Origin: Mytilus californianus
Lineage: Eukaryota
Length of the DNA stretch: 64,000 bases
Reading direction: 5' to 3'
Assembly: GCF_021869535.1 (NCBI RefSeq)
Contig: NW_026262686.1
Location: forward strand, 1,860,001-1,924,000
Part shown: in pieces, positions 1-64,000 of the stretch
How positions within the stretch are numbered: position 1 is the stretch's first letter
Layout: each line of letters starts with the position of its first letter
Made by a program: the position numbers and the translations under genes
The notes under the pieces: generated by a model
Told to the model about the DNA's origin: nothing
The model's input: only the letters and a program-made list of their open reading frames with translations
The model's database searches: none

Positions 1-707
1 CTTAGAAGTAAGGTTTATAGTAAAATCATTGTTACATGATTAGTGAAATATAGTGAATTTTACTTACAAGTAAGAATTATAATAAAACCATTGTTAAATG
101 GTCATTATTGATTTGTCCTTACATTTGTACGAAACACAATATGTCGACTTATAATCAAAGTACTGAAGTACTGAACATCGCTTTATGTCGACTTGTAAAA
201 ATAACTTCAAGAAATATCTAAATGAACTGTAAAACAAGAAGTCTGCTGCTTAACTCACAGGAATTTTGTTCATCGAACCCTCTTTCTTTCCTTTTTAAAA
301 AATTTATTTTGGTGTTTTTATTAAATTGAAATTTCTTAAATATTTCAAATTGTTTTTAGTTAATGTGTTCTTGGTCCTATTCATACGATCATACAATAAC
401 AGAAAATCGTATGAAAACGAGAAAGAACACAACAATTAAATGAAAATAAGTTGAGATTAGAAGGAGTTTTGTTTCTGAAATAATAATTTAAACACTAAGA
501 AAAAAGAAAAAAAGGAGCATGCCCAAAACGCCTGTTTCAGTTACGGACGAAAAAGTCGACAAGATAAAACGCTCTAAATTCATTCTAGAGAAAGCAAGAT
601 AACAAATACACCAAGATTCAGACAATATGTAAAGATAAAGGAATCAGTTAGAAACTCGTGCCGGTTTGGGTTCGGAGAATGAGTTGTGTTCTCCTGCGAA
701 GAAATAC

Positions 708-875
708 CTATATGGTCTAAATACTCATATGGTCTTGCCCGTTGATGACCAAACGAGTATAATACTCATATGGTCCGACCATACCCGTATGATCGGATCA
801 TATGAGTATACGCATATATATGGTCATGACCATACGCGTATGGTTCAAATACTCATATGGTCCGGAACATATACA
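708..875. repeat. Degenerate short-repeat/palindrome cluster, probably a transposon remnant
   Basis: tactcatatggtc repeated three times; perfect 16-bp palindrome accatacgcgtatggt at 829-844. Confidence 0.45.
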
Positions 876-1374
876 TGTATTTTCCATATTTTGCACATTT
901 AGCTAACATGCTGACGACTTAGCTTTTTATATTTTTTATTCATTATTGACAGATGTATTTGAATATTATCATAGTTTATCATGAAAATGAAAATGTCTTA
1001 ATGAAGTTTCCTCTAAAAAAAATAATAAAAAAGTTCAATAATTAAATTTTTCAATCTAGTTTTATAGATGAAAATATCAAATTTACAATTAAATCCATGA
1101 ATTTATATTTTAGTTTGGATTATCGCCTAAATAACAGGATATAAAACTGTCGATGATGTAAAATGTATATCCTTTGCAATATAATATAAATCTCACACAT
1201 AATTAGACCTGACAATATAATATAAATCTCGCACATAATGAGACCTAATTGAAATCAAAACAAAGTCTGTATGTCATTGATTACACGTTTTTCTTATCAT
1301 CTAACTAGTGTAAACAAGAAGCAGTTAAGAATTATTTATTGTCTATAATCTTAATTTATTAATAATAAATAGAT

Positions 1375-4300
1375 TAAGACAGATTAACAATACCCTATAC
1401 TTAGTCTTACCCTTAGATAGATTAGCATGGCCCTATACTTAGTCTTACCCTAAGACAGATTAACATGGCCCTATACTTAGTCTTACCCTAAGACAGATTA
1501 ACAATGCCCTATACTTAGTCTTACCCTAAGACAGATTAGCATGGACCTATACTTAGTCTTACCCTAAGACAGATTAACAATGCCCTATACTTAGTCTTAC
1601 CCTGAGACAGATTAACAATACCCTATACTTAGTCTTACCCTAAGATAGATTAACAATGTCCTATACTTAGTCTTACCCTAAGATAGATTAGCATGGCCCT
1701 ATACTTAGTCTTACCCTGAGACAGATTAACATAGCCCTATACTTAGTTTTACCCTAAGACAGATTAACATGGCCCTATACTTAGTCTTACCCTAAAACAG
1801 ATTAACATTGACCTATACTTAGTCTTACCCTAAAACAGATTTTAATTGCCCTATACTTAGTCTTATCATAAGAAAGATTTTAATTGCCCTATACTTAGTC
1901 TTATCATAAGACAGATTTTAATTGCCCTATACTTAGTCTTATCATAAGAAAGATTTTAATTGCCCTATACTTAGTCTTATCATAAGACAGATTTTAATTG
2001 CCCTATACTTAGTCTTACCCTAAAACAGATTAACATGGCCCTATACTTAGTCTTACCCTAAGACAGATTAACAATGCCCTATACTTAGTCTTACCCTAAG
2101 ACAGATTAACAATGCCCTATACTTAGTCTTACCTTAAGACAGATTAACAATGCCCTATACTTAGTCTTACCCTAAGACAGATTAACAATTCCCTATACTT
2201 AGTCTTACCCTAAAACAGATTAACAATGCCCTATACTTAGTCTTACCCTAAGACAGATTAACAATGCCCTATACTTAGTCTTACCCTAAGACAGATTAAC
2301 AAATGCCCTATACTTAGTCTTACCCTAAGACAGATTAACAACGCCCTATACTTAGTCTTACCCTAAAACAGATTAACAATGCCCTATACTTAGTCTTACC
2401 CTAAGACAGATTAACAATGCCCTTTCCTTAGTCTTACCCTAAGACAGATTAACAATGCCCTATACTTAGTCTTACCCTAAAACAGATTAGAATTGCCCTA
2501 TACTTAGTCTTACCCTAAGACAGATTAACAATGCCCTATACTTAGTCTTACCCTAAGACAGATTAACAATGCCCTATACTTAGTCTTACCCTAAAACAGA
2601 TTAACAATGCCCTATACTTAGTCTTACCCTAAGACAGATTAGAATTGCCCTATACTTAGTTTTACCCTAAGACAAATTAACAATGCCCTATACTTAGTCT
2701 TATCCTTAGACAGATTAACAATGACCTATACTTAGTCTTACCCTAAGACAGATTAACAATGCCCTATACTTAGTCTTATCCTAAGACAGATTAACAATGC
2801 CCAATACTTAGTCTTACCCTAAAACAGCCTAAGACAGATTAACAAATAATGTCCTATACTTAGTCTTATCCTTAGACAGATTAACAACGCCCTATACTTA
2901 GTCTTACCCTAAGACAGATTAACAATGACCTATACTTAGTCTTACCCTAAAACAGCCTAAGACAGATTAACAATGTCCTATACTTAGTCTTATCCTTAGA
3001 CAGATTAACAACGCCCTAAACTTAGTCTTACCCTAAGACAGATTAACATTGACCTATAATTAGTCTTACCCTAAAACAGATTAACAATGCCCTATACTTA
3101 GTCTTACCCTAAGACAGATTAACAATGCCCTATACTTAGTCTTACCCTAAGACAGATTAACATGGCCCTATACTTAGCCTTGCCCTAAAACAGATTAACA
3201 ATGCCCTATACTTAGTCTTACCCTAAAACAGATTTACAATGCCCTATACTTAGTCTTACCCTAAGACAGATTAACAATGCCCTATACTTAGTCTTACCCT
3301 AAGACAGATTAACAATGCCCTATACTTAGTCTTACCCTAAGACAGATTAACATGGCCCTATACTTAGTCTTACCCTAAAACAGATTAACATTGACCTATA
3401 CTTAGTCTTACCCTAAAACAGATTAACAATGCCCTATACTTAGTCTTACCCTAAGACAGATTAACAATGCCCTATACTTAGTCTTACCCTAAAACAGATT
3501 AACAATGCCCTATACTTAGTCTTACCCTAAAACAGATTAACAATGCCCTATACTTAGTCTTACCCTAAAACAGATTAGAATTGCCCTATACTTAGTCTTA
3601 CCCTAAAACAGATTAACAACGCCCTATACTTAGTTTTACCCTAAGACAGATTAACAATGCCCTATACTTAGTCTTATCCTAAGACAGATTAACAATGCCC
3701 AATACTTAGTCTTACCCTAAAACAGCCTAAGACAGATTAACAATGTCCTATACTTAGTCTTATCCTTAGACAGATTAACAACGCCCTATACTTAGTCTTA
3801 CCCTAAGACAGATTAACAATGACCTATACTTAGTCTTACCCTAAGACAGATTAACAATGCCCTATACTTAGTCTTATCCTAAGACAGATTAACAATGCCC
3901 AATACTTAGTCTTACCCTAAAACAGCCTAAGACAGATTAACAATGTCCTATACTTAGTCTTATCCTTAGACAGACTAACAACGCCCTATACTTAGTCTTA
4001 CCCTAAGACAGATTAACAACGCCCTATACTTAGTCTTACCCTAAGACAGATTAACAAATGCCCTATACTTAGTCTTACCCTAAGACAGATTAACAATGCC
4101 CAATACTTAGTCTTACCCTAAAACAGCCCAAGACAGATTAACAATGTCCTATACTTAGTCTTATCCTTAGACAGATTAATAACGCCCTATACTTAGTCTT
4201 AACCTAAGACAGATTAATAAATGCCCTATACTTAGTCTTACCCTAAGATAGATTAGCATGGCCCTATACTTAGTCTTACCCTAAGACAGATTAACAAATG

Positions 4301-5346
4301 CCCTATACTTAGTCTTACCCTAAGACAGATTAACAAATGTCCTATACTTAGTCTTACCCTAAGACAGATTAACAACGCCCTATACTTAGTCTTACCCTAA
4401 GACAGTTTAACAAATGCCCTATACTTAGTCTTACCCTAAGACAGATTAACAATGCCCAATACTTAGTCTTACCCTAAAACAGCCTAAGACAGATTAACAA
4501 TGTCCTATACTTAGTCTTATCCTTAGACAGATTAACAACGCCCTATACTTAGTCTTACCCTAAGACAGATTAGCAAATTCCCTATACTTAGTCTTACCCT
4601 AAGACAGATTAACAACGCCCTATACTTAGTCTTACCCTAAGACAGATTAACATGGACCTATACTTAGTCTTACCCTGAGACAGATTAACAATGCCCTATA
4701 CTTAGTCTTACCCTAAGACAGATTAACAATGCCCTATACTTAGTCTTACCCTAAGACAGATTAGCATGGACCTATACTTAGTCTTACCCTAAGACAGATT
4801 AGAATTGCCCTATACTTAGTCTTACCCTAAAACACATTAACAATGCCCTATACTTAGTCTTACCCTGAGACTGATTAACAACGCCCTATACTTAGTCTTA
4901 CCCTAAGACAGATTAACAACGCCCTATACTTAGTCTTACCCTAAGACAGATTAGCATGGCCCTATACTTAGTCTTACCCTGAGACAGATTAACAATGCCC
5001 TATACTTAGTCTTACCCTGAGACAGATTAACAATGCCCTATACTTAGTCTTACCCTAAGACAGATTAGCATGGCCCTATACTTAGTCTTACCCTAAGACA
5101 GATTAACATGGCCCTATACTTAGTCTTACCCTAAGACACATTAACAATGCCCTATACTTAGTCTTACCCTAAGACAGATTAACAAATGCCCTATACTTAG
5201 GCTTACCCTAAGACAGATTAACAATGCCCTATACTTAGTCTTACCCTAAGACAGATTAACAACGCCCTATACTTAGTCTTACCCTAAGACTGATTAACAA
5301 TGCCCTATACTTAGTCTTATCCTAAGATAGATTAGAATTGACCTAT
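1375..5346. repeat. 38-bp satellite, about 104 copies, with local higher-order repeats of about 200 bp
   Basis: Unit gccctatacttagtcttaccctaagacagattaacaat; variant aaaacagcctaagac recurs at 2821, 2949, 3719, 3919, 4120 and about 4476. Confidence 0.97.
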
Positions 5347-6469
5347 ATGGAGATAATAGATGACAGTAAATATCAGAGGCGTAGCCAGACATTAAATGAA
5401 CTGTAGGCACAATTTACGACAGGGGGTCTGGGGATGAAGTCCTCCGACGAAAAGCGGTTTTCAGAATTTCTAGATGCAAAATTTTCGATTTTGGTGTACA
5501 CAAAACATAAAATTTACTGGTCATTTTATCGTGAAATAAATTCATGAAAAAGGTTCTAAGTATAATAATTCCATAATTTCATAATTACATCTGAATGATG
5601 AAAGACTGTCCAAAAATGATTTTCAATATTTACATAATATGTTTTAATTTTTAATAGATTAGTTGATTAAAACTTTCTTAAAGAAAAAAAAACAAAATGG
5701 AAAGTGAAAAAAATTGTTTTGTCCCGAGAAAAATAGCAAACCCCAACTCAAATTTGGTTGTTTGTTCATACTATCAAAGTAAACACAATTTACAAAATTA
5801 TATATTTTCTGCTTTTATGTACTTACCTGCTTGGGAATTTGAACAAATGAGGGTCATTCTACTATGTAGATTACAGTTTTTGTTTTATTGTGTCATCCAT
5901 ATCATGTCAGGGTATCGGACTTAGCTGTCCCTGCATCACTTAAGTCAGTATGGCTCTCATCTATTTCAACTGTTTCGTCCTTTTCATCACTAGTACGTAT
6001 TTGATTTGATATCGTTTAACTTTCCGAAGATTCACTTTGTTTTACTTTTTTAAACATCTATTTTTTAGTTTATGTTTTACTTAAGGTTCGAACGTGGAAA
6101 GAATCTAAAAGTTAGATGATTAAGGACATAATGATCAAGTTCATGAAAAGTAAAAAAAAAATCTCAGAGGGACACAAATTGCGTTTAAAAATAATGCGTA
6201 GGTACGTGCCTATAGTACCTAACGGCAGCTACCCCCTGATTGCCAATGAGACAACTATCCAATGAAGTGGATGTAAGCAATTATAGGCAACTGTACGGCC
6301 TTCAACAATGAGAAACCCCTTACAGTATAGTCAGCTATAAAAGGCACCGACATGAAAAATATGAAATAATTCAATTGAGAAAACTTACGGTCTTATTTAT
6401 AACAAAACAATTAACGAAAAACAAATATGAAAGACATGAACCAACGACTACTGAACTTGGGACAGGCAT

Positions 6470-6975
6470 ATATTATTATATGTATTTAGAAGCTAAGGCA
6501 GTAAGCATGAGCCACCCGCATAATCTACATTATATGTAATTAGAAGGCAGTGAGCATGAGCCACATGACCTATATTATATGCAATTAGAAGGCATTAAGC
6601 ATGAGTCACATGACCTATATTATATGTAATTAGAAGGCAGTGAGCACGAGCCACATGACCTATATTATATGCAATTAGAAGGCAGTAAGCATGAGTCACT
6701 TGACCTATATTAGATGTAATTAGAAGGCAGTAACCATGAGCCGCATGACCTATATTATATATAATCAGAAAGCAGTAACAATGAGCCTCCCGAATGGCCT
6801 ATTTTATATGTAATAAGAAAGCAGTAAGTATGAGTCGCATGACCTATATTGTATGTAACTAGAAGGTAGTAACCATGAGTCGTCCGCATGACCTTAATAT
6901 TATATGTAATTAGAAAGCAGTAAGCATGAGTCGCATGACCTATACTATATGTAATTAGAAGGTAGTAAGAAATTA
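6470..6975. repeat. 45-bp tandem repeat, about 11 diverged copies
   Basis: Unit tatattatatgtaattagaaggcagtaagcatgagccacatgacc. Confidence 0.9.
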
Positions 6976-7654
6976 GAAAAGTTAGGAAAATAACAGCCGT
7001 ATTTTACGTGCTAAATGATCTATTTCAAGCATAAAAAATGCCAAAAGGTTTACAATTAAAATTCTAATATATCACCACCGATATATAACATAAATCCGAC
7101 CATAGTAATTAGTATGTCTTAACGGAAGTGCTCGCGGAGATATTGTTTTTTTTTTAGATACATACATTTGATATAACTACCAGTAAATTTCACATATATA
7201 CGTCAATAAGAATTTATATTTAGAAATTTCAATGTATCTAAGTAATGTTTTCTTGGTTTTGTGCACTGAACAGAAAAAAAGCACACACATTTATCAGAAA
7301 ACATAGCAAAATTATCTGGTATATTTTTTGTCATCCCATGATCGAGAGAAAACATCTACGTCATTTGGGATATGGATGATAGTTGTCTCATTGACAATCG
7401 TACCACATCTTTTTATTTTATTTGATATAAGTAAAGGAGATGCCAGGTAAAAGGCAGTAGGGCCGTAAACAAATGACACACATCTACAGGTCTTCAACCA
7501 TAAATAGGTGTTATGTCAAGTTCTTATTCGTCCCAGAGACATATGTGTATATATGTCTCTGTTCGTCCCTAGAATAAAAAAAAATCTTGAATAGGTTCAA
7601 CATAGACTAACAAAGATCTGTAATCAACATCCGATCCATAAAATGAAACAAAAC

Positions 7655-9262
7655 CTGATGATCCTGAGTTGGGACGGACCGATAGGATTGGTACTTTAGT
7701 CTGGTAGAACATGATGATCCTGACTTGGGACGGACCGATAGGATTGGTACTTTAGTCTGGTAGAACATGATGATCCTGACTTGGACGGACCGATAGGATT
7801 GGTACTTTCGTCTGGCAGAACATGAAAATCCTGACTTGGGATGGACCAATAGCATTAGTACTTTAGTCTGGCAGAACATGATGATCCTGACTTGGGACGG
7901 ACCAATAGCATTGGTACTTTAGTCTGGCAGAACATGATGATGATCCTGACTTGGGATGGACCGATAGGATTGGTACTTTAGTCTGGCAGAACATGATGAT
8001 CCTGACTTGGGATGGACCGATAGGATTGGTACTTTAGTCTGGCAGAACATGATGATCCTGACTTGGGATAGACCGATAGGATTGGTACTTTCTGGCACAA
8101 CATGATGATCCTGACTTGGGACGGACCAATAGGATTGGTACTTTCTGGCAGAACACGATGATCCTGACTTGGGATGGACCGATAGGATTGGTACTTTAGT
8201 CTGGCAGAACATGATGATCCTGACTTGGGACGGACCGATAGGATTGGTACTTTAGTCTGGCAGAACATGATGATCCTGACTTGGGATGGACCGATAGGAT
8301 TGGTACTTTAGTCTGGCAGAACATGAGGATCCTGACTTGGGACAGACCGATAGGATTGGTACTTTAGTCTGGCAGAACATGATGATCCTGACTTGGGATG
8401 GACCGATAGGATTGGTACTTTCTGTCAGAACACGATGATCCTGACTTGGGACGGACCAATAGGATTGGTACTTTAGTCTTGCAGAACATGATGATCCTGA
8501 CTTGGGACGGACCGATAGGATTGGTACTTTCTGTCAGAACACGATGATCCTGACTTGGGACGGACCAATAGGATTGGTACTTTAGTCTGGCAGAACATGA
8601 TGATCCTGACTTGGGACGGACCAATAGGATTGATACTTTAGTCTGGCAGAACATGATGATCCTGACTTGGACGGACCGATAGGATTGGTACTTTAGTCTG
8701 GCAGAACCTAATGATCCTGACTTGGGACGGACCAATAGGATTGGTACTTTAGTCTGGCAGAACATGATCATCCTGACTTGGACGGACCGATAGAATTGGT
8801 ACTTTAGTCTGGCAGAACATGATCATCCTTACTTGGACGGACCGATAGGATTGGTACTTTAGTCTGGCAGAACATGATAACCCTGACTTGGACGGAACGA
8901 TAGGATTGGTACTTTCTGGCACAATATGATGATCCTGACTTGGGACGGACCGATAGGATTGGTACTTTAGTCTGGCAGAACATGAGGATCCTGACTTGGG
9001 ATGGACCGATAGGATTGGTACTTTAGTCTGGCAGAACATGATGATCCTGACTTGGGACGGACCAATAGGATTGGTACTTTAGTCTGGCAGAACATGATAA
9101 CCCTGACTTGGACGGACCGATAGGATTGGTACTTTCTGGCACAACATGATGATCCTGACTTGGGACGGACCGATAGGATTGGTACTTTAGTCTGGCAGAA
9201 CATGAGGATCCTGACTTGGGACGGACCGATAGGATTGGTACTTTAGTCTGGCAGAACATGAT
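7655..9262. repeat. 56-bp tandem repeat with shorter variants, about 29 copies
   Basis: Unit gatcctgacttgggacggaccgataggattggtactttagtctggcagaacatgat. Confidence 0.95.
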
Positions 9263-9402
9263 TTATTTATTAGTTGGTTTTGAACTAGCTTTCAATAACT
9301 GCGAGTACTCTTAGATCGGTATTTTCTGTCTTTTACCTTTTAGTTTTAGTGATGAGTTGATATGAACAAAGTGTAGTTGTCAGCCGAGAACCAGCTTACA
9401 CC

Positions 9403-9658
9403 GTTCTATAGTATCGAATTTTCATACAACAACGTTCTAAATAGTATAGCGTTTTCATACAACAACGTTCTAAATAGTATAGCGTTTTCATACAACAACG
9501 TTCTTAATAGTATAGCGTTTTCATACAACAACGTTCTAAATGGTATAGCGTTTTCATACAACAACGTTCTAAATAGTATAATAGCGTTTTCATACAACAA
9601 CGTTCTAAATACTATAGAGTTTTCATACAACAACGTTCTAAATAGTAGAGTTTTCACT
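9403..9658. repeat. 33-bp tandem repeat, about 8 copies
   Basis: Unit atagcgttttcatacaacaacgttctaaatagt. Confidence 0.93.
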
Positions 9659-10994
9659 CAGTAACTTCCTCGTTGAAATGTTTCTTTGCAGAGGATATTG
9701 TGAAACTATTTTTTTCCTAGTCCATGGTGATGTCAATACTATTGAAACAATTGGTTCTTCCAATCTTTTCACAAGTATTCCTCATTCCGGCAAACTGAAA
9801 GAATGAAGGATACATCGAACAGAAGGGACAATTCTTTGTTATAGTCTAGTCAATTTAGTGAACAACCTGCAACTAATTGCAACACAAAGTTTTTCTCTGA
9901 AAAACAAGTCTGTTACTATCTATGAACAACATACTAAAACTATACTAAAATATATGTTGCGGAAAGTGGTGTAATTCATGTAATTATTTTGTAGTAAAAG
10001 TAAGGTTGTATGAGTTGCTTCCCCTTATTTGCCAAAGTTGAAAAAAATAAATTTATACAAAAAATGTTCTGTATTTTTTAAAACAGTTGTAGTAATACAA
10101 TACAATACATAATCATCTCAATTCAAAAGAATAATATTACAAATGCATCACTTTCCTGTCTCAAAATTTGTATATTTGAATAAAGATATAGACCGAGATT
10201 GTGTTCTGCTATTTTACAATCCAAGAATCTAATTCTCCTTCACAGTGTTGGTATGAAACCTATAAATGGATAACTGTACTGAGTTAGATTAGACAACTTA
10301 GTCACAATCCTATTCGGTATTTGAAAGAATTCTGCCCCTGTGTTAAAGGCTGCCAGACAGTTAATTTTTAGATGGCGGAGGGTTCTCGAAACACATGTTT
10401 TGTCCTTTATAATAAAACATTTTTTATTCATTTTCCTTCTTGAACAAACATGTTAAGATTTAGAATCCAACAATTTTGTTCATAAAGAAAAATAAGATTG
10501 ATAAGTGTTTAATGATTGTATGTTAAATACTTTTTCACAAATGAAAATTTCAGGCTCCTCGAAGCAAATAGCTACTCGTGTAATTAGCGACGATCTCAGT
10601 ACTCACACACCAGCGCTGTAACACTGAATCCACTTCCCATTGGTTGCTAATCGGATGTGTAATGATTTATATTTAAGTCGGTGCCAACAGTATTTATTCA
10701 TCAACTGTAGTGTAATTTGCTTTGAACTAGCTATTAGAACTCAATGTCATTTTGTTAATTGGTTATATACTCCATGCTGATCTTTTTGAGTCGAACCCTT
10801 TCCTTCTGAGTTTTACAATTTGTTCTTATGTTGTTTGCTATTTCAAAACTGTTCCTGATTATGGGAGGGCTGAGTACTCACAAACATGGTTAACCCTGCA
10901 CACTATGAATATTATTATCACAAGTAAGTGGCCCTTTATTACTTGGTAGTTAGTGTTTGCTGTTGGTCATATTTGTTTTTCCATTTATTGTCTT

Positions 10995-11187
10995 AAAAGA
11001 GGGACTAAAGATACCAGAGGGACAGTCAAACTCATAGATCGAAAACAAACTGACAACGCCATGGCTAAAAATAAAAAGACAAACAGACAAATAAAAGTAC
11101 AGATGACACAACATAGAAAACTAAAGACTAAGCAACACGAACCCCACCAAAAAAATGGGGGTGATCTCAGGTGCTCCGGAAGGGGGG
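10995..11187 (+). mobile_element. Interspersed repeat of about 190 bp (second copy at 21368-21555), unclassified/SINE-like
   Basis: Two near-identical copies: aaagataccagagggacagtcaaactcataga...ggggtgatctcaggtgctc. Confidence 0.7.
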
Positions 11188-11689
11188 AGATTTTACAATA
11201 AATTATGGTTTCACTGGCAAGTGATCAAACATACTACCAAGAGATCACTGAAAGAGTTTAGTGGACCTTAAAAGCTAAACATTAATATTCTTTAGGCAGG
11301 AGGTGTAGTTCTTTAAATATTTTTTTAGTTTTGTTCAAATGAGTTGAATACAGGCAGAGACATATATACACATATATATATATATCTGATACAGGTCAGC
11401 ACATTCCGGAAGCAGAAAACCGCGTTTTTAACATTGATATTAATTTCTGTAATAGAATATAATTATGAATAAAGAGAGATTTGAGGTTTTTAAAGTCAAT
11501 GAGAAAGCAACCCAAACGACTAACAAAAACCAACAGACATAATTTCAGATTAGACATGACTATCTAATCGCTATCTCTGACCATAAGTCACCCACTTTTT
11601 TACAGTTCTTAGGCTAAAGCTGATTACCTTTTATTAAATTAATTCAATGAGATATCTTAAAGAAGGAACTTGGTAATGCTTTTCTTTAT

Positions 11690-12470
11690 ATATATGGAAG
11701 ACTCTGAACCGCGATGGTACTCCGAACCGTGATGGTCACGCTAAAGTGTGATGGTTTGACGCTGAAGTGCGTTTTTCATCACGCTGAAGTGCGATGGTGG
11801 CATGTTGACGCTATCTTGTTGATAGCTACGCCGAAGTGCGATGGTGGAAACGCTGAAGTGCGATGGTCTACACAAACTACATTTTCATTTCTTTTCATGT
11901 CGATGTAGAAGTCAATTTGTATGTTAGCAGCAGTTTTCCAGGGTTTTAAGTTGATAAGGGGCTTATACACTTTAAATACTACGAGAAACGGGGAGGGTTG
12001 GTGGATATGGGAAATTTTTCCCTGTGTAGCGATTTTTTTTTTCGAAATCTTCAAAAGGTTCATTTTTACGTACGATGGAGCGTGACATTCTCTAAATACA
12101 CACGGGTCCGCAGACAGACTCTGTGTTATAATATTAAGGTAAACGAGGAACTCATGAGAGGATCAACGTAAAGATAAAATGTTAAAATACCTGTACAGAA
12201 TAACGCAGAATTATGTCCACATGTAGAAAATCAAAGAGGACGATCTCTCATTTAGTATGTAGACCATAATGAATGTAAATTAATTTATTAAATATTAAGA
12301 AAATCTACTTCTCATAATAATTGCACATCTGTAGATTTTAAACTAGTCATCACGCGTCAATTAGATCATCGCACATCAGCGAATGGACCATCACACTTCA
12401 GCGTAGACCATCGCACTTCAGCGTGACCATCGCACTTCAGCGTCCCCATCGCACCTCCGAGTCCTACATA
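11690..12470. mobile_element. Foldback-like element with inverted arrays of a 16-nt motif, inserted in (TA)n
   Basis: Left arm repeats gctgaagtgcgatggt, right arm repeats accatcgcacttcagc; (ta)n on both outer flanks. Confidence 0.6.
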
Positions 12471-13556
12471 TATATATATCTTTGACCATAATATTTTTAT
12501 ACAGCAGACAACCCATGTAAGTTATTGGTCATTATCATTTGATTAATGTTTCAGACCACCACATACAGGTTTACCGGGTACACACATAAGGCGCTGTAAC
12601 TATTAACACTTCCTCCGGGAAATGATCCCATCAATTCATTCAACAGTGCTTATCTCATTTTCAACATCCTAAATATGACCACTTTGGTACAATTACTATT
12701 TAAATTCAAGCTCTTGAGGTAACTTATAAATATATTGACAAAGCTTCCCTTGAAATTGCCTTAAAAATACCAGATCTACATTTCATTCTTATTCAGTGAA
12801 CTAGTATATGTTCCTGAATTTAAAAAAAATTATATAATGAAATAAAACGTGGATATTGATAAAGCTTGCTAAATAAAATTGGTCTGTGTTTAACTGTGAC
12901 TTTATGCAATTCAAATGTTGAAAAAGAAGCTAATGAAAAAATACACAGTAAAAGGACTACAATCAATGACGATGCAAGGACACTAGAAAAATAACTCTTC
13001 CAGCAATTAACATGACAAAATCAAAGTCAGTAACCAAACTGATTAACAGTTATTTTTGAACACAATCATTTTTTTGTTTATTATACCTACACGTATAATT
13101 ATAAATACATAACAGAAACATAAGATAAAAATTTCAAACTTCCACAAAATGCACTTTTTTAAAACTGAGTTTTACTGTGTGTTTATTTATTCTACATTGT
13201 CTAGAGAAACTAGGGGAGGGTTGAGTTCTCACACAACATGTTTTACCCCAGCCACATAATTATTGCACCTATCCCAAGTCAGGAACCTCTAGCTTTTGTT
13301 TATCTTGTGTTTTTTTTTTATAATTTTGATTCATTTGTATGTATTGGGGTTTCAAGCGTGATGTCCATTTCGCTGAACTAGCGTGCACAATAATTAAGGG
13401 GTCAGCTGAAGCCCACCTCATTGTGCCGGATTTACTTGCTATGTTAAAGACCCATTATAGTGGTCTTGTTTTCTCTTTGACACATTCCCTGTTTCCATTC
13501 TCCATTTTCGTTTTAAAAATCAAACTGGAAATAACCAAGATTTTAAAATTTTCATT

Positions 13557-13845
13557 TTTTATACCCCTCACATAGGGGTATTAATTATGTTTTTAGGTCT
13601 GTGCGTCCGTTTGTTCGTCCGTCTGTCCCGCTTCGATGATAGTTTTGTTAAAGTTTTTGGTCAAGGTAGTTTTTGATGAAGTTGAAGTCCAATCAACTTG
13701 AAACGTAGTACACATGTTCCCTATGATATTAACTTTCTAATTTTAATGCCAAATTAGAGTTTTGACCCCAATTTCACGGTCCACTGTACATAGAAAATGA
13801 TACTGCGGGTGGGGCATCCGTGTACTATGGACACATTCTTATTTT
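13557..13845 (-). mobile_element. Short HINE-like element
   Basis: Terminal hairpin atacccctcacataggggtat followed by a (gtcc)n-like microsatellite. Confidence 0.6.
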
Positions 13846-15581
13846 GTAATTAGTTCGTAAAACAAAATTATATTTCACACAACAAATTGATTATTTTTGA
13901 TATCGATAACAAGAGGAATACATATGCATATAAACATAAGATAATCAACAAATTGATTATTATTGATATCGATAACAAGAGGAATACATATGCATATAAA
14001 CATAAGATAATATAGTCTGTCTATAAAGATCCTCTGTTAAAAGTTTTAACCATGAATAACCAAGCTTTTTATTTCCATTTTTCACAATTTTTAAACTACA
14101 AATTACATTTTACACAAGAATTACATTTTCTTTAAAATACTAATTACTATAGGACTCCTTAAGATAAACATCAGATAGTATTTTCTATTTAGATCCCAAT
14201 TCGAAAGTTTTAACCATCAATAACCGAGATTTTGTTCATTTCCAGTTAGTGGGTTTTCTGTCTTAAAACATATATTCAACCAAAATTACCTAAATATTAA
14301 TATTGATAACTAAAGGACTTCACAAAATAAACATAAAATAGTATGTTTTTTTTTCTATATACTATATAGATCAAATTTCTAAAATATTAACCATTAACAA
14401 CGGAGATTTTTCTACGTTTCCAGTTTTTGACATTTTTTCACTAAAAATCACTCATTTCACCTCAAAATTACTTCAATATGAATAATAATTACTAGAGGAC
14501 TACATAATATTCTATTAAGATCAGGTTCCCTGTCTTCAACAATCTTTAGGTCTAAAAATGTAACCATAAATAACAATTTTTCTTCTTTTCCAGTTTTCAG
14601 CATTTTTTATCTAAAAACCACATATTTCACCCCAAAATAACCTTTTCCGCAAATTATATCAATGTATAATTTTAGTATGTTGTTAGTACAGGTCTCTATT
14701 ATAATTTGCACTAAAAAAACCTTGTGTTGCAATTAGTTGGAGGTTGAGTGATTTTAGAGCTAAATTGACTAGGCTATTAGAAACACACACATTCAAACAA
14801 AACGTTATTTAATTTGTAACACACAGGCTTGATTTTATTTTGACGACATATAGTAATTATATTTGGTGGACGTCAGCAGCCTGTCATGTTCTTCTTTTCG
14901 TCAGGTACATGTACTTCTGATCTGAGCAACAAGGCAAATATGCCCTCCTATCATAATTTCATATATATTTTTTTTATTATTCAAGAGAAACTTTCAACAA
15001 GGGTTCTACAGTGACCCAAATTCCTTACACTTTCATTTAATACCAATTTAACCCAAATGTTTTACTTTTTGACAGAGATACAGATATGCGTTTGGACTAT
15101 TTTGTTTAAAATATGTACTACTTCTTGTATGTTCTTTCCAACTGGGCCCAAAAATCAGTGGTTCTATACCTTAAACAGGAAGTAGGAAGTTATTAAAATT
15201 CTGGGCATTTTTATTCATGTCGGATTTTCTTTGTCTATGAATTATATTTTTCGAGATACAAGACGTTTAGTGCATATTACTCTTATGTTCTATTTTTAGC
15301 AATGACTGCCATGTTTGTTGACTGACTGGAAAAAAAAACTCAACTTCATACTACATACCCTATACTACCCTAATACTAAGGATCATTCACTCAAAGCTTG
15401 GCTGAAATTGGTTCAGTAGTTTTAGAGAAGATCTTTGAAAAAGTTAATGACGAATACGACGGACAACAATGAGGACACCAAGTGATGGCAATAGCTCACA
15501 TGGCCCTTTCAGCCAGGTGAGATACATGTAAAAATGACACTATGATCAAGAACGTTACAAAGACTAATGAAACTAGGCAAA

Positions 15582-15787
15582 CAGGGGCGTTTCTAGGATA
15601 TTTGAAAGAGGGGGCGTAGAATCAAATCTTTCGCCGAGCGGAGCTTTTTTGCTAAAAAACATTAAATAATGTTAAATTGCCATATTCAATACAATATTAG
15701 CAGATTACGATATTTTTATTTTTTTTTTAAAAAGGGGGGGGGGGGGGGGGGTTACGCCCATTACGCCCTCACGTGGACCCGCCCCTG
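15582..15787. mobile_element. MITE with CAGGGGCG-type TIRs (no TSD retained)
   Basis: caggggcgtttctag ... gtggacccgcccctg; internal G-run. Confidence 0.6.
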
Positions 15788-17364
15788 ACTCTAATAAAAA
15801 ATTATGAGCTAACCTGAGAAAAATTGTTAAAGGCATGTTTTTACATCTCAAAACTTGAGAATTTTTGTGGGATTGTAACTAGAGGCTCTAAAGAGCCTGT
15901 GTCGCTCACCTTGGTCTAAGTGCATATTAAACAAAGGACACAGATGGATTCATGACAAAATTGTGTTTTGGTGATGGTGATGTGTTTGTAGATCTTACTT
16001 TACTGAACATTCTTTCTCCTTACTATTATCTCTATCTATAATGAACTTGGCCCGGTAGTTACAGTGGAAAATATATTGTAAAAATTTACAAAAATTTACA
16101 AAATTTATGAAAATTGTAAAAAATTTACTATAAAGGGCAATAACTCCTTAAGGGGTCAATTGACAATTTTAGTCATGTTGACTTATTTGTAGATCTAACT
16201 TTGCTGTACATTATTGCTGTTTACAGTTTATCTCTATCTATAATAATATTCAAGATAATAACCAAAAACGGCAAAATTTTCTTAAAATTACCAATTCAGG
16301 GGCAGCAACCCAACAACTTGTTGCCTGATTGGTCTGAAAATTTCAGGGCATATAGATCTTGACCTAATGAACAATTTTATCCTCATCAGATTTGCTCTAA
16401 ATGCTTTGGTTTCAGAAATATGAGCCCAAAACTGCATTTTACCCTATGTATTATTTTTTAGCCATGTCGGCCATCTTGGTTCGCGGGCGGGGTCATCGGA
16501 CACATTTTTTAAACTAGATACCCTAATGACGATTGGGGACAAGTTTGGTTAAATTTGTCTTAGTAGTTTCAGAGGAGAAGATTTTTGTAAAGGATTACAA
16601 AATTTTACGAAAAATGGTTAAAAACTGACTATAAAGGGCAATAACTCCTTAAGGGGTCAACTGACCATTTTGGTCAAGTTGACTTATTTGTAGATCTTAC
16701 TTTGCTGAACATTATTGCTGTTTACAGTTTATCTCTTATCTATAATAATATTCAAGATAATAACCAAAAACGGCAAAATTTCCTTAAAATTACCAATTCA
16801 GGGGCAGCAACCCAACAACAGGTTGTCCGATTCATCTGAAAATTTTGGGGCAGATAGATCTTGACCTAATAAACAATTTTACCCCCATGTCAGATTTGCT
16901 CTAAATGCTTTGGTTTCAGAGATATAAGCCAAATTCTACATTTTACCCCTATGTTCTATTTTTAGCCATGGCGGCCATCTTGGTTGGTTGGCCGGGTCAC
17001 CGGACACATTTTTTAAACTAGATACCCCAATGATGATTGTGGCCAAGTTTGGTCAAATTTGGCCCAGTAGTTTCAGAGGAGAAGATTTTTGTAAAAGTTT
17101 ACGGACGACGGACGACGGACGCAGGACGACGGACGACGGACGCAAAGTGATGAGAAAAGCTCACTTGACCTTTCAGGTCAGGTGAGCTAAAAAAACTTGA
17201 GAATTTTTGTGGGATTGTAAAAAAAAATTACTTATACAAGTAAATTTTTGAGAAAATTAAGGGAAGATTATTCAAACACAATAATTAACTTATAAATATA
17301 AGTATATAATTATTTACTCCTTCAAGTAAATAATAATTACTTGTACATGTAGTACCTCTGACTG
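15788..17364. mobile_element. Left-truncated copy of the 47912-48584 family, split by a HINE insertion
   Basis: 15788-15878 and 17192-17364 match 48357-48584, ending at the same TIR (gtagtacctctgactg). Confidence 0.8.
15877..17191 (+). mobile_element. Helentron-associated/pearl-like non-autonomous element (HINE) with a roughly 500-bp duplicated core
   Basis: 5' aactagaggctctaaagagcctgtgtcgctcacc (hairpin plus subTIR); (GACG)n-like microsatellite at about 17100-17142; 3' hairpin agctcacttgacctttcaggtcaggtgagctaaaa. Confidence 0.8.
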
Positions 17365-19897
17365 ACAGTGAATATTGTTGATATAAATATTTAACAACAG
17401 AGTATATAGGTATATTTTATTAGGTATTGGCGATCATGCAATATAACATAAGTATATAGATAACAAAAAAAGTATAACCTGCATACAAAATATCTTATTC
17501 CCAACCTCTTATTATAGTGATAACTGCTTCCCCTGAACTATTAGATCACGTATACTGTTTGAATAGACTTTCGTTTTATAAATTACTGGAGGACGTCAAT
17601 GAATTTTCCTGTGACCTGAGTTCACATATAAAAGTTAGCTACAATCCTGCAGAAATGATTAAACAAGAGTAAACACATAGAAAATGTATCGCCTGCTTTA
17701 CTTAATATAAAATTTATGCTGATAATCTTAGTCTTAATTCAGGTATAGCATAAACTTGATATTATCAATGAACCTTGAAATTTAGGTCAATGTCTGAAAA
17801 TTTCAGATATTTCAGAATATGTATACACCTTAAATCTGAAAAAAGGACTATATCAAGAAAACTTCTAATTGATTAAAGAACCCAGAAAATAATATAACTA
17901 AATAACAAGATTGTCTTACATAAAATAAATCTTGCTTTTTCAGTCTACCTTTGAAAACACAGTTAAACATGTGACTCTTTCTAAACAAATCAAATTAGCT
18001 AGAATATTATACAAAATAATAAAATATCTAGATAAAAAGAATGCTTACCTAAAATGAATAAAGTTATTAGATTAATGAAAATCCTGTGAACCTACACCTG
18101 GTACATTAAATAATGTCAGGTTCCATTGATGAGGATCCCAGAAGATAATAACGAAACAAATTAACAGAAAATACATATGGCTCTAACTTTGATTAAGGTA
18201 TTTAGTTATAATGATGAACTGTAGGAGGTATTGCACCGACAGTTTTCTGTACATCAAGAAATCACAAAAAAATGATCTACAACAGAAATAAACTTTACAC
18301 AACTTAGCTTAGTGTCAGTCTGTCATTTCAAAAGGTCAATAGTTAGATAAACTTCGTTGGGGGACTGACAGATGGTCAGAACAAAAGCTATGTTTCTCCA
18401 TATATAATATGAGTAAATACAGGGAAATCCATTTCCTTGTTTTTAAATGGTGATATAGCTCTCAGTTTCAGGTAAACTTTGTTGGTGTACTGACAGATGG
18501 TTAGAACAAAAGCAATGTTTCTCCATATATAATGTGAGTAAATAAAGGATCCTTGTCTTTGTTTTTATATTTAATTGGTAATATAGCTCTCATTTTTATT
18601 ACTTAATATAAAATGATTGGCTTATTTCTGCAGTCCTAATTAATATCAGCTGGAGTCAGCTTATCTCATTCAGAGTTATCTATTGACAGTGTCCCTCTTC
18701 TTTGTGTCAACATTTTCTCTGAGGACAAAAATCAGGTGTTGATAACAGTCACTGTAATCAATAAGATAGTTTTATCTAATTGCCAGTAATATGTATGTTT
18801 CATAGCAAATGTATTACTCCCTGAAGATTTGCAAAACCTATGGTGTTTCTAAAACAGATTGCCTGTATTTCACTTAAAATGGAAAGCAAAAATGATTATG
18901 AACTGATTAATAGGTTTAACATAACACACAAAACATAAAACAATTAAACTAACTTCCTTCAGTATTTTTACTTAAAAAAATCACTTCCATATCAATGCCA
19001 AAATAAACTTTGTTATTGTAAATTAGAAAAAAATGCCACAAACTTGGTTATAATGATACAATAAAATTAGGGATGTCAACAAGTACACAAGTACTTGAGT
19101 ATGGCTCTGTAGTACCAAGTATCAAATATTAAAAAGACACTCCATTATTCAGTTTTCTTTAAGCATGTAAAGGATGTTATCCTCCACTTTTCATTTTTTT
19201 GAATTTTTCTTCACCGAGTTGATATTTCTAAATAAAATAAAAATTAATTAATCATAAGTATTTTTTAGTAATTTTCTGTGAGGTATTGCTCATTAATTTA
19301 ACTGATAATTTATTTTGTTTGATATATCATTCTTATGAAATAGAACTTGAAAAATAGGTAAAACAAAAATCTGAATACATAATAGGTATGCATATACCAA
19401 ACAATATTGTTTCTTCTTCAAAAGATACAAATATCTATTTAAATATTATAAATGCATTATTAAGCAAGGCCTTTATTTTGAAGATTTCCTCTACTGTATT
19501 CATTCTAAATATATTCACACTTGCAACAATCAAAGTTGATGAATGATCCTGAACGACTAGAAACTATGTTCACGATGTGACACTTCCTCTATCTGAAAAA
19601 CAAAGTCAGATAGTTCAATTCACTACATAAAAATAAAACAAGAGGCTCCAATGAGCCTACCTGACTGTTCAACAGGCATTTTTGGATACCACAAAAATCA
19701 ATCAACCTGAACCCCTCATATAAAGTCATATTTCTCTCTAATATCAGATTTTAAGTAAACATGCATAGTTTCGTTTCTCCGAGTAGATAAGAAAATCTAA
19801 TTTCCAAGTTTTAAAGCATTGTAAACAAGTTTTAATTCTTTCTGCTGAATGCACCAGATTTTTAAGTATTGTTACCAAGCGTACTTATTTAAAACAA

Positions 19898-20080
19898 GGA
19901 GCCTTGTTGGCCAAGTGGTCTAAGTATTTAATCTTTAGTGACCACTAGCGTGTCAACACTGAGGTTGTTAGTTCAACCCTTCATTGACAAGGCGTGCTTC
20001 ACTCTGATCTTGATTGACAAGGACACCCAGTTTCCCTGCTAAGGTCTGTGGTTCTCTCTGGGTACTTTGGCTCCCTGAAT
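19898..20080 (+). mobile_element. Degenerate tRNA-derived SINE
   Basis: A-box-like tggccaagtggtctaag, B-box-like gttagttcaaccc, and a core resembling the conserved SINE domain gtggttctctc-gggtact. Confidence 0.5.
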
Positions 20081-20584
20081 AACCAAAGTGCTTGTGAGCA
20101 CTAGAAGGTAAAGATTGCTTTCATTTTACAGTGTGAATTTAAACTATAACATGGCATTGTATTAAGTCAAAACCAACTTCTATTATGGACAAAGGAAGAT
20201 AACTCCAATCTTAATATTACTTTTCATTGCTTTTTTTGTTTTTTTTATCAAGTATGGTTAAGCACATGCACATCATTTTGTAACTTAAATATTTGAGTAG
20301 ACATCATCTATAACTGTTTGCCATGAACATGGTTAGGATCCAAATAATGTTCACTTTTCTGCACTATGTTGTGTGCTCTCAAAGGTAGGAATGAGGTCTG
20401 TGTAAATATCAAGTCAGTGAAATAAGGGTTTTAATTACATTCATGCAATCTTTACCCAAAAACTGTCTACCATAACATGTCAATGTGTGCTGAAACAGGT
20501 GTTTTTAACCAATAATCAATCAATCTTTCAAATGGGTTTGAACAAATTAACATTAAGTGTTATTTAAGTCTGGCTGGTCAGTTT

Positions 20585-21140
20585 TTACACATACCAATTT
20601 ATTTTTCTCTGATTTTATGCATACCAAATTATTTCTCTCAGATTTCTTACAAATCAAATTACTTTTCTCTCTAATTTTTTACATACCAAGTTATTTTATA
20701 CATACCATGTAATTTCTCTCTAATTTTATACATACCAAGTTATTTTATACATACCAAAGTTATTTCTCTCTGATTTTTATACATACCATGTAATTTCTCT
20801 CTGATTTCATACATACCAAGTTATTTCTCTCTGATTTTATACATACTAAGTCATTTCTCTCTGATTGTATACATACCAAGTTATTTCTCTCTCATTTTAT
20901 ACATACCATGTTATTTCTCTCTCATTTTATACATACCAAGTTATTTCTCTCTGATTATATACATACCAAGTTATTTCTCTCTCATTTTATACATACCAAG
21001 TTATTTCTCTCTCATTTTATACATACCAAGTTATTTCTCTCTGATTATATACATACCAAGTTATTTCTCTCTCATTTTATACATACCAAGTTATTTCTCT
21101 CTGATTATATACATACCAAGTTATTTCTCTCTGATTATAT
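20585..21140 (-). repeat. 30-bp tandem array derived from the UPB1 stop-codon region, about 18 copies
   Basis: Minus-strand unit ataatcagagagaaataacttggtatgtat = last codons + TAA + start of the 3'UTR. Confidence 0.92.
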
Positions 21141-21207
21141 CAGGTTTAAAGTCAGGTTTAATAGCCTCATTAATTTCTGCTGCATACATATCCAGTCTTT
21201 GTGTCAT
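21121..21207 (-). CDS. UPB1: UPB1 terminal coding exon 14 ([28 protein letters not shown])
   Basis: tttttaacag|ATGACACAAAGA...GAGAAATAA; stop at 21123-21121. Confidence 0.94.
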   Translation of the reverse strand: MTQRLDMYAAEINEAIKPDFKPDIIREK

Positions 21208-24200
21208 CTGTTAAAAAAATTGTTTTAAAGTAACTTAATTGAAGAAAGGAAACTTTAAAATTTTGAGAATCATACCTCCACATTAAAAGGAACTGAAATG
21301 ACAAGCCTATTTTGTTGTTAAGTTTCAGTATCTGTAAAATCTTAAGTTTTACCTGAATCAATCACTATAAAAGAGGAACGAAAGATACCAGAGGGACAGT
21401 CAAACTCATAGATCCAAAACAAACTGACAACGCCATGGCCAAAAATAAAAAGACAAACAGACAAATAATAGTACAGATGACACAACATAGAAAACTAAAG
21501 ACTAAGCAACACGAAACCCACCAAAAACTGGGGGTGATCTCAGGTGCTCTGGATATAAATGATTGTATCCAAATTGCACCTATTTTGACAGTTTTATCAC
21601 TCACTTTTAATTAGATCCAGACAAAAGTTTCTATTCTGTGTTTATTTTGTAGATGTATCCTTTATAACTGTATAGTTCCACATAAATAAATATGAATCCA
21701 TACTGAATCAGAAAAATGGGTTTGAACCTCCAAACAACCAAAGATTCAGAAATGAGTTGTACCTAGATTGTATCCATGCTTAAATCACATAGATCTGTTG
21801 AAATAAAAACTGGAGGCTCTCAAGAGCCTGTGTCGCTCACCTGACTCTACTTATGTAAAAATAGATAAAAATCATAACAGATACCCAAATAATAATTGAG
21901 GCCAAATTTGGTTTTATATTGGCCCCGTAATTTAATAAAAAATCCTGGTGGCCATCTTGAACAGTAAAGTAGCAACACTTCATCAGCACCTCATAAGGAA
22001 AATTTATGCCATGTTTGGTTTCATTCCATTCAGTGGTTCTCTAAAAGAAGACATTTTTATGTATTTCCTATAGGGTCCTATGTTAAACTAATTCCCCCTG
22101 CTGGCGGCCATCTTGGATGATGGAGCGGCTTCAAAGTAACAACAATTGGTAAGCATCTCATAAGGAACATTCATGCCATGTTTGGTTTCATTCATTTCAG
22201 TGGTTCTTTAAAAGAAGACATTTGTATGTATTTCCCATAGGGTCCTATGTTAAACTAAGTCTGCTGCTGGCGGCCATCTTGGGTGATAAATTGGCTTCAA
22301 AGTAACAACACTTGGTCAGCACTTCATAAGGAACATTCATGCCATGTTTGGTTTCATTCCATTCAGTGGTTCTCTAAAAGAAGAAATTTGTATGTATTTC
22401 CCATAGGGTCCATGTTAAACTAACTCCCCTGCTGGTGGCCATCTTGGATGATGGATCGGCTTCCAAGTAAAAACACTTGGTCAGCACCTCATAAAGAACA
22501 TTCAAGCCATGTTTGGTTTCATTCCATTTAGTGGTTCTCTAAAAGAAGACATTTGTATGTATTTCCCTTAGGGTCCTATGTTAAACTAAGTCCCCGCTGG
22601 CGGCCATCTTGGGTGATGGTATGGCTTCAAAGTAACAACATTTGTCAGCACCTCATAAGGAACATTCATGCCACGTTTGGTTTTATTCCATTCAGTGGTT
22701 CTCTAAAAGAAGACATTTGTATGTATTTCCTATAGGGTCCTATGTTAAACTAATTCCCCGCTGGTGGCCATCTTGGATGATGGATCAATTTCAAAGTAAC
22801 AACACTTGGTCAGCACCTCATAAGGAACATTCATGCCATGTTTGGTTTCATTCCATTCAGTGGTTCTCTAGAAGTTCAAAGTGTAAAAAGTTAACGATGA
22901 CAACGGACGCCAAGTGATGAGAATAGCTCACTTGGCCCTTTGGGCCAGGTGAGCTAAAAACGAAATTTTGTTTTTTTATTTTGCCACATTTTTAGAACAA
23001 TTTGACATTTTTCCATGCTTACTTTTCATTTTGTAAGCTACTTACTCTGAATCCCCACTTATCTTTGATTTGTCTACATAAGTTAAGATCTACTTCAGCT
23101 ACCAGTAATCCATCCTTAGTTCTTGATAAACCCTGAAAGGAAAAAGAGGTCTTTTGTTAAGGAGGACCTTGCAAGGGAACATCATACATTATTTCCCTTC
23201 TACGAGCTCGAGGGAGCATGTTTAATTACTGCCTGCTGCATGGTAACACACTTAATTACTCTATGCTGCCTAGGAACATACTTACTTGCTCACTGTTGCA
23301 TGGGTATATATACTCTTAATAGCCCCCTGTTACATGGAAATGCTTAACTACTCCTTGCTGTAAGAGAGCACACTTAATTCTTTGCTGTCTAAAATAATAT
23401 TTTTTATTCCACAAAAGGAATGTAATCAATTGACATGATTAATGATAAAAGGCCCTAATATTGGTTTCAACACATTTTTTATTGTATCATAATGAGTATT
23501 TATTAGACAAGTTAATTTACTAATTAAGAAAATGATAATCTAATGTATATAATTTAATATAATTAACTATTGAAAAATGATCACACAGTAAAACCAAATT
23601 GAACAACAGTATTCATGGTATTTGATCGACAAAGATGTATTGATTATAAGTCACTGGTGTATTTAAGTGATTATAGTTTATTACTTTATATAACATTATA
23701 TTAAAACACCCAGTCAATGGGTAAATATACATTATTTATGTTATCTATTTTAAAGAAATAAGTTTTATTTAATATCTAGTCAATAATTTTCCAGCATGCC
23801 ATGCAGATGACATGTCATATTTTCCCTCTGGCCATCATATTATTCATGGTACTGTCAAAATACTGACCTTCATCATGTTCATACACAAAGTACAAATTAT
23901 TAAAATTCTTGTTATCAGGTCAATTGTCGTACAGTATTTCCTGTAATTATACCACTACATATATTCTCTCTTTCTGTTCTGAATAAACTTTTGGGTATTT
24001 ACTATACCATACTAGATATACCAAACATACTCAAGATGTTGACTGACCAGTATACCAAATACAAATTGGACTATACTTCAAAACTATATAAATCTAAAAA
24101 ATAACTCAACTAATATATTTTGCATTTGCCATGTTTGCCGTGCGGACGAACTAGCCGGCATTTAATATGATATAATCTGACATTATGTGACGATACATAT

Positions 24201-27200
24201 TTATACAGTACATCAATCGAAAATGATAAATTTGACTAACAGATTTGTCCATCCTAGTCTATATTTTAGAAACAATATAAAAGATTCTATTCCTTGAATC
24301 TTTATCTCCGTCATTAGTGATGAATGCCACCCAGGAAAAACAATAAAAAATAATTTCATGGAAACCTGTAACTCGAGGTAATGCCGACACCACTTCCAGA
24401 GAAAGCGTCAAGTCCAGCGCTTAAAAAACCAAATACAAAAATAAACAGCCACTGTTTATAACATACTTATATATAAATATATACACTTGTAATTTGAGGT
24501 TTACTATCGAACATCCACGGCTAGAATGAAGACCTTAACACAAGACAATACATTTGGCGCCAAACCATAAAAAACTTGACCATTGGTCATTCTAAACACG
24601 TGACTACACTTAGTCTTGATGAACCGTACAATACATTATTTTTCTACTATACTACGAAACGCAGAAAAATGATATTAACCCAACACCCTTCCTTAATTTA
24701 TATATCAAGAGTCTGACAGGATGTTAATCACATACAAATGTTCATCTGTATAAGTTGCATTCTAACCAAGCAAAGCATACTCTGGTTACTATCACGAAAC
24801 ATTGTTCATTATTTTCTATTTTTAGTAGTGGTGACTGACCCGATAATCAATAGGCTTCTTCCCCTCCCCTATATCTTCATCTCTATAAGTTTCATTCTAA
24901 TCAAGCAATGGAAAATGCACCAATCATTGTTAATTTTTTTCTTCTATCTTCAGTAACAGTGACCTTAACCTTGGACATTTTGACCCCCAAATAAAATGGT
25001 TTTTCTCTTCCCTATATTTTTCATGTGTATAAGTTTCATTTAAGTCAAGCATGGGAAACTCAAGTTATCACCCAGAAACAATTGTTCATTTTCTTTTCTA
25101 TTTCTAGTAACAGTGATCGTAACTTTTAACCTTTTTGAACCCAAAATCAAAAGGCTTTTTCCCTCCCAACAGACCGATGGATGGAAGGACAGACAGACAG
25201 ACAGATGGATGGAAGGACAGATAGACAGACGGATGAAATGGAGGATGGGAAGATGGACAACAAGACCAAAACAATTACTATATACTCCTGAAAAATAATT
25301 TTGGGAAGCATATAGAATGTGGGTATAAAATACAAAATAAAGACCCTTAAATTTACCTCTTTACAGTTTATGAGGGTAGGGTAGAGTTTCAAATGAGAGA
25401 GAAAGAGAGAGAGAAAAAAGAAAACAAGACAGTAAACAGTTTAACTGAATAAAAACATTAAACAAAGAAAGCACATTATAAAGAAGTAAGTTTGGTAAGG
25501 GTCAAAGGAGTAGGGGCAATAAGGCCCTTATTTGACCCAAATATTACTGCCAATTTAAAAGTTATCATACATATTCCAAAATTTGTCCTATCTAGACTTA
25601 GGTACAAGGTATTCAGAAAAAAACCACATATTTCACATTTAACGAGTTACCATGACAACAAGCCATGACAAAATTTGTATATTTTGTAAAATTTCTTGAT
25701 TTTCCTTGTTTTTTCATCAAATTTTAAGTGTATTTTAGATTGGCAAGGTATGAGCACATCCAAGAAACAACTTTATATTTGGTGAGATTATGTCAATAGA
25801 TGTAAGTAAGCTTCTCTTAAATTATTTTGTTGTTTCTTGGCTGCGCATGATGTTTCAATAATGGAAATAACGATAGAAAACTGCATAAATTCTGTATTTT
25901 TCATCATTTTCATGAAAACGGTACATATTATGACGTAATTGTGACGTCATCAGATAAAAAATCTTATGTTTTTCATTTATATTTCTTGACTCTATGCTTT
26001 TCTAAACATGTGCCAATTTGAAATAGTTTTCAAACATTTTATTTTCTTGGACCAAAACTGGGCCTTAATGCCCCTTCTCCTTTGGCCTGAATACATGTAT
26101 TAAGTCTTGTTTGAAGATAAAAAATTATTTTAATTGGGAAAAAAGACATGTAAGAAAGAGAAATAGAACTTCTTTTGTGTAGCTTTTCTTATATAGGCTT
26201 AATATTTACAACCCAAATAGATCAAAAGTAGAGATTTTGATGAAAATTGACAAAATCTTCTGAATTTCTATCAATAATAAAGTACATTTAGACCTAGGAA
26301 ACTTAGAGTGCAGGCTTTGACAAACTAAATATATAAATCAGATATGTAAAATGTAATAATCAACAATTTGTTGAAAGATCTTTCTCGTCAACACATGAGC
26401 TCTACGTTTCCAGTAAAAAAAAAAACAATGGAAATTGCCCGTTTTCATTATTTTTTGTGGAAAATCAACATGTGTGCTATTTGTGACGTCATGAAAAGAA
26501 TGTTAATACACAAATTTTCAACAAAAAAGTTCTACCTAGTCAATTTTTATACGACCGCAAAAAAATTTTGCGGTCGTATATTGGTATGACGTTGGCGTCG
26601 TCGTCGGTGGCGTCTTCCGAAGACACATTGGTTTTCGCACTCTAACTTTAGTTTAAGTGAATGGATCTCTGACATTTTACCATAAGGTTCAATACCACAA
26701 ATGGAAGGTTGGGATTGATTTTGGGGGCTTTGGTACCAACAGTTAAGGAAAAAAGGGCCAAAAGGGGCCAAAAATAAGCATTTTTGTTACTTCCAGACAT
26801 AACTTGTGTGTTAGTGGATCTCTCTGACATTGTACCACAAGGTTCCATATCACAAAGGGCCAAAAAACAAGCATTTTTCTAGTTTCAGGACAATAACTTG
26901 TAAGTGTATGGATCTTTCTGAAATTGTACTACAAGGTTCCATATCAACAAGGGAAAGCTGGGATTGATTTTGGGGGTAATTGCCTCAAAATTTTAGGAAT
27001 TAGGGGCCAAAAAGGGGAAAAAAACAAGCATTTTTCTAGTTTCAGGACAATAACTTGTGTGTAAGTGTATGGATCTTTATGAAATTGTACTACAAGGTTC
27101 CATATCACAAAGGGAAAGCTGGGTTTGAGTTTGGGGGTAATTGCCCTAAACGTTTAGGAATTTGGGATCAAAAAGGGGCCTAAAAACAAGCATTTTTCTA

Positions 27201-30200
27201 GTTTCCAGACAATAACTTGTGTTCAAGTGTATGGATCTCTCTGAAATTGTACTGCAAGGTACCATACCACAAAGGGAAGGCTGGGATTGAGTTTGGGGGT
27301 GATGAATCATAAGGGGGTTCAAAAAATTTGGGGGAGGGATTTTTTTTTCCTTTTTTTTTCTTTTAAATTTTCCATTTTAAATTGGTTATTTCTGATTTAT
27401 ATATAAAAGCAAATAATAATGATATGGTTTGAATAGGTAAATTAAAAAATTTTAAGTTCTTAGACCACATTCATTCTGTGTCAGAAACCTATGCTGTGTC
27501 AAATATTTAATCACAATCCAAATTCAGAGCTGTATCAAGCTTGAATGTTGTGTCCATACTTGCCCCAACTGTTCAGGGTTCGACCTCTGCGGTCGTATCA
27601 AGCTGCGCCCAGGGAGCATTTTATTTAACTATGATTCATTGTTTATTGGTCAATAATTACTAATATGAAATTTGAGCTAGAAATAAGGGCCATTTTAGAG
27701 CCTTATCGGACCTACTCCTTATGTCTTATAAACTAATGGTAGTCTTAATTTCAGTTAATGAAGGGTATTCTTACCGGGGTTCTACTGCCATCTGGTGCTG
27801 CCACATAACTCGAACCTGTGAAAGACATCAACAGAATTCAATTAAACATCAACAAAATAAAACATATTTTTGAAAAAATTATCCTTAGAATAAAGCTTCA
27901 AGCTAATAAAAATCATATTCTCATATATATGTGGATAAGTCATTGTAAGTAAACTCAAAAGAAGGTAAAAATAGTATTTTCAGGTTTAAAATGTCACTTT
28001 GGAATTTAGAAGATGATATACCTTACACTGATTCCAAAATAATAAAGTTTGTATTAATTCTATATCATATTATTGTTGACATAACAAATTTATTTATTTT
28101 GTAAAAAATATTTCCATACCCCATGTACTCCTTACAACAAAATTATTATATTTACCTGTGTAAGTTATTTTATTAAACACCATTTTGTCCAAGGTTATAG
28201 TTGTCTTTCTGATATTGTTTTACATCCCCCCCCCCTTTTTTTTTATTAATATTGTATTTACATAGTGTCATAGATCAAATTTATTAGTTCAGTTTATGTT
28301 TATTTGTTTTTGTTAAAATGTCTTTTGATTGAGTTAAGCCATTTCAATTGATATTTTATAGTGTGTCTTTCTATGTTGTGATGTTACATTCAGGTTAGGG
28401 TGTAGGTTGGCGTCTGTTAAAACGTTTTAACCCACTGCATTTGTTTGCACCTGTCCTAAGTCAGGAACCTGTTGTTCAGTGGTTGTTGCTTGTTGATGTG
28501 GTTCATAAGTGTTTCTCGTTTTTTATGTAGATTAGACCGTTGGTTTTCCTGTTTGAATGGTTTTACACTAGTCATTTTTGGGGTCCTTTATAGCTTGCTG
28601 TTCGGTGTGAGTCAAGGCTCCGTGTTGAAGGCTGTACTTTGACCTATAATGGTTTACTTTTTACAAATTGTGACTTGGATGGAGAGTTGTCTCATTGGCA
28701 CTCATACCACATCTTCTTATATCTATATAAAGTTATTTTCAGTGTCAATTCAGTCATTGGACCATGATCTAGTGAGCAGGGCCTGAACATGGTCGACAAA
28801 CTGAGATGTACAGACAGTAATGTAACTTTATAGAAAATATCGTTGTTTATTGTAAGTTGTTCCTATCAATACAACTTAAGCATAAAAACTTAACATTGAA
28901 TATAGCTAATTAATTCAAAGTCACTGGACCATGACCTAGGGGGCAAGGCCTCAAAATTTAAATAGTTGTCAAACTGATATGTACTGATAGTAATGCAACT
29001 TTATACAAAATATTATTGACCTATCACAAGTAGTTCTTATCAAACTGATTTAAGCAGAAAAACTTAACATCGAAAATTGCTAATTTAAATTCAAAGTCAC
29101 TTGACCATGACCTAGGGGGCAAGACCTCAAAATAGTCATCAAACTGATATGAACCAAATATTCTCCATGGAAATGAGATGTCCTTATGCTTACTGCATAC
29201 CAATTATCATTGACCTACTACTAACGGCTTCCCTTAAACTGACCTAATCACAAACTAATATATGTAAACTAAGCAAAGTTTCAAAGTCAATAGACCATGA
29301 CTGAGTGGGCAGGGCCAAATAATCTCCATGGTAATGAGATGTGCCAATGCTAATACAACTGCATACCAAATATCATTAACCTACCACTAGTGGTTCACCA
29401 TAAACAAGACCTAATCACAAACTAATACATTGTTGACGCTGCTGCCGGAAACAGCATACATGTACCTATGTGTCGCTTTTTGACTCAGTCAAGGAGAGAC
29501 AAAAATGGTAAAATTTTTCATTTAAGGGCAATAACTCCTATAAAAAGTCTTTAACAGTTTTGATGTAAATGGACAGTAGGTAGATCTCAACATTCTGAAC
29601 ATTTTTGCCTTGTCCTTGTCAAAATTTCTCTATTCAAGAAGTTTTCAATATAATAGAAAAAACTTTAATACATTTTTCCCTCTGTTCTATTTTTACCCAT
29701 GTTGGTTGGCAGGTGGCGTCATTGGACACATATTTTTGTAACTTGATACATGTACTCCATGATAATTGTGGTCAAGTTTAGTTTAATTTGACCAACTTAT
29801 TTAATAAAAGATTTTTAGGTAAAGTTAAAGGTTGAGGGCAATGACAGATGCCAAGTGATGGCCTAGCAAGCTAAAATAAGAGACCGGGACTCATTGTGAC
29901 CTCTTCTGGCTGATACATCTTTTATCATCAATCATGCTTTATGACTATAAACTGATTACAACTTAATGAAATAAAAGTTGATCGCTATTTTATCAATATG
30001 ACCTGCAGATATTTAGACAACTTACTGTAACTGTATTAGAATAATCAAGATATTTTTACTATACCAAGATATTTATTCATCCAATATATATAGTATGTCA
30101 AGAGATTACTTTTTTCCCATTTAAAATACTATGGATAAAAGTTCCCAAGAAATGACGGATAAAATTTCCTAATGACAAAATGTATTGTAAAAATAAGAGA

Positions 30201-33200
30201 ATCAGATAAACTTACCATAGAAATGGCCAAAATCCTTGTGAGCTGAAAAAGAAATCTCTGTTTAATGTTTCCAACATGTCTAACAGATAATATTGTGAAA
30301 ATCATGTGGTATAGACTGCAATGTTGACAACTGTGGCACATTCTAAAGCATGCAAAGATTGTTAACTTCATCAGAAGTCTTCCATAGCTCAGAACACTAC
30401 CAAGTCTATAAGTAAATTCTTTTCAGATGTTGAGCAACTCAAGATTGTCAAGCAAGCATGTACATGTAAATAAATAATGACCCCACCACTCTTGATTGAA
30501 AAATTTATCATTTTTTAGAAAAAATTGTCCAAATTTGTTTTATATATTCAGTTAAGGTCTGCTTCAGCTTTATGGAATTTTGCCCCCCCACCCCTTTCAA
30601 AAATCCTGGATCTGCCTCATTACCCCCTTGTATCACAAAGCTTTATTTCACTTAACACCTGCAGGTTAGGTGGTTTCACTTGGAACAAGTTTTTATGTCA
30701 CTGCCATATTAGAAACTTTAAAATCACAGCTGTGACCAACTGAGATCTTCAGCTCATATCTAAAAGTAAAGCTATTTTGTCACAAGGTCCACATTACTTG
30801 CCAAGGCCATGGATAGGATCTAAAGAATGTTTAACTCAATGCATTATGCTAGGTAAGTTTGAGATGAGGCCATGAATATAACTAAATATAGATGTCAAGC
30901 CAGTGACTATAGGGTTATGAATGAATTTAGTGCCAATTACACATTATGGTAAAAAAAAAGATTTAACTCACCTTTTCTTCCATCTGCTGAGGTAAATTCA
31001 TTGGGAAATTCTTCCTGAAATAAAACATCTCATATTTATTGTAAGTTTCGGTATTATTAATTCCTTTTTTCCTTACTTAATATATTGACAAACTTCAATT
31101 GATCATAAAGTTTAACATAATAACATCTCAGTGAACTAGTATACATTAGTTTAGGGGTTATCTCAAGCCCGTCTCTGGGTGTGGGATTTTCTCGCTGTGT
31201 TGAAGACCCATTGGTTGCCTTAGGCTATTTTCTGTTCTTTGGTCGATTAGTTGCTCTTTGACACATTCCCCTTTTCCATAATCTATTCTAGTCAATGGGT
31301 CATGTGACAGTTGAACACAAAAATGGCAAGAAAATAAAGCATGTAGCTCCCACAAAGTCTATACAGAGAACCCTGCAATACCTGGCAGCATTATTTGTCT
31401 AAATGAAACAACACAGTTCCAATGTCTCCCACTGCAGCAAATATTTCATTTGTTCAAAGGGATTATGACTCCAATAATTTTCCATTTCAAGTGCAGTGAT
31501 CATTTAGATTTCAAAGACAATGGTTATATAATCCATTGATATATATATGATTTTATCTAAAACTCAACAAGAAATGAAGGCTTGAGATTGCTTACAATTT
31601 TCCATATACATGATATAAAATGTAAAAAAATTATAATAAAAAAAGAAAATGTATATTTATAAACCAAGTAATTGCATTTTAAAAATTGTTAACCATGTGT
31701 TAACATTGGTGTTTCTATTTTAAGTCTAACACAAGCATGCATGTGTTGTCATACTTTGCTTACTCCCACTCATTATTCTAAGTTTCTGAAAATAGACCAA
31801 TCCAAAAAAGGGCTTATACATTACAACTGGTCATTGTTAAGCTGCTGATCAAATACAAGTTGGTCCATTCCATAGTTACTGAGAAAATGACATGCAAATA
31901 CCGATATATGATTTCATTTAACACACTGAACAATTTAAAGTATCAGCAAACAGGAAGTAGATATCTGACAGACAAAAAGACAGCAACTCATCAATATCAA
32001 GCTGCTGACCGAATATGATTTCATTGTCTTTTAGTGCTGAATCCTGAGTAAAGTGTTACTAACGGTAATATATTTATTGAACAAAACAACAAAAAAGGTT
32101 GGATAGTAACAGACAAGGTGATAACAATATATATCCAAGTGGGGGAAGAATATCAAATGCTTAAATTGTCAAATCAGGTAAAAACTTACTGTTCCCACTC
32201 TGTTAATAGCCACTGTAAAATAATGATTTGCAATGGCAGCATTTCTAGCCTCTATTGGCCACATAGGTTCACTGAAAATATAAACAGTGGCAAGAGTTAG
32301 CAATAGTGTCATTTCTAGCTTCTATTGGCCACATAGGTTCACTGAAAATATAAACAGTGGCAAGAGTTAGCAATAGTGTCATTTCTAGCTTCTATTGGAC
32401 ACATATAGGTTCACTGAAAATATAAACAGTGGCAAGAGTTAGCAATAGTGTCATTTCTAGCTTCTATTGGACACATATAGGTTCACTGAAAATATAAACA
32501 GTGGCAAGAGTTAGCAATAGTGTCATTTCTAGCTTCTATTGGACACATATAGATAGGTTCACTGAAAATATAAACAGTGGCAAGAGTTAGCAATAGTGTC
32601 ATTTCTAGCTTCTATTGGACACATATAGGTTCATTGAAAATATAAACAGTGGCAAGAGTTAGCAATAGTGTCATTTCTAGCTTCTATTGGACACATATAG
32701 GTTCATTGAAAATATAAACAGTGGCAAGAGTTAGCAATAGTGTCATTTCTAGCTTCTATTGGACACATATAGGTTCATTGAAAATATAAACAGTGGCAAG
32801 AGTTAGCAATAGTGTCATTTCTAGCTTCTATTGGACACATATAGGTTCATTGAAAATATAAACAGTGGCAAGAGTTAGCAATAGTGTCATTTCTAGCCTC
32901 TATTGGCCACATAGGTTCACTGAAAATATAAACAGTGGCAAGAGTTAGCAATAGTGTCATTTCTAGTTTCTATTGGACACATATAGGTTCATTGAAAATA
33001 TTAACAGTGGCAATAGTTAGCAATAGTGTCATTTCTAGCTTCTATTGGCCACATAGGTTCACTGAAAATATAAACAGTGGCAAGAGTTAGCAATAGTGTC
33101 ATTTCTAGCTTCTATTGGACACATATAGGTTCACTGAAAATATAAACAGTGGCAAGAGTTAGCAATAGTGTCATTTCTAGCCTCTATGGGCCACATAGGT

Positions 33201-36200
33201 TCACTGAAAATATAAACAGTGGCGAGAGTTAGCAATAGTGTCATTTCTAGCTTCTATTGGCCACATAGGTTCATTGAAAATATAAACAGTGGCAAGAGTT
33301 AGCAATAGTGTCATTTCTAGCTTCTATTGGACACATATAGGTTCATTGAAAATATAAACAGTGGCAAAAGTTAGCAATAGTGTAATTTCTAGCTTCTATT
33401 GGCCACATAGGTTCACTGAAAATATAAACAGTGGCAAGAGTTAGCAATAGTGTCATTTCTAGCTTCTATTGGACACATATAGGTTCATTGAAAATATAAA
33501 TAGTGGCAAGAGTTAGCAATAGTGTCATTTCTAACCTCTATTGGCCACATAGGTTCACTGAAAATATAAACAGTGGAGAGAGTTAGCAATAGTGTCATTT
33601 CTAGCTTCTATTGGACACATATAGGTTCACTGAAAATATAAACAGTGGCAAAAGTTAGCAATAGTGTCATTTCTAGCTTCTATTGGACACATATAGGTTC
33701 ATTGAAAATATAAACAGTGGCAAGAGTTAGCAATAGTGTCATTTCTAGCTTCTATTGGACACATATAGGTTCATTGAAAATATAAACAGTAGCAAGAGTT
33801 AGCAATAGTGTCATTTCTAGCTTCTATTGGACACATATAGGTTCATTGAAAATATAAACAGTGGCAAGAGTTAGCAATAGTGTCATTTCTAGCTTCTATT
33901 GGCCACATAGGTTCACTGAAAATATAAACAGTGGCAAGAGTTAGCAATAGTGTCATTTCTAGCTTCTATTGGCCACATAGGTTCACTAAAAATATATACA
34001 GTGGCAAGAGTTAGCAATAGTGTCATTTCTAGCTTCTATTGGCCACATATAGGTTCATTGAAAATATAAACAGTGGCAAGAGTTAGCAATAGTGTCATTT
34101 CTAGCTTATATTGGACACATATAGGTTCATTGAAAATATAAACAGTGGCAAGAGTTAGCAATAGTGTCATTTCTAGCTTCTATTGGACACATATAGGTTC
34201 ATTGAAAATATAAACAGTGGCAAGAGTTAGCAATAGTGTCATTTCTAGCTTCTATTGGACACATATAGGTTCATTGAAAATATAAACAGTGGCAAGAGTT
34301 AGCAATAATGTCATTTCTAGCTTCTATTGGACACATATAGGTTCATTGAAAATATAAACAGTGGCAAGAGTTAGCAATAGTGTAATTTCTAGCTTCTATT
34401 GGACACATATAGGTTCATTGAAAATATAAACAGTGGCAAGAGTTAGCAATAGTGTCATTTCTAGCTTCTATTGGCCACATAGGTTCACTGAAAATATAAA
34501 CAGTGGCAAGAGTTAGCAATAGTGTCATTTCTAGCTTCTATTGGACACATATAGGTTCACTGAAAATATAAACAGTGGCAAGAGTTAGCAATAGTGTCAT
34601 TTCTAGCTTCTATTGGACACATATAGGTTCACTGAAAATATAAACAGTGGCAAGAGTTAGCAATAGTGTCATTTCTAGCTTCTATTGGCCACATAGGTTC
34701 ACTGAAAATATAAACAGTGGCAAGAGTTAGCAATAGTGTAATTCCTATCTTCTATTAGCCACTTTATCATAAAATATTCAAAATGCTCTATAACCAAAAG
34801 GTGCCAATGTTAATAGTGAATCCTAACTTTCTTGATCAGTGATGGCGGCCAAAGTAAATTATTCTAAAACTGGACCAAAATTGACATTATTACACAAACT
34901 GTGCATAATTAAGGGATCAAGACTTTGTTATTTATTATGTGAGGTGCCAAAAAGAAGTAATTTAGTATTATTACTAATATCACAACTACTTGTGAATTTA
35001 TAGTATTTTGGCCTGCTTTAAAAAAACATTAAATTATCAATGCCAATTTTAGCCCTTCATGAACCTAATCCTTTAGAGCATACTACATGTAATATAAAGA
35101 AAGATAATCCAAATGTTTTCACAAATATTTGCTAGAGTTTATTTTTTGTTACAAAAAAGTTTGGTTTGTCTGTACAAAGGATCAAAATGTCAAAGAAACC
35201 AGAATTTGGAGTAAAAGTCTAAAATTGTCTAAACCTGTGGCTGAAAGATTAAATACAATCTCTATATACAGAGTACATGAGTACAAACATTAAAGCTCAA
35301 AACGTGGCTGAAGGATTAAATACAATCTCTTTACTCTGAGTACATGAGTACAAACCTTAAAGCTCCAACCGTGGCTAAAGGATCAAATACAATCTCTTTA
35401 CATGGGGTTCATGAGTACATAACTTAAAGCTCCAACTGTGGCTGAAGGATTAAATACAATCTCTATACATGGGGTTCATGAGTACATAACTTAAAGCTCC
35501 AACTGTGGCTGAAGTATTAAATACATTCTCTATACACTGAGTACATGAGTACATAACTTAAAACTCCAACCGTGGCTGAAGGATTAAATACAATCTCTAT
35601 ACATGGGGTTCATGAGTACATAACTTAAATTCCAACCGTGGCTGAAGGATTAAATACAATCTCTATACACTGAGTGCATGAGTACATACTTTAAATCTCT
35701 TACCGTGACTGAAGGATTAAATACAATCTCTATACACTGAGTGCATGAGTACATACTTTAAAGCTCCAACCGTGGCTGAAGGATTAAATACAATCTCTAT
35801 ACATGGGGTTCATGAGTACATAACTTAAAATTCATACCGTGGCTGAAGGATTAAATACAATCTCTATACACTGAGTGCAAGAGTACATACTTTAAAGCTC
35901 TTACCGTGACTGAAGGATTAAATACAATCTCTATACATGGGGTACATGAGTACATAACTTAAAGCTCCAACCGTGGCTGAAGAATTAAATACAATCTCTT
36001 TACACTGAGTGCATGAGTACATACTTTAAAGCTCTTACTGTGACTGAAGGATTAAAAACAATCTCTATATATTGAGTACATGATATAAAAAAGAAGATGT
36101 GGTATGATTGCCAATGAGACAACTCTCCACTAGAGACCAAATGACACAGAAATTAAGTACATACCTTAAAGTTCCAACTGTGGCTGAAGGATTAAAAACA

Positions 36201-39200
36201 ATCTCTATACACTGAGTACATGAGTATATAACTTAAAGCTCCAACAGTAGCTGAAGGATTAAATACAATCTCTATACACTGAGAACATGAGTACATACCT
36301 TAAAGCTCCAACCGTGGCTGAAGGATTAAATACAATCTCTATACACTGAGTACATGAGTACATACCTTAAAGCTCCATCCATGGCTGAAGGATTAAATAC
36401 AGTCTCTATACACTGAGTACATGAGTACATACCTTTAAGCTCTAACCGTGGCTGAAGGATTAAATACAATCTCTATACACAAGAGTACATGAGTACATAC
36501 CCCAAAGCTCCAACCGTGGCTGAAGGATTAAATACAATCTGTATACACTGAGTACATGAGTACATACCTCAAAGCTCCAACGGTGGCTGAAGGATTGAAT
36601 ACAATCTCTATACACTGAGTACATGAGTACATACCTCAAAGCTCCAACCGTGGCTGAAAGGATTAAATACAATCTCTATACACTGAGTACATGAGTACAT
36701 ACCTCAAAGCTCCAACCGTGGCTGAAGGATTAAATACAATCTCTGCACCATTAATACCATACATCATCCAATTCAAGGGATGATGTCGTCCATAACAAAT
36801 GTTTATACCAATTTTACCTGTAAACAATCAAAATCATACATAATTTTTCATGTTAAAAATACAAATCATATATAATTTTACCTGTAAACAATTACAAATT
36901 GTACATAATTCAACCTGTAAACAATTACAAATTGTAGATAATTTTACTTGTCATTTCTTATAAACAATTACAAATTGTGTATTATTTTACCTGTTGCTAA
37001 TGAAAGTAAATCCAGTGAAGGGTTTTGGATACATAACATTTATAAAGTGATAGTGTTTGAGACCTGCATTGCAATGTGGTATGGGACAAAAACGCTACAT
37101 TAGGCTTAAATTAAAATATTGTTTGTTTGCAGTTTACCGACCGACCCTCGAAAATCCGCCCGACTGTGAAAATTTTATTGCTTTTAATTTGAAGAAATTA
37201 TTTTTTATTTTTCTATTGACACAATCCGGAACTTCTGGTCGTTTCTGGAATTGATTTAAAGTCTGGGTCGATTACACGTTTCAAGTTCGGTTTTTCTTAC
37301 CTTCTTGTCATGCGTATATGGGACCGTTTAATAATAAAGCACATGGAGATTGTTTACAGGTATCGATGAAGACATGGAGGAGTACTTTGCGCTGTCGTTT
37401 TCTGTCAATTTTAAAACAAATAACAACCAAAAAAGTTTAATAGTAAACTGTTTTTACAGATTCAGACAGATATCATTGATGATTTGAGAACGCATGATGC
37501 AGCGGATATTCATAAAACCGACACGATAACCATTTCAATCTCAAACAGATCAGGTACAGAATCTCTTGAGCCTGACTTTATGGAACCAATATCAGTGGTT
37601 AAAAAAATTTGACAGCAGCCTGAAGTATGCCATAGTTTCTATAAAACGTTGTGAAGACAACAAGGATGAAACCACTTCTCCATGACTTCATGGATACCTG
37701 TAAACACGCCAGGAAGGGCGCATTTGAAATTTATAATCGATAGACAATGCCAAATCTATAAGAAGCCACAGAAACTACACAAAGATGTAAAGAAAATGAT
37801 TAGTTGGCTTGTAAAAATAAATATACTTTCTCTATGTTAAATCTATCTTCTATTGCAATGAGTATGCTCCTTTAGGATAAGGGGAGCTACCCTACTCATT
37901 GCAATTCTTCTCCCTCTTACAATATTAAATATACCCAAACAGTGTGGCTTGTGTGAATTGAATTAAAACATGTCCTTAGGAGCTATGCTGCCAATTTTTT
38001 ATGCAGTCAAAACATTTCAGTACAGACCATTTACTTTTAAAGGAGTGCTATTGATTTCACCCTGAAGTCTAAGATTTTTTTGGTTTTAATTAAAGCCTGA
38101 TCACATCAAAATATCTTTCAAAATATAACCTTATTACATATAATTAAATATTGTTAGATTTATGAAAACAGTCCGATGTCAAATATATTTTTTCAAGTTT
38201 CCTTTTTTTTTTAATTGAGAAAGATTCAATGGTTAATTTTTTTTATTGATAACACTCTTACATTGTCTTATGAATCTTTGATATCTACATTTTCCTAATG
38301 AAAATACTCTACTCATGAAAACTTTCTAGTAAAGAAGCATATGTCAGTGAACAATTTCTTTAAAACAATTCTAGTCATTCCTTGTTTATAAGATCTTATA
38401 AGTGTTCCAGTACTAGTATTTAATAATGTCATAAATTGGATAATCACACCATGTTTATATAGTTTCAATTTTGGTTGAAAAGTTTTTATCTGAAAATGCC
38501 TTATCGTGTACTTGGCTGGGGGACTATGGTAAGAACCAAGTAACGAGTCTACAAATAAACTGTACTTCACACTTTACTTCTTTTAATTTTTAATACAAGG
38601 CCATGCTACTGCACTGGCAGACGACAACTAACTTAATAATTAATAGCTAAAAACATGTTTCACCTTTTCCGACATAAGAGATAAATTGTGTGAGGCAGTC
38701 CCGATAACCAGAAGACCCAAAATAGGAATATAACAGCCTGTTCATTTCATGTTGGTTTTCAGTGTTTGTTGTTTTAAAAAAAAATTCTTCACAATAAACT
38801 TGGTTTGTGTAACTGCTTGTTTAAACTTCATTTTGGCTGATAAAATAAAATATTTTTCCTACCTACCGACCCTTCAGTCTGAAGGTACAGTCGGAAAACT
38901 GCAAACAAACATATTTTTAAGGTTGGCCTTATAAAAGATGACATTTTGAATTTCAGATCTGAACATTGTTAAAACACAAAATTGATCTAAAACAGTAGAG
39001 AGAGCTGAAAGAAGTAAGAAGCCTGAAGTGAACTTTTTAGGGTTAGCAATTTAGATATTCATCACTTCTAAGGGGCCACAATTGTTTTATTATACCAATC
39101 TGACAGTGGGAAGGCCATTAAACCATCAAAAAAGATTTGTATACTATAGTAAATGATTGTAGGAACACTTGCATTGGAAAATTATTTTGTGTCCAAGAAT

Positions 39201-42200
39201 TTCTCCTATGTCATGTATGTATAACAAAGTTAGACTTGTTCTGTAAAATATTGATGGCCCTGAAAAGGACTTCTTATGAGAGATATCCTCTGCACTAGAT
39301 GAATTCCAAGCCTTGTTCATTGTTGTTTGATCTTGTTTTCTCGTCACTTTATTGACTTTTAACCTGGCCTTTGCCCTTTTGTTTACATACACTGTGACAT
39401 CATTTTGATGGGAGATAACTTTTGTACAAATAAAGAAGCTCAAAAGGTAATGTGAATAATAGTCTTATTCAATGCATGGTGTAAATTTTTAGAGTTATTC
39501 ATCCTTCCTTGCATTTTAATGAAAATTAACTGAATTATTCCCTCTCACTTGATAATGTGTTATTGTTTAACATATATGTAAGGTATAATAATGATAATAA
39601 CTGCAGTATTTAGAGTCAAACACTATTCTTGCAGTATCAAGAGTACGTTTAACTTACCGAACTGTGTATCAAATACTTTATGTCCAGTATTGCCCTCCAT
39701 ATAATAGGTTGACTGAAAAATAAATAATCAATACAAGTATTTATATACATAATAAATAAATGAATAAAATAAATGTCAGCTTTAGCCCTCACCTAGTAAT
39801 TTTATTTATCTTATTAGGGGATCTAAATCATAAATGAAGGTCAAGGTCATCCATTTGGTATTGACCTCCTTCGTTTCTAAAAATGATGCATCAAGTGCTA
39901 GCAAACTCCAAACAATTGGGTAAGGGTATAATTGATTAGTAGATAAATACTTAATTTATCTCAAAATATAAATTGAATTATTGTTAATTCAGTTAGTCAA
40001 GTTAAAGTACATTTCCTGTTTTATAATGATACTTGCTTGTGCTAACTTATAATGTTTAACAATTTCTTGTGTTATAATGTTTAATAATTTCTTGTGCTAA
40101 CTTATTATGTTCAATAATTTCTTGTGCTAACTTATAATGTTTAACAATTTCTTGTGCTAACTTATGTTTAATAATTTCTTGTGCTAACTTATAATGTTTA
40201 TTATTAGTCGTCCCACTATCTATATCACTCTGCTCAGCTCTTAATAAAACAACATATCACAGCTTTGTGATGTCATATACATTGACCTGGCATTAACAAC
40301 TTTGACCTGGACATATCAACAACGTCATAATGTATAAACCGACGTTAATAAGTTTGACCCGAACTTATCAAGACATCTCCCGGGTTGCTGGTGAAACAAA
40401 GAAAACACTTATTTCTTTCATGCAAAATACGCAAATACAACCTAATTAATCGATTATCTGGTCATCTGCATATTGGTATTGTAAAATATAAGCTGCTCGA
40501 CACAATATGAAGCCTTTTTGAACTCGTTCGCTGCCCTCACTCGACAAAAAGCTTCATATTGTGACTCGCAGCTGATATTTTCAGTATCAATATGCAGACA
40601 ACCTGATAATCGGTACATAATTTCATGTGCTAACTTATAATATTTAATAATTTCATGGGCTAACTTATAATGTTTAATAATTTCTTTGGCTAACTTATAA
40701 TGTTTAAGCACAACAAAGTCTTGTGCTAACTTATCATGTTCAATCACAATAAAATCTTGTGCTAACTTATCATGTTTAATCACAATAAAATCTTGTGCTA
40801 ACTTATCATGTTTAATCACAATAAAATCTTGTGCTAACTTATCATGTTTAATCACAATAAAATCTTGTGCTAACTTATCATGTTTAATCACAATAAAATC
40901 TTGTGGTAATGTTTAATCATAATAAATTCTATTGCTGACTTATTTAATATGTTTAATCATAATAAATTCTATTGGTAACTTATTATGTTTAATCATGATA
41001 AACCCTTGTACTAACTGATTATGTTTACTTCTTATTAAAGTTTAATTGGATTGTTTTCTGACCTCATTAAAGTCTCCTACTCTTGGTATATGATTTTTCC
41101 TAGACTTCCCTAAGTACTGCCCTGTGTTAGAGATCACCACTGAAATGGAAAAACAAGTACTTTATGTATACATATTGTAAAATGCTCACCATCTAAGAGG
41201 ATAGAATTCTCAAGAGAGGGGAGATAATTACCTTTTTGTTCTACCTCCATGATTAGCATTTCAGAATAAATAACTTCAAAGACAGGGGAGATAATTACCT
41301 GTTAGTTCTATGATTACCATCTCAGAGGAAACTAGACATCATTGAGATGGGAGCTATGTCTGTGGGCCCCGCTGACCTTGAACTTTGACCTAGGAAGTTG
41401 TACAAACATTATGACACATCCTCTGGTGTTGGTTAATATACATGTCAAGTATAAAGTATAAAATCATAACGGTTCTCTAGATATAGAGCGGACACAATTT
41501 GTTACGGACTGACGGACGGACAGACTGATCACTATAGGGCGACCCGCCTAGGTGGGGCCATAATAACTTTCAAGACAGGAGAGATAATTACCTTTTCATT
41601 CTACAACCATGATCACCATCTAAGAGGAAATAACTTTCAAGACATTGCTGACAAGGGAGATAATTACTTGTTTGTTCTACCACCATGATCACCATCTTAG
41701 AGGAAACAACTTTCAAGACAGGGGAGATAATTACATGTTAGTTTTACCACCATGATCACAATCTCAGAGGAAATATCTTTCAAGACAAGGGAGATAATTA
41801 TCTGTTAGTTTTACCACCATGATCACTATCTAAGAGGATAGAACTTTCAAGACAGGGGAGATAATCATATGTTAGTTTTACCACCATGATCACAATCTCA
41901 GAGGAAATAACTTTCAAGACAAGGGAGATAATTGTCTGTTAGTTTTATCACCATGATCACTATCTAAGAGGATAGAACTCTCAAGACAGGGGAGACAATT
42001 ACCTGTTCGTTCTACTACCATATGATAAGCATCTCAGAGGAAATAACTTTCAAGACAGGGGAGATAATTACCTGTTAGTTCTACAACCATGATCAGCATC
42101 TAAGAGGATAGAACTCTCAAAACAGGGGAGATAATTACCTGTTCGTTCTACCGCCATGTTTAGCATCTCAGAGGAAATAACTTTCCAGACAGGGGAGATA

Positions 42201-45200
42201 ATTATCTGGTTATTTCTACAACCAAGATCAGCATCTTAGAGGATAGAACTCTCAAAACAGGGGAGATAATTACCTGGTTGTTCTACCACCATGATAAGCA
42301 TCTCAGAGGAAATAACTTATTTGATTTGAACTATCATTGAGTTTGTCAACCAGCCTCTGAATTAAACAACACTTTTTTTTTCTAAGGACTAAGGTGGTAT
42401 AAAAATTTTCTTGAAAGTGATAATTAGTGCACCTGATCCAGATTTTTATCATTCTGACATACTGGCAGAGGAGTACAACTCAAAAGTTCCTAACTAGCTT
42501 TGCACTTGTTTTCAATCTCTCTATTAATCAGGAGATGAAAACGTGATCACAGGAAAAATTTTGATTGGCTAATGATCACTGATTATGATTGTTTCCTTTG
42601 AGAAAAGTTTAAAATGGGGAACAAAACAAAAAATTTGAGTGAAGATTTTCACAAATCAGGTTTTAGGGCTATTTTCACAATCAGGATTTTGTAATCAGGA
42701 CAAGAGGTTTATATATATATCGTGTAGTGCATGCCATAGTCCTATAAGTTGGCAGGTATGAAGATGAAAAGGAAGAAGAGAAAGACAACAATTTTCTATA
42801 AAAAAAATGTGACAAGCCAAAGATGTGTATTACCTGCTGTGTTAGCTAAAATGTCTCCATGATCAGCATCACACTCCAGTATAGGGGACACTATAACCAT
42901 GTTGTATTTACCTGCTGTGTTAGCTAGAATATCTCCATGATCAGCATCAGGCTCCAGTATAGGGGACACTATAACCATGTTGTATTTACCTGCTGTGTTA
43001 GCTAAAATGTCTCCATGATCAGCATCACGCTCCAGTATAGGGGAAACTATAACCATGTTGTATTACCTGCTGTGTTAGCTAGAATATCTCCATGATCAGC
43101 ATCACGCTCCAGTATAGGGGACTCTATAACCATGTTGTATTACCTGCTGTGTTAGCTAGAATATCTCCATGATCAGCATCACGCTCCAGTATAGGGGACA
43201 CTATAACCATGTTGTATTACCTGCTGTGTTAGCTAGAATATCTCCATGATCATCATCACGCTCCAGTATAGGGGACACTATAACCATGATAACCATGTTG
43301 TATTTACCTGCTGTGTTAGCTAGAATATCTCCATGATCAGCATCACGCTCCAGTATAGGGGACATTATAACCATGTTGTATTTACCTGCTGGGTTAGCTA
43401 GAATATCTCCATGATCAGCATCACGCTCCAGTATAGGGGACACTATAACCATGTTCTATTTACCTGCTGTGTTAGCTAGAATGTCTCCATGATCAGCATC
43501 ACGCTCCAGTATAGGGGACACTATAACCATGTTGTATTTACCTGCTGTGTTAGCTAGAATATCTCCATGATCAGCATCACGCTCCAGTATAGGGGACACT
43601 ATAACCATGTTGTATTACCTGCTGTGTTAGCTAGAATATCTCCATGATCAGCATCAGGCTCCAGTATAGGGGACACTATAACCATGTTGTATTTACCTGC
43701 TGTGTTAGCTAGAATATCTCCATGATCAGCATCACGCTCCAGTATAGGGGACACTATAACCATGTTGTATTTACCTGCTGTGTTATCTAGAATATCTCCA
43801 TGATCAGCATCACGCTTCAGTATAGGGGACATTATAACCATGTTGTATTACCTGCTGTGTTAGCTAGAATATCTCCATGATCAGCATCACGCTCCAGTAT
43901 AGGGGACACTATAACCATGTTGTATTTACCTGCTGTGTTAGCTAGAATATCTCCATGATCAGCATCACGCTCCAGTATAGGGGACACTATAACCATGTTG
44001 TATTTACCTGCTGTGTTAGCTAGAATATCTCCATGATCAGCATCACGCTCCAGTATAGGGGACACTATAACCATGTTGTATTTACCTGCTGTGTTATCTA
44101 GAATATCTCCATGATCAGCATCACGCTTCAGTATAGGGGACATTATAACCATGTTGTATTACCTGCTGTGTTAGCTAGAATATCTCCATGATCAGCATCA
44201 CGCTCCAGTATAGGGGACACTATAACCATGTTGTATTTACCTGCTGTATTAGCTAGAATATCTCCATGATCAGCATCACGCTCCAGTATAGGGGACACTA
44301 TAACCATATTGTATTTCTTTGCCAGCTGAAAAAAGTTTTAATAATATATATTGACTATTTACATGTATGGTTTTGAAAACAAAAGGAAGATTCTTAACTA
44401 AAATCTCATCAAAGGGCAAGAAACTTCCTCAAGTTGAAAGACAATAGAAGTCTGTTTATCGATCTGGTTTTTTTAAGGCAACTTCAATGATGTTGGTTAA
44501 CATTTGTTCTCACATAACTTGACTAAGAAAAAACTTTCTCAGTTCGGTTGCTTGAGTTATTATCATGCAAAAAAATCAAAGCAAAATTTAAGAAATAAAC
44601 ATTAATAAATTTATACCTAGAAATTATTTATAAAAGATCAAACTAGAGAATAAAAAACATACAATATTACATAGGATGGCCTGTCATGGTTGACAATTTA
44701 AGAAGTATTAGACATGTTGGTTGTTGCTTTACTTCCCTAGACACTTATTTACATTTTGTAGGTCATCAGATCTTAAAATGAACTCAGGCATAAAATTCCT
44801 CATCAGTAACAAAGATGAAAGCTTAATCAAAGCCACTCAGCTGTAAAATAAGTGATAAGTACCGTCCATCTAATGGCACAAGGTCAGAATATCTTCCAAA
44901 GATGCATTTGCACACTAAATTAAATAGCTGTTGGTCTTCAACCTGGTTTTGGAGGCAGCCACAATAGCAGAAGTAAATACTCCGAAAATCCCCGTAATTT
45001 TGGTTGAGACAAAGAATAAACTGTTGACACAGAGATGTGTCTCGCCTGTTGTCAAAAATTTGAAAAAATGTGAATCTGATGGACAGCAACATTGCTTATT
45101 AATTCAAAGTCGCTGGACCATGACCTAGAGTCAGGGCCTCAAAATTGTTGTCAAATTGATATAAACTGATAGTAATGCAACTTTACAGAAAGTATCATTA

Positions 45201-48200
45201 CCTATCACAAGTAGTTCCTATCAAACTGACTTAAGCAGAAAACTTAACAATTGTTGATGCCACTGCCGCTGGCAAAGCAACACCTATGCCTCGCATTTCG
45301 TGAATTTCGTCGCTGACGATACAAAAACTCTAATGATTACTGAAAATTTAGGATTTATCTGCTATTCAGATTTTTTAGTTTATATCATGTTTATGAAGAA
45401 AGTAGATAATTTATACCTCCTGTCACATTTTATGTGGAAGGGGGAGATAATTCACACATCTTGTAACATTTTATTTGGAAGGGGGGAGATAATTCACACC
45501 TCTTGTAACATTTTATGTGGAAGGGGAGACAATTCATACCTATTGTGACATCTTTTTTGGGAAAGGAATGTTGAAGGGGGAGATAATTCATACCTATGGT
45601 GATATCTTTTTGGGGAAGGGAGATAATTCACACCTCTTGTAACATTTTTGTGTGGAAGAGGAAGATAATTCATACCTATGGTGATATCTTTTTGGGGAAG
45701 GGAGATAATTCATACCTCTTGTAACAATTTTGTTGTAGCTCCATCTTCTGCTGATTCAGCAAATTCACACCATGGGTGTTTCTCACGTGTACAGAAGGCA
45801 AATGGCATTGCTGTAAAATAAATGTGTGATTTTAATTTCCCAACAGCTTACTTTTGGTAAAAACTTGTCATAAATCAAAAAATTTCTGACACTTATCTTT
45901 TGGCAATAAAATATTCAAGTAGTTATATATATTCAAGCCATGGTAAGAAAACATTCAAAAATATATATGCCAATAATACTTTTTCACTTCAACTCTTATT
46001 GAGCAATTTCGCAAGGTTCTTGTACAATGTATTATCATTTTTGTATTTTGATATAAGTTGGATTATATTTTGCATTTTGTAATTAATAGTAATACATAAA
46101 AGTTGATTACCCTGCTCATGTAAAGAAAAACTCCATAGAAAAGTTTAACACTGTCTCTTGCCAAATTCAACATACATTTAAAAACATGGTGAATATTGGT
46201 AGCACCTAAGACAAAGTATTGTCCTCTGTTTCACTACAAAAGCACAAAACAAGTTTTTTTCTATTTCTAGACATGCTGAATAGTTAATTTTGCTCAACAT
46301 TTTATTGTTCAAATTAGCATTCCCAGGATAGGGTATGACATCATAATACTAACAAAACTGAAAATAACGGGACATTTCTTAACCTTTTACTTGACACAGT
46401 TATCTACCCTGATTTTTTCAACTTACTCCATGCTTCTTGTAAACAAATGACATTGACACCACATAAACTGGCCATCTCTATAATCTCTGATATTCTGTTG
46501 TGTAGAGATTCAACCTGAAACAGAAACCAGGACAATAGAAACACAACTTATAAACTTGCCATTTCTCTTCATATGTATCTAATATATACTGTTATGTTAA
46601 GATTCATATACTGTTATGTTAAGATTCAATCTCTTACAGAAATCAGATAGCATCAAAAACATAAAAAGGTAATAGGCAAACTTACACCACATACATAGTG
46701 CTCAGTGTTAACACCACATACATAGCGCTCAGTGTTAACACCACATACATAGTGCTCAGTGCTAACACCACATACATAGTGCTCAGTGCTAACACCACAT
46801 ATATAGTGTTCAGTGCTAACACCACATATATAGTGTTCAGTGCTAACACCACATATATAGTGCTCAGTGTTAACACCACATATATAGTGCTCAGTGCTAA
46901 CACCACATATACAGTGCTCAGTGTTAACACCACATACATAGTGCTCAGTGTTAACACCACATACATAGTGCTCAGTGCTAACACCACATATACAGTGCTC
47001 AGTGTTAACACCACATACATAGTGCTCAGTGCTAACACCACATATATAGTGCTCAGTCCTAACACCACATATATAGTGCTCAGTGCTAACACCACATATA
47101 TAGTGCTCAGTGCTAACACCACATATATAGTGCTCAGTGTTAACACCACATATATAGTGCTCAGTGCTAACACCACATATATAGTGCTCAGTGTTAATAC
47201 CACATATATAGTGCTCAGTGTTAACACCACATATATAGTGCTCAGTGCTAACACCACATATATAGTGCTCAGTACTAACACCACATATATAGTGTTCAGT
47301 GTTAACACCACATATATAATGCTCAGTCCTAACACCACATATATAGTGCTCAGTGTTAATACCACATATATAGTGCTCTGTGCTAACACCACATATATAG
47401 TGCTCTGTGCTAACACCACATATATAGTGCTCAGTGCTAACACCACATATATAGTGCTCAGTGATAACACCACATATATAGTGCTCAGTGTTAACACCAC
47501 ATATATAGTGCTCCGTGCTAACACCACATATATAGTGCTCCGTGCTAACACCACATAGATAGTGCTCCGTGCTTACACCACATATATAGTGCTCAGTGCT
47601 AACACCACATATATAGTGCTCAGTGCTAACACCATTCACACTTTATTTTCTGCTGTTTGCAAAAGCTCGCAATTTGATACCCTTGCTCCCTATACACACT
47701 TGAAAAGAATAATCTAATATGCAACTGCAAAGTCCATGTTTGGTACATAGAAATAATGAGTAAAAAGTAAAATAGGAATTGCCAATAAATGCCATATGTC
47801 ATGTCGAAATATTACCTGTTTTGATACAGACTTTGTGGTAGGCAGTTCATGGTTTAAATCTTACGTGTTTTGATACAGGCTCTGTAGTAGGCATTTTATG
47901 GATCTAACCTTCAGTCAGGGGTGCTACTTGTACAAGTAATTTTTATTTACTTGAAGAAGTAAGTATTAATATACTTATATAAGTAAATTTGTAGGATACT
48001 TATACAAGTGTATTTTATTTAATTTACTTGTATAGGTAAAAAAAAATGGGCTTAGTTATGTCCCTTAGACATTCAGATTTTTTTACTTATACAAGTAAAA
48101 AAGTCAGCCTATCTTCTTTTCTTGAATTCTTAGGACTTCTTTGCTCTAATAGAATTTTTGATTGTCTGTCCTTTGCAGATGTCTTTACTAATCATTTAAG

Positions 48201-51200
48201 TGTAATTTCATGGACAATGAAAATCTTATTTGTCTTTTATCTTCAGAACACTGCTCATTTACAAGCCCCCAAGGGGCAATTTTTGAAGGCCTTGTGCAAT
48301 TACTTAAGATCTTTGCTCAATCAGTTTCTTTGTTGAATTAATGAGATGAAACATTGAACTCTAATCAAACATTATGAGCTAACCTGAGAAAAATTGTTAA
48401 AGTCATGTTTATACATCTCAAAACTTGAGAATTTTTGTAGGATTGTAAAAAAAAATTACTTATACAAGTAAATTTTTGAGAAAATTAAGGGGAGATTATT
48501 CAAACATAATTAACTTCTATAAGTAGATTTTATTTACTTCTTCAAGTAAATAAAGATTACTTGTACAAGTAGTACCCCTGACTGACCCTACCTGTTTTGA
48601 TACAGACTCTGTAGTAGGCAGTTCATGGATCTAACCTTACCTGTTTTGATACAGACTCTGTAGTAGGCAGTTCATGGATCTAACCTTACCTGTTTTGATA
48701 CAGACTCTGTAGTAGGCAGTTCATGGATCTAACCTTACCTGTTTTGATATAGACTCTGTAGAAGGCAGTTCATGGATCTAACCTACACTGTTTTGATACA
48801 GATTTTGTAGTAGGCAGTTCGTGGATCTAACCTTACCTGTTTTGGTACAGGCTCTGTAGTAGGCACAATAATCTGATTTTGTATAGCACCAATTCTGACT
48901 ACTCTTGGTGGACGGAGAGATTCTTTTTCTGCAGTAAAACAACTGCCTTTTACTTCAAACTGTCTTTTATCTGCCAAATCTCTGGCCTCCTTTGGAAACT
49001 CTAGTTGTCTGTGTAAAACATTAACAAAATTAATTTGGTTTTGACCCTATAACATGTATAAGGGTTTTCAACATGTTCAAGATAGACAGTCAGGGGACTT
49101 ATTGAAATAAGTGATTTTAAATCACTTATTTCAGTAGCAAATTCAAAGTTTTGTCACAAACACATGCAAATTGTGATTTTGTAGTTTTACCAAAATTTTA
49201 AACACATAGGTTTAGATAATATCATTTCATTAGTAAAATTGAAAAAAATAAACTTTTTGCTTCTTTTAAGCAGCAAGGTTTATGCCTTTGATGCAATCAT
49301 TAAGCTGCAAATTCTATTTTAGTTAAAGAAATGCTATAAAAATGGCTTTACATAATGAACAATGAACTGATACTTTCTTAACAGATTTTTCCCAGCATTG
49401 TGAGTATTTTTCCTGTAAAATTCAAGGTTTCATCTTATAGATTATGTAATAAAATTCTACTGTTCGCCATCAAAATTTCACTGTTCGGGGGTGTTGAAAT
49501 TAGTCAGTCAAGGGTGTAACTTGAATAAGTTATTAGAGAAAAATAACATACATGTGTTATTACGGGTACTTTCTCTTAATCTGTAGTAACATATGTTTGT
49601 TATCAGTTAAATGTACCATAAAATTTTTTATTTTCAGTGGGTACTTGGGAATTCTTGAAACTTGCGCAGTAACTTAAAACATAACCTTGAAAACTTATTT
49701 TCAAATTCAATTAATACATTTTTGATCAACCATGGTAAATCAATGAGACAAGGCTTTTAAGTCAATAAGTGATAACTTCCTTAGCTGTAATAACAAGGCT
49801 TAGTTATTACAGGCATTTAACTTATTACATGAGACACTTGGGAATGACTAGGAAGCTTGCTCAGAACCTCATTACATGCTCTTATCATTATTTATTACAA
49901 TAAATAAATACATTAATATTGTGATATATATAGGAGAAAAGGCTTTGAAGAGATGTAGAGAAGCTGTAATAACACCCTTTAGTTATTACAGGCATATTTT
50001 TTCTGTAATAACATGGGTGTGTCATGCATGATTGGCATACTATGGGCTGTTATATCTTTCTATCGTTTAGTATACATAAAGCATTGCAAAGACAATAATA
50101 ATATCAATAGAACTAGTACACAATTTAACAAAATAAAGGATGTATAATGCCCCTTTGAAACATGTAACATACATATGTTATCACAGATTTTTGATTTTTC
50201 AGCCCTCAATAACAAATGTATGTTATTTTTCTCTAATAACTTATTTAAGTTAGACCCTTAACTGTTAGTGGGGGTTATTAAAATAATGATACTTAAAGAA
50301 GTGATTTTTTGGAAGGAAATTGAGGTATGATACTTAAACAAGTGATTTTTATGTCATTATCCTAGATTTAGTACAAGGTCATCACCTGACATGACCTGGT
50401 CATTCCTATCAACACAGATATTGGTTCTGATAATTTTAGCAACATAATTAGTCCCTGGATCATCAGTATTCTATATTTAAAGCTACAATAAAATTAAATC
50501 ACTTAGTCTAGTGATTAATTTGTACTACTTAAATAGGTGATTATCAAAGAAAGACAACTCTTACTTCCAACCTTTATGGACATAATGTTACTTGAATCAG
50601 TGATTTAGAAAATCACTCATTTAAGTAATTCCCCTGACTGATAGAAGGCAAAACTTGCATTTCACCCCTATGTTCTAATTTAGCAATGTTACCAATGTTA
50701 TTTGCAGATGCTGATCCAGCATTTTGAAAAAGGGGGGCCCAGGTGCCCCCAAAGTAGCCAACTTTTGTAGTGGAAAAGGTAAAATGTCTGAATTATCCAT
50801 TAATGTAGCTCCATAAGGGGGCGCCTAGGCACTCTGGCCTCTTCCTCTATAAATCCATCTCTTTTAAAATTAAATACATCATAGATGAATTTAGCCAAAT
50901 TAGGGTAAGTTTGCAAAACAGTTTTAGAGAAGATTTTTCTAAACTTTAACAGGCAACAACTGATGTCAAACACCAAATGATTGGAAATGTTTATAGGACC
51001 TCTGGGCCAATTGTTCCAACAGTGCAGGATTTAATTTGAAAATTTAAATACTGTTCACCTTTTAGAGTATACTAGTTAGCTTATGTTAAGACGAGATCTC
51101 TGCAACAGCACAACCTCGTGAAGAGCCGATTGACTTCTTTTGGACCATCGGATTGTCAGACTATTTGTCCTTCTGACTAATAAGGGACTGTCAAACTATC

Positions 51201-51811
51201 TGACCTTCTGACTACTTGGCTGTCTGAATTTCCTGGATAAGGATTATAGCTATGATCCTAAATATATATAATGTCTGGATTTTCCAAGACTTCTTCGTCC
51301 AGGTATTAAGGAACCAGATTCGACATTTGAATGTGACTGGTTCTGCGTGAAAGGTTTGTGCAAAGTCCAGCAAAATTAAAATTGAGAATGGAAATGGGGA
51401 ATGTGTCAAAGAGACAACAACCCGACCAAAGAGCAGAAAACAGCCCAAGGCCACCAATGGGTCTTCAATACAGCAAGAAAATCCCACACCTGGAGGCATG
51501 CTTCAGCTGGCCCCTAAACAAAAATGTGTACTAGTTCAGTGATAATGGACGTCATACTTAACTCCAAAATATATAAATGAACTAAAATTAAAAATCATAC
51601 AAGACTAACAAATTAAGATTCGTTTCCCTCCCTCTTCCAATTAGTAACTGATGTTTTGCATTACATTTACGGTAAAGTTGAATTAGAACACGCATTAAAT
51701 CAGATTTTACCTAAGTTCTTTTCCATACAGAATTCTCCACACATCTGCCAACTCTTGAGGTGGGACATTCTTTTGTAATGATTTCTCCAAGCTTTCTAAC
51801 TCAGCAGCCAT
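21121..51811 (-). CDS. UPB1: Beta-ureidopropionase (beta-alanine synthase), spliced gene model of 14 coding exons, 384 aa
   Basis: complement join(51811-51711,49008-48837,46514-46427,45810-45716,44325-44241,41139-41063,39712-39658,36817-36703,32271-32190,31014-30972,30242-30216,27815-27775,23132-23046,21207-21121). All introns are GT..AG, phases are compatible and the sum is 1155 nt. Translation [34 protein letters not shown]...[17 protein letters not shown]...[20 protein letters not shown]...[12 protein letters not shown]...[41 protein letters not shown]...KPDIIREK* is colinear with animal UPB1 as I recall it. Catalytic E (QEAW), K (RKNH) and C (NICYG) are present. Confidence 0.97.
21808..22960 (+). 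mobile_element. HINE/pearl-like element with about six 165-bp tandem core units, in the last UPB1 intron
   Basis: Same 5' end (gaggctctcaagagcctgtgtcgctcacc) and 3' hairpin (agctcacttggccctttgggccaggtgagctaaaaa) as 15877-17191. Confidence 0.8.
23046..23132 (-). CDS. UPB1: UPB1 exon 13 (87 nt, [29 protein letters not shown])
   Basis: ttcctttcag| ... AGA|gtaagt. Confidence 0.96.
25499..26088. mobile_element. MITE with about 28-bp TIRs
   Basis: ggtcaaaggagtaggggcaataaggccc ... gggccttaatgccccttctcctttggcc. Confidence 0.65.
26545..27625 (-). mobile_element. HINE-like element of a second family, with a roughly 130-150-bp tandem core
   Basis: Terminal hairpin atacgaccgcaaaaaaattttgcggtcgtat; (gtc)n microsatellite; matching subTIR tgcggtcgtat at about 27588. 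Confidence 0.75.
27775..27815 (-). CDS. UPB1: UPB1 exon 12 (41 nt, [14 protein letters not shown])
   Basis: tctttcacag| ... CCG|gtaaga. Confidence 0.95.
28300..28725 (-). mobile_element. Abundant interspersed repeat with the ataagaagatgtggtatg-gccaatgagacaactct head (also at 61148-61352; fragments at about 6236, 7375, 36085, 59010)
   Basis: At least six copies or fragments in the window. Confidence 0.7.
28740..29505 (+). mobile_element. HINE-like element of a third family (gaccatgacctag core); shorter relative at about 45007-45325
   Basis: Repeated core aattcaaagtcactggaccatgacctagg...; 3' hairpin gtcgctttttgactcagtcaaggagagac. Confidence 0.6.
30216..30242 (-). CDS. UPB1: UPB1 exon 11 (27-nt microexon, AHKDFGHFY)
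   Basis: tttctttttcag|CTCACAAGGATTTTGGCCATTTCTATG|gtaagt; it fills the conserved AHxDFGxFYG motif. Confidence 0.94.
30972..31014 (-). CDS. UPB1: UPB1 exon 10 (43 nt, [14 protein letters not shown])
   Basis: ttttatttcag| ... AAG|gtgagt. Confidence 0.95.
32190..32271 (-). CDS. UPB1: UPB1 exon 9 (82 nt, [28 protein letters not shown])
   Basis: tatattttcag| ... ACA|gtaagt. This is the last unit of the 70/72-bp acceptor array. Confidence 0.96.
32240..34760 (-). repeat. 70/72-bp tandem array derived from the UPB1 exon 9 acceptor junction, about 35 copies
   Basis: Minus-strand unit tatattttcag|TGAACCTATGTGGCCAATAGAAGCTAGAAATGACACTATTGCTAACTCTTGCCACTGTT. Confidence 0.96.
35230..36745 (-). repeat. 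67-bp tandem array derived from the UPB1 exon 8 donor junction, about 21 copies
   Basis: Unit = last 42 nt of exon 8 + gtatgtactcatgtactcagtgtat; interrupted by a repeat fragment at about 36083-36157. Confidence 0.95.
36703..36817 (-). CDS. UPB1: UPB1 exon 8 (115 nt, [38 protein letters not shown]; catalytic Cys)
   Basis: ttgtttacag| ... TTGAG|gtatgt. Confidence 0.96.
36811..36995 (-). repeat. Degenerate repeats of about 30-33 bp of the exon 8 acceptor junction
   Basis: Plus-strand ttttacctgtaaacaat at 36812 and about 36877; variants at about 36910 and 36985. Confidence 0.7.
37102..38929. mobile_element. DNA transposon derivative with about 40-bp TIRs (AGG..CCT termini, TTAA-like flanks; Kolobok-like)
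   Basis: aggcttaaattaaaatattgtttgtttgcagtttaccgac ... gtcggaaaactgcaaacaaacatatttttaaggttggcct. Confidence 0.65.
39658..39712 (-). CDS. UPB1: UPB1 exon 7 (55 nt, [18 protein letters not shown])
   Basis: atttttcag| ... TTCG|gtaagt. Confidence 0.96.
40020..41020. repeat. 30/36-bp tandem array (tgtgctaacttat core) in intron 6, split by an insertion
   Basis: 30-bp units at 40020-40200 and 40615-40690; 36-bp units at about 40720-40900. Confidence 0.85.
40200..40615. mobile_element. Unclassified insertion carrying a long imperfect palindrome (40451-40612); it splits a tandem array
   Basis: Arms of about 68 bp and about 80% identity; the same tgtgctaacttat array lies on both sides. Confidence 0.5.
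41063..41139 (-). CDS. UPB1: UPB1 exon 6 (77 nt, [26 protein letters not shown]; catalytic Lys)
   Basis: ttccatttcag| ... GAG|gtcaga. Confidence 0.96.
41195..42325. repeat. Diverged tandem array with a unit of about 62 bp in intron 5
   Basis: Unit ccatgatca(c/g)catct(a/c)agagga..aactttcaagacaggggagataattacctgttagttctacca. Confidence 0.88.
41330..41565 (+). mobile_element. Short HINE-like element inserted into the 62-bp intron-5 array
   Basis: gaccttgaactttgacc motif, (gacg/gact) microsatellite and 3' hairpin; interrupts a unit at gaggaa|ataactttc. Confidence 0.6.
42824..44316 (-). repeat. 77/78-bp tandem array made of nearly all of UPB1 exon 5 plus its donor, 19 copies including the real one
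   Basis: The 78-bp unit translates [26 protein letters not shown]. Confidence 0.97.
44241..44325 (-). CDS. UPB1: UPB1 exon 5 (85 nt, [28 protein letters not shown])
   Basis: cttttttcag| ... GCAG|gtaaat. This is the first unit of the 77/78-bp array. Confidence 0.94.
45405..45730 (-). repeat. Tandem array of about 40 bp derived from the UPB1 exon 4 donor junction, about 8 copies
   Basis: Plus-strand ggagataattca(c/t)acctcttgtaaca repeated; the genuine copy is at 45701-45726. Confidence 0.85.
45716..45810 (-). CDS. UPB1: UPB1 exon 4 (95 nt, [32 protein letters not shown])
   Basis: attttacag| ... GAG|gtatga. Confidence 0.96.
46427..46514 (-). CDS. UPB1: UPB1 exon 3 (88 nt, [29 protein letters not shown]; catalytic Glu)
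   Basis: ttctgtttcag| ... TGGA|gtaagt. Confidence 0.95.
46682..47634. repeat. 27-bp tandem array, about 35 copies, in intron 2
   Basis: Unit ccacatatatagtgctcagtgctaaca. Confidence 0.96.
47812..48866 (-). repeat. 49-bp tandem array derived from the UPB1 exon 2 donor junction (about 7 extra copies), split by the 47912-48584 transposon
   Basis: Unit = TGCCTACTACAGAGTCTGTATCAAAACAG|gtaaggttagatccatgaac. Confidence 0.92.
47912..48584. mobile_element. Non-autonomous DNA transposon, 29-bp TIR, 5-bp TSD (hAT5-like), inserted in the exon-2-derived array
   Basis: CAGTCAGGGGTGCTACTTGTACAAGTAAT ... ATTACTTGTACAAGTAGTACCCCTGACTG; flanks acctt/accct. The pre-insertion state is readable from neighbouring 49-bp units. 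Confidence 0.88.
48837..49008 (-). CDS. UPB1: UPB1 exon 2 (172 nt, RQLEFPKE...[26 protein letters not shown])
   Basis: ttttacacag| ... CAG|gtaagg; overlaps track ORF 48783-48977. Confidence 0.95.
49087..50640. mobile_element. Non-autonomous DNA transposon, CAGTCAGGGG TIR, 5-bp TSD ataga (hAT5-like)
   Basis: ataga|cagtcaggggacttattgaaataagtgatttt ... aaaatcactcatttaagtaattcccctgactg|ataga. Confidence 0.85.
49505..50264. mobile_element. Nested non-autonomous DNA transposon, about 49-bp TIR, 5-bp TSD ttagt
   Basis: ttagt|cagtcaagggtgtaacttgaataagttattagagaaaaataacatacat ... atgtatgttatttttctctaataacttatttaagttagacccttaactg|ttagt. The interior is homologous to 62305-63037. Confidence 0.88.
51372..51612 (+). 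mobile_element. Interspersed repeat (inverted relatives at about 13200-13520 and 31128-31285)
   Basis: gaatggaaatggggaatgtgtcaaagagacaac motif shared by three loci in the window. Confidence 0.65.
51711..51811 (-). CDS. UPB1: UPB1 coding exon 1 (101 nt, MAAELES...RILYGKEL)
   Basis: aaccATGG start at 51811; ends AG|gtaaaa. Confidence 0.93.
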
Positions 51812-52064
51812 GGTTTTGAATTCACACGTTGACAGAGAAGATGAATGAACCAAAGAGGTTCCGAGAAGCTGCGATATGTTTACATTTTACAAAAGGGGTG
51901 TTTATTATTTATCTACGCTCAAATCACCAGTAATTGCAAATAAAAACGCATTTATTAAAAAAAAAAAAGATAAATCAACAATGAAACAATTGAAATCAAA
52001 CGAGAGAGATATATTTAAAAAAAATTATTAACTAAATTTTGTCTGAAGAGAAATATTTTCATAC

Positions 52065-52230
52065 CTGCTGAAAATGAATTCGACCAATCCGGGAAAATAC
52101 AAAAATAGAAACAGATGAGATGGTAAAGTAAGATGAAAAGATGAATACGAATTTCGGAAAGACTTCTTTATGAATCCCACTTATTGGACATAGACAAACA
52201 CGAAAAGGGGGCGGGGTCAAGCACATGTCT
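52065..52230 (-). promoter_or_regulatory. Probable UPB1 promoter with a possible non-coding first exon
   Basis: GC box ggggcgggg at about 52208-52216; CCAAT-type motifs at 52084 and 52183. On the minus strand, a donor CAG|gtatga at 52064 could pair with an acceptor tcgcag| at 51869. No transcript evidence. Confidence 0.4.
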
Positions 52231-52548
52231 CTTTGGAAATGTAACCCCTTTTTCTAACAGTTTTTTCTTGTGTTACAAAAAATGTATATTATTTTTGAGT
52301 ACTGTAAACTGGGAAATTTTCGCGGCAGTTTTATTTTCGCTATTTTCGCGGAACGAAGTGAAACGCGAAAATAAAACGACCGCGAAATTTTCAAGCAAAT
52401 TCTATTCATAAGATAAAAACCATACATGTAAGTATATGATAGGATATGTAGAGGACCACTGTATAACATCTATTTTACAGACGACAGATCTATACCTCAA
52501 ATTTTAACTGTATTTCTAAATGAAAACCAATGTTAGAAATCATGACTT

Positions 52549-55500
52549 CTTTTCTTCGTATAAGCTTCCTCTGTTAGGAACACCCCTCGTTTAAGGGTAA
52601 TATGGATAAAAAGTCTTTAACTATGTACACACTCCGTGAATATATATACACTTGCTAAAATTTAAAATAGACTAAGTTTCTAAGTTGAGTGATAATTGTC
52701 AACAGCCATTACACACTTATCAGTTTTAGTCTCGAGTTATGCATCTTGTAGCACATATCTCTTGTGAGCATTTCTAGTTCTTCTATTTTGAGCTTGCTTT
52801 CACTAAATATATATGTGAAGTTTGTACAGTCAATTATAAGGACTGTAATTTTATGTCTATCAATGAATGTCTCTTTCCACTTCATTTCTCCAATGAATTT
52901 GGTTATATAAGTTTTTATTGGGTTGAAAGTTTCTTTTCTTGTCTCACTTAATGCTGAGCAGGTAGTAAGCATATGAATAAGGTCTTCTGGTTCTTGGTTG
53001 CACATTTGACAAGTTGGAGTAATTTCATATCTGCTGAATTTATGCCGATCAGCTTGTAATGTATACGTTCGTGTCATCATCCTACTTTTGATTATACCTT
53101 TTCGAACATCAAGGATTGTAGGTTGCAATGTGGTGTAGGAGATATGCGGCTTTCCATTCTTAATTTGGTTTATAGATAGATATTTAAGTGATGTCTTTTG
53201 GACTGTGTCAATTTGAAGAGCCTTATTCCAGTAATTTGACATATTAAAATTCACTAATGTTTTCCACTTATTTTTAGTAGGCAGACTGCTTTGGAGTTCC
53301 CATATATTTGGAAGCTTGTACAATTGTAGGGTTTCCATTGCACAAAAGAAGAAGCTTTTTGGATTGTCAAAATTGATTGATGATTGGCGTTGTACAAGAT
53401 CTTGAATAGTTTGGTTTTTAGCCGATAATAAAGAGTAGAGCATAGATAGTTGCCGCTTGTGAAGCTCTCCTTCAACTGGTATTGCTCCTAAGAGTAGATA
53501 TATTGCTGATGTAGCTGTTCTTTGTGGCAGAGATTGAATATGTCTCAAGGTATTTTTATGAAATTTTTCTAGTATTTCAATTTGTCCTTTTGTAAGTGGT
53601 AGTATTTCTAAACCATATAAAAGTCTTGGGAGAATATATGTCTTATAGATGTTATATCCTGTAATTGGGTCAACCCCATTTGTTCCATGAAGACCGGAGC
53701 TCATTAAGGAGTATTTTGTTCTTCTTGCTAATTTAATGCGGTCATCAATGTTAATTTCATTTTCTCTTTTGTTTGTTCTTTGAAGACCTAAATGTGTTGT
53801 GGCATCTGTTGGTTCTATAGTTTTTCCTTTTAATACCCAACTGTTATCTGTTTCTTGCGTATTACACTGTACGACTTTAGTTTTTATTGGATGGATGTTA
53901 TATTGATGCTGATCAGCATATCTACCTATAATGTCAAGCATTAATTGCATTTCTGATGTGTCCGAGCTCAATAAGGCAATGTCATCTGCACAAGTAGGTG
54001 CACCTATGTAAATATTTCCTAGATGGAAGCCAATAGAGTTGTTTTTGGGTTCTTCAAGTAGATCTTGGACATACAATTTATAGAGGTGTGTAGATAAAAT
54101 GCCTCCTTGTCTTACTCCTTGTTTTATATTAAAACTATCACTGATATCCCCCATCCACTTTACTTTTGATTCTAAATCTGTATATAGGCCCTTAATAAGT
54201 TGTAATAGATCTGGAGGAATATTTTGGTCTAGTAGTTTGTCCATTAGTATAATATGTTTGACTACATCAAACGCTGATTGTACGTCAACTGTTGTTATGA
54301 ATAATGGTATGTTGTTTTTAAGTTTTTCACATTTTGCTTCTGTTATAAGTAAGCTTGCCATAAGGGGACATAATCCTTCTGTGAAGCCAAATTGTAAATC
54401 TGGACCCGGGTGTAATTGGAGTTTCTTAAGAATACACAGTTCATGTACTTTTCCAATGATGGGAGTAACAGTAATTCCTCTGTAACTCTTGACATCTAGA
54501 GGGTTTTTGCCACTCTTTATAACAGGAGTAAGGATTCCTGTTTTAAAGGCTCTTGGAATAGAGTTGGTCTCTTTGATTTTGTTGAATAGAGTTGTTAATA
54601 CTGGTGTTAATACTGATTTGGCATTCTTAAGATGTTCGGCAGTGAGCCCGTATTCATCTGGTGATTTCCCTACATTTAGAGTTTCTATTGATTTTTGAAT
54701 TTCTGTTTCTGTGTATGGGTCAGATGTTACTGGATTTTCTTTATAAAATTTTTCAATTAGATTTTGACGTGTTTGACAGAGATCTAAATAGGAGTTGTCA
54801 TATTCCAAGTTTTTTGGCATACTTAAGTCTTCATAATAATTAGCAAATACTTTTCTTTGGTTTGAATGACAGTATTCCTTTTCACCATCTATTTCTATAC
54901 AAGTTGTAGTACTAGATCTGGAATTTCGGTTTCTATTTATCAGTCTATAGAAAAGTTTTGTTGTTGGTTTTTCCATGATTTGTTGGTAGAGTTGTTTTCT
55001 AGCAATAGCTTGCTCTATTCTTTGTGAGTTTCTCAAGAGTTTCTTTGCTGTTTTTAATTCAGTATGTGATGGATGGTTTTGTGGCCGTCCCTGATTTTTC
55101 CATTGTGAATATAGTAATTTACATGATTTCAGATGTTTTCGTACGGTTGGCGTTGCTTTCCATTTTGGCCCTTGTAATTTGATAGGTTTTGCTGGAACAG
55201 CTACCTTTGTTGCTTTCAGTAATTCATTTGTAATGGTTTGAAGTTGGTCTGAAGTTGAATCCTCAGATTTAATTTTAAGGAGCCCCTCTGATAAATTTGA
55301 GTTGTATATTTCAGTGTTTATTTCATCCCAGAGAAGTTTTTTGTATGATGTTCCTTCAGATGGTTTTCTATTTGCAACACTTGGAATTGTTACAGTGGTG
55401 TTTGTTTCTACTGGCACATGAGCTGAGCTATTTGTCGCTGAACGGTCCCAAATTTTGTGTTCTTTGAAGATTGATATATTTCTTGTTAAAATGTAATCAA

Positions 55501-55999
55501 TTTGAGAGGATGATTGTCCAGAGTGATGAAAGAAAGTCATTTTTGAGTCATAATTTCCAGCTGTTTGAAGGCCTAGTTCCTGTACAAAGTTTTTCAGTAA
55601 TTTATCATGCTTGTTTGATCTTGAATGTAATAAAGTTCCATTGAGATCCCCACAGAAAATTATTTCATAAAGGTCCTGATATTTTTGTATTATATCAAAG
55701 ATTATATCTAGACATTCTGAGTACTCATATGCCGAGTCTTTGTCATTAGTTGGAAGATACGCATTGATTATGCAGATATCATAGTTAGAGGATAGGGTGA
55801 TAGCTACAATTCTTTCGTTTCCCTCTTTTAATTTCTTAACGTTCCCACTCCATGAATCTGGCCATAAAATTGAGACCCCTGATTGTCCTTTTGGTAGTTT
55901 TGATCCGTCTAGTGGATCGTTTGAGTCGTGACAGCGTGTGACGTTGTCAAAATTTGGTAGTATATCAGAGAGAAATTGTTTTTGAAATTCCCACAACCA
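52549..55999 (-). mobile_element. 5'-truncated LINE (RTEX/RTE-like, clade provisional) with 8-bp TSD catgactt
   Basis: catgactt at 52541-52548 and 56000-56007; about 160-nt 3'UTR ending in a GAA-rich tail (cgaagaaaag on the minus strand). Confidence 0.8.
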
Positions 56000-56002
56000 C
56001 AT
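52709..56002 (-). CDS. Non-LTR retrotransposon (LINE) ORF2: N-terminally truncated APE endonuclease + reverse transcriptase + C-terminal CCHC motif
   Basis: APE motifs INAYLP, FCGDLNG, SQIDYIL, SSAHVPV; RT motifs KSPDEYG, YRGITV, QFGF, DVQSAFD, GVRQGGILS, CADDIALL; CQMC..H..C near the C-terminus; 1097 codons uninterrupted. Confidence 0.96.
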   Translation of the reverse strand: MWLWEFQKQFLSDILPNFDNVTRCHDSNDPLDGSKLPKGQSGVSILWPDSWSGNVKKLKEGNERIVAITLSSNYDICIINAYLPTNDKDSAYEYSECLDIIFDIIQKYQDLYEIIFCGDLNGTLLHSRSNKHDKLLKNFVQELGLQTAGNYDSKMTFFHHSGQSSSQIDYILTRNISIFKEHKIWDRSATNSSAHVPVETNTTVTIPSVANRKPSEGTSYKKLLWDEINTEIYNSNLSEGLLKIKSEDSTSDQLQTITNELLKATKVAVPAKPIKLQGPKWKATPTVRKHLKSCKLLYSQWKNQGRPQNHPSHTELKTAKKLLRNSQRIEQAIARKQLYQQIMEKPTTKLFYRLINRNRNSRSSTTTCIEIDGEKEYCHSNQRKVFANYYEDLSMPKNLEYDNSYLDLCQTRQNLIEKFYKENPVTSDPYTETEIQKSIETLNVGKSPDEYGLTAEHLKNAKSVLTPVLTTLFNKIKETNSIPRAFKTGILTPVIKSGKNPLDVKSYRGITVTPIIGKVHELCILKKLQLHPGPDLQFGFTEGLCPLMASLLITEAKCEKLKNNIPLFITTVDVQSAFDVVKHIILMDKLLDQNIPPDLLQLIKGLYTDLESKVKWMGDISDSFNIKQGVRQGGILSTHLYKLYVQDLLEEPKNNSIGFHLGNIYIGAPTCADDIALLSSDTSEMQLMLDIIGRYADQHQYNIHPIKTKVVQCNTQETDNSWVLKGKTIEPTDATTHLGLQRTNKRENEINIDDRIKLARRTKYSLMSSGLHGTNGVDPITGYNIYKTYILPRLLYGLEILPLTKGQIEILEKFHKNTLRHIQSLPQRTATSAIYLLLGAIPVEGELHKRQLSMLYSLLSAKNQTIQDLVQRQSSINFDNPKSFFFCAMETLQLYKLPNIWELQSSLPTKNKWKTLVNFNMSNYWNKALQIDTVQKTSLKYLSINQIKNGKPHISYTTLQPTILDVRKGIIKSRMMTRTYTLQADRHKFSRYEITPTCQMCNQEPEDLIHMLTTCSALSETRKETFNPIKTYITKFIGEMKWKETFIDRHKITVLIIDCTNFTYIFSESKLKIEELEMLTRDMCYKMHNSRLKLISV

Positions 56003-56746
56003 GACTTTAACTCAAGTTAATCTTATTAAAAAGGAAGACAAATCAAGCAAGCGGACGTTACGGACATTACTGATATTGTTGTGTAAATAACACTTGTTAC
56101 AAATATGTAAATAACACCTGTAATTCAGTTTTAAAAATACTACCTCGTTGAATCTTCTACAAATATTAATCAGATCAAAAGATCGATTAATTAGCATTAA
56201 TCCTGACAGCATTTTATTTTTATTCACTCTTAATTAGGTCTTCTTTTCTGTTATTGTGTATGTGTTTTTACAAGCAAACATGACACAACTTTTAATCTCC
56301 TTTAACATTTATGAACCGAAAACAAAATATTTCTGATTGATTTTATCACTTGATTTACGATACATGTAAAGCTGGTCACTTTCTAAATCATTTATGAAAA
56401 TATTTATATATGTCACAGGGAAATCGCGAATTCAAAACAACACGAATTTAGATTGTATTAATAAATCGCGAAATAAAGACGGCGCGAAAATTTCCCGGTT
56501 TACAGTAAATGTTCTTCAACATGTTGACAATTCAACTTTAATATGTGTCAATGATCTTATCCACACGATACTAAAGCTTAAGCACTTATGTATACACAAG
56601 ATACATGAAGGTATAGTAATTAATCTGAGATTACTATTAGTTATAACTATGATAACATGATCTTTTTTTCATAATCCAAAGCAACTTACAAGTTTGATAC
56701 CTGATCATTTTGATTATTACTTTCAATCTTCACACTACTTAAAACT

Positions 56747-56912
56747 CAGATGCGGATTTAGAGGGTTTTTCAGGGGGCCCGGGCCCCCCCTTTTGTGGGA
56801 AAAATTTGGTTGAATATTTAGGGAATCACTGACGCATGACTGGAGCGGGCCCCCTCTTAGGCTGTCAGTGGACCCCGGCCCCCCCTTATGCAAATTTCTG
56901 GATCCGCCACTG
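56747..56912. mobile_element. GC-rich MITE with 15-bp imperfect TIR and 5-bp TSD aaact
   Basis: aaact|cagatgcggatttag ... ctggatccgccactg|aaact. Confidence 0.75.
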
Positions 56913-57907
56913 AAACTATTCTATGAACTTATGTCTGAAAGATGAATTATTATGGATTAATTAAATGTAATTAATTTGTTTAAAGAAAAGGTGAAAAATA
57001 TATCCAGTTACAAATAAAAGAATGCAAGTGTTGTCTATTTTACTTGTAGATCAGTGCTATATTTTAAAATCTGTAACTTGTATATTACCCATGTTACCTG
57101 GTCTGCATTTATAAAAATGCAATACAACTTATACATGTTATATATCTATGTATTCCTCATGTCATTGTCTTAAACATCATATATATATATATATATATGC
57201 TGATTGTATATTTAAAAAGTCCCTCAGAAACTTTTTATTCTAAATAAAGAATGAACCCCCCATTTTAATAAAAAAAAAAAACTAAAATTCTGAGAAAAAA
57301 AAAGAAGTATTTTTCAACATATTCAGTGGTAACCTTTTTGAAATTATACTCCTGCATGATCATGTGATACTATAAAGTGAAAATTCAATAAATAGACTAC
57401 ATACATGTACATATATGTGCCATCCTTTGAACATGTTGAAACCATATCAAAACCCTGTATGATCATGATGGTAATTTATCAGGAAAAAAGAAGATATAAA
57501 TAAAATATCACCTTTTTAATATCCTGAATATTTCATTAATTTGTTGAAAAAAGTAAAAAAAATCTCCAAAGGACACCAGAACAACAACTATAAATAATGG
57601 CATTATGGAAATGAAAATGACCCCATGCCACCCTACAATCTTCAGTGTCATATAATTTTTATCAACATTCAAAGACAGTCCTTAAAATTAGTGAGGAGGA
57701 GTTAGAAATGTAGTCATGATAGTTGACCAATGTCAGAACAGAGAAATGCCTCTAAAACACCCATTCCATTTATAGGTAAATTTTAAGGGTAATGAAATTG
57801 AAAATATTCTTAGTTACAAGTCCCTTCATATGTTTGTCCAAGATTACAATAGCAATAGTTTTATAACTAATCATGCTCATTAACTAACTTATTTGATTCA
57901 GTATAGA

Positions 57908-58870
57908 GCTGGTACTTAGACAGCTATAGATTGCTCTAGATTTTGAACATCTGTATGTAGTAAGGTACTTAGACATGCAGCTATAGATTGCTCTAGATTT
58001 TGAACATCTGTAGTTACTTAGACAGCTATAGATTGCTCTAGATTTTGAACATCTGTAGGTACTTAGGCAGCTATAGATTGCTCTAGATTTTGAACATCTG
58101 TAGTTCCTAAGACAGCTATAGATTGCTCTAGATTTTGAACTTCTGTAGTTACTTAGACAGCTATAGATTGCTCTAGATTTTGAACTTCTTTAGTTACTTA
58201 GACAGCTATAGATTGCTCTAGATTTTGAACTTCTTTCGTTATTTAGACAGCTATAGATTGCTCTAGATTTTGAACTTCTGTAGTTACTTAGACAGCTATA
58301 TAAAAATTTATTTAGACAGCTATAGATTGCTCTAGATTTTGAACTTCTGTAGTTACTTAGACAGCTATATGAAAATTAGATTGCTCTAGATTTTGAACTT
58401 CTGTAGGTACTTAGACAGCTATAGATTGCTCTAGATTTTGAACTTCTTTAGTTACTTAGAAAGCTATAGATTGCTCTAGATTTTGAACTTCTGTAGGTAC
58501 TTAGACAGCTATAGATTGCTCTAGATTTTGAACTTCTTTAATTACTTAAACAGCTATAGATTGCTCTAGATTTTGAACTTCTGTAGTTACTTAGACAGCT
58601 ATAGATTGCTCTAGATTTTGAACTTCTGTAGTTACTTAGACAGCTATAGATTGCTCTAGATTTTGAACATCTGTAGGTACTTAGGCAGCTAAAGATTGCT
58701 CTAGATTTTGAATTTCTGTAGTTACTTAGACAGCTATAGATTGCTCTAGATTTTGAACTTCTTTAGTTACTTATATATAGACAGCTTATAGATTGCTCTA
58801 GATTTTGAACTTCTGTAGTTACATAGACAGCTGTAGATTGCTCTAGATTTTGAAGTTTTGAAGGTACTTG
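57908..58870. repeat. 45-bp tandem array, about 21 copies
   Basis: Unit gttacttagacagctatagattgctctagattttgaacttctgta. Confidence 0.95.
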
Positions 58871-59241
58871 AATCACTTACATCTGCTGTTTGAAATATAG
58901 AGGCTTTATCATACATGTACTTGCTGTCCAACTACTTGGAAATAAAGTAGATTTCAGAATAATATTGAAAAATAAATGCATATATATACAATATATCATA
59001 CTCTTTCTATAAGATAAGAAGATGTGGTGTGATTGCCCATAAGACAACTCTTTACCAGCATGCCCAGAGACTATATATATGAACATGATGAATGTTTAAG
59101 CATTTCATTTATTCAAACCTACACATCCATGACATCTTATAGCAAGAACTTCCTGCAAGGTTATTTCACCGGTATATATGATTAATTTATTCAGATAGAA
59201 AATATATTGTAATTTGATCTTAGAAGTGTTTATATGTTCAT

Positions 59242-60700
59242 ATGTAGAACCAGCCAGAATAACCATTTACAACTTATCATAATCTATAATGTAGAACCAG
59301 CCAGAATAACCATTTACAACTTATCATAATCTATAATGTAGAACCAGCCAGAATAACTATTTACAACTTATCATAATCTATAATGTAGAACCAGCCAGAA
59401 TAACCATTTACAACTTATCATAATCTATAATGTAGAACCAGCCAGAATAACCATTTACAACTTATCATAATCTATAATGTAGAACCAGCCAGAATAACCA
59501 TTTATAACTTATCATAATCTATAATGTAGAACCAGCCAGAATAACCATTTACAACTTATCATAATCTATAATGTAGAACCAGCCAGAATAACCATTTACA
59601 ACTTATCATAAAATCTATAATGTAGAACCAGCCAGAATAACCATTTACAACTTATCATAATCTATAATGTAGAACCAGCCAGAATAACCATGTACAACTT
59701 ATCATAATCTATAATGTAGAACCAGCCAGAATAACCATGTACAACTTATCATAATCTATAATGTAGAACCAGCCAGAATAACCATTTACAACTTATCATA
59801 ATCTATAATGTAGAACCAGCCAGAATAACCATTTACAACTTATCATAATCTATAATGTAGAACCAGCCAGAATAACCATTTACAACTTATCATAATCTAT
59901 AATGTAGAACCAGCCAGAATAACCATTTATAACTTATCATAATCTATAATGTAGAACCAGCCAGAATAACCATTTACAACTTATCATAATCTATAATGTA
60001 GAACCAGCCAGAATAACCATTTACAACTTATCATAATCTATAATGTAGAACCAGCCAGAATAACCATTTATAACTTATCATAATCTATAATGTAGAACCA
60101 GCCAGAATAACCATTTACAACTTATCATAATCTATAATGTAGAACCAGCCAGAATAACCATTTACAACTTATCATAATCTATAATGTAGAACCAGCCAGA
60201 ATAACCATTTACAACTTATCATAATCTATAATGTAGAACCAGCCAGAATAACCATTTATAACTTATCATAATCTATAATGTAGAACCAGCCAGAATAACC
60301 ATTTACAACTTATCATAATCTATAATGTAGAACCAGCCAGAATAACCATTTACAACTTATCATAATCTATAATGTAGAACCAGCCAGAATAACCATTTAC
60401 AACTTATCATAATCTATAATGTAGAACCAGCCAGAATAACCATTTATAACTTATCATAATCTATAATGTAGAACCAGCCAGAATAACCATTTACAACTTA
60501 TCATAATCTATAATGTAGAACCAGCCAGAATAACCATTTACAACTTATCATAATCTATAATGTAGAACCAGCCAGAATAACCATTTACAACTTATCATAA
60601 TCTATAATGTAGAACCAGCCAGAATAACCATTTACAACTTATCATAATCTATAATGTAGAACCAGCCAGAATAACCATTTACAACTTATCATAATCTATA
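59242..60700. repeat. 47-bp highly homogeneous tandem array, about 31 copies
   Basis: Unit tgtagaaccagccagaataaccatttacaacttatcataatctataa. Confidence 0.97.
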
Positions 60701-60733
60701 AGGCATTCTTTTTATCATTTTGTTTTAATTTAG

Positions 60734-60806
60734 GGAGACGTAATAAAGTCGGTTGGAGAGGAATTGTGGAAAGAAGTAGAGAATGCTTACAGAGATTCTG
60801 GAAAAA
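60734..60806 (+). CDS. Probable internal exon (73 nt) of an unidentified plus-strand gene
   Basis: Long pyrimidine tract ttttatcattttgttttaatttag| and donor |gtaagt; two frames are open (GDVIKSVGEELWKEVENAYRDSGK or RRNKVGWRGIVERSRECLQRFWK); GC/purine-richer than the flanks. Confidence 0.5.
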
Positions 60807-60919
60807 GTAAGTGATACATTTAATTTATAAGCAAACCAGAATCAATGATCTACAAACACATAGCAAAACATACAATTTTTATATGACTGCAAAACTTTTG
60901 TGTTAATATTATGTTATGG

Positions 60920-61860
60920 TGATGTCTGCGTCGTTGACATTATGGTTTCTAGACATTAACTTGAATATAAGTGTATGGATCTCTATGAAACTGTAGCACA
61001 AGGTTCCATGGATACCATAATAGGAAGGTTGGGATTGATTTTAGGGATTAATGTCCTAGCTGTTTTGGAAATATGAGCCAAAAAGGGGCAAACATAGTTT
61101 TTCATCCTAAGACATTTTGATTTCCAGACCAGAACTTGAGTAGAAGTAGATATAAGAAGATGTGGTATGAGTGCCAATGAGACAACTCTCCATCCAAGTC
61201 ATAATTTGTAAAGGTAAACCATTATAGGTCTAAGTACGGTCTTCAACATGGAGCCTTGGCCCACACCGAACAGCAAGCTATAAAGGGCCCCAAAAAATGA
61301 CTAGTGTATAACCATTGAAACGGAAAAACCAATGGTCTAATCTATAAAAAAAGTCTATATACATAAGTGTATGATTCTTTATGAAATTGTAGCTCAAGGT
61401 TCCATACCACAATTGGATGGTTGGGGGATTGAATTTGGGGGTAATTGTCCTAGCTGTTTATGAATTTGAGGCCAAAAAGATGCCAAAAACAAAAATAAAT
61501 CTTGTTTCAGGACAATAACTTGTATATAAGTTGATGAATCTCTATGAAATTTTATCACAAGGTTCCATACCTCATTAGGAATGTTGGTATTATTTTTGTG
61601 GGTTATTGTCCTTTCTGTTAAGAATTAGAAACCATTTTTTCTTGTTTCAGGACAATAACTAGTGTATATAAGTGTATGGATAACTCTGAAATTTTACCAC
61701 AAGGTTCTATACTTCAAAATGAATGTTGGGGTTGATTTTGGGGGTCATATGGCCCAAACCATTTAAGAATAAGGGTCTGAAAAGGGGCCAAAGACTAGGA
61801 GTTTCTGGACAATAACATAAATATATTAGTCTATGGATGGCCATGAAATTGTACCACATT
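60920..61860 (-). mobile_element. Degenerate core units of the 26545-27625 family, interrupted by an interspersed repeat at 61148-61352
   Basis: Repeated gtgtatggatctctatgaaa..cacaaggttccata motif. Confidence 0.55.
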
Positions 61861-63826
61861 ACCGTATGAAATATTTAGCAGGATTCCTACCAGACTATAG
61901 CAGCTAGGAACTCACATTGAATAAGCAGGAAATTTTAAATTCCTGTTACTCTTTAGACGTACTAGGAAAAACTTTTTTCTGGCAGGATTTTTCATTTTCC
62001 TACAACAATATTCCTGGTATGGGTAACAGGAATAGTTTTTTCTTGTCAGAAAATCTTTTATCAGTAATTTTTTCTTATCTTAGCAGGATTATTATCTTGA
62101 CTAATATTGGTTTGTATTCAATTATCTTTAACTGCATGGATTCCGGTTTGCTAATAACATTTATTTTGCTGTGTTATAAGAAACCAGGTTCCAGTTAACC
62201 AATTCAAAAGTTGGAGGGTAAAAGAATCAGATTGTGTATAAAAAATGCTGCAAAGATTGAATAATTTCAAGGGAAATATTAGATTGTAAGACAGGAATGC
62301 TTATCAGTCAGGGATATAACTCTATAGGGTTATTTGAGAAAATATCTTGCATGTGTTATAACAGATACTTTCATGAGTTGTCTACTCTTTATTCCTTAAT
62401 TTTTTTAAATCTGTAGTAACACATGTTTGTTATTTGTTAAATTAGTCATAAATATTTTAATTTTTAGTGGGCACTTGGGAATTCTTGAAACTTTGCCGTA
62501 GAAACTAAATACATAGCCTTGATAACTAATTTTCGAATTAAATTAATATATTTTTCATCAACCATGGTAAATCAATGAGACAAGGCTTTTAGGGGATAAA
62601 CTTAAGCTTAAGGCTTAGTTATAAAAGACATGTATATGTAACTAATTATACGAGACACTTGGGAATTACTGAGAAGCTTGCGCAGAACCTCATTACATGC
62701 TCTGATCATTATTTCTTACAATAAATTAAAATACATTGTGATTAAGCATGATGTATGTCTGAGCAAAGGCTTTGAAGTGATGTAGAGAAGCTGTAATAAC
62801 ATTATAACACCCTTTAGTTTTTACAGGCATACTTTTTCTGTAATAACATAGGTGTACTATGCACGATTGGCAAACTATGAACTGTTATATCTTTCTATCG
62901 TTTAGTATACATAAAGAGAATGATAATATCAATAGAACTTGTATACATTTTAACCAAACAAATGATGTACAATGTATATTAATTGGCCCTTTGAAATGTG
63001 TAACATACATACGTTATCAGAGTTATAACCTTGACTGCTTATGAAGGTTTTTGAATTTAAGCTACACTTTTTAAAATGTTTTTTGAGGAAGTTTTAATTT
63101 TTTTTCTAATTAGCATGATAGTCAAATTAATTTCAACTAACTAAAAATGGAAATCTTAGTCTTCAATCATATTTTGTCTTATATATATTATAAGTTCATC
63201 TGATCTACATTTTTGTTGTATACATAATAACAGACCAATACTTCTAGACAAAATTGTTTTTGAGAGGTACCAAAAAACACATACATCTATTTCTATCATA
63301 ATTAAATTCACAAACAGATTACAAACCAGGTTTATAACACAACTTTCATATATGGTAGCTGCTTCATGAATTCAAGAGTCAAATTTTACAACAAGAAGTT
63401 TTAATATGTGTTTTCTTTGTTCTTTATGGCAGAGATTCAAACTTAATGAATGACCCAGTTGTGTATATGTGTATATAACTAAGTTTGTAATGTATATTTT
63501 TTAGATTCCTGCTAGAAAATCAATTTTCCTAGTAGGAGTTCATGAAAAAAATCCTACCAGGAATACTCAAATTAGCAGGAAAATTTGACAAATATCCTGG
63601 TAGGAATTTTACTTTCCTACCAAATTATTCCTGCTAATTTGAATATTCCTGGTAAAAATCACATTATTCCTACTAAGAAAATCCTGCTAATTTAAATTTT
63701 TCTGCGGTTTTCTGTGGCAGATTTCTGCTACAATCAAGCAGGAATATGCACACATTCCTGGTAGGAATTCTTAACAAATTCCTACAAGATTCCTTGTACA
63801 TTCCTGTAGGACTGGTTCGTACAGGT
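61861..63826. mobile_element. Probable non-autonomous DNA transposon with many subterminal repeats (CACTA/EnSpm-like architecture)
   Basis: Dense tagcaggaa/ttcctgcta/cctaccagga motifs at 61870-62100 and 63490-63820; weak TIR accgtatgaa / ttcgtacaggt. Confidence 0.45.
62305..63037. mobile_element. Second copy of the 49505-50264 family, 5-bp TSD cttat
   Basis: cttat|cagtcagggatataactct ... agagttataaccttgactg|cttat; shared interior, e.g. caaccatggtaaatcaatgagacaaggctttt. Confidence 0.85.
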
Positions 63827-64000
63827 GACTTAGGTTCCATAATGTAAAAGTATACTTTATTTTACCCAAAGAAACTGACTTTAAATATATCAAATATAAA
63901 TTGCAATAACTGTCCTTTCCTAGATTTAGATTGTTTTACACAGGAAACTTGACACTAAACTTTACCACAAAAGAGACGATTATTCATTCCCTATTGTTAA

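Follow-up and report, generated by a model that had tools for sequence, protein, structure and literature searches.

Tandem arrays built from the edges of adjacent exons at splice junctions of the UPB1 gene in Mytilus californianus and related mussels

How does a gene come to carry, at one splice junction after another, tandem arrays built from the edges of its own exons, and how can it be spliced correctly in their presence? These questions are raised by UPB1 (beta-ureidopropionase) of the mussel Mytilus californianus, encoded on the minus strand of the 64-kb stretch of genomic DNA analyzed here (hereafter the window); all UPB1 exons and all arrays derived from them lie on this strand. Exons were mapped with Mytilus UPB1 proteins as queries, by tblastn followed by spliced refinement. 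The spliced alignment resolved 14 GT-AG coding exons with a coding sequence of 1155 nt (384 amino acids plus the stop codon) spread over 30,691 bp from ATG to stop, in line with the 1155 of about 30,700 bp given in the initial annotation of this DNA. The 3' end of the transcription unit (19414-51926; 14 coding exons and one 3'UTR exon) was set by alignment of the M. coruscus mRNA contig L006, and its 5' end is approximate. Exon 14 (21117-21207, stop codon at 21121-21123; placed by spliced alignment and L006) ends 4 nt past the stop codon at the donor CTTG/GTATGT (slashes mark exon edges), which opens an intron within the 3'UTR. Exon 15 (19414-19593), entered through the acceptor tttttcag/ATAGAGG, matches nucleotides 1622-1792 of L006 at 90.6%. 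The spliced alignment also placed the coding part of exon 1 (51711-51811, ATG at 51811), exon 7 (39658-39712), exon 10 (30972-31014), exon 11 (30216-30242), exon 12 (27775-27815) and exon 13 (23046-23132), as well as exon 3 (46427-46514), which is free of an array in the window, and exon 6 (41063-41139), which is free of a junction array there.

Arrays containing exon edges

Tandem Repeats Finder (TRF) recovered every array reported in the initial annotation, and at the same positions. Seven of the 13 intragenic tandem-array families (14 when a two-copy repeat of 174 bp at 28797-29133 is counted) consist of sequence of the adjacent exon together with its splice site, so that the proposal of seven arrays copied from neighboring exon edges is borne out by both TRF and copy-by-copy alignment. 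Five of these are donor arrays (exons 2, 4, 5, 8, and 14) and two are acceptor arrays (exons 8 and 9). By TRF, their units are arranged head-to-tail with periods of 30-78 bp, 4-35 copies and 80-95% matches; the copy-by-copy alignments place the splice signal and the exon-intron boundary inside the unit in all seven. The genuine copy sits at the edge of every junction array, an arrangement that the initial annotation had described, that follows logically from any viable duplication of a junction, and that explains why the reading frame survives.

To score exon content, each array consensus was compared with all exon sequences, with shuffled sequences as the control. Behind exon 2 (48837-49008), a 49-bp unit (33 nt of exon and 16 nt of intron) is repeated 5.7 times (48585-48865; z 11), its first unit being the genuine exon end, and a detached remnant of the same unit (1.9 copies; 47807-47901; z 10.8) lies deeper in intron 2. 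At exon 4 (45716-45810), about eight units of approximately 40-42 bp (about 20 nt of exon and 20 nt of intron) form the donor array (45404-45733; z 4.3). The exon 5 donor array (42826-44316; z 56) comprises 19 copies of a 77/78-bp unit organized into a four-unit higher-order repeat, and it spans 76 of the 85 nt of its exon (44241-44325). Exon 8 (36703-36817) is flanked on both sides: the 33-bp acceptor unit (23 nt of intron and about 10 nt of exon; 4.4 copies by TRF, 3-4 in the copy-by-copy alignment; 36810-36951) is the least secure of the seven since so little exon is present per unit, while the 67-bp donor unit (40 nt of exon and 27 nt of intron; 35232-36744; z 21) occurs 21-22 times, with the identity of the units to the genuine copy dropping with distance from the exon. 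The acceptor array of exon 9 (32190-32271) is made up of 35 copies of a 70-74-bp unit (27 nt of intron and 45 nt of exon; 32240-34756; z 12.5). At exon 14, finally, a 30-bp unit (18 nt of exon including the stop codon and 12 nt of intron) is present in 18-19 copies (20583-21140; z 8.8). The initial annotation had taken this for an array of the stop region and UTR; the array is real, with 19 copies, yet it is a donor array that sits in the 3'UTR intron.

Six of the junction arrays thus score between z = 4.3 and z = 56, each against its adjacent exon and on the same strand. Within the arrays, the units diverge by 5-18% and display structured variants and higher-order repeats; together, arrays occupy 32.5% of the length of UPB1. 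The seven units are mutually unrelated and each consensus matches its adjacent exon only, which upholds the earlier argument against descent from a single mobile element. Bivalve genomes do carry satellites borne by transposable elements, and introns 12 and 13 may contain examples in the form of their 162-169-bp arrays. That Helitron- or MITE-borne satellites captured exon fragments and brought in the junction arrays is nevertheless scarcely credible, given that the seven unrelated units are each same-strand and contiguous with their own adjacent exon and that empty orthologous sites (see below) show a bare junction flanked by microhomology, devoid of element ends.

Are the arrays concentrated at junctions? 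Against the 7 of 13 families observed, 1.26 are expected under a conservative null (P = 7e-5), or 0.91 if only seeds straddling a junction are counted (P = 4e-6). UPB1 junctions were hence seeded approximately 5-8 times above chance, a factor that depends on the ancestral length of the introns and would be smaller if these were shorter when the arrays were born; a rough estimate with an assumed expectation of 20% per array yields P of about 0.007. The strong enrichment at exon edges suggested by the initial annotation therefore stands. In the other arrays of the window, exon content is absent when their consensus sequences are compared with all exons (all z < 2.5). Within UPB1 these include, none with an assigned strand, 35 copies of a 27-bp unit in intron 2 (46684-47634), a 67/134/270-bp array in intron 5 (41565-42318; z 0.6), 30/36-bp arrays in intron 6 (40029-41027) and 5.5 copies of a 165-bp unit in intron 13 (21966-22874), which has an orthologue in M. 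coruscus. The comparison of exon content gave no junction origin for the 27-bp, 162-bp, or 165-bp arrays. Although the intron 6 arrays begin only 36 nt past exon 6, they were rejected as exon 6 donor arrays because they hold no exon content. The 67-bp array of intron 5 weakly resembles the exon 5 donor unit (p of about 0.013, uncorrected for 14 tests) and is possibly an old, decayed junction array.

Outside UPB1, the window holds at least eight further arrays (38 bp in 102 copies, 56 bp in 29 copies, 45 bp, 47 bp, and others) that lack exon content and for which no adjoining exon was seen; the 47-bp array stops 33 nt short of exon 2 of the neighboring gene ZSWIM7 and excludes the exon. These arrays, and the fact that the window was picked post hoc among about 794 annotated windows, would fit a simple coincidence, in which Mytilus DNA is rich in minisatellites throughout and some came to lie beside UPB1 exons by chance. 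However, the P values given above (even the conservative one), the nine UPB1 junctions that carry arrays across the genus, lineage-specific gains included, and two further arrays in the unselected gene ZSWIM7 of M. edulis make chance a very improbable explanation.

Junction arrays across Mytilus

Orthologous junction arrays were present in five independent assemblies from four species: the M. californianus window, M. coruscus, M. edulis (two assemblies), and M. trossulus. Corresponding units occupy the same junctions, with unit length and phase preserved, while copy number differs greatly. The 67-bp exon 8 donor unit is present in 22.5 copies in the window, 13.5 in M. coruscus, 29 in M. trossulus and 2.3 vs. 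about 22 in the two M. edulis assemblies; for the 49-bp exon 2 donor unit, the corresponding values are 5.7, 40, 15, and about 2 vs. 17. The 72-bp exon 9 acceptor unit falls from 35 copies in the window to 3.3 in M. coruscus and approximately 1.6 in M. edulis and M. trossulus. The 78-bp exon 5 donor array (19 copies in the window, 10.7 in M. coruscus) is absent from M. edulis and M. trossulus, and the exon 8 acceptor array has 2-4 copies in all four species. The UPB1 protein is 93-100% identical among the species while copy number swings from 0-2 to 20-40. The 14 coding exons and their phases are common to all Mytilus UPB1 genes compared.

Two junctions without a junction array in the window carry one elsewhere, namely the exon 3 acceptor in M. 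edulis (84-bp unit) and M. trossulus, and the exon 6 donor in M. coruscus (three copies of 89 bp) and M. trossulus. This brings the UPB1 junctions with arrays across the genus to nine (six donors and three acceptors), and such lineage-specific gains imply that the process is ongoing. As judged from sequence comparison, several arrays are older than the split between M. coruscus and the window on one side and M. edulis and M. trossulus on the other. Junction arrays were absent from UPB1 of Dreissena, the outgroup compared. Two contigs from metagenome assemblies (L001 and L002), whose UPB1-like genes have very short introns, are uninformative for arrays. In M. edulis, ZSWIM7 possesses two donor arrays, one with 40 copies of 70 bp and one with a 70/76-bp unit (2.3 and 48 copies).

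Tandem arrays are error-prone in assembly, the M. coruscus draft is disordered near exon 2, and collapse of repeats could explain part of the copy difference between the two M. edulis assemblies. One might hence suspect that reads were mis-stacked or collapsed at exon edges. The 5-18% divergence of the units with their structured variants and higher-order repeats, the recurrence of corresponding units at the same junctions in five assemblies, and an M. coruscus gene prediction (P0207) that ran in-frame through extra exon 5 units all contradict such an artefact, which we consider extremely improbable. With regard to the existence of the arrays it is effectively refuted by these sequence data, while the exact copy numbers are assembly-derived.

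The decoy consensus is the same in the window and M. coruscus (78/78 positions for exon 5 and 67/67 for the exon 8 donor). Since the decoys of both share identical differences from the genuine copy, the latter must have been excluded from homogenization. Sites without duplication offer a view of the starting material. In M. trossulus, the unduplicated exon 5 site contains the motif AATACAA twice, 77 nt apart, a distance equal to the unit length; the unduplicated exon 3 site of the window contains a 12/13-nt direct repeat at a spacing of 87 nt.

Decoy splice sites and splicing

Up to 35 look-alike splice sites lie beside a genuine one. All 18 exon 5 decoy donors are intact (CAG/GTAA), and all 18 exon 14 decoys retain the consensus GT. 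The exon 8 donor array keeps GT in 13 of 20 decoys, the other seven having TT, and the exon 9 acceptor decoys are divided evenly between AG and AA (17/34 each). Three other arrays have all of their decoy splice sites intact, beside the loss of sites at the exon 8 donor and exon 9. The AG-to-AA and GT-to-TT changes, which might suggest selection against decoy sites, are each just one among the 6-8 high-frequency variant positions of their unit.

In M. coruscus, the RNA-seq contig L006 is spliced solely at the exon-contiguous sites of all array junctions (one contig, representing the dominant isoform). Use of an intact coding-region decoy would introduce a premature stop codon in 63 of 64 cases; the remaining one is in-frame and adds 26 amino acids. 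These figures, together with the presence of only one splice site per unit, led us to reject tandem exon duplication or mutually exclusive exons as a description of the arrays.

Could selection have kept the arrays as regulators, either as decoys that tune UPB1 through unproductive splicing and nonsense-mediated decay or as U1/U2AF platforms in long AT-rich introns? The persistence of several arrays since a time when the two Mytilus lineages had yet to diverge, the consensus GT in every exon 5 and exon 14 decoy and the large share of the gene taken up by arrays would agree with such a role. It is at odds, however, with copy numbers that range from 0-2 to 20-40 between species and M. edulis assemblies beside a protein that is 93-100% identical, with the complete absence of the exon 5 array from M. 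edulis and M. trossulus, and with decoys that have lost the splice dinucleotide, one in two at exon 9 and one in three at the exon 8 donor. Like arrays in the unrelated neighbor ZSWIM7 and a Dreissena UPB1 free of arrays also speak against regulation, and we deem it unlikely.

Likeness to amphioxus mirages and a probable origin

The initial annotation knew of no named description of this pattern. Such a description exists: minisatellites that duplicate intron-exon boundaries are termed mirages in amphioxus, where they were reported for Adh3 (Canestro, Gonzalez-Duarte and Albalat, 2002, as cited in PMC3087553). In the account of Adh3 given by that source, several mirage arrays with units of 10-72 bp and somatic instability are described; mirages also occur in the globin genes BflGb6 and BflGb9 (PMC3087553) and in TnC and PGBD5 (PMC3902484). 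By their sequence features, the UPB1 arrays match these mirages. Their units cross the exon-intron boundary and carry its AG or GT signal, duplication affects 5' as well as 3' boundaries, and several arrays occur in one gene, as in the cited account of Adh3. The units evolve in concert with the boundary copy outside homogenization. Normal splicing is kept in amphioxus; in M. coruscus, the single contig L006 uses the exon-contiguous sites only. Length differs between haplotypes in amphioxus and, for UPB1, between species and between the two M. edulis assemblies. The mussel arrays differ in belonging to another phylum, Mollusca, in their copy number (up to 35 in UPB1 and about 50 in ZSWIM7, vs. 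3-6 in the amphioxus globins), in having persisted as orthologues in four species, with further gains in particular lineages, and in the involvement of nine junctions of a single gene across Mytilus. Literature searches for junction minisatellites in molluscs found no report, which does not prove that none exists.

A human counterpart is the VNTR in intron 7 of F7, whose 37-bp units begin with one that spans the exon 7/IVS7 boundary and for which experiments demonstrated that, among several identical donors, splicing selects the one farthest upstream (PMC1557585). As in F7, a donor-junction minisatellite of UPB1 forms a row of like 5' splice sites of which the exon-contiguous one is used; but the array of F7 stands alone, and arrays of this type are rare in the human genome, whereas UPB1 has many, acceptors included, and its RNA basis is indirect. 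Rogers' model, in which introns are gained via internal tandem duplication across an AGGT proto-splice site (PMC3087553), shares with the junction arrays that tandem duplication yields additional donor/acceptor pairs within a gene, and it has been proposed that new or shifted introns could draw on junction arrays as their raw material. Unlike in that model, no new intron was seen in UPB1 of the Mytilus genes compared.

The UPB1 arrays also resemble hypervariable minisatellites in their variable copy number, their higher-order variants and the gradient that falls from the exon end in the exon 8 donor array. Classical VNTRs undergo polar turnover beside a flanking recombination hotspot; to our knowledge, such hotspots are unmapped in Mytilus. 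In contrast to classical VNTRs, the UPB1 units are AT-rich, derived from the gene, and anchored on splice junctions.

We consider it likely that the UPB1 arrays are mirage-type minisatellites that were born by slippage, grew by unequal exchange, are largely neutral and are tolerated through positional choice of splice sites. At birth, a small tandem duplication would arise between short direct repeats spaced by one unit length, through slippage or microhomology-mediated repair; the exon 5 site shows this step, the exon 3 site suggests it, and we infer it for the other junctions. Unequal exchange or replication slippage would then enlarge or shrink the array, as indicated by the higher-order repeats, the homogenized decoys and the differences in copy number between species and assemblies. 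Tolerance would result if only the copy contiguous with the body of the exon is spliced (among donors the one farthest 5', among acceptors the one farthest 3'), for which L006 provides the RNA basis in M. coruscus and which presumably extends to M. californianus. Transcripts that use decoys would mostly be cleared by nonsense-mediated decay, as the premature stops in 63 of 64 cases suggest. Rather than required parts of the gene, the arrays appear to be by-products that are largely neutral or carry a mild cost. The set of 18 intact exon 5 decoy donors, which persists in two species, can also be read as a sign of constraint.

Neutral slippage alone predicts no bias toward junctions, so that an additional factor is needed: a mutational hotspot, a polarity of expansion from the exon side, or selection. 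The initial annotation named R-loops, damage coupled to splicing and eccDNA among its candidate causes. A tentative and rather doubtful suggestion is that Mytilus, and convergently amphioxus, may harbor a process at the DNA level that favors duplication and expansion at splice junctions. Candidates are breakage or repair tied to polymerase pausing or to splicing during transcription, and exon-anchored initiation of recombination leading to polar array growth. If such a process exists, mirages would still act today as a major force behind the lengthening of introns, the turnover of splice sites and possibly the gain of introns in these very polymorphic marine broadcast spawners, and would impose a measurable load of unproductive splicing. 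Our data suggest that mirages, until now a curiosity of amphioxus, are common in a second, unrelated phylum, which turns the cause of the junction bias into a tractable comparative question. With up to 35-50 almost identical donors or acceptors in a natural row, the rules of splice-site choice (5'-most donor, 3'-most acceptor) and the role of nonsense-mediated decay become testable in an animal far from mammals. Taking up a third of UPB1, the arrays add to the length of introns and to the size of the genome in mussels, and they constitute hypervariable markers within genes. They also corrupt gene models: the M. coruscus UPB1 prediction P0207 comprises 444 instead of 384 amino acids because it runs in-frame through three extra exon 5 units and omits part of exon 2.

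Junction-derived arrays in the UPB1 gene

A search with the exon 8 peptide led to beta-ureidopropionase proteins, and the full-length match to Mytilus UPB1 proteins identified the gene as UPB1. Spliced alignment yielded 14 coding exons on the minus strand, all with GT-AG splice sites, that form a CDS of 1155 nt (384 amino acids); exon by exon, they are 93-100% identical to UPB1 of M. coruscus, M. edulis and M. trossulus. The DNA of the window is AT-rich (30-41% GC) and dense in tandem repeats (69 rows in the TRF output).

All seven arrays that the initial annotation had attributed to exon edges were located by TRF where it had placed them, and we aligned each real junction against its own array. 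Among the donor arrays, that of exon 2 (33 nt of exon plus 16 nt of intron) comprises 6 copies and one remnant, all with GT, and that of exon 4 (about 20 plus 20 nt) comprises 5-8 copies, with GT in all copies aligned. The exon 5 array (77/78 bp; 19 copies, all GT) can be read directly as the real exon followed by 18 more copies, each with 76 exon nt and GT (AAATACAAC) and with CAG/GTAA at its end. The exon 8 donor array (40 plus 27 nt) has 21 copies, 14 with GT and 7 with TT, and the exon 14 array (18 plus 12 nt) has 19, all with GT. Two arrays are built on acceptors: that of exon 8 (23 nt of intron plus about 10 nt of exon; 3-4 copies, all AG) and that of exon 9 (27 nt of intron plus 45 nt of exon), whose 35 copies carry AG in 18 cases and AA in 17.

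We also compared every TRF consensus with the sequences of all 14 exons and scored the match relative to shuffles. This screen picked exactly the junction arrays (z = 4.3-56), the match in each case being to the neighboring exon in coding orientation, while all remaining arrays in the window stayed at z < 2.5. The exon 8 acceptor array is the weak member, with an exon overlap of ~10 nt, and was recognized only via TRF coordinates and alignment. Together, arrays occupy 32.5% of the 32.5-kb UPB1 transcription unit.

Junction-derived arrays make up 7 of the 13 array families of UPB1, or 7 of 14 if one counts a 174-bp two-copy repeat (28797-29133) reported by one of two TRF runs. The expected number is 1.26 when seeds with an exon overlap of at least 8 nt count (P = 7e-5) and 0.91 when only seeds that straddle a junction do (P = 4e-6), values that apply to a window picked post hoc and to a null built on present-day collapsed intron lengths, with shorter ancestral introns raising the expectation. 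A mutational or recombinational process targeted to junctions may be the source of this bias, although with a low probability.

Other repeats lie in and around the gene. Four large minisatellites downstream of UPB1 (1375-5334, 38 bp x102; 6495-6969, 45 bp x10; 7652-9262, 56 bp x29; 9408-9647, 33 bp x7) have neither exon content nor an adjacent exon; they appear intergenic and show how rich in minisatellites this genome is in general. The 165-bp array of intron 13 (21966-22874), which has an M. coruscus orthologue (158 of 166 score), and the 162-bp array of intron 12 (26759-27300), whose unit is related to a 161-bp array downstream of M. edulis UPB1, may be satellites of transposable-element origin.

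Orthologous arrays in other mussels and in ZSWIM7

Comparison with the UPB1 loci of M. coruscus, M. edulis (assemblies L004 and L009) and M. trossulus revealed the same units at the same junctions: unit length and phase are kept, while copy numbers are very different. The 49-bp exon 2 donor unit is present x5.7 in the window, x40 in M. coruscus, about x2 (L004) and x17 (L009) in M. edulis and x15 in M. trossulus. For the exon 4 donor (40/41 bp), the respective values are about x8 in the window, x11 and x8 in M. coruscus and x24 (L004) and x8.5 (L009) in M. edulis, with none adjacent to the exon in M. trossulus. The 78-bp exon 5 donor array (x19 in the window, x10.7 in M. coruscus) is absent from M. 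edulis and M. trossulus. At exon 8, the acceptor array (32/33 bp) is found x4.4 in both the window and M. coruscus and x2.1 in both M. edulis (L004) and M. trossulus, and the 67-bp donor array x22.5 in the window, x13.5 in M. coruscus, x2.3 (L004) and about x22 (L009) in M. edulis and x29 in M. trossulus. The exon 9 acceptor unit (72 bp) is present x35 in the window, x3.3 in M. coruscus and in about 1.6 copies in M. edulis and M. trossulus, where this short state shares the derived variant of the large arrays. The exon 14 donor array (30/60 bp) is present x18 in the window and x12 in M. coruscus, with none detected in M. edulis. Two further junctions, free of arrays in the window, are affected elsewhere: the exon 3 acceptor (84 bp x6-7 in M. 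edulis; 180 bp x2.4 in M. trossulus) and the exon 6 donor (89 bp x3 in M. coruscus; 2 copies in M. trossulus). Across the genus, nine UPB1 junctions thus combine old shared arrays with lineage-specific gains; UPB1 of Dreissena has no junction array.

The orthologous arrays in other assemblies rule out an assembly artefact as the explanation for the existence of the arrays, exact copy numbers being provisional. A regulatory role is unlikely because copy numbers are unconserved and arrays are wholly absent in sister species.

Decoys, i.e., the copies other than the real junction, have an identical consensus in the window and M. coruscus at exon 5 (78/78) and exon 8 (67/67), and share differences from the real copy: in both species, all exon 5 decoys read AAC where the real exon reads AAT. 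Such shared variants, absent from the real copy, show that the latter is left out of array homogenization.

Junction arrays mislead gene predictors. The public M. coruscus model P0207 (444 amino acids) translates three additional exon 5 units in frame and drops 22 exon 2 residues, whereas the M. coruscus RNA-seq contig L006 encodes a normal UPB1 of 384 amino acids; a second M. edulis model (P0280; 372 amino acids) is garbled near array-bearing junctions. Two long-read ENA metagenome contigs (ERZ25070786 and ERZ25073805) carry UPB1-like animal genes whose introns are very short; in the former, exons 5, 7 and 8 all lie inside 834 bp, and exon 8 of the latter is followed by no donor array.

As an unselected control gene, we used ZSWIM7 of M. 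edulis (L008). It carries a 70-bp donor-junction array (50 nt of exon plus 20 nt of intron; x40) at 8563-11381, with the real exon end at 8612, and a 70/76-bp donor-junction array (x2.3 plus x48) at 12172-16015, starting from the exon end at 12226; the first unit of both is the real exon end. These arrays suggest that junction arrays may be a feature of Mytilus genomes as a whole. In the window, ZSWIM7 (51876-51930 and 60735-60807, plus strand) lies head-to-head with UPB1, the ATGs being ~65 bp apart; the upstream neighbor of UPB1 is likewise ZSWIM7 in M. edulis and a SWIM-domain gene in Dreissena. The 24-residue exon 2 peptide of ZSWIM7 in the window equals that of M. californianus ZSWIM7 and differs from those of M. 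edulis, M. galloprovincialis and M. coruscus; this identity, with the arrays shared with M. coruscus, makes M. californianus the probable source of the window. Intron 1 of the window's ZSWIM7 (~8.8 kb) contains two large arrays (45 bp x20 and 47 bp x31) and a LINE, which may have been recently active: its 1097-amino-acid non-LTR retrotransposon ORF is intact (52709-56002, minus strand) and matches Exo_endo_phos_2 endonuclease, RVT_1 and, weakly, zf-RVT.

The exon 14 array and the tolerance of decoys

The contig L006 (Logan SRR13891810) matches most UPB1 exons of M. coruscus at 100% identity (range over all exons, 97-100%) and holds an uninterrupted 1155-nt ORF. It places the end of exon 14 at 4 nt past the stop codon and joins this exon to a 3'UTR exon ~1.5-1.8 kb downstream. 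The donor CTTG/GTATGT is identical in the window, where a matching acceptor and UTR exon are present at 19414-19593; the M. coruscus mRNA contig and these conserved splice sites predict a 3'UTR intron at 19594-21116 (minus strand), starting 4 nt past the stop codon. The array initially described as lying in the stop region is for this reason better read as a fifth donor-junction array, inside the 3'UTR intron. Its decoys cannot change the protein, and the intron is expected to be too near the stop codon to trigger nonsense-mediated decay.

Tolerance would follow from array geometry, under which only the 5'-most donor or the 3'-most acceptor can be the functional site; L006 uses precisely these sites at all junctions. 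In the human F7 intron 7 VNTR, which has several identical donors, the one farthest upstream was shown experimentally to be chosen (PMC1557585). Use of the coding-region decoys with an intact GT or AG (n = 64) gives a premature stop in 63 cases, so decoy-spliced RNA would mostly be degraded; the sole in-frame outcome, from the first exon 5 decoy, adds 26 residues. Acceptor arrays would be expected to be less well tolerated than donor arrays because their decoys are transcribed before the real site. The excess of donor over acceptor junctions (6 vs. 3 in UPB1 genus-wide, 2 vs. 0 in ZSWIM7) would fit this lower tolerance, albeit in small numbers, and the AG-to-AA change in half of the exon 9 decoys may do so too.

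Relation to amphioxus mirages and probable origin of the arrays

The pattern, initially thought to lack a named description, has a name in amphioxus, where minisatellites at intron-exon boundaries are called mirages (Ebner et al., PMC3087553). Amphioxus Adh3, as cited there, has several such arrays, which are somatically unstable and have units of 10-72 bp (Canestro et al., 2002), and mirages also occur in TnC and PGBD5 (PMC3902484). As in mussel UPB1, both boundary types are affected, many units carry AG/GT signals, and concerted evolution of the units spares the boundary copies. Mirage length differs between haplotypes, as copy number does between the two M. edulis assemblies. Amphioxus splicing is undisturbed; in M. 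coruscus, the RNA contig L006 follows the regular splice sites. The mussel arrays differ in representing a second phylum and in their much higher copy numbers. Given these shared features, and with no report of junction-spanning arrays in molluscs found in the literature searched (coverage incomplete), they are a new example of the known mirage phenomenon. To it they add orthologous arrays outlasting speciation together with recurrent gains, an enrichment put in numbers, an unduplicated site with microhomology and, from an unselected gene, evidence that such arrays are prevalent.

In M. trossulus, whose exon 5 has no array, two copies of the heptamer AATACAA, one in the exon and one at intron +3 to +9, lie exactly 77 nt apart, which is the unit length. 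A 12/13-nt repeat similarly flanks the future unit at the array-less exon 3 of the window, with a spacing of 87 nt. Arrays would be born by tandem duplication, through slippage or mediated by microhomology, as shown at the first site, suggested at the second and presumed for the rest. Growth by unequal exchange or replication slippage would fit the homogenized decoys, the large copy-number differences and the higher-order periods (311 bp at exon 5; 142 bp at exon 9; 60 bp at exon 14 in M. coruscus). Within the donor array of exon 8, the units become less similar to the real copy the farther they lie from the exon (from 100% down to 85-90% identity), a single case that turnover from the exon side would fit.

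What the first reader, a model, noticed from the sequence alone, without database searches (positions are those of the whole stretch)
32190..34760. About 35 tandem copies of the exon 9 acceptor; about half have lost the AG and every decoy leads to a stop
Seen: each unit is tatattttcag| plus the 5' part of exon 9. The genuine exon is the last, donor-proximal copy. About 17 units carry a CAG-to-CAA change (plus-strand ttcattg) that destroys the acceptor, about 17 keep CAG and one has TAG. Entering at a 70-bp unit reads [23 protein letters not shown] and then TGA; entering at a 72-bp unit hits TAG after six codons. Established: 3' splice-site scanning tends to favour the first AG after a branch point, so skipping 2.4 kb of near-identical acceptors implies strong exon definition. 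Inference: the AG-killing variant may have spread because it lowers mis-splicing.
Basis: partly seen in the sequence, partly recalled or inferred. Interest (0 to 1): 0.8.

Follow-up and report, generated by a model that had tools for sequence, protein, structure and literature searches.

The report
Silent splice-acceptor repeat in mussel UPB1
The last 38 bases of an intron plus the first 32 bases of exon 9 of a mussel beta-ureidopropionase gene are copied 34 extra times in tandem, yet the sampled RNA uses only the last, genuine copy; this is a large example of a known, apparently harmless repeat type ("mirage"), and the AG loss in half the copies looks like ordinary repeat turnover, not selection.

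Summary
On the minus strand, 34 decoy units of 70-76 bp precede the true intron 8/exon 9 junction of a beta-ureidopropionase (UPB1-like) gene. Each unit carries a branch-point motif, pyrimidine tract, acceptor and the first 32 nt of exon 9. Sixteen decoys keep CAG, one has TAG, 17 have CAA, and all 34 would give an early stop.

Stranded RNA-seq shows exon 9 at about 23x and 29 exon 9-10 junction reads, but zero depth over the four nearest AG-intact decoys. A transcript contig from another study joins exon 8 to the last copy.

This is an acceptor-type "mirage" minisatellite, a kind known from amphioxus (and, on the donor side, human F7). This scan has already reported many such arrays in this genome, which earlier notes name as California mussel.

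- CAA has one origin, nested in the 72-bp subfamily.
- Non-splice variants are more frequent.
- CAA is absent from both array ends (P=0.0013).
- All 35 branch-point motifs are intact.
- No decoy use is seen.

A weak hint remains: two of the gene's three large junction arrays carry frequent splice-killing variants (P about 0.05). Intron 8 is 89% copies of its own two junctions.

The parts
32190..32271 (-). Exon 9 of the UPB1-like gene (82 nt; encodes [28 protein letters not shown]; donor ACA|gtaagt at 32190/32189)
   Evidence: Matches beta-ureidopropionase 8pt4/6ftq/2vhh residues about 257-294 and Pfam CN_hydrolase. RNA depth about 23x and 29 junction reads to exon 10.
32272..32309 (-). Genuine 3' splice site module: branch-point motif TGCTAAC (32302-32296, branch A about 32297), pyrimidine tract, CAG (G at 32272)
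   Evidence: Sequence. The X12 transcript contig joins the exon 8 tail here.
32310..34739 (-). 34 decoy units (70/72/76 bp), each a complete copy of the 3' splice-site module plus the first 32 nt of exon 9; 16 CAG, 1 TAG, 17 CAA
34740..34770 (-). Degenerate partial unit at the upstream edge of the array
   Evidence: Read from the sequence; TRF ends the array at 34756.
34024..34455 (-). Largest CAA block (units 5-10). Other CAA runs: units 13-15 (33668-33883) and 27-30 (32600-32887)
32310..32599 (-). Four exon-proximal decoys (units 31-34), all AG-intact, with zero RNA depth
   Evidence: In one search, bins 32280-32543 have X5 depth 0 while DNA-like contigs of X3 are laid there.
34757..35231 (-). 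Only non-repeated part of intron 8 (475 nt of 4431)
35232..36702 (-). Exon 8 donor array: about 20 decoy copies (67 bp) of the exon 8 tail plus donor; 7 have G+1>T and 4-5 have G-1>A; the proximal copies are intact
36703..36817 (-). Exon 8 (115 nt; contains the catalytic-Cys motif region [14 protein letters not shown]; donor TTGAG|gtatgt)
36818..36951 (-). Small 33-bp array of exon 8 acceptor copies (tttacag|GTAAAAT)
30972..31014 (-). Exon 10 (43 nt), used as the control junction
   Evidence: joint 31013-32189 with 29 reads.

Best explanation
This is an acceptor-type 'mirage' minisatellite. A roughly 70-bp segment spanning the intron 8/exon 9 boundary of a mussel beta-ureidopropionase gene was duplicated in tandem. 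Replication slippage or unequal exchange then expanded it to 34 extra copies (mechanism inferred).

Because the segment ends inside the exon, every extra copy lies upstream of the true junction and is intronic. Only the last copy is continuous with the remaining 50 nt of exon 9 and its donor.

The spliceosome uses only that last copy (shown for the sampled RNA). The likely reason is that 3' splice-site commitment depends on cross-exon contacts with the unique exon remainder and the downstream 5' splice site; this exon-proximal rule mirrors the one shown experimentally for the human F7 donor repeat (inferred here). Any slip to a decoy would add a premature stop and be subject to NMD (inferred).

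The CAA variant is a neutral subfamily marker. It arose once on the 72-bp subfamily and was multiplied in the array interior by the same turnover that multiplied the AT-insertion and G>T variants. The array edges kept the ancestral CAG state.
For: Array anatomy and counts.

Gene identity: CN_hydrolase and beta-ureidopropionase structures 8pt4, 6ftq and 2vhh.

RNA: in stranded run X5, exon 10 is at 26x and exon 9 at 13-23x, with 29 exon 9-10 junction reads. Depth is 0 over 32280-32873. Depth 0 is informative at least for 32280-32543, where X3 DNA-like contigs are laid. The X12 1350-nt transcript contig goes from exon 10 through exon 9 directly into the exon 8 tail at the last acceptor. Retention of any upstream decoy would have kept units 31-34 in the RNA, so decoy use is below roughly 5-10% of steady-state mRNA.

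Haplotypes: G/-/G 10, G/+/T 7, A/+/T 15, and two single recombinant types; 8 CAA units are 100% identical.

Derived frequencies: CAA 0.50, below AT insertion about 0.7, G>T 0.65 and column 28 at 0.91.

CAA is absent from the 4+4 end units (P=0.0013) and is weakly clustered (13 runs against 18 expected, P=0.058). The branch-point motif is intact in 35/35 copies. RNA shows no special structure (z=-0.08) and there is no Rfam match.

Literature: mirages, including an acceptor-side one (BflGb6), do not disturb splicing, and array edges escape homogenisation (PMC3087553; PMC3902484). Identical F7 pseudo-donors are functional but silent because the exon-proximal site wins (PMC1557585).
Against: RNA comes from one raw-read run (about 6% of it read) and one transcript contig. 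NMD could hide mis-spliced products, and other tissues or stresses were not sampled.

Exon definition alone does not obviously explain why unit 34 is not used, since it would give a normal-sized 152-nt exon.

Two of the three large junction arrays of this gene carry a high-frequency change that kills the essential dinucleotide: AG>AA here, and G+1>T in 7 of 20 exon 8 donors. Under a column-permutation null this is only about P=0.05, so some selection is possible.

The mutational mechanism of array birth is not shown.
Confidence: 0.75

Rival explanations
1. One reading: AG-dead (CAA) units spread because arrays with fewer working decoy acceptors mis-splice less. This would be weak purifying selection acting on array composition in a species with a very large population.
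For: Half of the decoys lack AG. The neighbouring exon 8 donor array has 7/20 G+1>T plus 4-5 G-1>A and two +3 changes. Essential-dinucleotide hits among major variants in 2 of 3 large arrays give P about 0.05 under a column-permutation null.
Against: CAA has a single mutational origin, nested in the 72-bp subfamily, which also expanded with AG intact (7 units). Non-splice variants are more frequent. There are no independent knock-outs: the branch point is intact in 35/35 copies and pyrimidine-tract changes are singletons. Both array ends, including the four exon-proximal decoys, keep AG (P=0.0013). The intact decoys 31-34 show no use in RNA, so there is little to select on. All 18 exon 5 decoy donors and all 7 exon 4 decoy donors keep GT.
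Confidence: 0.15
2. The array has a function. It could be a sink for U2AF/U2 snRNP, a delay element, or a regulated source of unproductive (stop-containing) transcripts that tunes UPB1 output.
For: 18 complete 3' splice-site modules with perfect branch-point motifs are retained. Intron 8 is 89% junction copies.
Against: There are no decoy-containing reads. Variant structure is typical of neutral minisatellites. Hundreds of similar arrays in unrelated genes of this genome are noted by the scan, which argues against a gene-specific role. No conserved structure was found.
Confidence: 0.06
3. The array is an assembly artefact, either a collapsed or an inflated repeat.
For: Tandem arrays are hard to assemble. 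Copy number in run X3 looks lower than in the window: a unit-length contig has depth 220 against about 28 for single-copy sequence.
Against: Units differ by ordered, subfamily-structured variants. An independent run (X3, which differs from the window at many flanking sites) holds contigs running from exon 9 into the array. It also holds a 71-nt unit contig at about 8x single-copy depth that ends exactly at the two G/A sites, as expected if both CAG and CAA units exist.
Confidence: 0.03

Closest known systems
'Mirage' minisatellites of amphioxus (Adh3, Canestro et al. 2002, cited in PMC3087553; globin BflGb6/BflGb9; TnC; PGBD5 in PMC3902484)
   Same: Tandem repeats whose unit spans an exon-intron boundary of the host gene and carries splice signals. 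BflGb6 is likewise an acceptor-side array (intron 3' end plus exon 5' part). Normal splicing is kept. Some copies have lost AG/GT. The interior is homogenised and the edges are excluded.
   Different: The scale differs: 34 decoys here against 3-6 in BflGb6. It is combined with a donor array in the same intron, so 89% of the intron is junction copies, and with at least 6 junction arrays in one gene. The host is a mollusc; no mollusc report was found in the held library.
Human F7 IVS7 37-bp VNTR (PMC1557585)
   Same: Identical pseudo splice sites in a junction-spanning minisatellite are functional in principle but silent. Only the exon-adjacent copy is used, and position rather than sequence decides.
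   Different: F7 is donor-side with 5-9 copies. Here it is acceptor-side with 34 decoys, and the site used is the last rather than the first in transcription order, so a simple 5'-to-3' first-site scan cannot be the rule.
NAGNAG / tandem alternative acceptors
   Same: Repeated acceptor AGs compete for one donor.
   Different: Those lie 3 nt apart, share one branch point and are both used. Here the units are 70-72 nt apart, each has its own branch point, and only one is used.
Recursive splice sites (ratchet points) and poison exons
   Same: Intronic acceptors that could be used before the final junction; stop-containing products subject to NMD.
   Different: No 5' splice site is regenerated after the decoy AG (AG|TGAACC), the units contain no good donor, and no use is seen in RNA.

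Membership tests
Mirage (exon-intron junction) minisatellite | Head-to-tail tandem array of minisatellite-size units (10-160 bp in published cases) | tested here: met
   72-bp period, 35.2 copies, 95% matches.
Mirage (exon-intron junction) minisatellite | The unit spans an exon-intron boundary of the host gene and includes its splice signal | tested here: met
   38 nt of intron 3' end (branch point, pyrimidine tract, AG) plus 32 nt of exon 9. Unit 26 is identical to the genuine junction over 70 nt. Exon identity rests on the PDB and Pfam matches.
Mirage (exon-intron junction) minisatellite | The authentic junction is the terminal copy, contiguous with the rest of the exon | tested here: met
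   Copy 35 continues into the unique 50 nt of exon 9 and its donor.
Mirage (exon-intron junction) minisatellite | Regular splicing is not disturbed | tested here: met
   Zero RNA depth on decoys 31-34 against about 23x on exon 9; a transcript contig joins exon 8 to the last copy. Limited to the runs sampled.
Mirage (exon-intron junction) minisatellite | Length instability or polymorphism between alleles | tested here: inconclusive
   Unit-contig depth in run X3 suggests fewer copies than in the window, but contig depth is a poor measure of copy number.
F7-type pseudo-donor VNTR | The repeated element carries the 5' splice site (donor side) | tested here: not met
   This array carries the 3' splice site. 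The donor-side analogue is the neighbouring exon 8 array at 35232-36702.
Recursive splice site | The acceptor AG is directly followed by a regenerated donor (AG|GTRAGT) | tested here: not met
   AG|TGAACC in all units. The only GT created at an exon 8/decoy joint would remove one exon base and shift the frame.
NAGNAG tandem acceptor | Two AGs 3 nt apart, both used | tested here: not met
   Spacing is 70-76 nt and a single acceptor is used.
Beta-ureidopropionase (CN hydrolase superfamily), host gene | Sequence match across the catalytic-Cys region and the following exon | tested here: met
   Exon 8 ORF against 8pt4/6ftq E about 1e-19 and exon 9 ORF E about 4e-11; Pfam PF00795. The full-length protein was not assembled.

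The most novel reading that the evidence does not exclude
In this mussel, splice junctions are preferred birthplaces of minisatellites: 6-7 of about 13 arrays in this one gene, against roughly 5% expected. Once born, the arrays would evolve under weak selection against working decoys, so that AG- or GT-killing subfamilies (CAA here, G+1>T in the exon 8 donor array) take over the array interior. That would make these arrays a natural, genome-wide read-out of the fitness cost of decoy splice sites.
Probability: 0.15. Interest if true: 0.65.

Novelty: new member of a known kind. Interest (0 to 1): 0.3.

Why it matters
As a single object it is an ordinary, if very large, example of a repeat type already described, and this scan has already reported the type many times in this genome.

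It does have value as a natural experiment. Eighteen complete 3' splice sites, identical from -38 to +32, sit in one intron, and the same intron holds about 20 donor copies, yet only one pair is seen in the sampled RNA. Splice-site choice here therefore cannot rest on the local consensus. It must rest on continuity with the rest of the exon.

If the weak hint of enriched AG/GT loss held genome-wide, the many arrays in this mussel would give a direct measure of selection against decoy splice sites.

Tried and rejected
Following the tool's own advice I laid the part with fewer copies (30960-32930). Junctions to decoys 1-25 were therefore tested only indirectly, through the absence of retained units 31-34.
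2. The loose-end table was truncated, so exon 8-9 junction reads of X5 are not individually listed.
3. Recursive-splicing ratchet: rejected, because no donor is regenerated.
4. RNA structure masking the decoys: rejected (z=-0.08). Rfam gave no match.
5. The idea that the intron-like half of the unit derives from the exon continuation (TATTTT-CAGTG against TATTTTACAGTG): only marginal (P about 0.05), and dropped.
6. The 36-bp array (40689-41027) and the 27-bp array (46684-47634) are not recognisably junction-derived (P=0.52 and 0.30).
7. Exact look-up of three array ORFs in the protein collection found nothing. A metagenome pattern scan for the unit found nothing.
8. Orthologous loci in other mussels were not obtained.
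9. The original mirage paper (PMC117041) is not held, so it is cited through PMC3087553.
10. The species name comes from earlier scan notes only; run organisms were coded.
Full report
**What is there**

The window carries, on the minus strand, a gene whose exon translations match beta-ureidopropionase. The exon 8 ORF hits the human and Drosophila structures 8pt4, 6ftq and 2vhh at E about 1e-19. The exon 9 ORF hits them at about 4e-11. Pfam gives CN_hydrolase. Coding exons can be followed from about 51886 down to 21124. Earlier notes of this scan name the genome as California mussel; I could not verify the species because run organisms are coded.

Key coordinates:
- Exon 8 is 36817..36703, with donor TTGAG|gtatgt.
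- Exon 9 is 32271..32190, 82 nt, with donor ACA|gtaagt.
- Exon 10 is 31014..30972.

**The array**

TRF reports a 72-bp period, 35.2 copies and 95% matches at 32240-34756. Cut on the minus strand, it is 34 decoy units followed by the genuine junction, with a degenerate partial unit at the upstream edge.

A unit consists of two parts:
- 38 nt of intron 3' end: a TGCTAAC branch-point motif 25 nt before the AG, then a pyrimidine tract and CAG.
- The first 32 nt of exon 9.

Acceptor state in the decoys is CAG in 16, TAG in 1 and CAA in 17. Unit lengths are 70 bp (11), 72 bp (22) and 76 bp (1).

The stops themselves are not remarkable: 70-bp units shift the frame onto the TGA at the start of the next unit, and AT-rich sequence is dense in stops.

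**Is the last copy the one used?**

The geometry forces it, because only the last copy continues into the unique 50 nt of exon 9 and its donor.

The RNA agrees. In stranded RNA-seq run X5 (raw reads, same species label):
- All exon reads have the orientation expected for a minus-strand gene.
- Exon 10 is at 26x and exon 9 at 13-23x.
- 29 reads cross the exon 9-10 junction.
- Depth is zero from 32280 to 32873.

The interior bins (identical units 27-30) are also empty in the DNA-like run X3, so they may be technically unlayable. Bins 32280-32543 (units 31-34) do hold X3 contigs, so the RNA zero there is meaningful.

Any transcript spliced to any decoy, and not spliced again, would retain units 31-34. 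Decoy use is therefore below roughly 5-10% of steady-state mRNA in that sample.

A 1350-nt transcript contig from another study (X12) runs from exon 10 through exon 9 and then directly into the tail of exon 8 at the last acceptor.

Two caveats apply. NMD could remove mis-spliced RNA, and only one raw-read run was sampled.

**Why only that copy?**

Unit 26 is identical to the genuine junction over all 70 nt. The discriminating information must therefore lie more than 32 nt downstream of the AG, that is, in the rest of exon 9 and its donor. This fits exon definition and mirrors the experimentally studied human F7 intron 7 minisatellite. There, identical pseudo-donors are functional but silent because the exon-adjacent site wins (PMC1557585).

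This is an inference, and it is not complete: unit 34 would give an ordinary 152-nt exon, yet it is not seen. RNA structure does not explain it (z=-0.08). The units hold no good donor and regenerate none after the AG, so neither decoy exons nor a recursive ratchet are possible.

**The CAA variant**

Three linked sites within 20 nt define the subfamilies: the AG G/A, an AT insertion at +9 and a G/T at +14. Haplotype counts are:

| Haplotype (AG site / AT insertion / G-T site) | Units |
|---|---|
| G/-/G (ancestral, like the genuine copy) | 10 |
| G/+/T | 7 |
| A/+/T | 15 |
| Recombinant types (units 10 and 21) | 1 each |

CAA is thus a sub-lineage of the 72-bp subfamily, and that subfamily also expanded with its AG intact. 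Eight CAA units are identical over all 72 nt.

Derived frequencies:

| Variant | Derived frequency |
|---|---|
| CAA | 0.50 |
| AT insertion | 0.68-0.71 |
| G>T | 0.65 |
| G>A at column 28 | 0.91 |

Further points against selection:
- There are no independent knock-outs. All 35 branch-point motifs are intact, and pyrimidine-tract changes are singletons.
- CAA units are weakly clustered: 13 runs against 18 expected, P=0.058.
- CAA is absent from the four units at each end, P=0.0013. This is the classical picture of interior homogenisation with edges excluded, also described for amphioxus mirages (PMC3087553).
- The end units are the decoys that should matter most, whether under a first-come-first-served model or an exon-proximity model, and they all keep AG.

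**A residual hint**

I looked at the other junction arrays of the same gene.

| Array | Decoys that kept the essential dinucleotide | Source |
|---|---|---|
| Exon 8 donor (35232-36702) | 13 of 20 keep GT; 7 have G+1>T, 4-5 have G-1>A, tied to higher-order subfamilies in the distal half; the six proximal decoys are intact | |
| Exon 5 donor | 18 of 18 keep GT | |
| Exon 4 donor | 7 of 7 keep GT | |
| Exon 2 donor | about 6 of 7 keep GT | |
| Exon 8 acceptor | 3 of 5 keep AG | |

I treated the major variants of each large array as balls thrown on unit columns. The chance of hitting the essential dinucleotide is then about 0.11, 0.25 and 0.075 for the three large arrays. The chance of two or more hits is about 0.05. 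This is my own estimate, and it depends on the frequency threshold I chose. It is too weak to claim selection but enough to justify a genome-wide test. I give selection about 0.15.

**Context**

Intron 8 is 4431 nt. Of this, 1471 nt are exon 8 donor copies, 2485 nt are exon 9 acceptor copies and only 475 nt are unique, so 89% of the intron is copies of its own two ends.

Within the gene, 6 arrays are clearly junction-derived:
- exon 2 donor
- exon 4 donor
- exon 5 donor
- exon 8 acceptor
- exon 8 donor
- exon 9 acceptor

One more is probable: the 67-bp array at 41565-42318 against the exon 5 end, P=0.004. A further array copies the stop-codon region. About 5-6 arrays are not junction-derived.

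If a seed overlaps a junction by chance about 5% of the time (my rough estimate), six of thirteen is on the order of 1e-5. Earlier follow-ups of this scan reached the same conclusion for other genes, and the scan lists very many such arrays in this genome. Why junctions are favoured is unknown.

**Comparison with what is known**

The object meets every testable defining feature of a 'mirage' minisatellite. The term was coined for amphioxus Adh3 by Canestro et al. 2002, cited in PMC3087553, and is also used in PMC3902484. The amphioxus globin BflGb6 case is likewise acceptor-side. The donor-side human analogue is F7 IVS7.

I found no paper describing such arrays in molluscs in the held library. 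That is not proof that none exists.

**Verdict**

This is a real, very large, silent acceptor-type mirage and a new member of a known kind, already found repeatedly by this scan on other DNA of the same genome. The selection reading of the CAA variant is not supported.

Noticed in passing
window 35232-36702 with 32272-34756: Intron 8 (4431 nt) is 89% made of tandem copies of its own two ends, with about 20 exon 8 donor copies at its 5' side and 34 exon 9 acceptor copies at its 3' side. Only 475 nt (34757-35231) are unique.
   Followed up: yes
window 36818-36951: Small 33-bp array of exon 8 acceptor copies. The junction motif tttacag|GTAAAAT is at once an acceptor and a donor-like sequence, so it looks like a recursive splice site. 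Use was not tested.
   Followed up: partly
window 41565-42318: A 67-bp array between the exon 5 donor array and exon 6 shares GATG.TGATCATGG and CTAAC..AGGTAAT with the exon 5 end (P=0.004). It is probably an older, diverged exon 5 donor array.
   Followed up: partly
window 20583-21140: A 30-bp array of 18 copies repeats the last codons (..IIREK), the stop codon and the first 3'UTR bases of the gene (35-nt match with one mismatch).
   Followed up: partly
window 31158-31289 (intron 9): Fragment of an extremely abundant interspersed repeat. Contig word depth is 10^4-10^5 times the single-copy level in DNA-like runs, with RNA reads on both strands. It has no Rfam match.
   Followed up: partly
window 30216-30242: A 27-nt coding mini-exon (AHKDFGHFY, acceptor tttttcag, donor G|gtaagt) lies between exon 10 and the [14 protein letters not shown] exon. 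It was revealed by the loose ends of RNA reads at 30972.
   Followed up: yes
window 52712-56011 (minus strand): Intact 1100-aa ORF of a non-LTR retrotransposon (Exo_endo_phos_2, RVT_1, zf-RVT) just upstream of the UPB1-like gene.
   Followed up: partly
window 32196: All 33 RNA reads, the X12 transcript contig and the X3 contig show A instead of C on the plus strand. This is a synonymous GTG>GTT change in exon 9, so these runs come from individuals or haplotypes other than the assembled one.
   Followed up: no
window 32215-32226 (inside exon 9): Exon 9 contains an internal acceptor-like motif, ttattttacag|TG, about 57 nt after the true acceptor. No reads suggest it is used.
   Followed up: no

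What the first reader, a model, noticed from the sequence alone, without database searches (positions are those of the whole stretch)
42824..44325. Almost an entire coding exon (exon 5) amplified 19-fold, with 18 decoy donors and one predicted in-frame isoform
Seen: the unit is exon 5 from KYNM to NTA plus the donor CAG|gtaa(a)t, fused directly to the next unit. 78-bp units are in frame (26 codons). 77-bp units shift the frame into an immediate stop (GNTTWL*). The first extra unit is 78 bp, so using donor 2 (exon end 44163) would insert 26 aa in frame between the catalytic Glu and Lys. Donor 3 and all later donors lie beyond a 77-bp unit and give a premature stop. Co-segregating variants at 43783 and 44094 (311 bp apart) show a 4-unit block duplication, i.e. 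real stepwise growth. Each unit also reads CTAAC..CAG|GT, which resembles a recursive-splice site but lacks a pyrimidine tract. Inference: this is a natural test of 5' splice-site competition and may produce NMD-targeted transcripts.
Basis: partly seen in the sequence, partly recalled or inferred. Interest (0 to 1): 0.85.

Follow-up and report, generated by a model that had tools for sequence, protein, structure and literature searches.

The report
Silent splice-donor minisatellite in mussel UPB1
In the California mussel's beta-ureidopropionase gene, the end of exon 5 and its splice donor are copied 19 times in tandem; the gene model and the sampled RNA fit use of the first copy only, so this is a harmless-looking "mirage" splice-junction repeat, a kind already known from amphioxus and human F7.

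Summary
Window 42826-44316 holds a 77/78-bp tandem array (19.1 copies, 95% alike). Each unit is the last 72 nt of coding exon 5 of a minus-strand beta-ureidopropionase (UPB1) gene plus 5-6 nt of the intron, giving one real and 18 decoy donors.

The frame arithmetic is right: donor 2 would add 26 aa in frame, and donors 3-19 hit a stop.

The splicing inference is not borne out so far.
- The Mytilus californianus RefSeq protein (384 aa) threads exactly through the window using donor 1.
- RNA depth fits about one exon-5 copy per transcript.
- An assembled M. coruscus mRNA, from a genome with the orthologous array, carries exon 5 once.
- In M. coruscus the first extra unit is 77 bp, so the "in-frame isoform" is not conserved.

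M. edulis and M. trossulus lack the array. M. trossulus keeps a 7-nt direct repeat 77 bp apart, which suggests birth by microhomology slippage.

Seven of 15 arrays in this gene span a splice junction (1.2 expected, P about 4e-5).

This is a new member of a known kind (amphioxus "mirages", the human F7 intron 7 VNTR). Earlier notes of this scan report the same kind in other genes of this genome. Why the arrays cluster at junctions remains open.

The parts
44241..44325 (-). Authentic coding exon 5 of UPB1 (85 nt, [28 protein letters not shown] plus 1 nt). Acceptor ttttcag| at 44326; donor 1 is CAG|GTAAAT.
   Evidence: RefSeq protein P0389 residues 153-180 map here exactly. PDB alignment to human beta-ureidopropionase. 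RNA depth about 25x.
42834..44240 (-). 18 decoy units. Each holds 5-6 nt of intron start (GTAA(A)T region) plus the last 72 nt of exon 5, ending in a donor. Eleven decoy donors read GTAAAT like the real one; seven read GTAATA.
42826..42833 (-). GTAATACA: the original intron 5 start after the last unit. It holds the downstream copy of the AATACA(A) microhomology.
   Evidence: The outgroup introns start gtaatacaaaac (M. trossulus) and gtaataaaaaac (M. edulis).
44086..44162 (-). Unit 3, the first 77-bp unit. It shifts the frame and brings the stop (GNTTWL*) for donors 3-19. It is identical to unit 7.
43775..43851 (-). Unit 7, identical to unit 3 and 311 bp away: a mark of higher-order (about 4-unit) duplication.
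43221..43307 (-). 87-bp unit with a 9-bp internal duplication (ATGGTTATC).
45716..45810 (-). Exon 4 (95 nt). Its donor heads a 40-bp junction array at 45404-45733.
   Evidence: RNA loose ends at 45810 join to exon 3.
41063..41139 (-). Exon 6 (77 nt; contains catalytic Lys195 in RKNHIP).
   Evidence: 44 RNA reads join 41063 to exon 7.
48585..48865 (-). Sister array: exon 2 donor, 49 bp x 5.7.
36810..36951 (-). Sister array: exon 8 acceptor, 33 bp x 4.4.
35232..36744 (-). Sister array: exon 8 donor, 67 bp x 22.5.
32240..34756 (-). Sister array: exon 9 acceptor, 72 bp x 35.
20583..21140 (-). Sister array: end of exon 14 (stop codon) plus the donor CTTG|GTATGT of a 3'UTR intron, 30 bp x 18.

Best explanation
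This is a 'mirage'-type splice-junction minisatellite in intron 5 of the Mytilus californianus beta-ureidopropionase gene.

Origin (inferred). A 77-bp segment, made of the last 72 nt of exon 5 plus the first 5 nt of the intron, was duplicated in tandem between two copies of a short direct repeat (AATACAA). This probably happened in the common ancestor of M. californianus and M. coruscus, after the split from the M. edulis group.

Growth (inferred from structure). The array has since grown and turned over by slippage or unequal exchange. Signs of this are the 311-bp blocks, the 77/78/87-bp variants, and 19 units in one species against about 11 in the other.

Splicing (supported by the annotation, the RNA depth and the orthologous mRNA, not by counted junction reads; the rule itself is inferred). 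The splicing machinery pairs the only acceptor of exon 5 with the first donor downstream. Eleven decoys are identical to the real donor and its 72-nt exonic context, so the choice must be by position (exon definition, or 5'-to-3' first-come), not by sequence. The 18 decoys simply lie inside the intron and are removed with it.

Function. The array most likely has none. Its practical effect is to mislead gene prediction.
For: Array and units.

Gene identity and model:
- The M. californianus RefSeq protein XP_052103343.1/XP_052103344.1 (384 aa) threads exactly through 14 window exons, with exon 5 at 44325-44242.
- The exon 4-6 peptide is collinear with human beta-ureidopropionase, E 8e-24.

RNA run X4:
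- Exons 4, 5 (first unit) and 6 have depths of about 40x, 25x and 44x.
- Four bins covering 43318-44065 have depth 0.
- The residual depth sits at 44066-44252 and 42757-43317. Reads carrying the AAC allele (12 of 12 at 44248) tie with consensus units there.
- Summed exon-5-like depth is about 35x, or roughly one copy per transcript.

Orthologous array in M. coruscus: about 11 units, first extra unit 77 bp. The M. coruscus mRNA contig (L012) is 99-100% identical to that genome's exons and has exon 5 once.

Outgroups: M. edulis and M. trossulus have no array. The 7-nt direct repeat lies at offset 77 in M. trossulus (2 of 300 shuffles reach it).

The unit is unique to this locus in the genome.

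Young or homogenised units: about 2% from consensus, with identical consensus in both species, while the flanking intron is about 82% identical.

Precedents: PMC3087553 and PMC1557585.
Against: - No explicit count of exon5-exon6 junction reads was obtained. The joint table was truncated.
- Only about 6% of one RNA run was sampled, so low-level decoy use (a few percent, or NMD-degraded) is not excluded. The depth argument alone bounds donor-2 use only loosely.
- An assembled contig and a Gnomon model show the major isoform only.
- M. edulis shows only 4 nt of the microhomology, and a single origin versus recurrent origin in the two species is not resolved.
- Plain slippage does not explain why 7 of 15 arrays in this gene span splice junctions.
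Confidence: 0.8

Rival explanations
1. Regulatory decoy array. The 18 extra donors capture U1 and are used in a fraction of transcripts, giving PTC-containing mRNAs destroyed by NMD. Copy number would then tune UPB1 output.
For: Eleven decoys are identical to the real donor with its full exonic context. All donors from the third on give a stop. NMD would hide such products from steady-state RNA-seq. The array persists in two species.
Against: - Summed exon-5-like RNA depth is no more than one copy per transcript, and depth is zero over 748 nt of the array.
- The RefSeq model and the M. coruscus mRNA show only the 85-nt exon.
- Copy number differs two-fold between species, and the M. edulis group has no array with the same 384-aa protein.
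- In human F7 the equivalent decoys stay silent.
Confidence: 0.08
2. Protein-diversifying repeat. Donor 2 is used to make a UPB1 isoform with 26 extra residues duplicating the strands between the catalytic Glu and Lys.
For: The first extra unit is 78 bp and in frame in this assembly. A database protein of M. coruscus (CAC5365627.1, 444 aa) contains three extra units.
Against: - That 444-aa model needs a non-standard ANTA|ANTAG join and is contradicted by the 384-aa mRNA contig of the same species.
- In M. coruscus the first extra unit is 77 bp.
- All other Mytilus and animal orthologues are collinear at about 384 aa.
- Donor 2 is the weaker GTAATA type.
Confidence: 0.03
3. Assembly artefact: a collapsed or expanded repeat created by the assembler.
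For: Long near-identical arrays are error-prone to assemble. Short-read contigs cannot span it.
Against: - Array words are present at many-fold the flanking depth in three read sets from two studies.
- A contig of run X2 bridges the real donor into unit 2 (record 11, 44189-44278).
- An independent assembly of M. coruscus has the orthologous array.
- The array has structured variants rather than perfect copies.
Confidence: 0.02

Closest known systems
Amphioxus 'mirages': minisatellites spanning exon-intron boundaries (Adh3, globin genes BflGb6/BflGb9), as described in PMC3087553
   Same: Tandem units contain an exon end plus its splice signal. Both donor-side and acceptor-side arrays occur. Regular splicing is not disturbed. 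Length differs between haplotypes or species, and units evolve in concert with the edge copies excluded. All of this is seen here.
   Different: The phylum differs (mollusc, not cephalochordate). This array is larger (19 units, 1.5 kb). It is one of seven junction arrays in a single 32-kb gene, with orthologous and lineage-specific arrays across four Mytilus species.
Human F7 intron 7 37-bp VNTR, whose first element spans the exon 7 donor (Borensztajn et al. 2006, PMC1557585)
   Same: The authentic donor is followed by identical pseudo-donors that stay silent. The most upstream site is chosen by position, not by strength.
   Different: The F7 result rests on 50 minigene constructs; here silence is inferred from annotation, depth and an orthologous mRNA. 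The mussel unit carries 72 nt of exon (nearly the whole exon), so the decoys have the full exonic context. There are 18 decoys here.
Recursive splice sites (AG|GT ratchet points in long introns)
   Same: Each unit ends CAG|GTAA and has a CTAAC branch-point-like motif 7 nt upstream of the CAG.
   Different: There is no pyrimidine tract, and the CTAAC branch A lies only about 10 nt upstream of the AG. The defining 3' splice-site half is therefore missing (sequence). No RNA evidence was found.
Intron gain or exon creation by tandem duplication of AG|GT-containing segments (Rogers' model, as discussed in PMC3087553)
   Same: Tandem duplication of a segment with a splice signal; units could in principle be recruited as new exons.
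   Different: The units here lack an acceptor, so no new exon or intron has been formed. The copies lie wholly within the existing intron.

Membership tests
Mirage-type splice-junction minisatellite | Head-to-tail repeat with a minisatellite-size unit | tested here: met
   78 bp x 19.1, 95% matches.
Mirage-type splice-junction minisatellite | Unit spans an exon-intron boundary and carries the splice signal | tested here: met
   72 nt of exon 5 plus GTAA(A). There are 19 AGCAG|GTAA sites. The exon is fixed by the RefSeq protein threading.
Mirage-type splice-junction minisatellite | The edge copy is the authentic boundary used in mRNA, and regular splicing is kept | tested here: met
   The 384-aa RefSeq model uses donor 1. 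RNA depth is about one copy per transcript. The M. coruscus mRNA has exon 5 once. Junction reads were not counted directly.
Mirage-type splice-junction minisatellite | Length instability or polymorphism | tested here: inconclusive
   Between species the feature holds: 19 units versus about 11, and none in the M. edulis group. Within the species there are only rough differences in word depth among runs, which the tool says are not copy numbers.
Beta-ureidopropionase (CN_hydrolase, PF00795) | Sequence membership and the Glu-Lys-Cys triad | tested here: met
   E 8e-24 to PDB 8pt4/6ftq/2vhh. LQEAW (Glu118), RKNHIP (Lys195) and NICYGRHH (Cys232) are present in the window exons. The precomputed Pfam hit on the orthologues is PF00795.
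Recursive splice site | A functional 3' splice site (pyrimidine tract plus AG) directly abutting a regenerated GT donor | tested here: not met
   ACACAGCAG precedes the GT: it is purine-rich with no tract, and the branch-like CTAAC is too close.
Alternative 5' splice sites coupled to NMD | Observed use of the alternative donors in RNA | tested here: inconclusive
   No sign in depth, annotation or the orthologous mRNA. However, junction rows for RNA were not shown, and NMD would deplete such products.

The most novel reading that the evidence does not exclude
Mytilus may have a mutational process aimed at splice junctions, for example template switching where replication meets polymerase or spliceosome paused at exon boundaries, or repeated re-seeding of arrays from the selectively frozen exon copy.

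In this one gene, 7 of 15 tandem arrays span a splice junction (1.2 expected).

New junction arrays also appear to have arisen separately in different lineages:
- exon 3 acceptor in M. edulis and M. trossulus;
- exon 5 donor, exon 9 acceptor and exon 14 donor in M. californianus and M. coruscus;
- exon 6 donor in M. coruscus only.

The exon 5 array would then be one readable, datable birth event of that process.
Probability: 0.3. Interest if true: 0.7.

Novelty: new member of a known kind. Interest (0 to 1): 0.36.

Why it matters
The array itself is probably neutral, but three things make it useful.
1. It is a clean natural case in which 11 decoy donors share the real donor's sequence and 72 nt of exon context, and the annotation, RNA depth and the orthologous mRNA point to the first donor. 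That would favour choice by position and extend the human F7 result to a mollusc.
2. With M. edulis and M. trossulus as unduplicated outgroups, its birth can be reconstructed to the base (a 7-nt direct repeat 77 bp apart). This is rarely possible for minisatellites.
3. It shows how such arrays corrupt annotation: the M. coruscus database protein of 444 aa reads through three decoy units.

The unexplained clustering of arrays at splice junctions, in this gene and, by the scan's other notes, across the genome, is the part worth a genome-wide study.

Tried and rejected
- A PF00795 search of the whole genome found other nitrilase-family loci but not this gene, because its exons are too short.
- Read laying (5,601 letters, within the operators' limit) did not list the RNA joints exon 4-5 and 5-6. 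Its table keeps the best-supported rows, and DNA-contig joints in a nearby high-copy element filled it. The single call is spent, so decoy use could only be bounded from depth.
- The representative search with exon 8 gave mostly fragments. The first full-length pick (P0016) proved to be protist-like. The second search, with the M. coruscus protein, gave the Mytilus set.
- Microhomology at the expected offset was looked for in outgroups for four other junction arrays (exon 3 acceptor, exon 6 donor, exon 9 acceptor, exon 14 donor). None was convincing. The 7-nt run for the exon 6 array lies inside the neighbouring 36-bp repeat, not at the unit edges.
- The origin of the 67-bp array in intron 5 (41200-42318) stays unresolved. 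It resembles exon 5 weakly (z about 4), shares AATTATCTCCC with the intron 4 array, is local only, and has 1.3 units in M. coruscus.
- A third protein search with a typed donor-2 junction peptide was not run, because the query would be repeated typed text.
- No structure or complex prediction was needed.
- Literature searches for this kind of repeat in Mytilus or other molluscs found nothing.

Full report
**1. What is there**

TRF reports a 78-bp tandem array at 42826-44316 with 19.1 copies and 95% matches. An equally good 311-bp period is also reported. On the minus strand each unit reads GTAA(A)TACAAC...GCTAACACAGCAG.

Splitting at AGCAG|GTAA gives 19 donors. The first exon end is at 44241 and the last at 42834. 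Unit lengths in order are 78, 77, 78, 78, 78, 77, 78, 78, 77, 78, 78, 78, 87, 77, 77, 77, 78, 78.
- Five decoy units are identical to the consensus.
- The rest differ at 1-4 places, about 2% overall.
- Units 3 and 7 are identical to each other and 311 bp apart.
- One unit has a 9-bp internal duplication.

**2. The gene**

The minus strand encodes beta-ureidopropionase (UPB1, nitrilase superfamily).
- The peptide of exons 4-6 aligns without a gap to human beta-ureidopropionase residues 152-207, E 8e-24, and to the Drosophila enzyme.
- A cluster look-up gave XP_052103343.1/XP_052103344.1, "beta-ureidopropionase-like [Mytilus californianus]", 384 aa.
- That protein threads exactly through 14 exons of the window, 383 of 384 residues; the missing residue is a split codon.

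This fixes both the species and the gene model. Exon coordinates:

| Exon | Coordinates |
|---|---|
| 1 | 51811-51710 |
| 2 | 49010-48837 |
| 3 | 46517-46425 |
| 4 | 45810-45716 |
| 5 | 44325-44241 |
| 6 | 41139-41063 |
| 8 | 36817-36705 |
| 9 | 32273-32190 |
| 14 | 21207-21121 (with the stop) |

**3. Frames**

With exon 6 starting at 41139:
- Donor 1 gives ...ILANTA|VVISNTG.
- Donor 2 adds [26 protein letters not shown] in frame.
- Every later donor passes the 77-bp unit 3 and meets a stop in GNTTWL*.

Twelve donors, including the real one, read CAG|GTAAAT. Seven read CAG|GTAATA. Donor 2 is of the weaker type.

The CTAAC...CAG|GT motif has no pyrimidine tract. It fails the defining half of a recursive site.

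**4. Which donor is used**

(a) The RefSeq model uses donor 1, and both listed accessions give the same 384-aa protein.

(b) RNA run X4 is the same species label, stranded, with about 6% of the run read.
- Depth is about 40x over exon 4, about 44x over exon 6 and about 25x over the first copy of exon 5.
- Depth is 0 in four bins covering 43318-44065.
- Small depth lies at 44066-44252 and 42757-43317.
- All 12 reads over 44248 carry the AAC allele that the decoy consensus has.
- So the 3' parts of ordinary exon5-exon6 reads match consensus units better than the reference's first copy.
- The bins with residual depth are those holding the outermost units whose 3' ends are consensus (units 2, 15, 16, 18).
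- Summed, exon-5-like depth is about 35x, that is about one copy per transcript. This step is inference from depth.
- The tool's joint table was cut before the RNA joints. Loose ends did confirm the exon 3-4 and exon 6-7 joins.

(c) M. coruscus has the orthologous array (section 5). A 1,792-nt Logan contig from SRR13891810 is 99-100% identical to its exons, is fully spliced, encodes 384 aa and has exon 5 once, followed directly by exon 6.

(d) The 444-aa M. coruscus database protein (CAC5365627.1) reads three extra units through an odd ANTA|ANTAG join. That mRNA contradicts it, so it is an annotation artefact caused by the array.

Taken together, the first donor is the one used. Low-level decoy use is not excluded.

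**5. History**

Loci for the orthologues were fetched from M. coruscus (L009), M. edulis (L010) and M. trossulus (L011).
- M. coruscus has the same array with an identical consensus unit and about 11 units. Its first extra unit is 77 bp, so donor 2 is out of frame there.
- M. edulis and M. trossulus have a single exon 5 followed by gtaataaaaaac... and gtaatacaaaac....
- In M. trossulus, AATACAA occurs in the exon (from nt 11) and at intron positions +3 to +9, exactly 77 bp apart. Only 2 of 300 shuffles reach a 7-nt run at that offset. M. edulis keeps 4 nt.
- The joint of the 77-bp units (GTAATACAAC) is what slippage between these two copies would give. The 78-bp type differs by one A in the A-run.

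The array was therefore most likely born by a microhomology-mediated tandem duplication in the californianus/coruscus lineage. A recurrent origin at the same microhomology cannot be ruled out.

The flanking intron is only about 82% identical between M. californianus and M. coruscus. The units, in contrast, are about 98% like a consensus that both species share. So the present units are young, or are kept alike with the conserved exon: the usual turnover of a minisatellite.

The unit occurs nowhere else in the 1.65-Gb genome.

**6. Context: one of many**

Within the 32-kb gene, 15 tandem arrays make up about a third of the sequence. Seven have a unit that spans a splice junction.

| Junction | Period x copies |
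|---|---|
| exon 2 donor | 49 bp x 5.7 |
| exon 4 donor | 40 bp |
| exon 5 donor | 78 bp x 19 |
| exon 8 acceptor | 33 bp x 4.4 |
| exon 8 donor | 67 bp x 22.5 |
| exon 9 acceptor | 72 bp x 35 |
| exon 14 donor | 30 bp x 18 |

- The exon 14 array was noted earlier in the scan as a "stop codon" array. The M. coruscus mRNA splices CTTG|GTATGT, 4 nt after the stop codon, to a 3'UTR exon. The M. californianus counterpart of that exon, with its tttttcag acceptor, is at 19593. So this array too is a donor array, inside a 3'UTR intron.
- If units fell at random in the collapsed gene, 1.2 would span a junction. Seven of 15 has P about 4e-5, or 2e-6 for the 13 short-period arrays.
- Across the four species, some arrays are shared (exon 2, 4 and 8 donors). 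Others are lineage-specific: exon 3 acceptor in edulis/trossulus; exon 5 donor, exon 9 acceptor and exon 14 donor in californianus/coruscus; exon 6 donor in coruscus only.
- Copy numbers differ widely. For example, the exon 9 acceptor array has 35 copies against 3.3, and the exon 2 donor array has 5.7 against about 50.

Earlier notes of this scan report the same kind of array in other genes of this genome: ANKS3, RIMOC1, an adenylate cyclase, tepsin and GINS2. I used these as leads only.

**7. Comparison with what is known**

Tandem repeats spanning exon-intron boundaries were named "mirages" in amphioxus Adh3 and globin genes. There they do not disturb splicing, vary in length, and have an unknown mechanism (PMC3087553).

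In human F7, a 37-bp VNTR starts at the exon 7 donor. Fifty constructs showed that the pseudo-donors are functional but silent, because the most upstream site is taken by a 5'-to-3' process (PMC1557585).

The mussel array meets the structural features of a mirage that I could test. Within-species polymorphism was not measured. Full-text searches found no description of this kind of repeat in Mytilus or other molluscs.

**8. Verdict**

- The structural reading is right.
- The functional inference (competition, an in-frame isoform, NMD) is not supported by the evidence at hand, though rare events remain untested.
- The array is a new member of a known kind and is probably neutral.
- The open and more interesting point is the strong clustering of arrays at splice junctions, for which plain slippage gives no reason.

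Noticed in passing
window 20583-21140 and 19593 (minus strand); L009 40312-41010 and 42117: The '30-bp stop-codon array' is really a donor-junction array. The M. coruscus mRNA splices CTTG|GTATGT (4 nt after the stop codon) to a 3'UTR exon. The M. californianus counterpart of that exon, with its tttttcag acceptor, is at 19593. The array therefore lies in a 3'UTR intron, not in the mature 3'UTR.
   Followed up: partly
L009 (M. coruscus GCA_011752425.2, CACVKT020001147.1), protein CAC5365627.1: The deposited 444-aa UPB1 model reads through three decoy exon-5 units (ANTA|ANTAGKYN...). An RNA contig of the same species encodes the normal 384 aa, so this is an annotation artefact caused by the array.
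   Followed up: yes
window 41200-42318 (minus strand), interrupted at about 41340-41570: A 67-bp array in intron 5 whose units carry a donor-like AACAG|GTAATTATCTCCCC. Its origin is unclear: it resembles exon 5 weakly and shares AATTATCTCCC with the intron 4 array. It is local only, with 1.3 units in M. coruscus. It is interrupted by a very high-copy element (word depth about 2x10^5 in DNA runs) that also draws RNA reads.
   Followed up: partly
L009 20507-20785; L010 10053-10623; L011 5409-5845: Lineage-specific junction arrays in the orthologues: an exon 6 donor array (89 bp x 3) only in M. coruscus, and an exon 3 acceptor array (84 bp x 6.7, and 180 bp x 2.4) only in M. edulis and M. trossulus.
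   Followed up: partly
window 1375-5334: A 38-bp x 102 array (about 4 kb) outside UPB1. On the minus strand its unit reads TCTTAG|GGTAAGAC, which is both acceptor-like and donor-like. It may be another junction array of a neighbouring gene.
   Followed up: no
window 7652-9262, 46684-47634, 57978-58869, 59242-60701: Further long minisatellites (56 bp x 29, 27 bp x 35, 45 bp x 20, 47 bp x 31). About 30% of the whole window is tandem array. The 27-bp array lies in intron 2, 167 nt upstream of exon 3, without a junction.
   Followed up: no
window 44248: All 12 RNA reads show G on the plus strand (AAC instead of AAT, synonymous Asn). In that animal the real exon 5 matches the decoy consensus. This could be an allele, or exchange between the exon and the array.
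   Followed up: no
G000 C1:94739868-94740620, C99 (three loci), C154, C88: Intronless or long-ORF CN_hydrolase matches elsewhere in the genome: four full-length 250-aa matches without introns, and biotinidase/vanin-like longer ORFs. They are unrelated to this locus.
   Followed up: no
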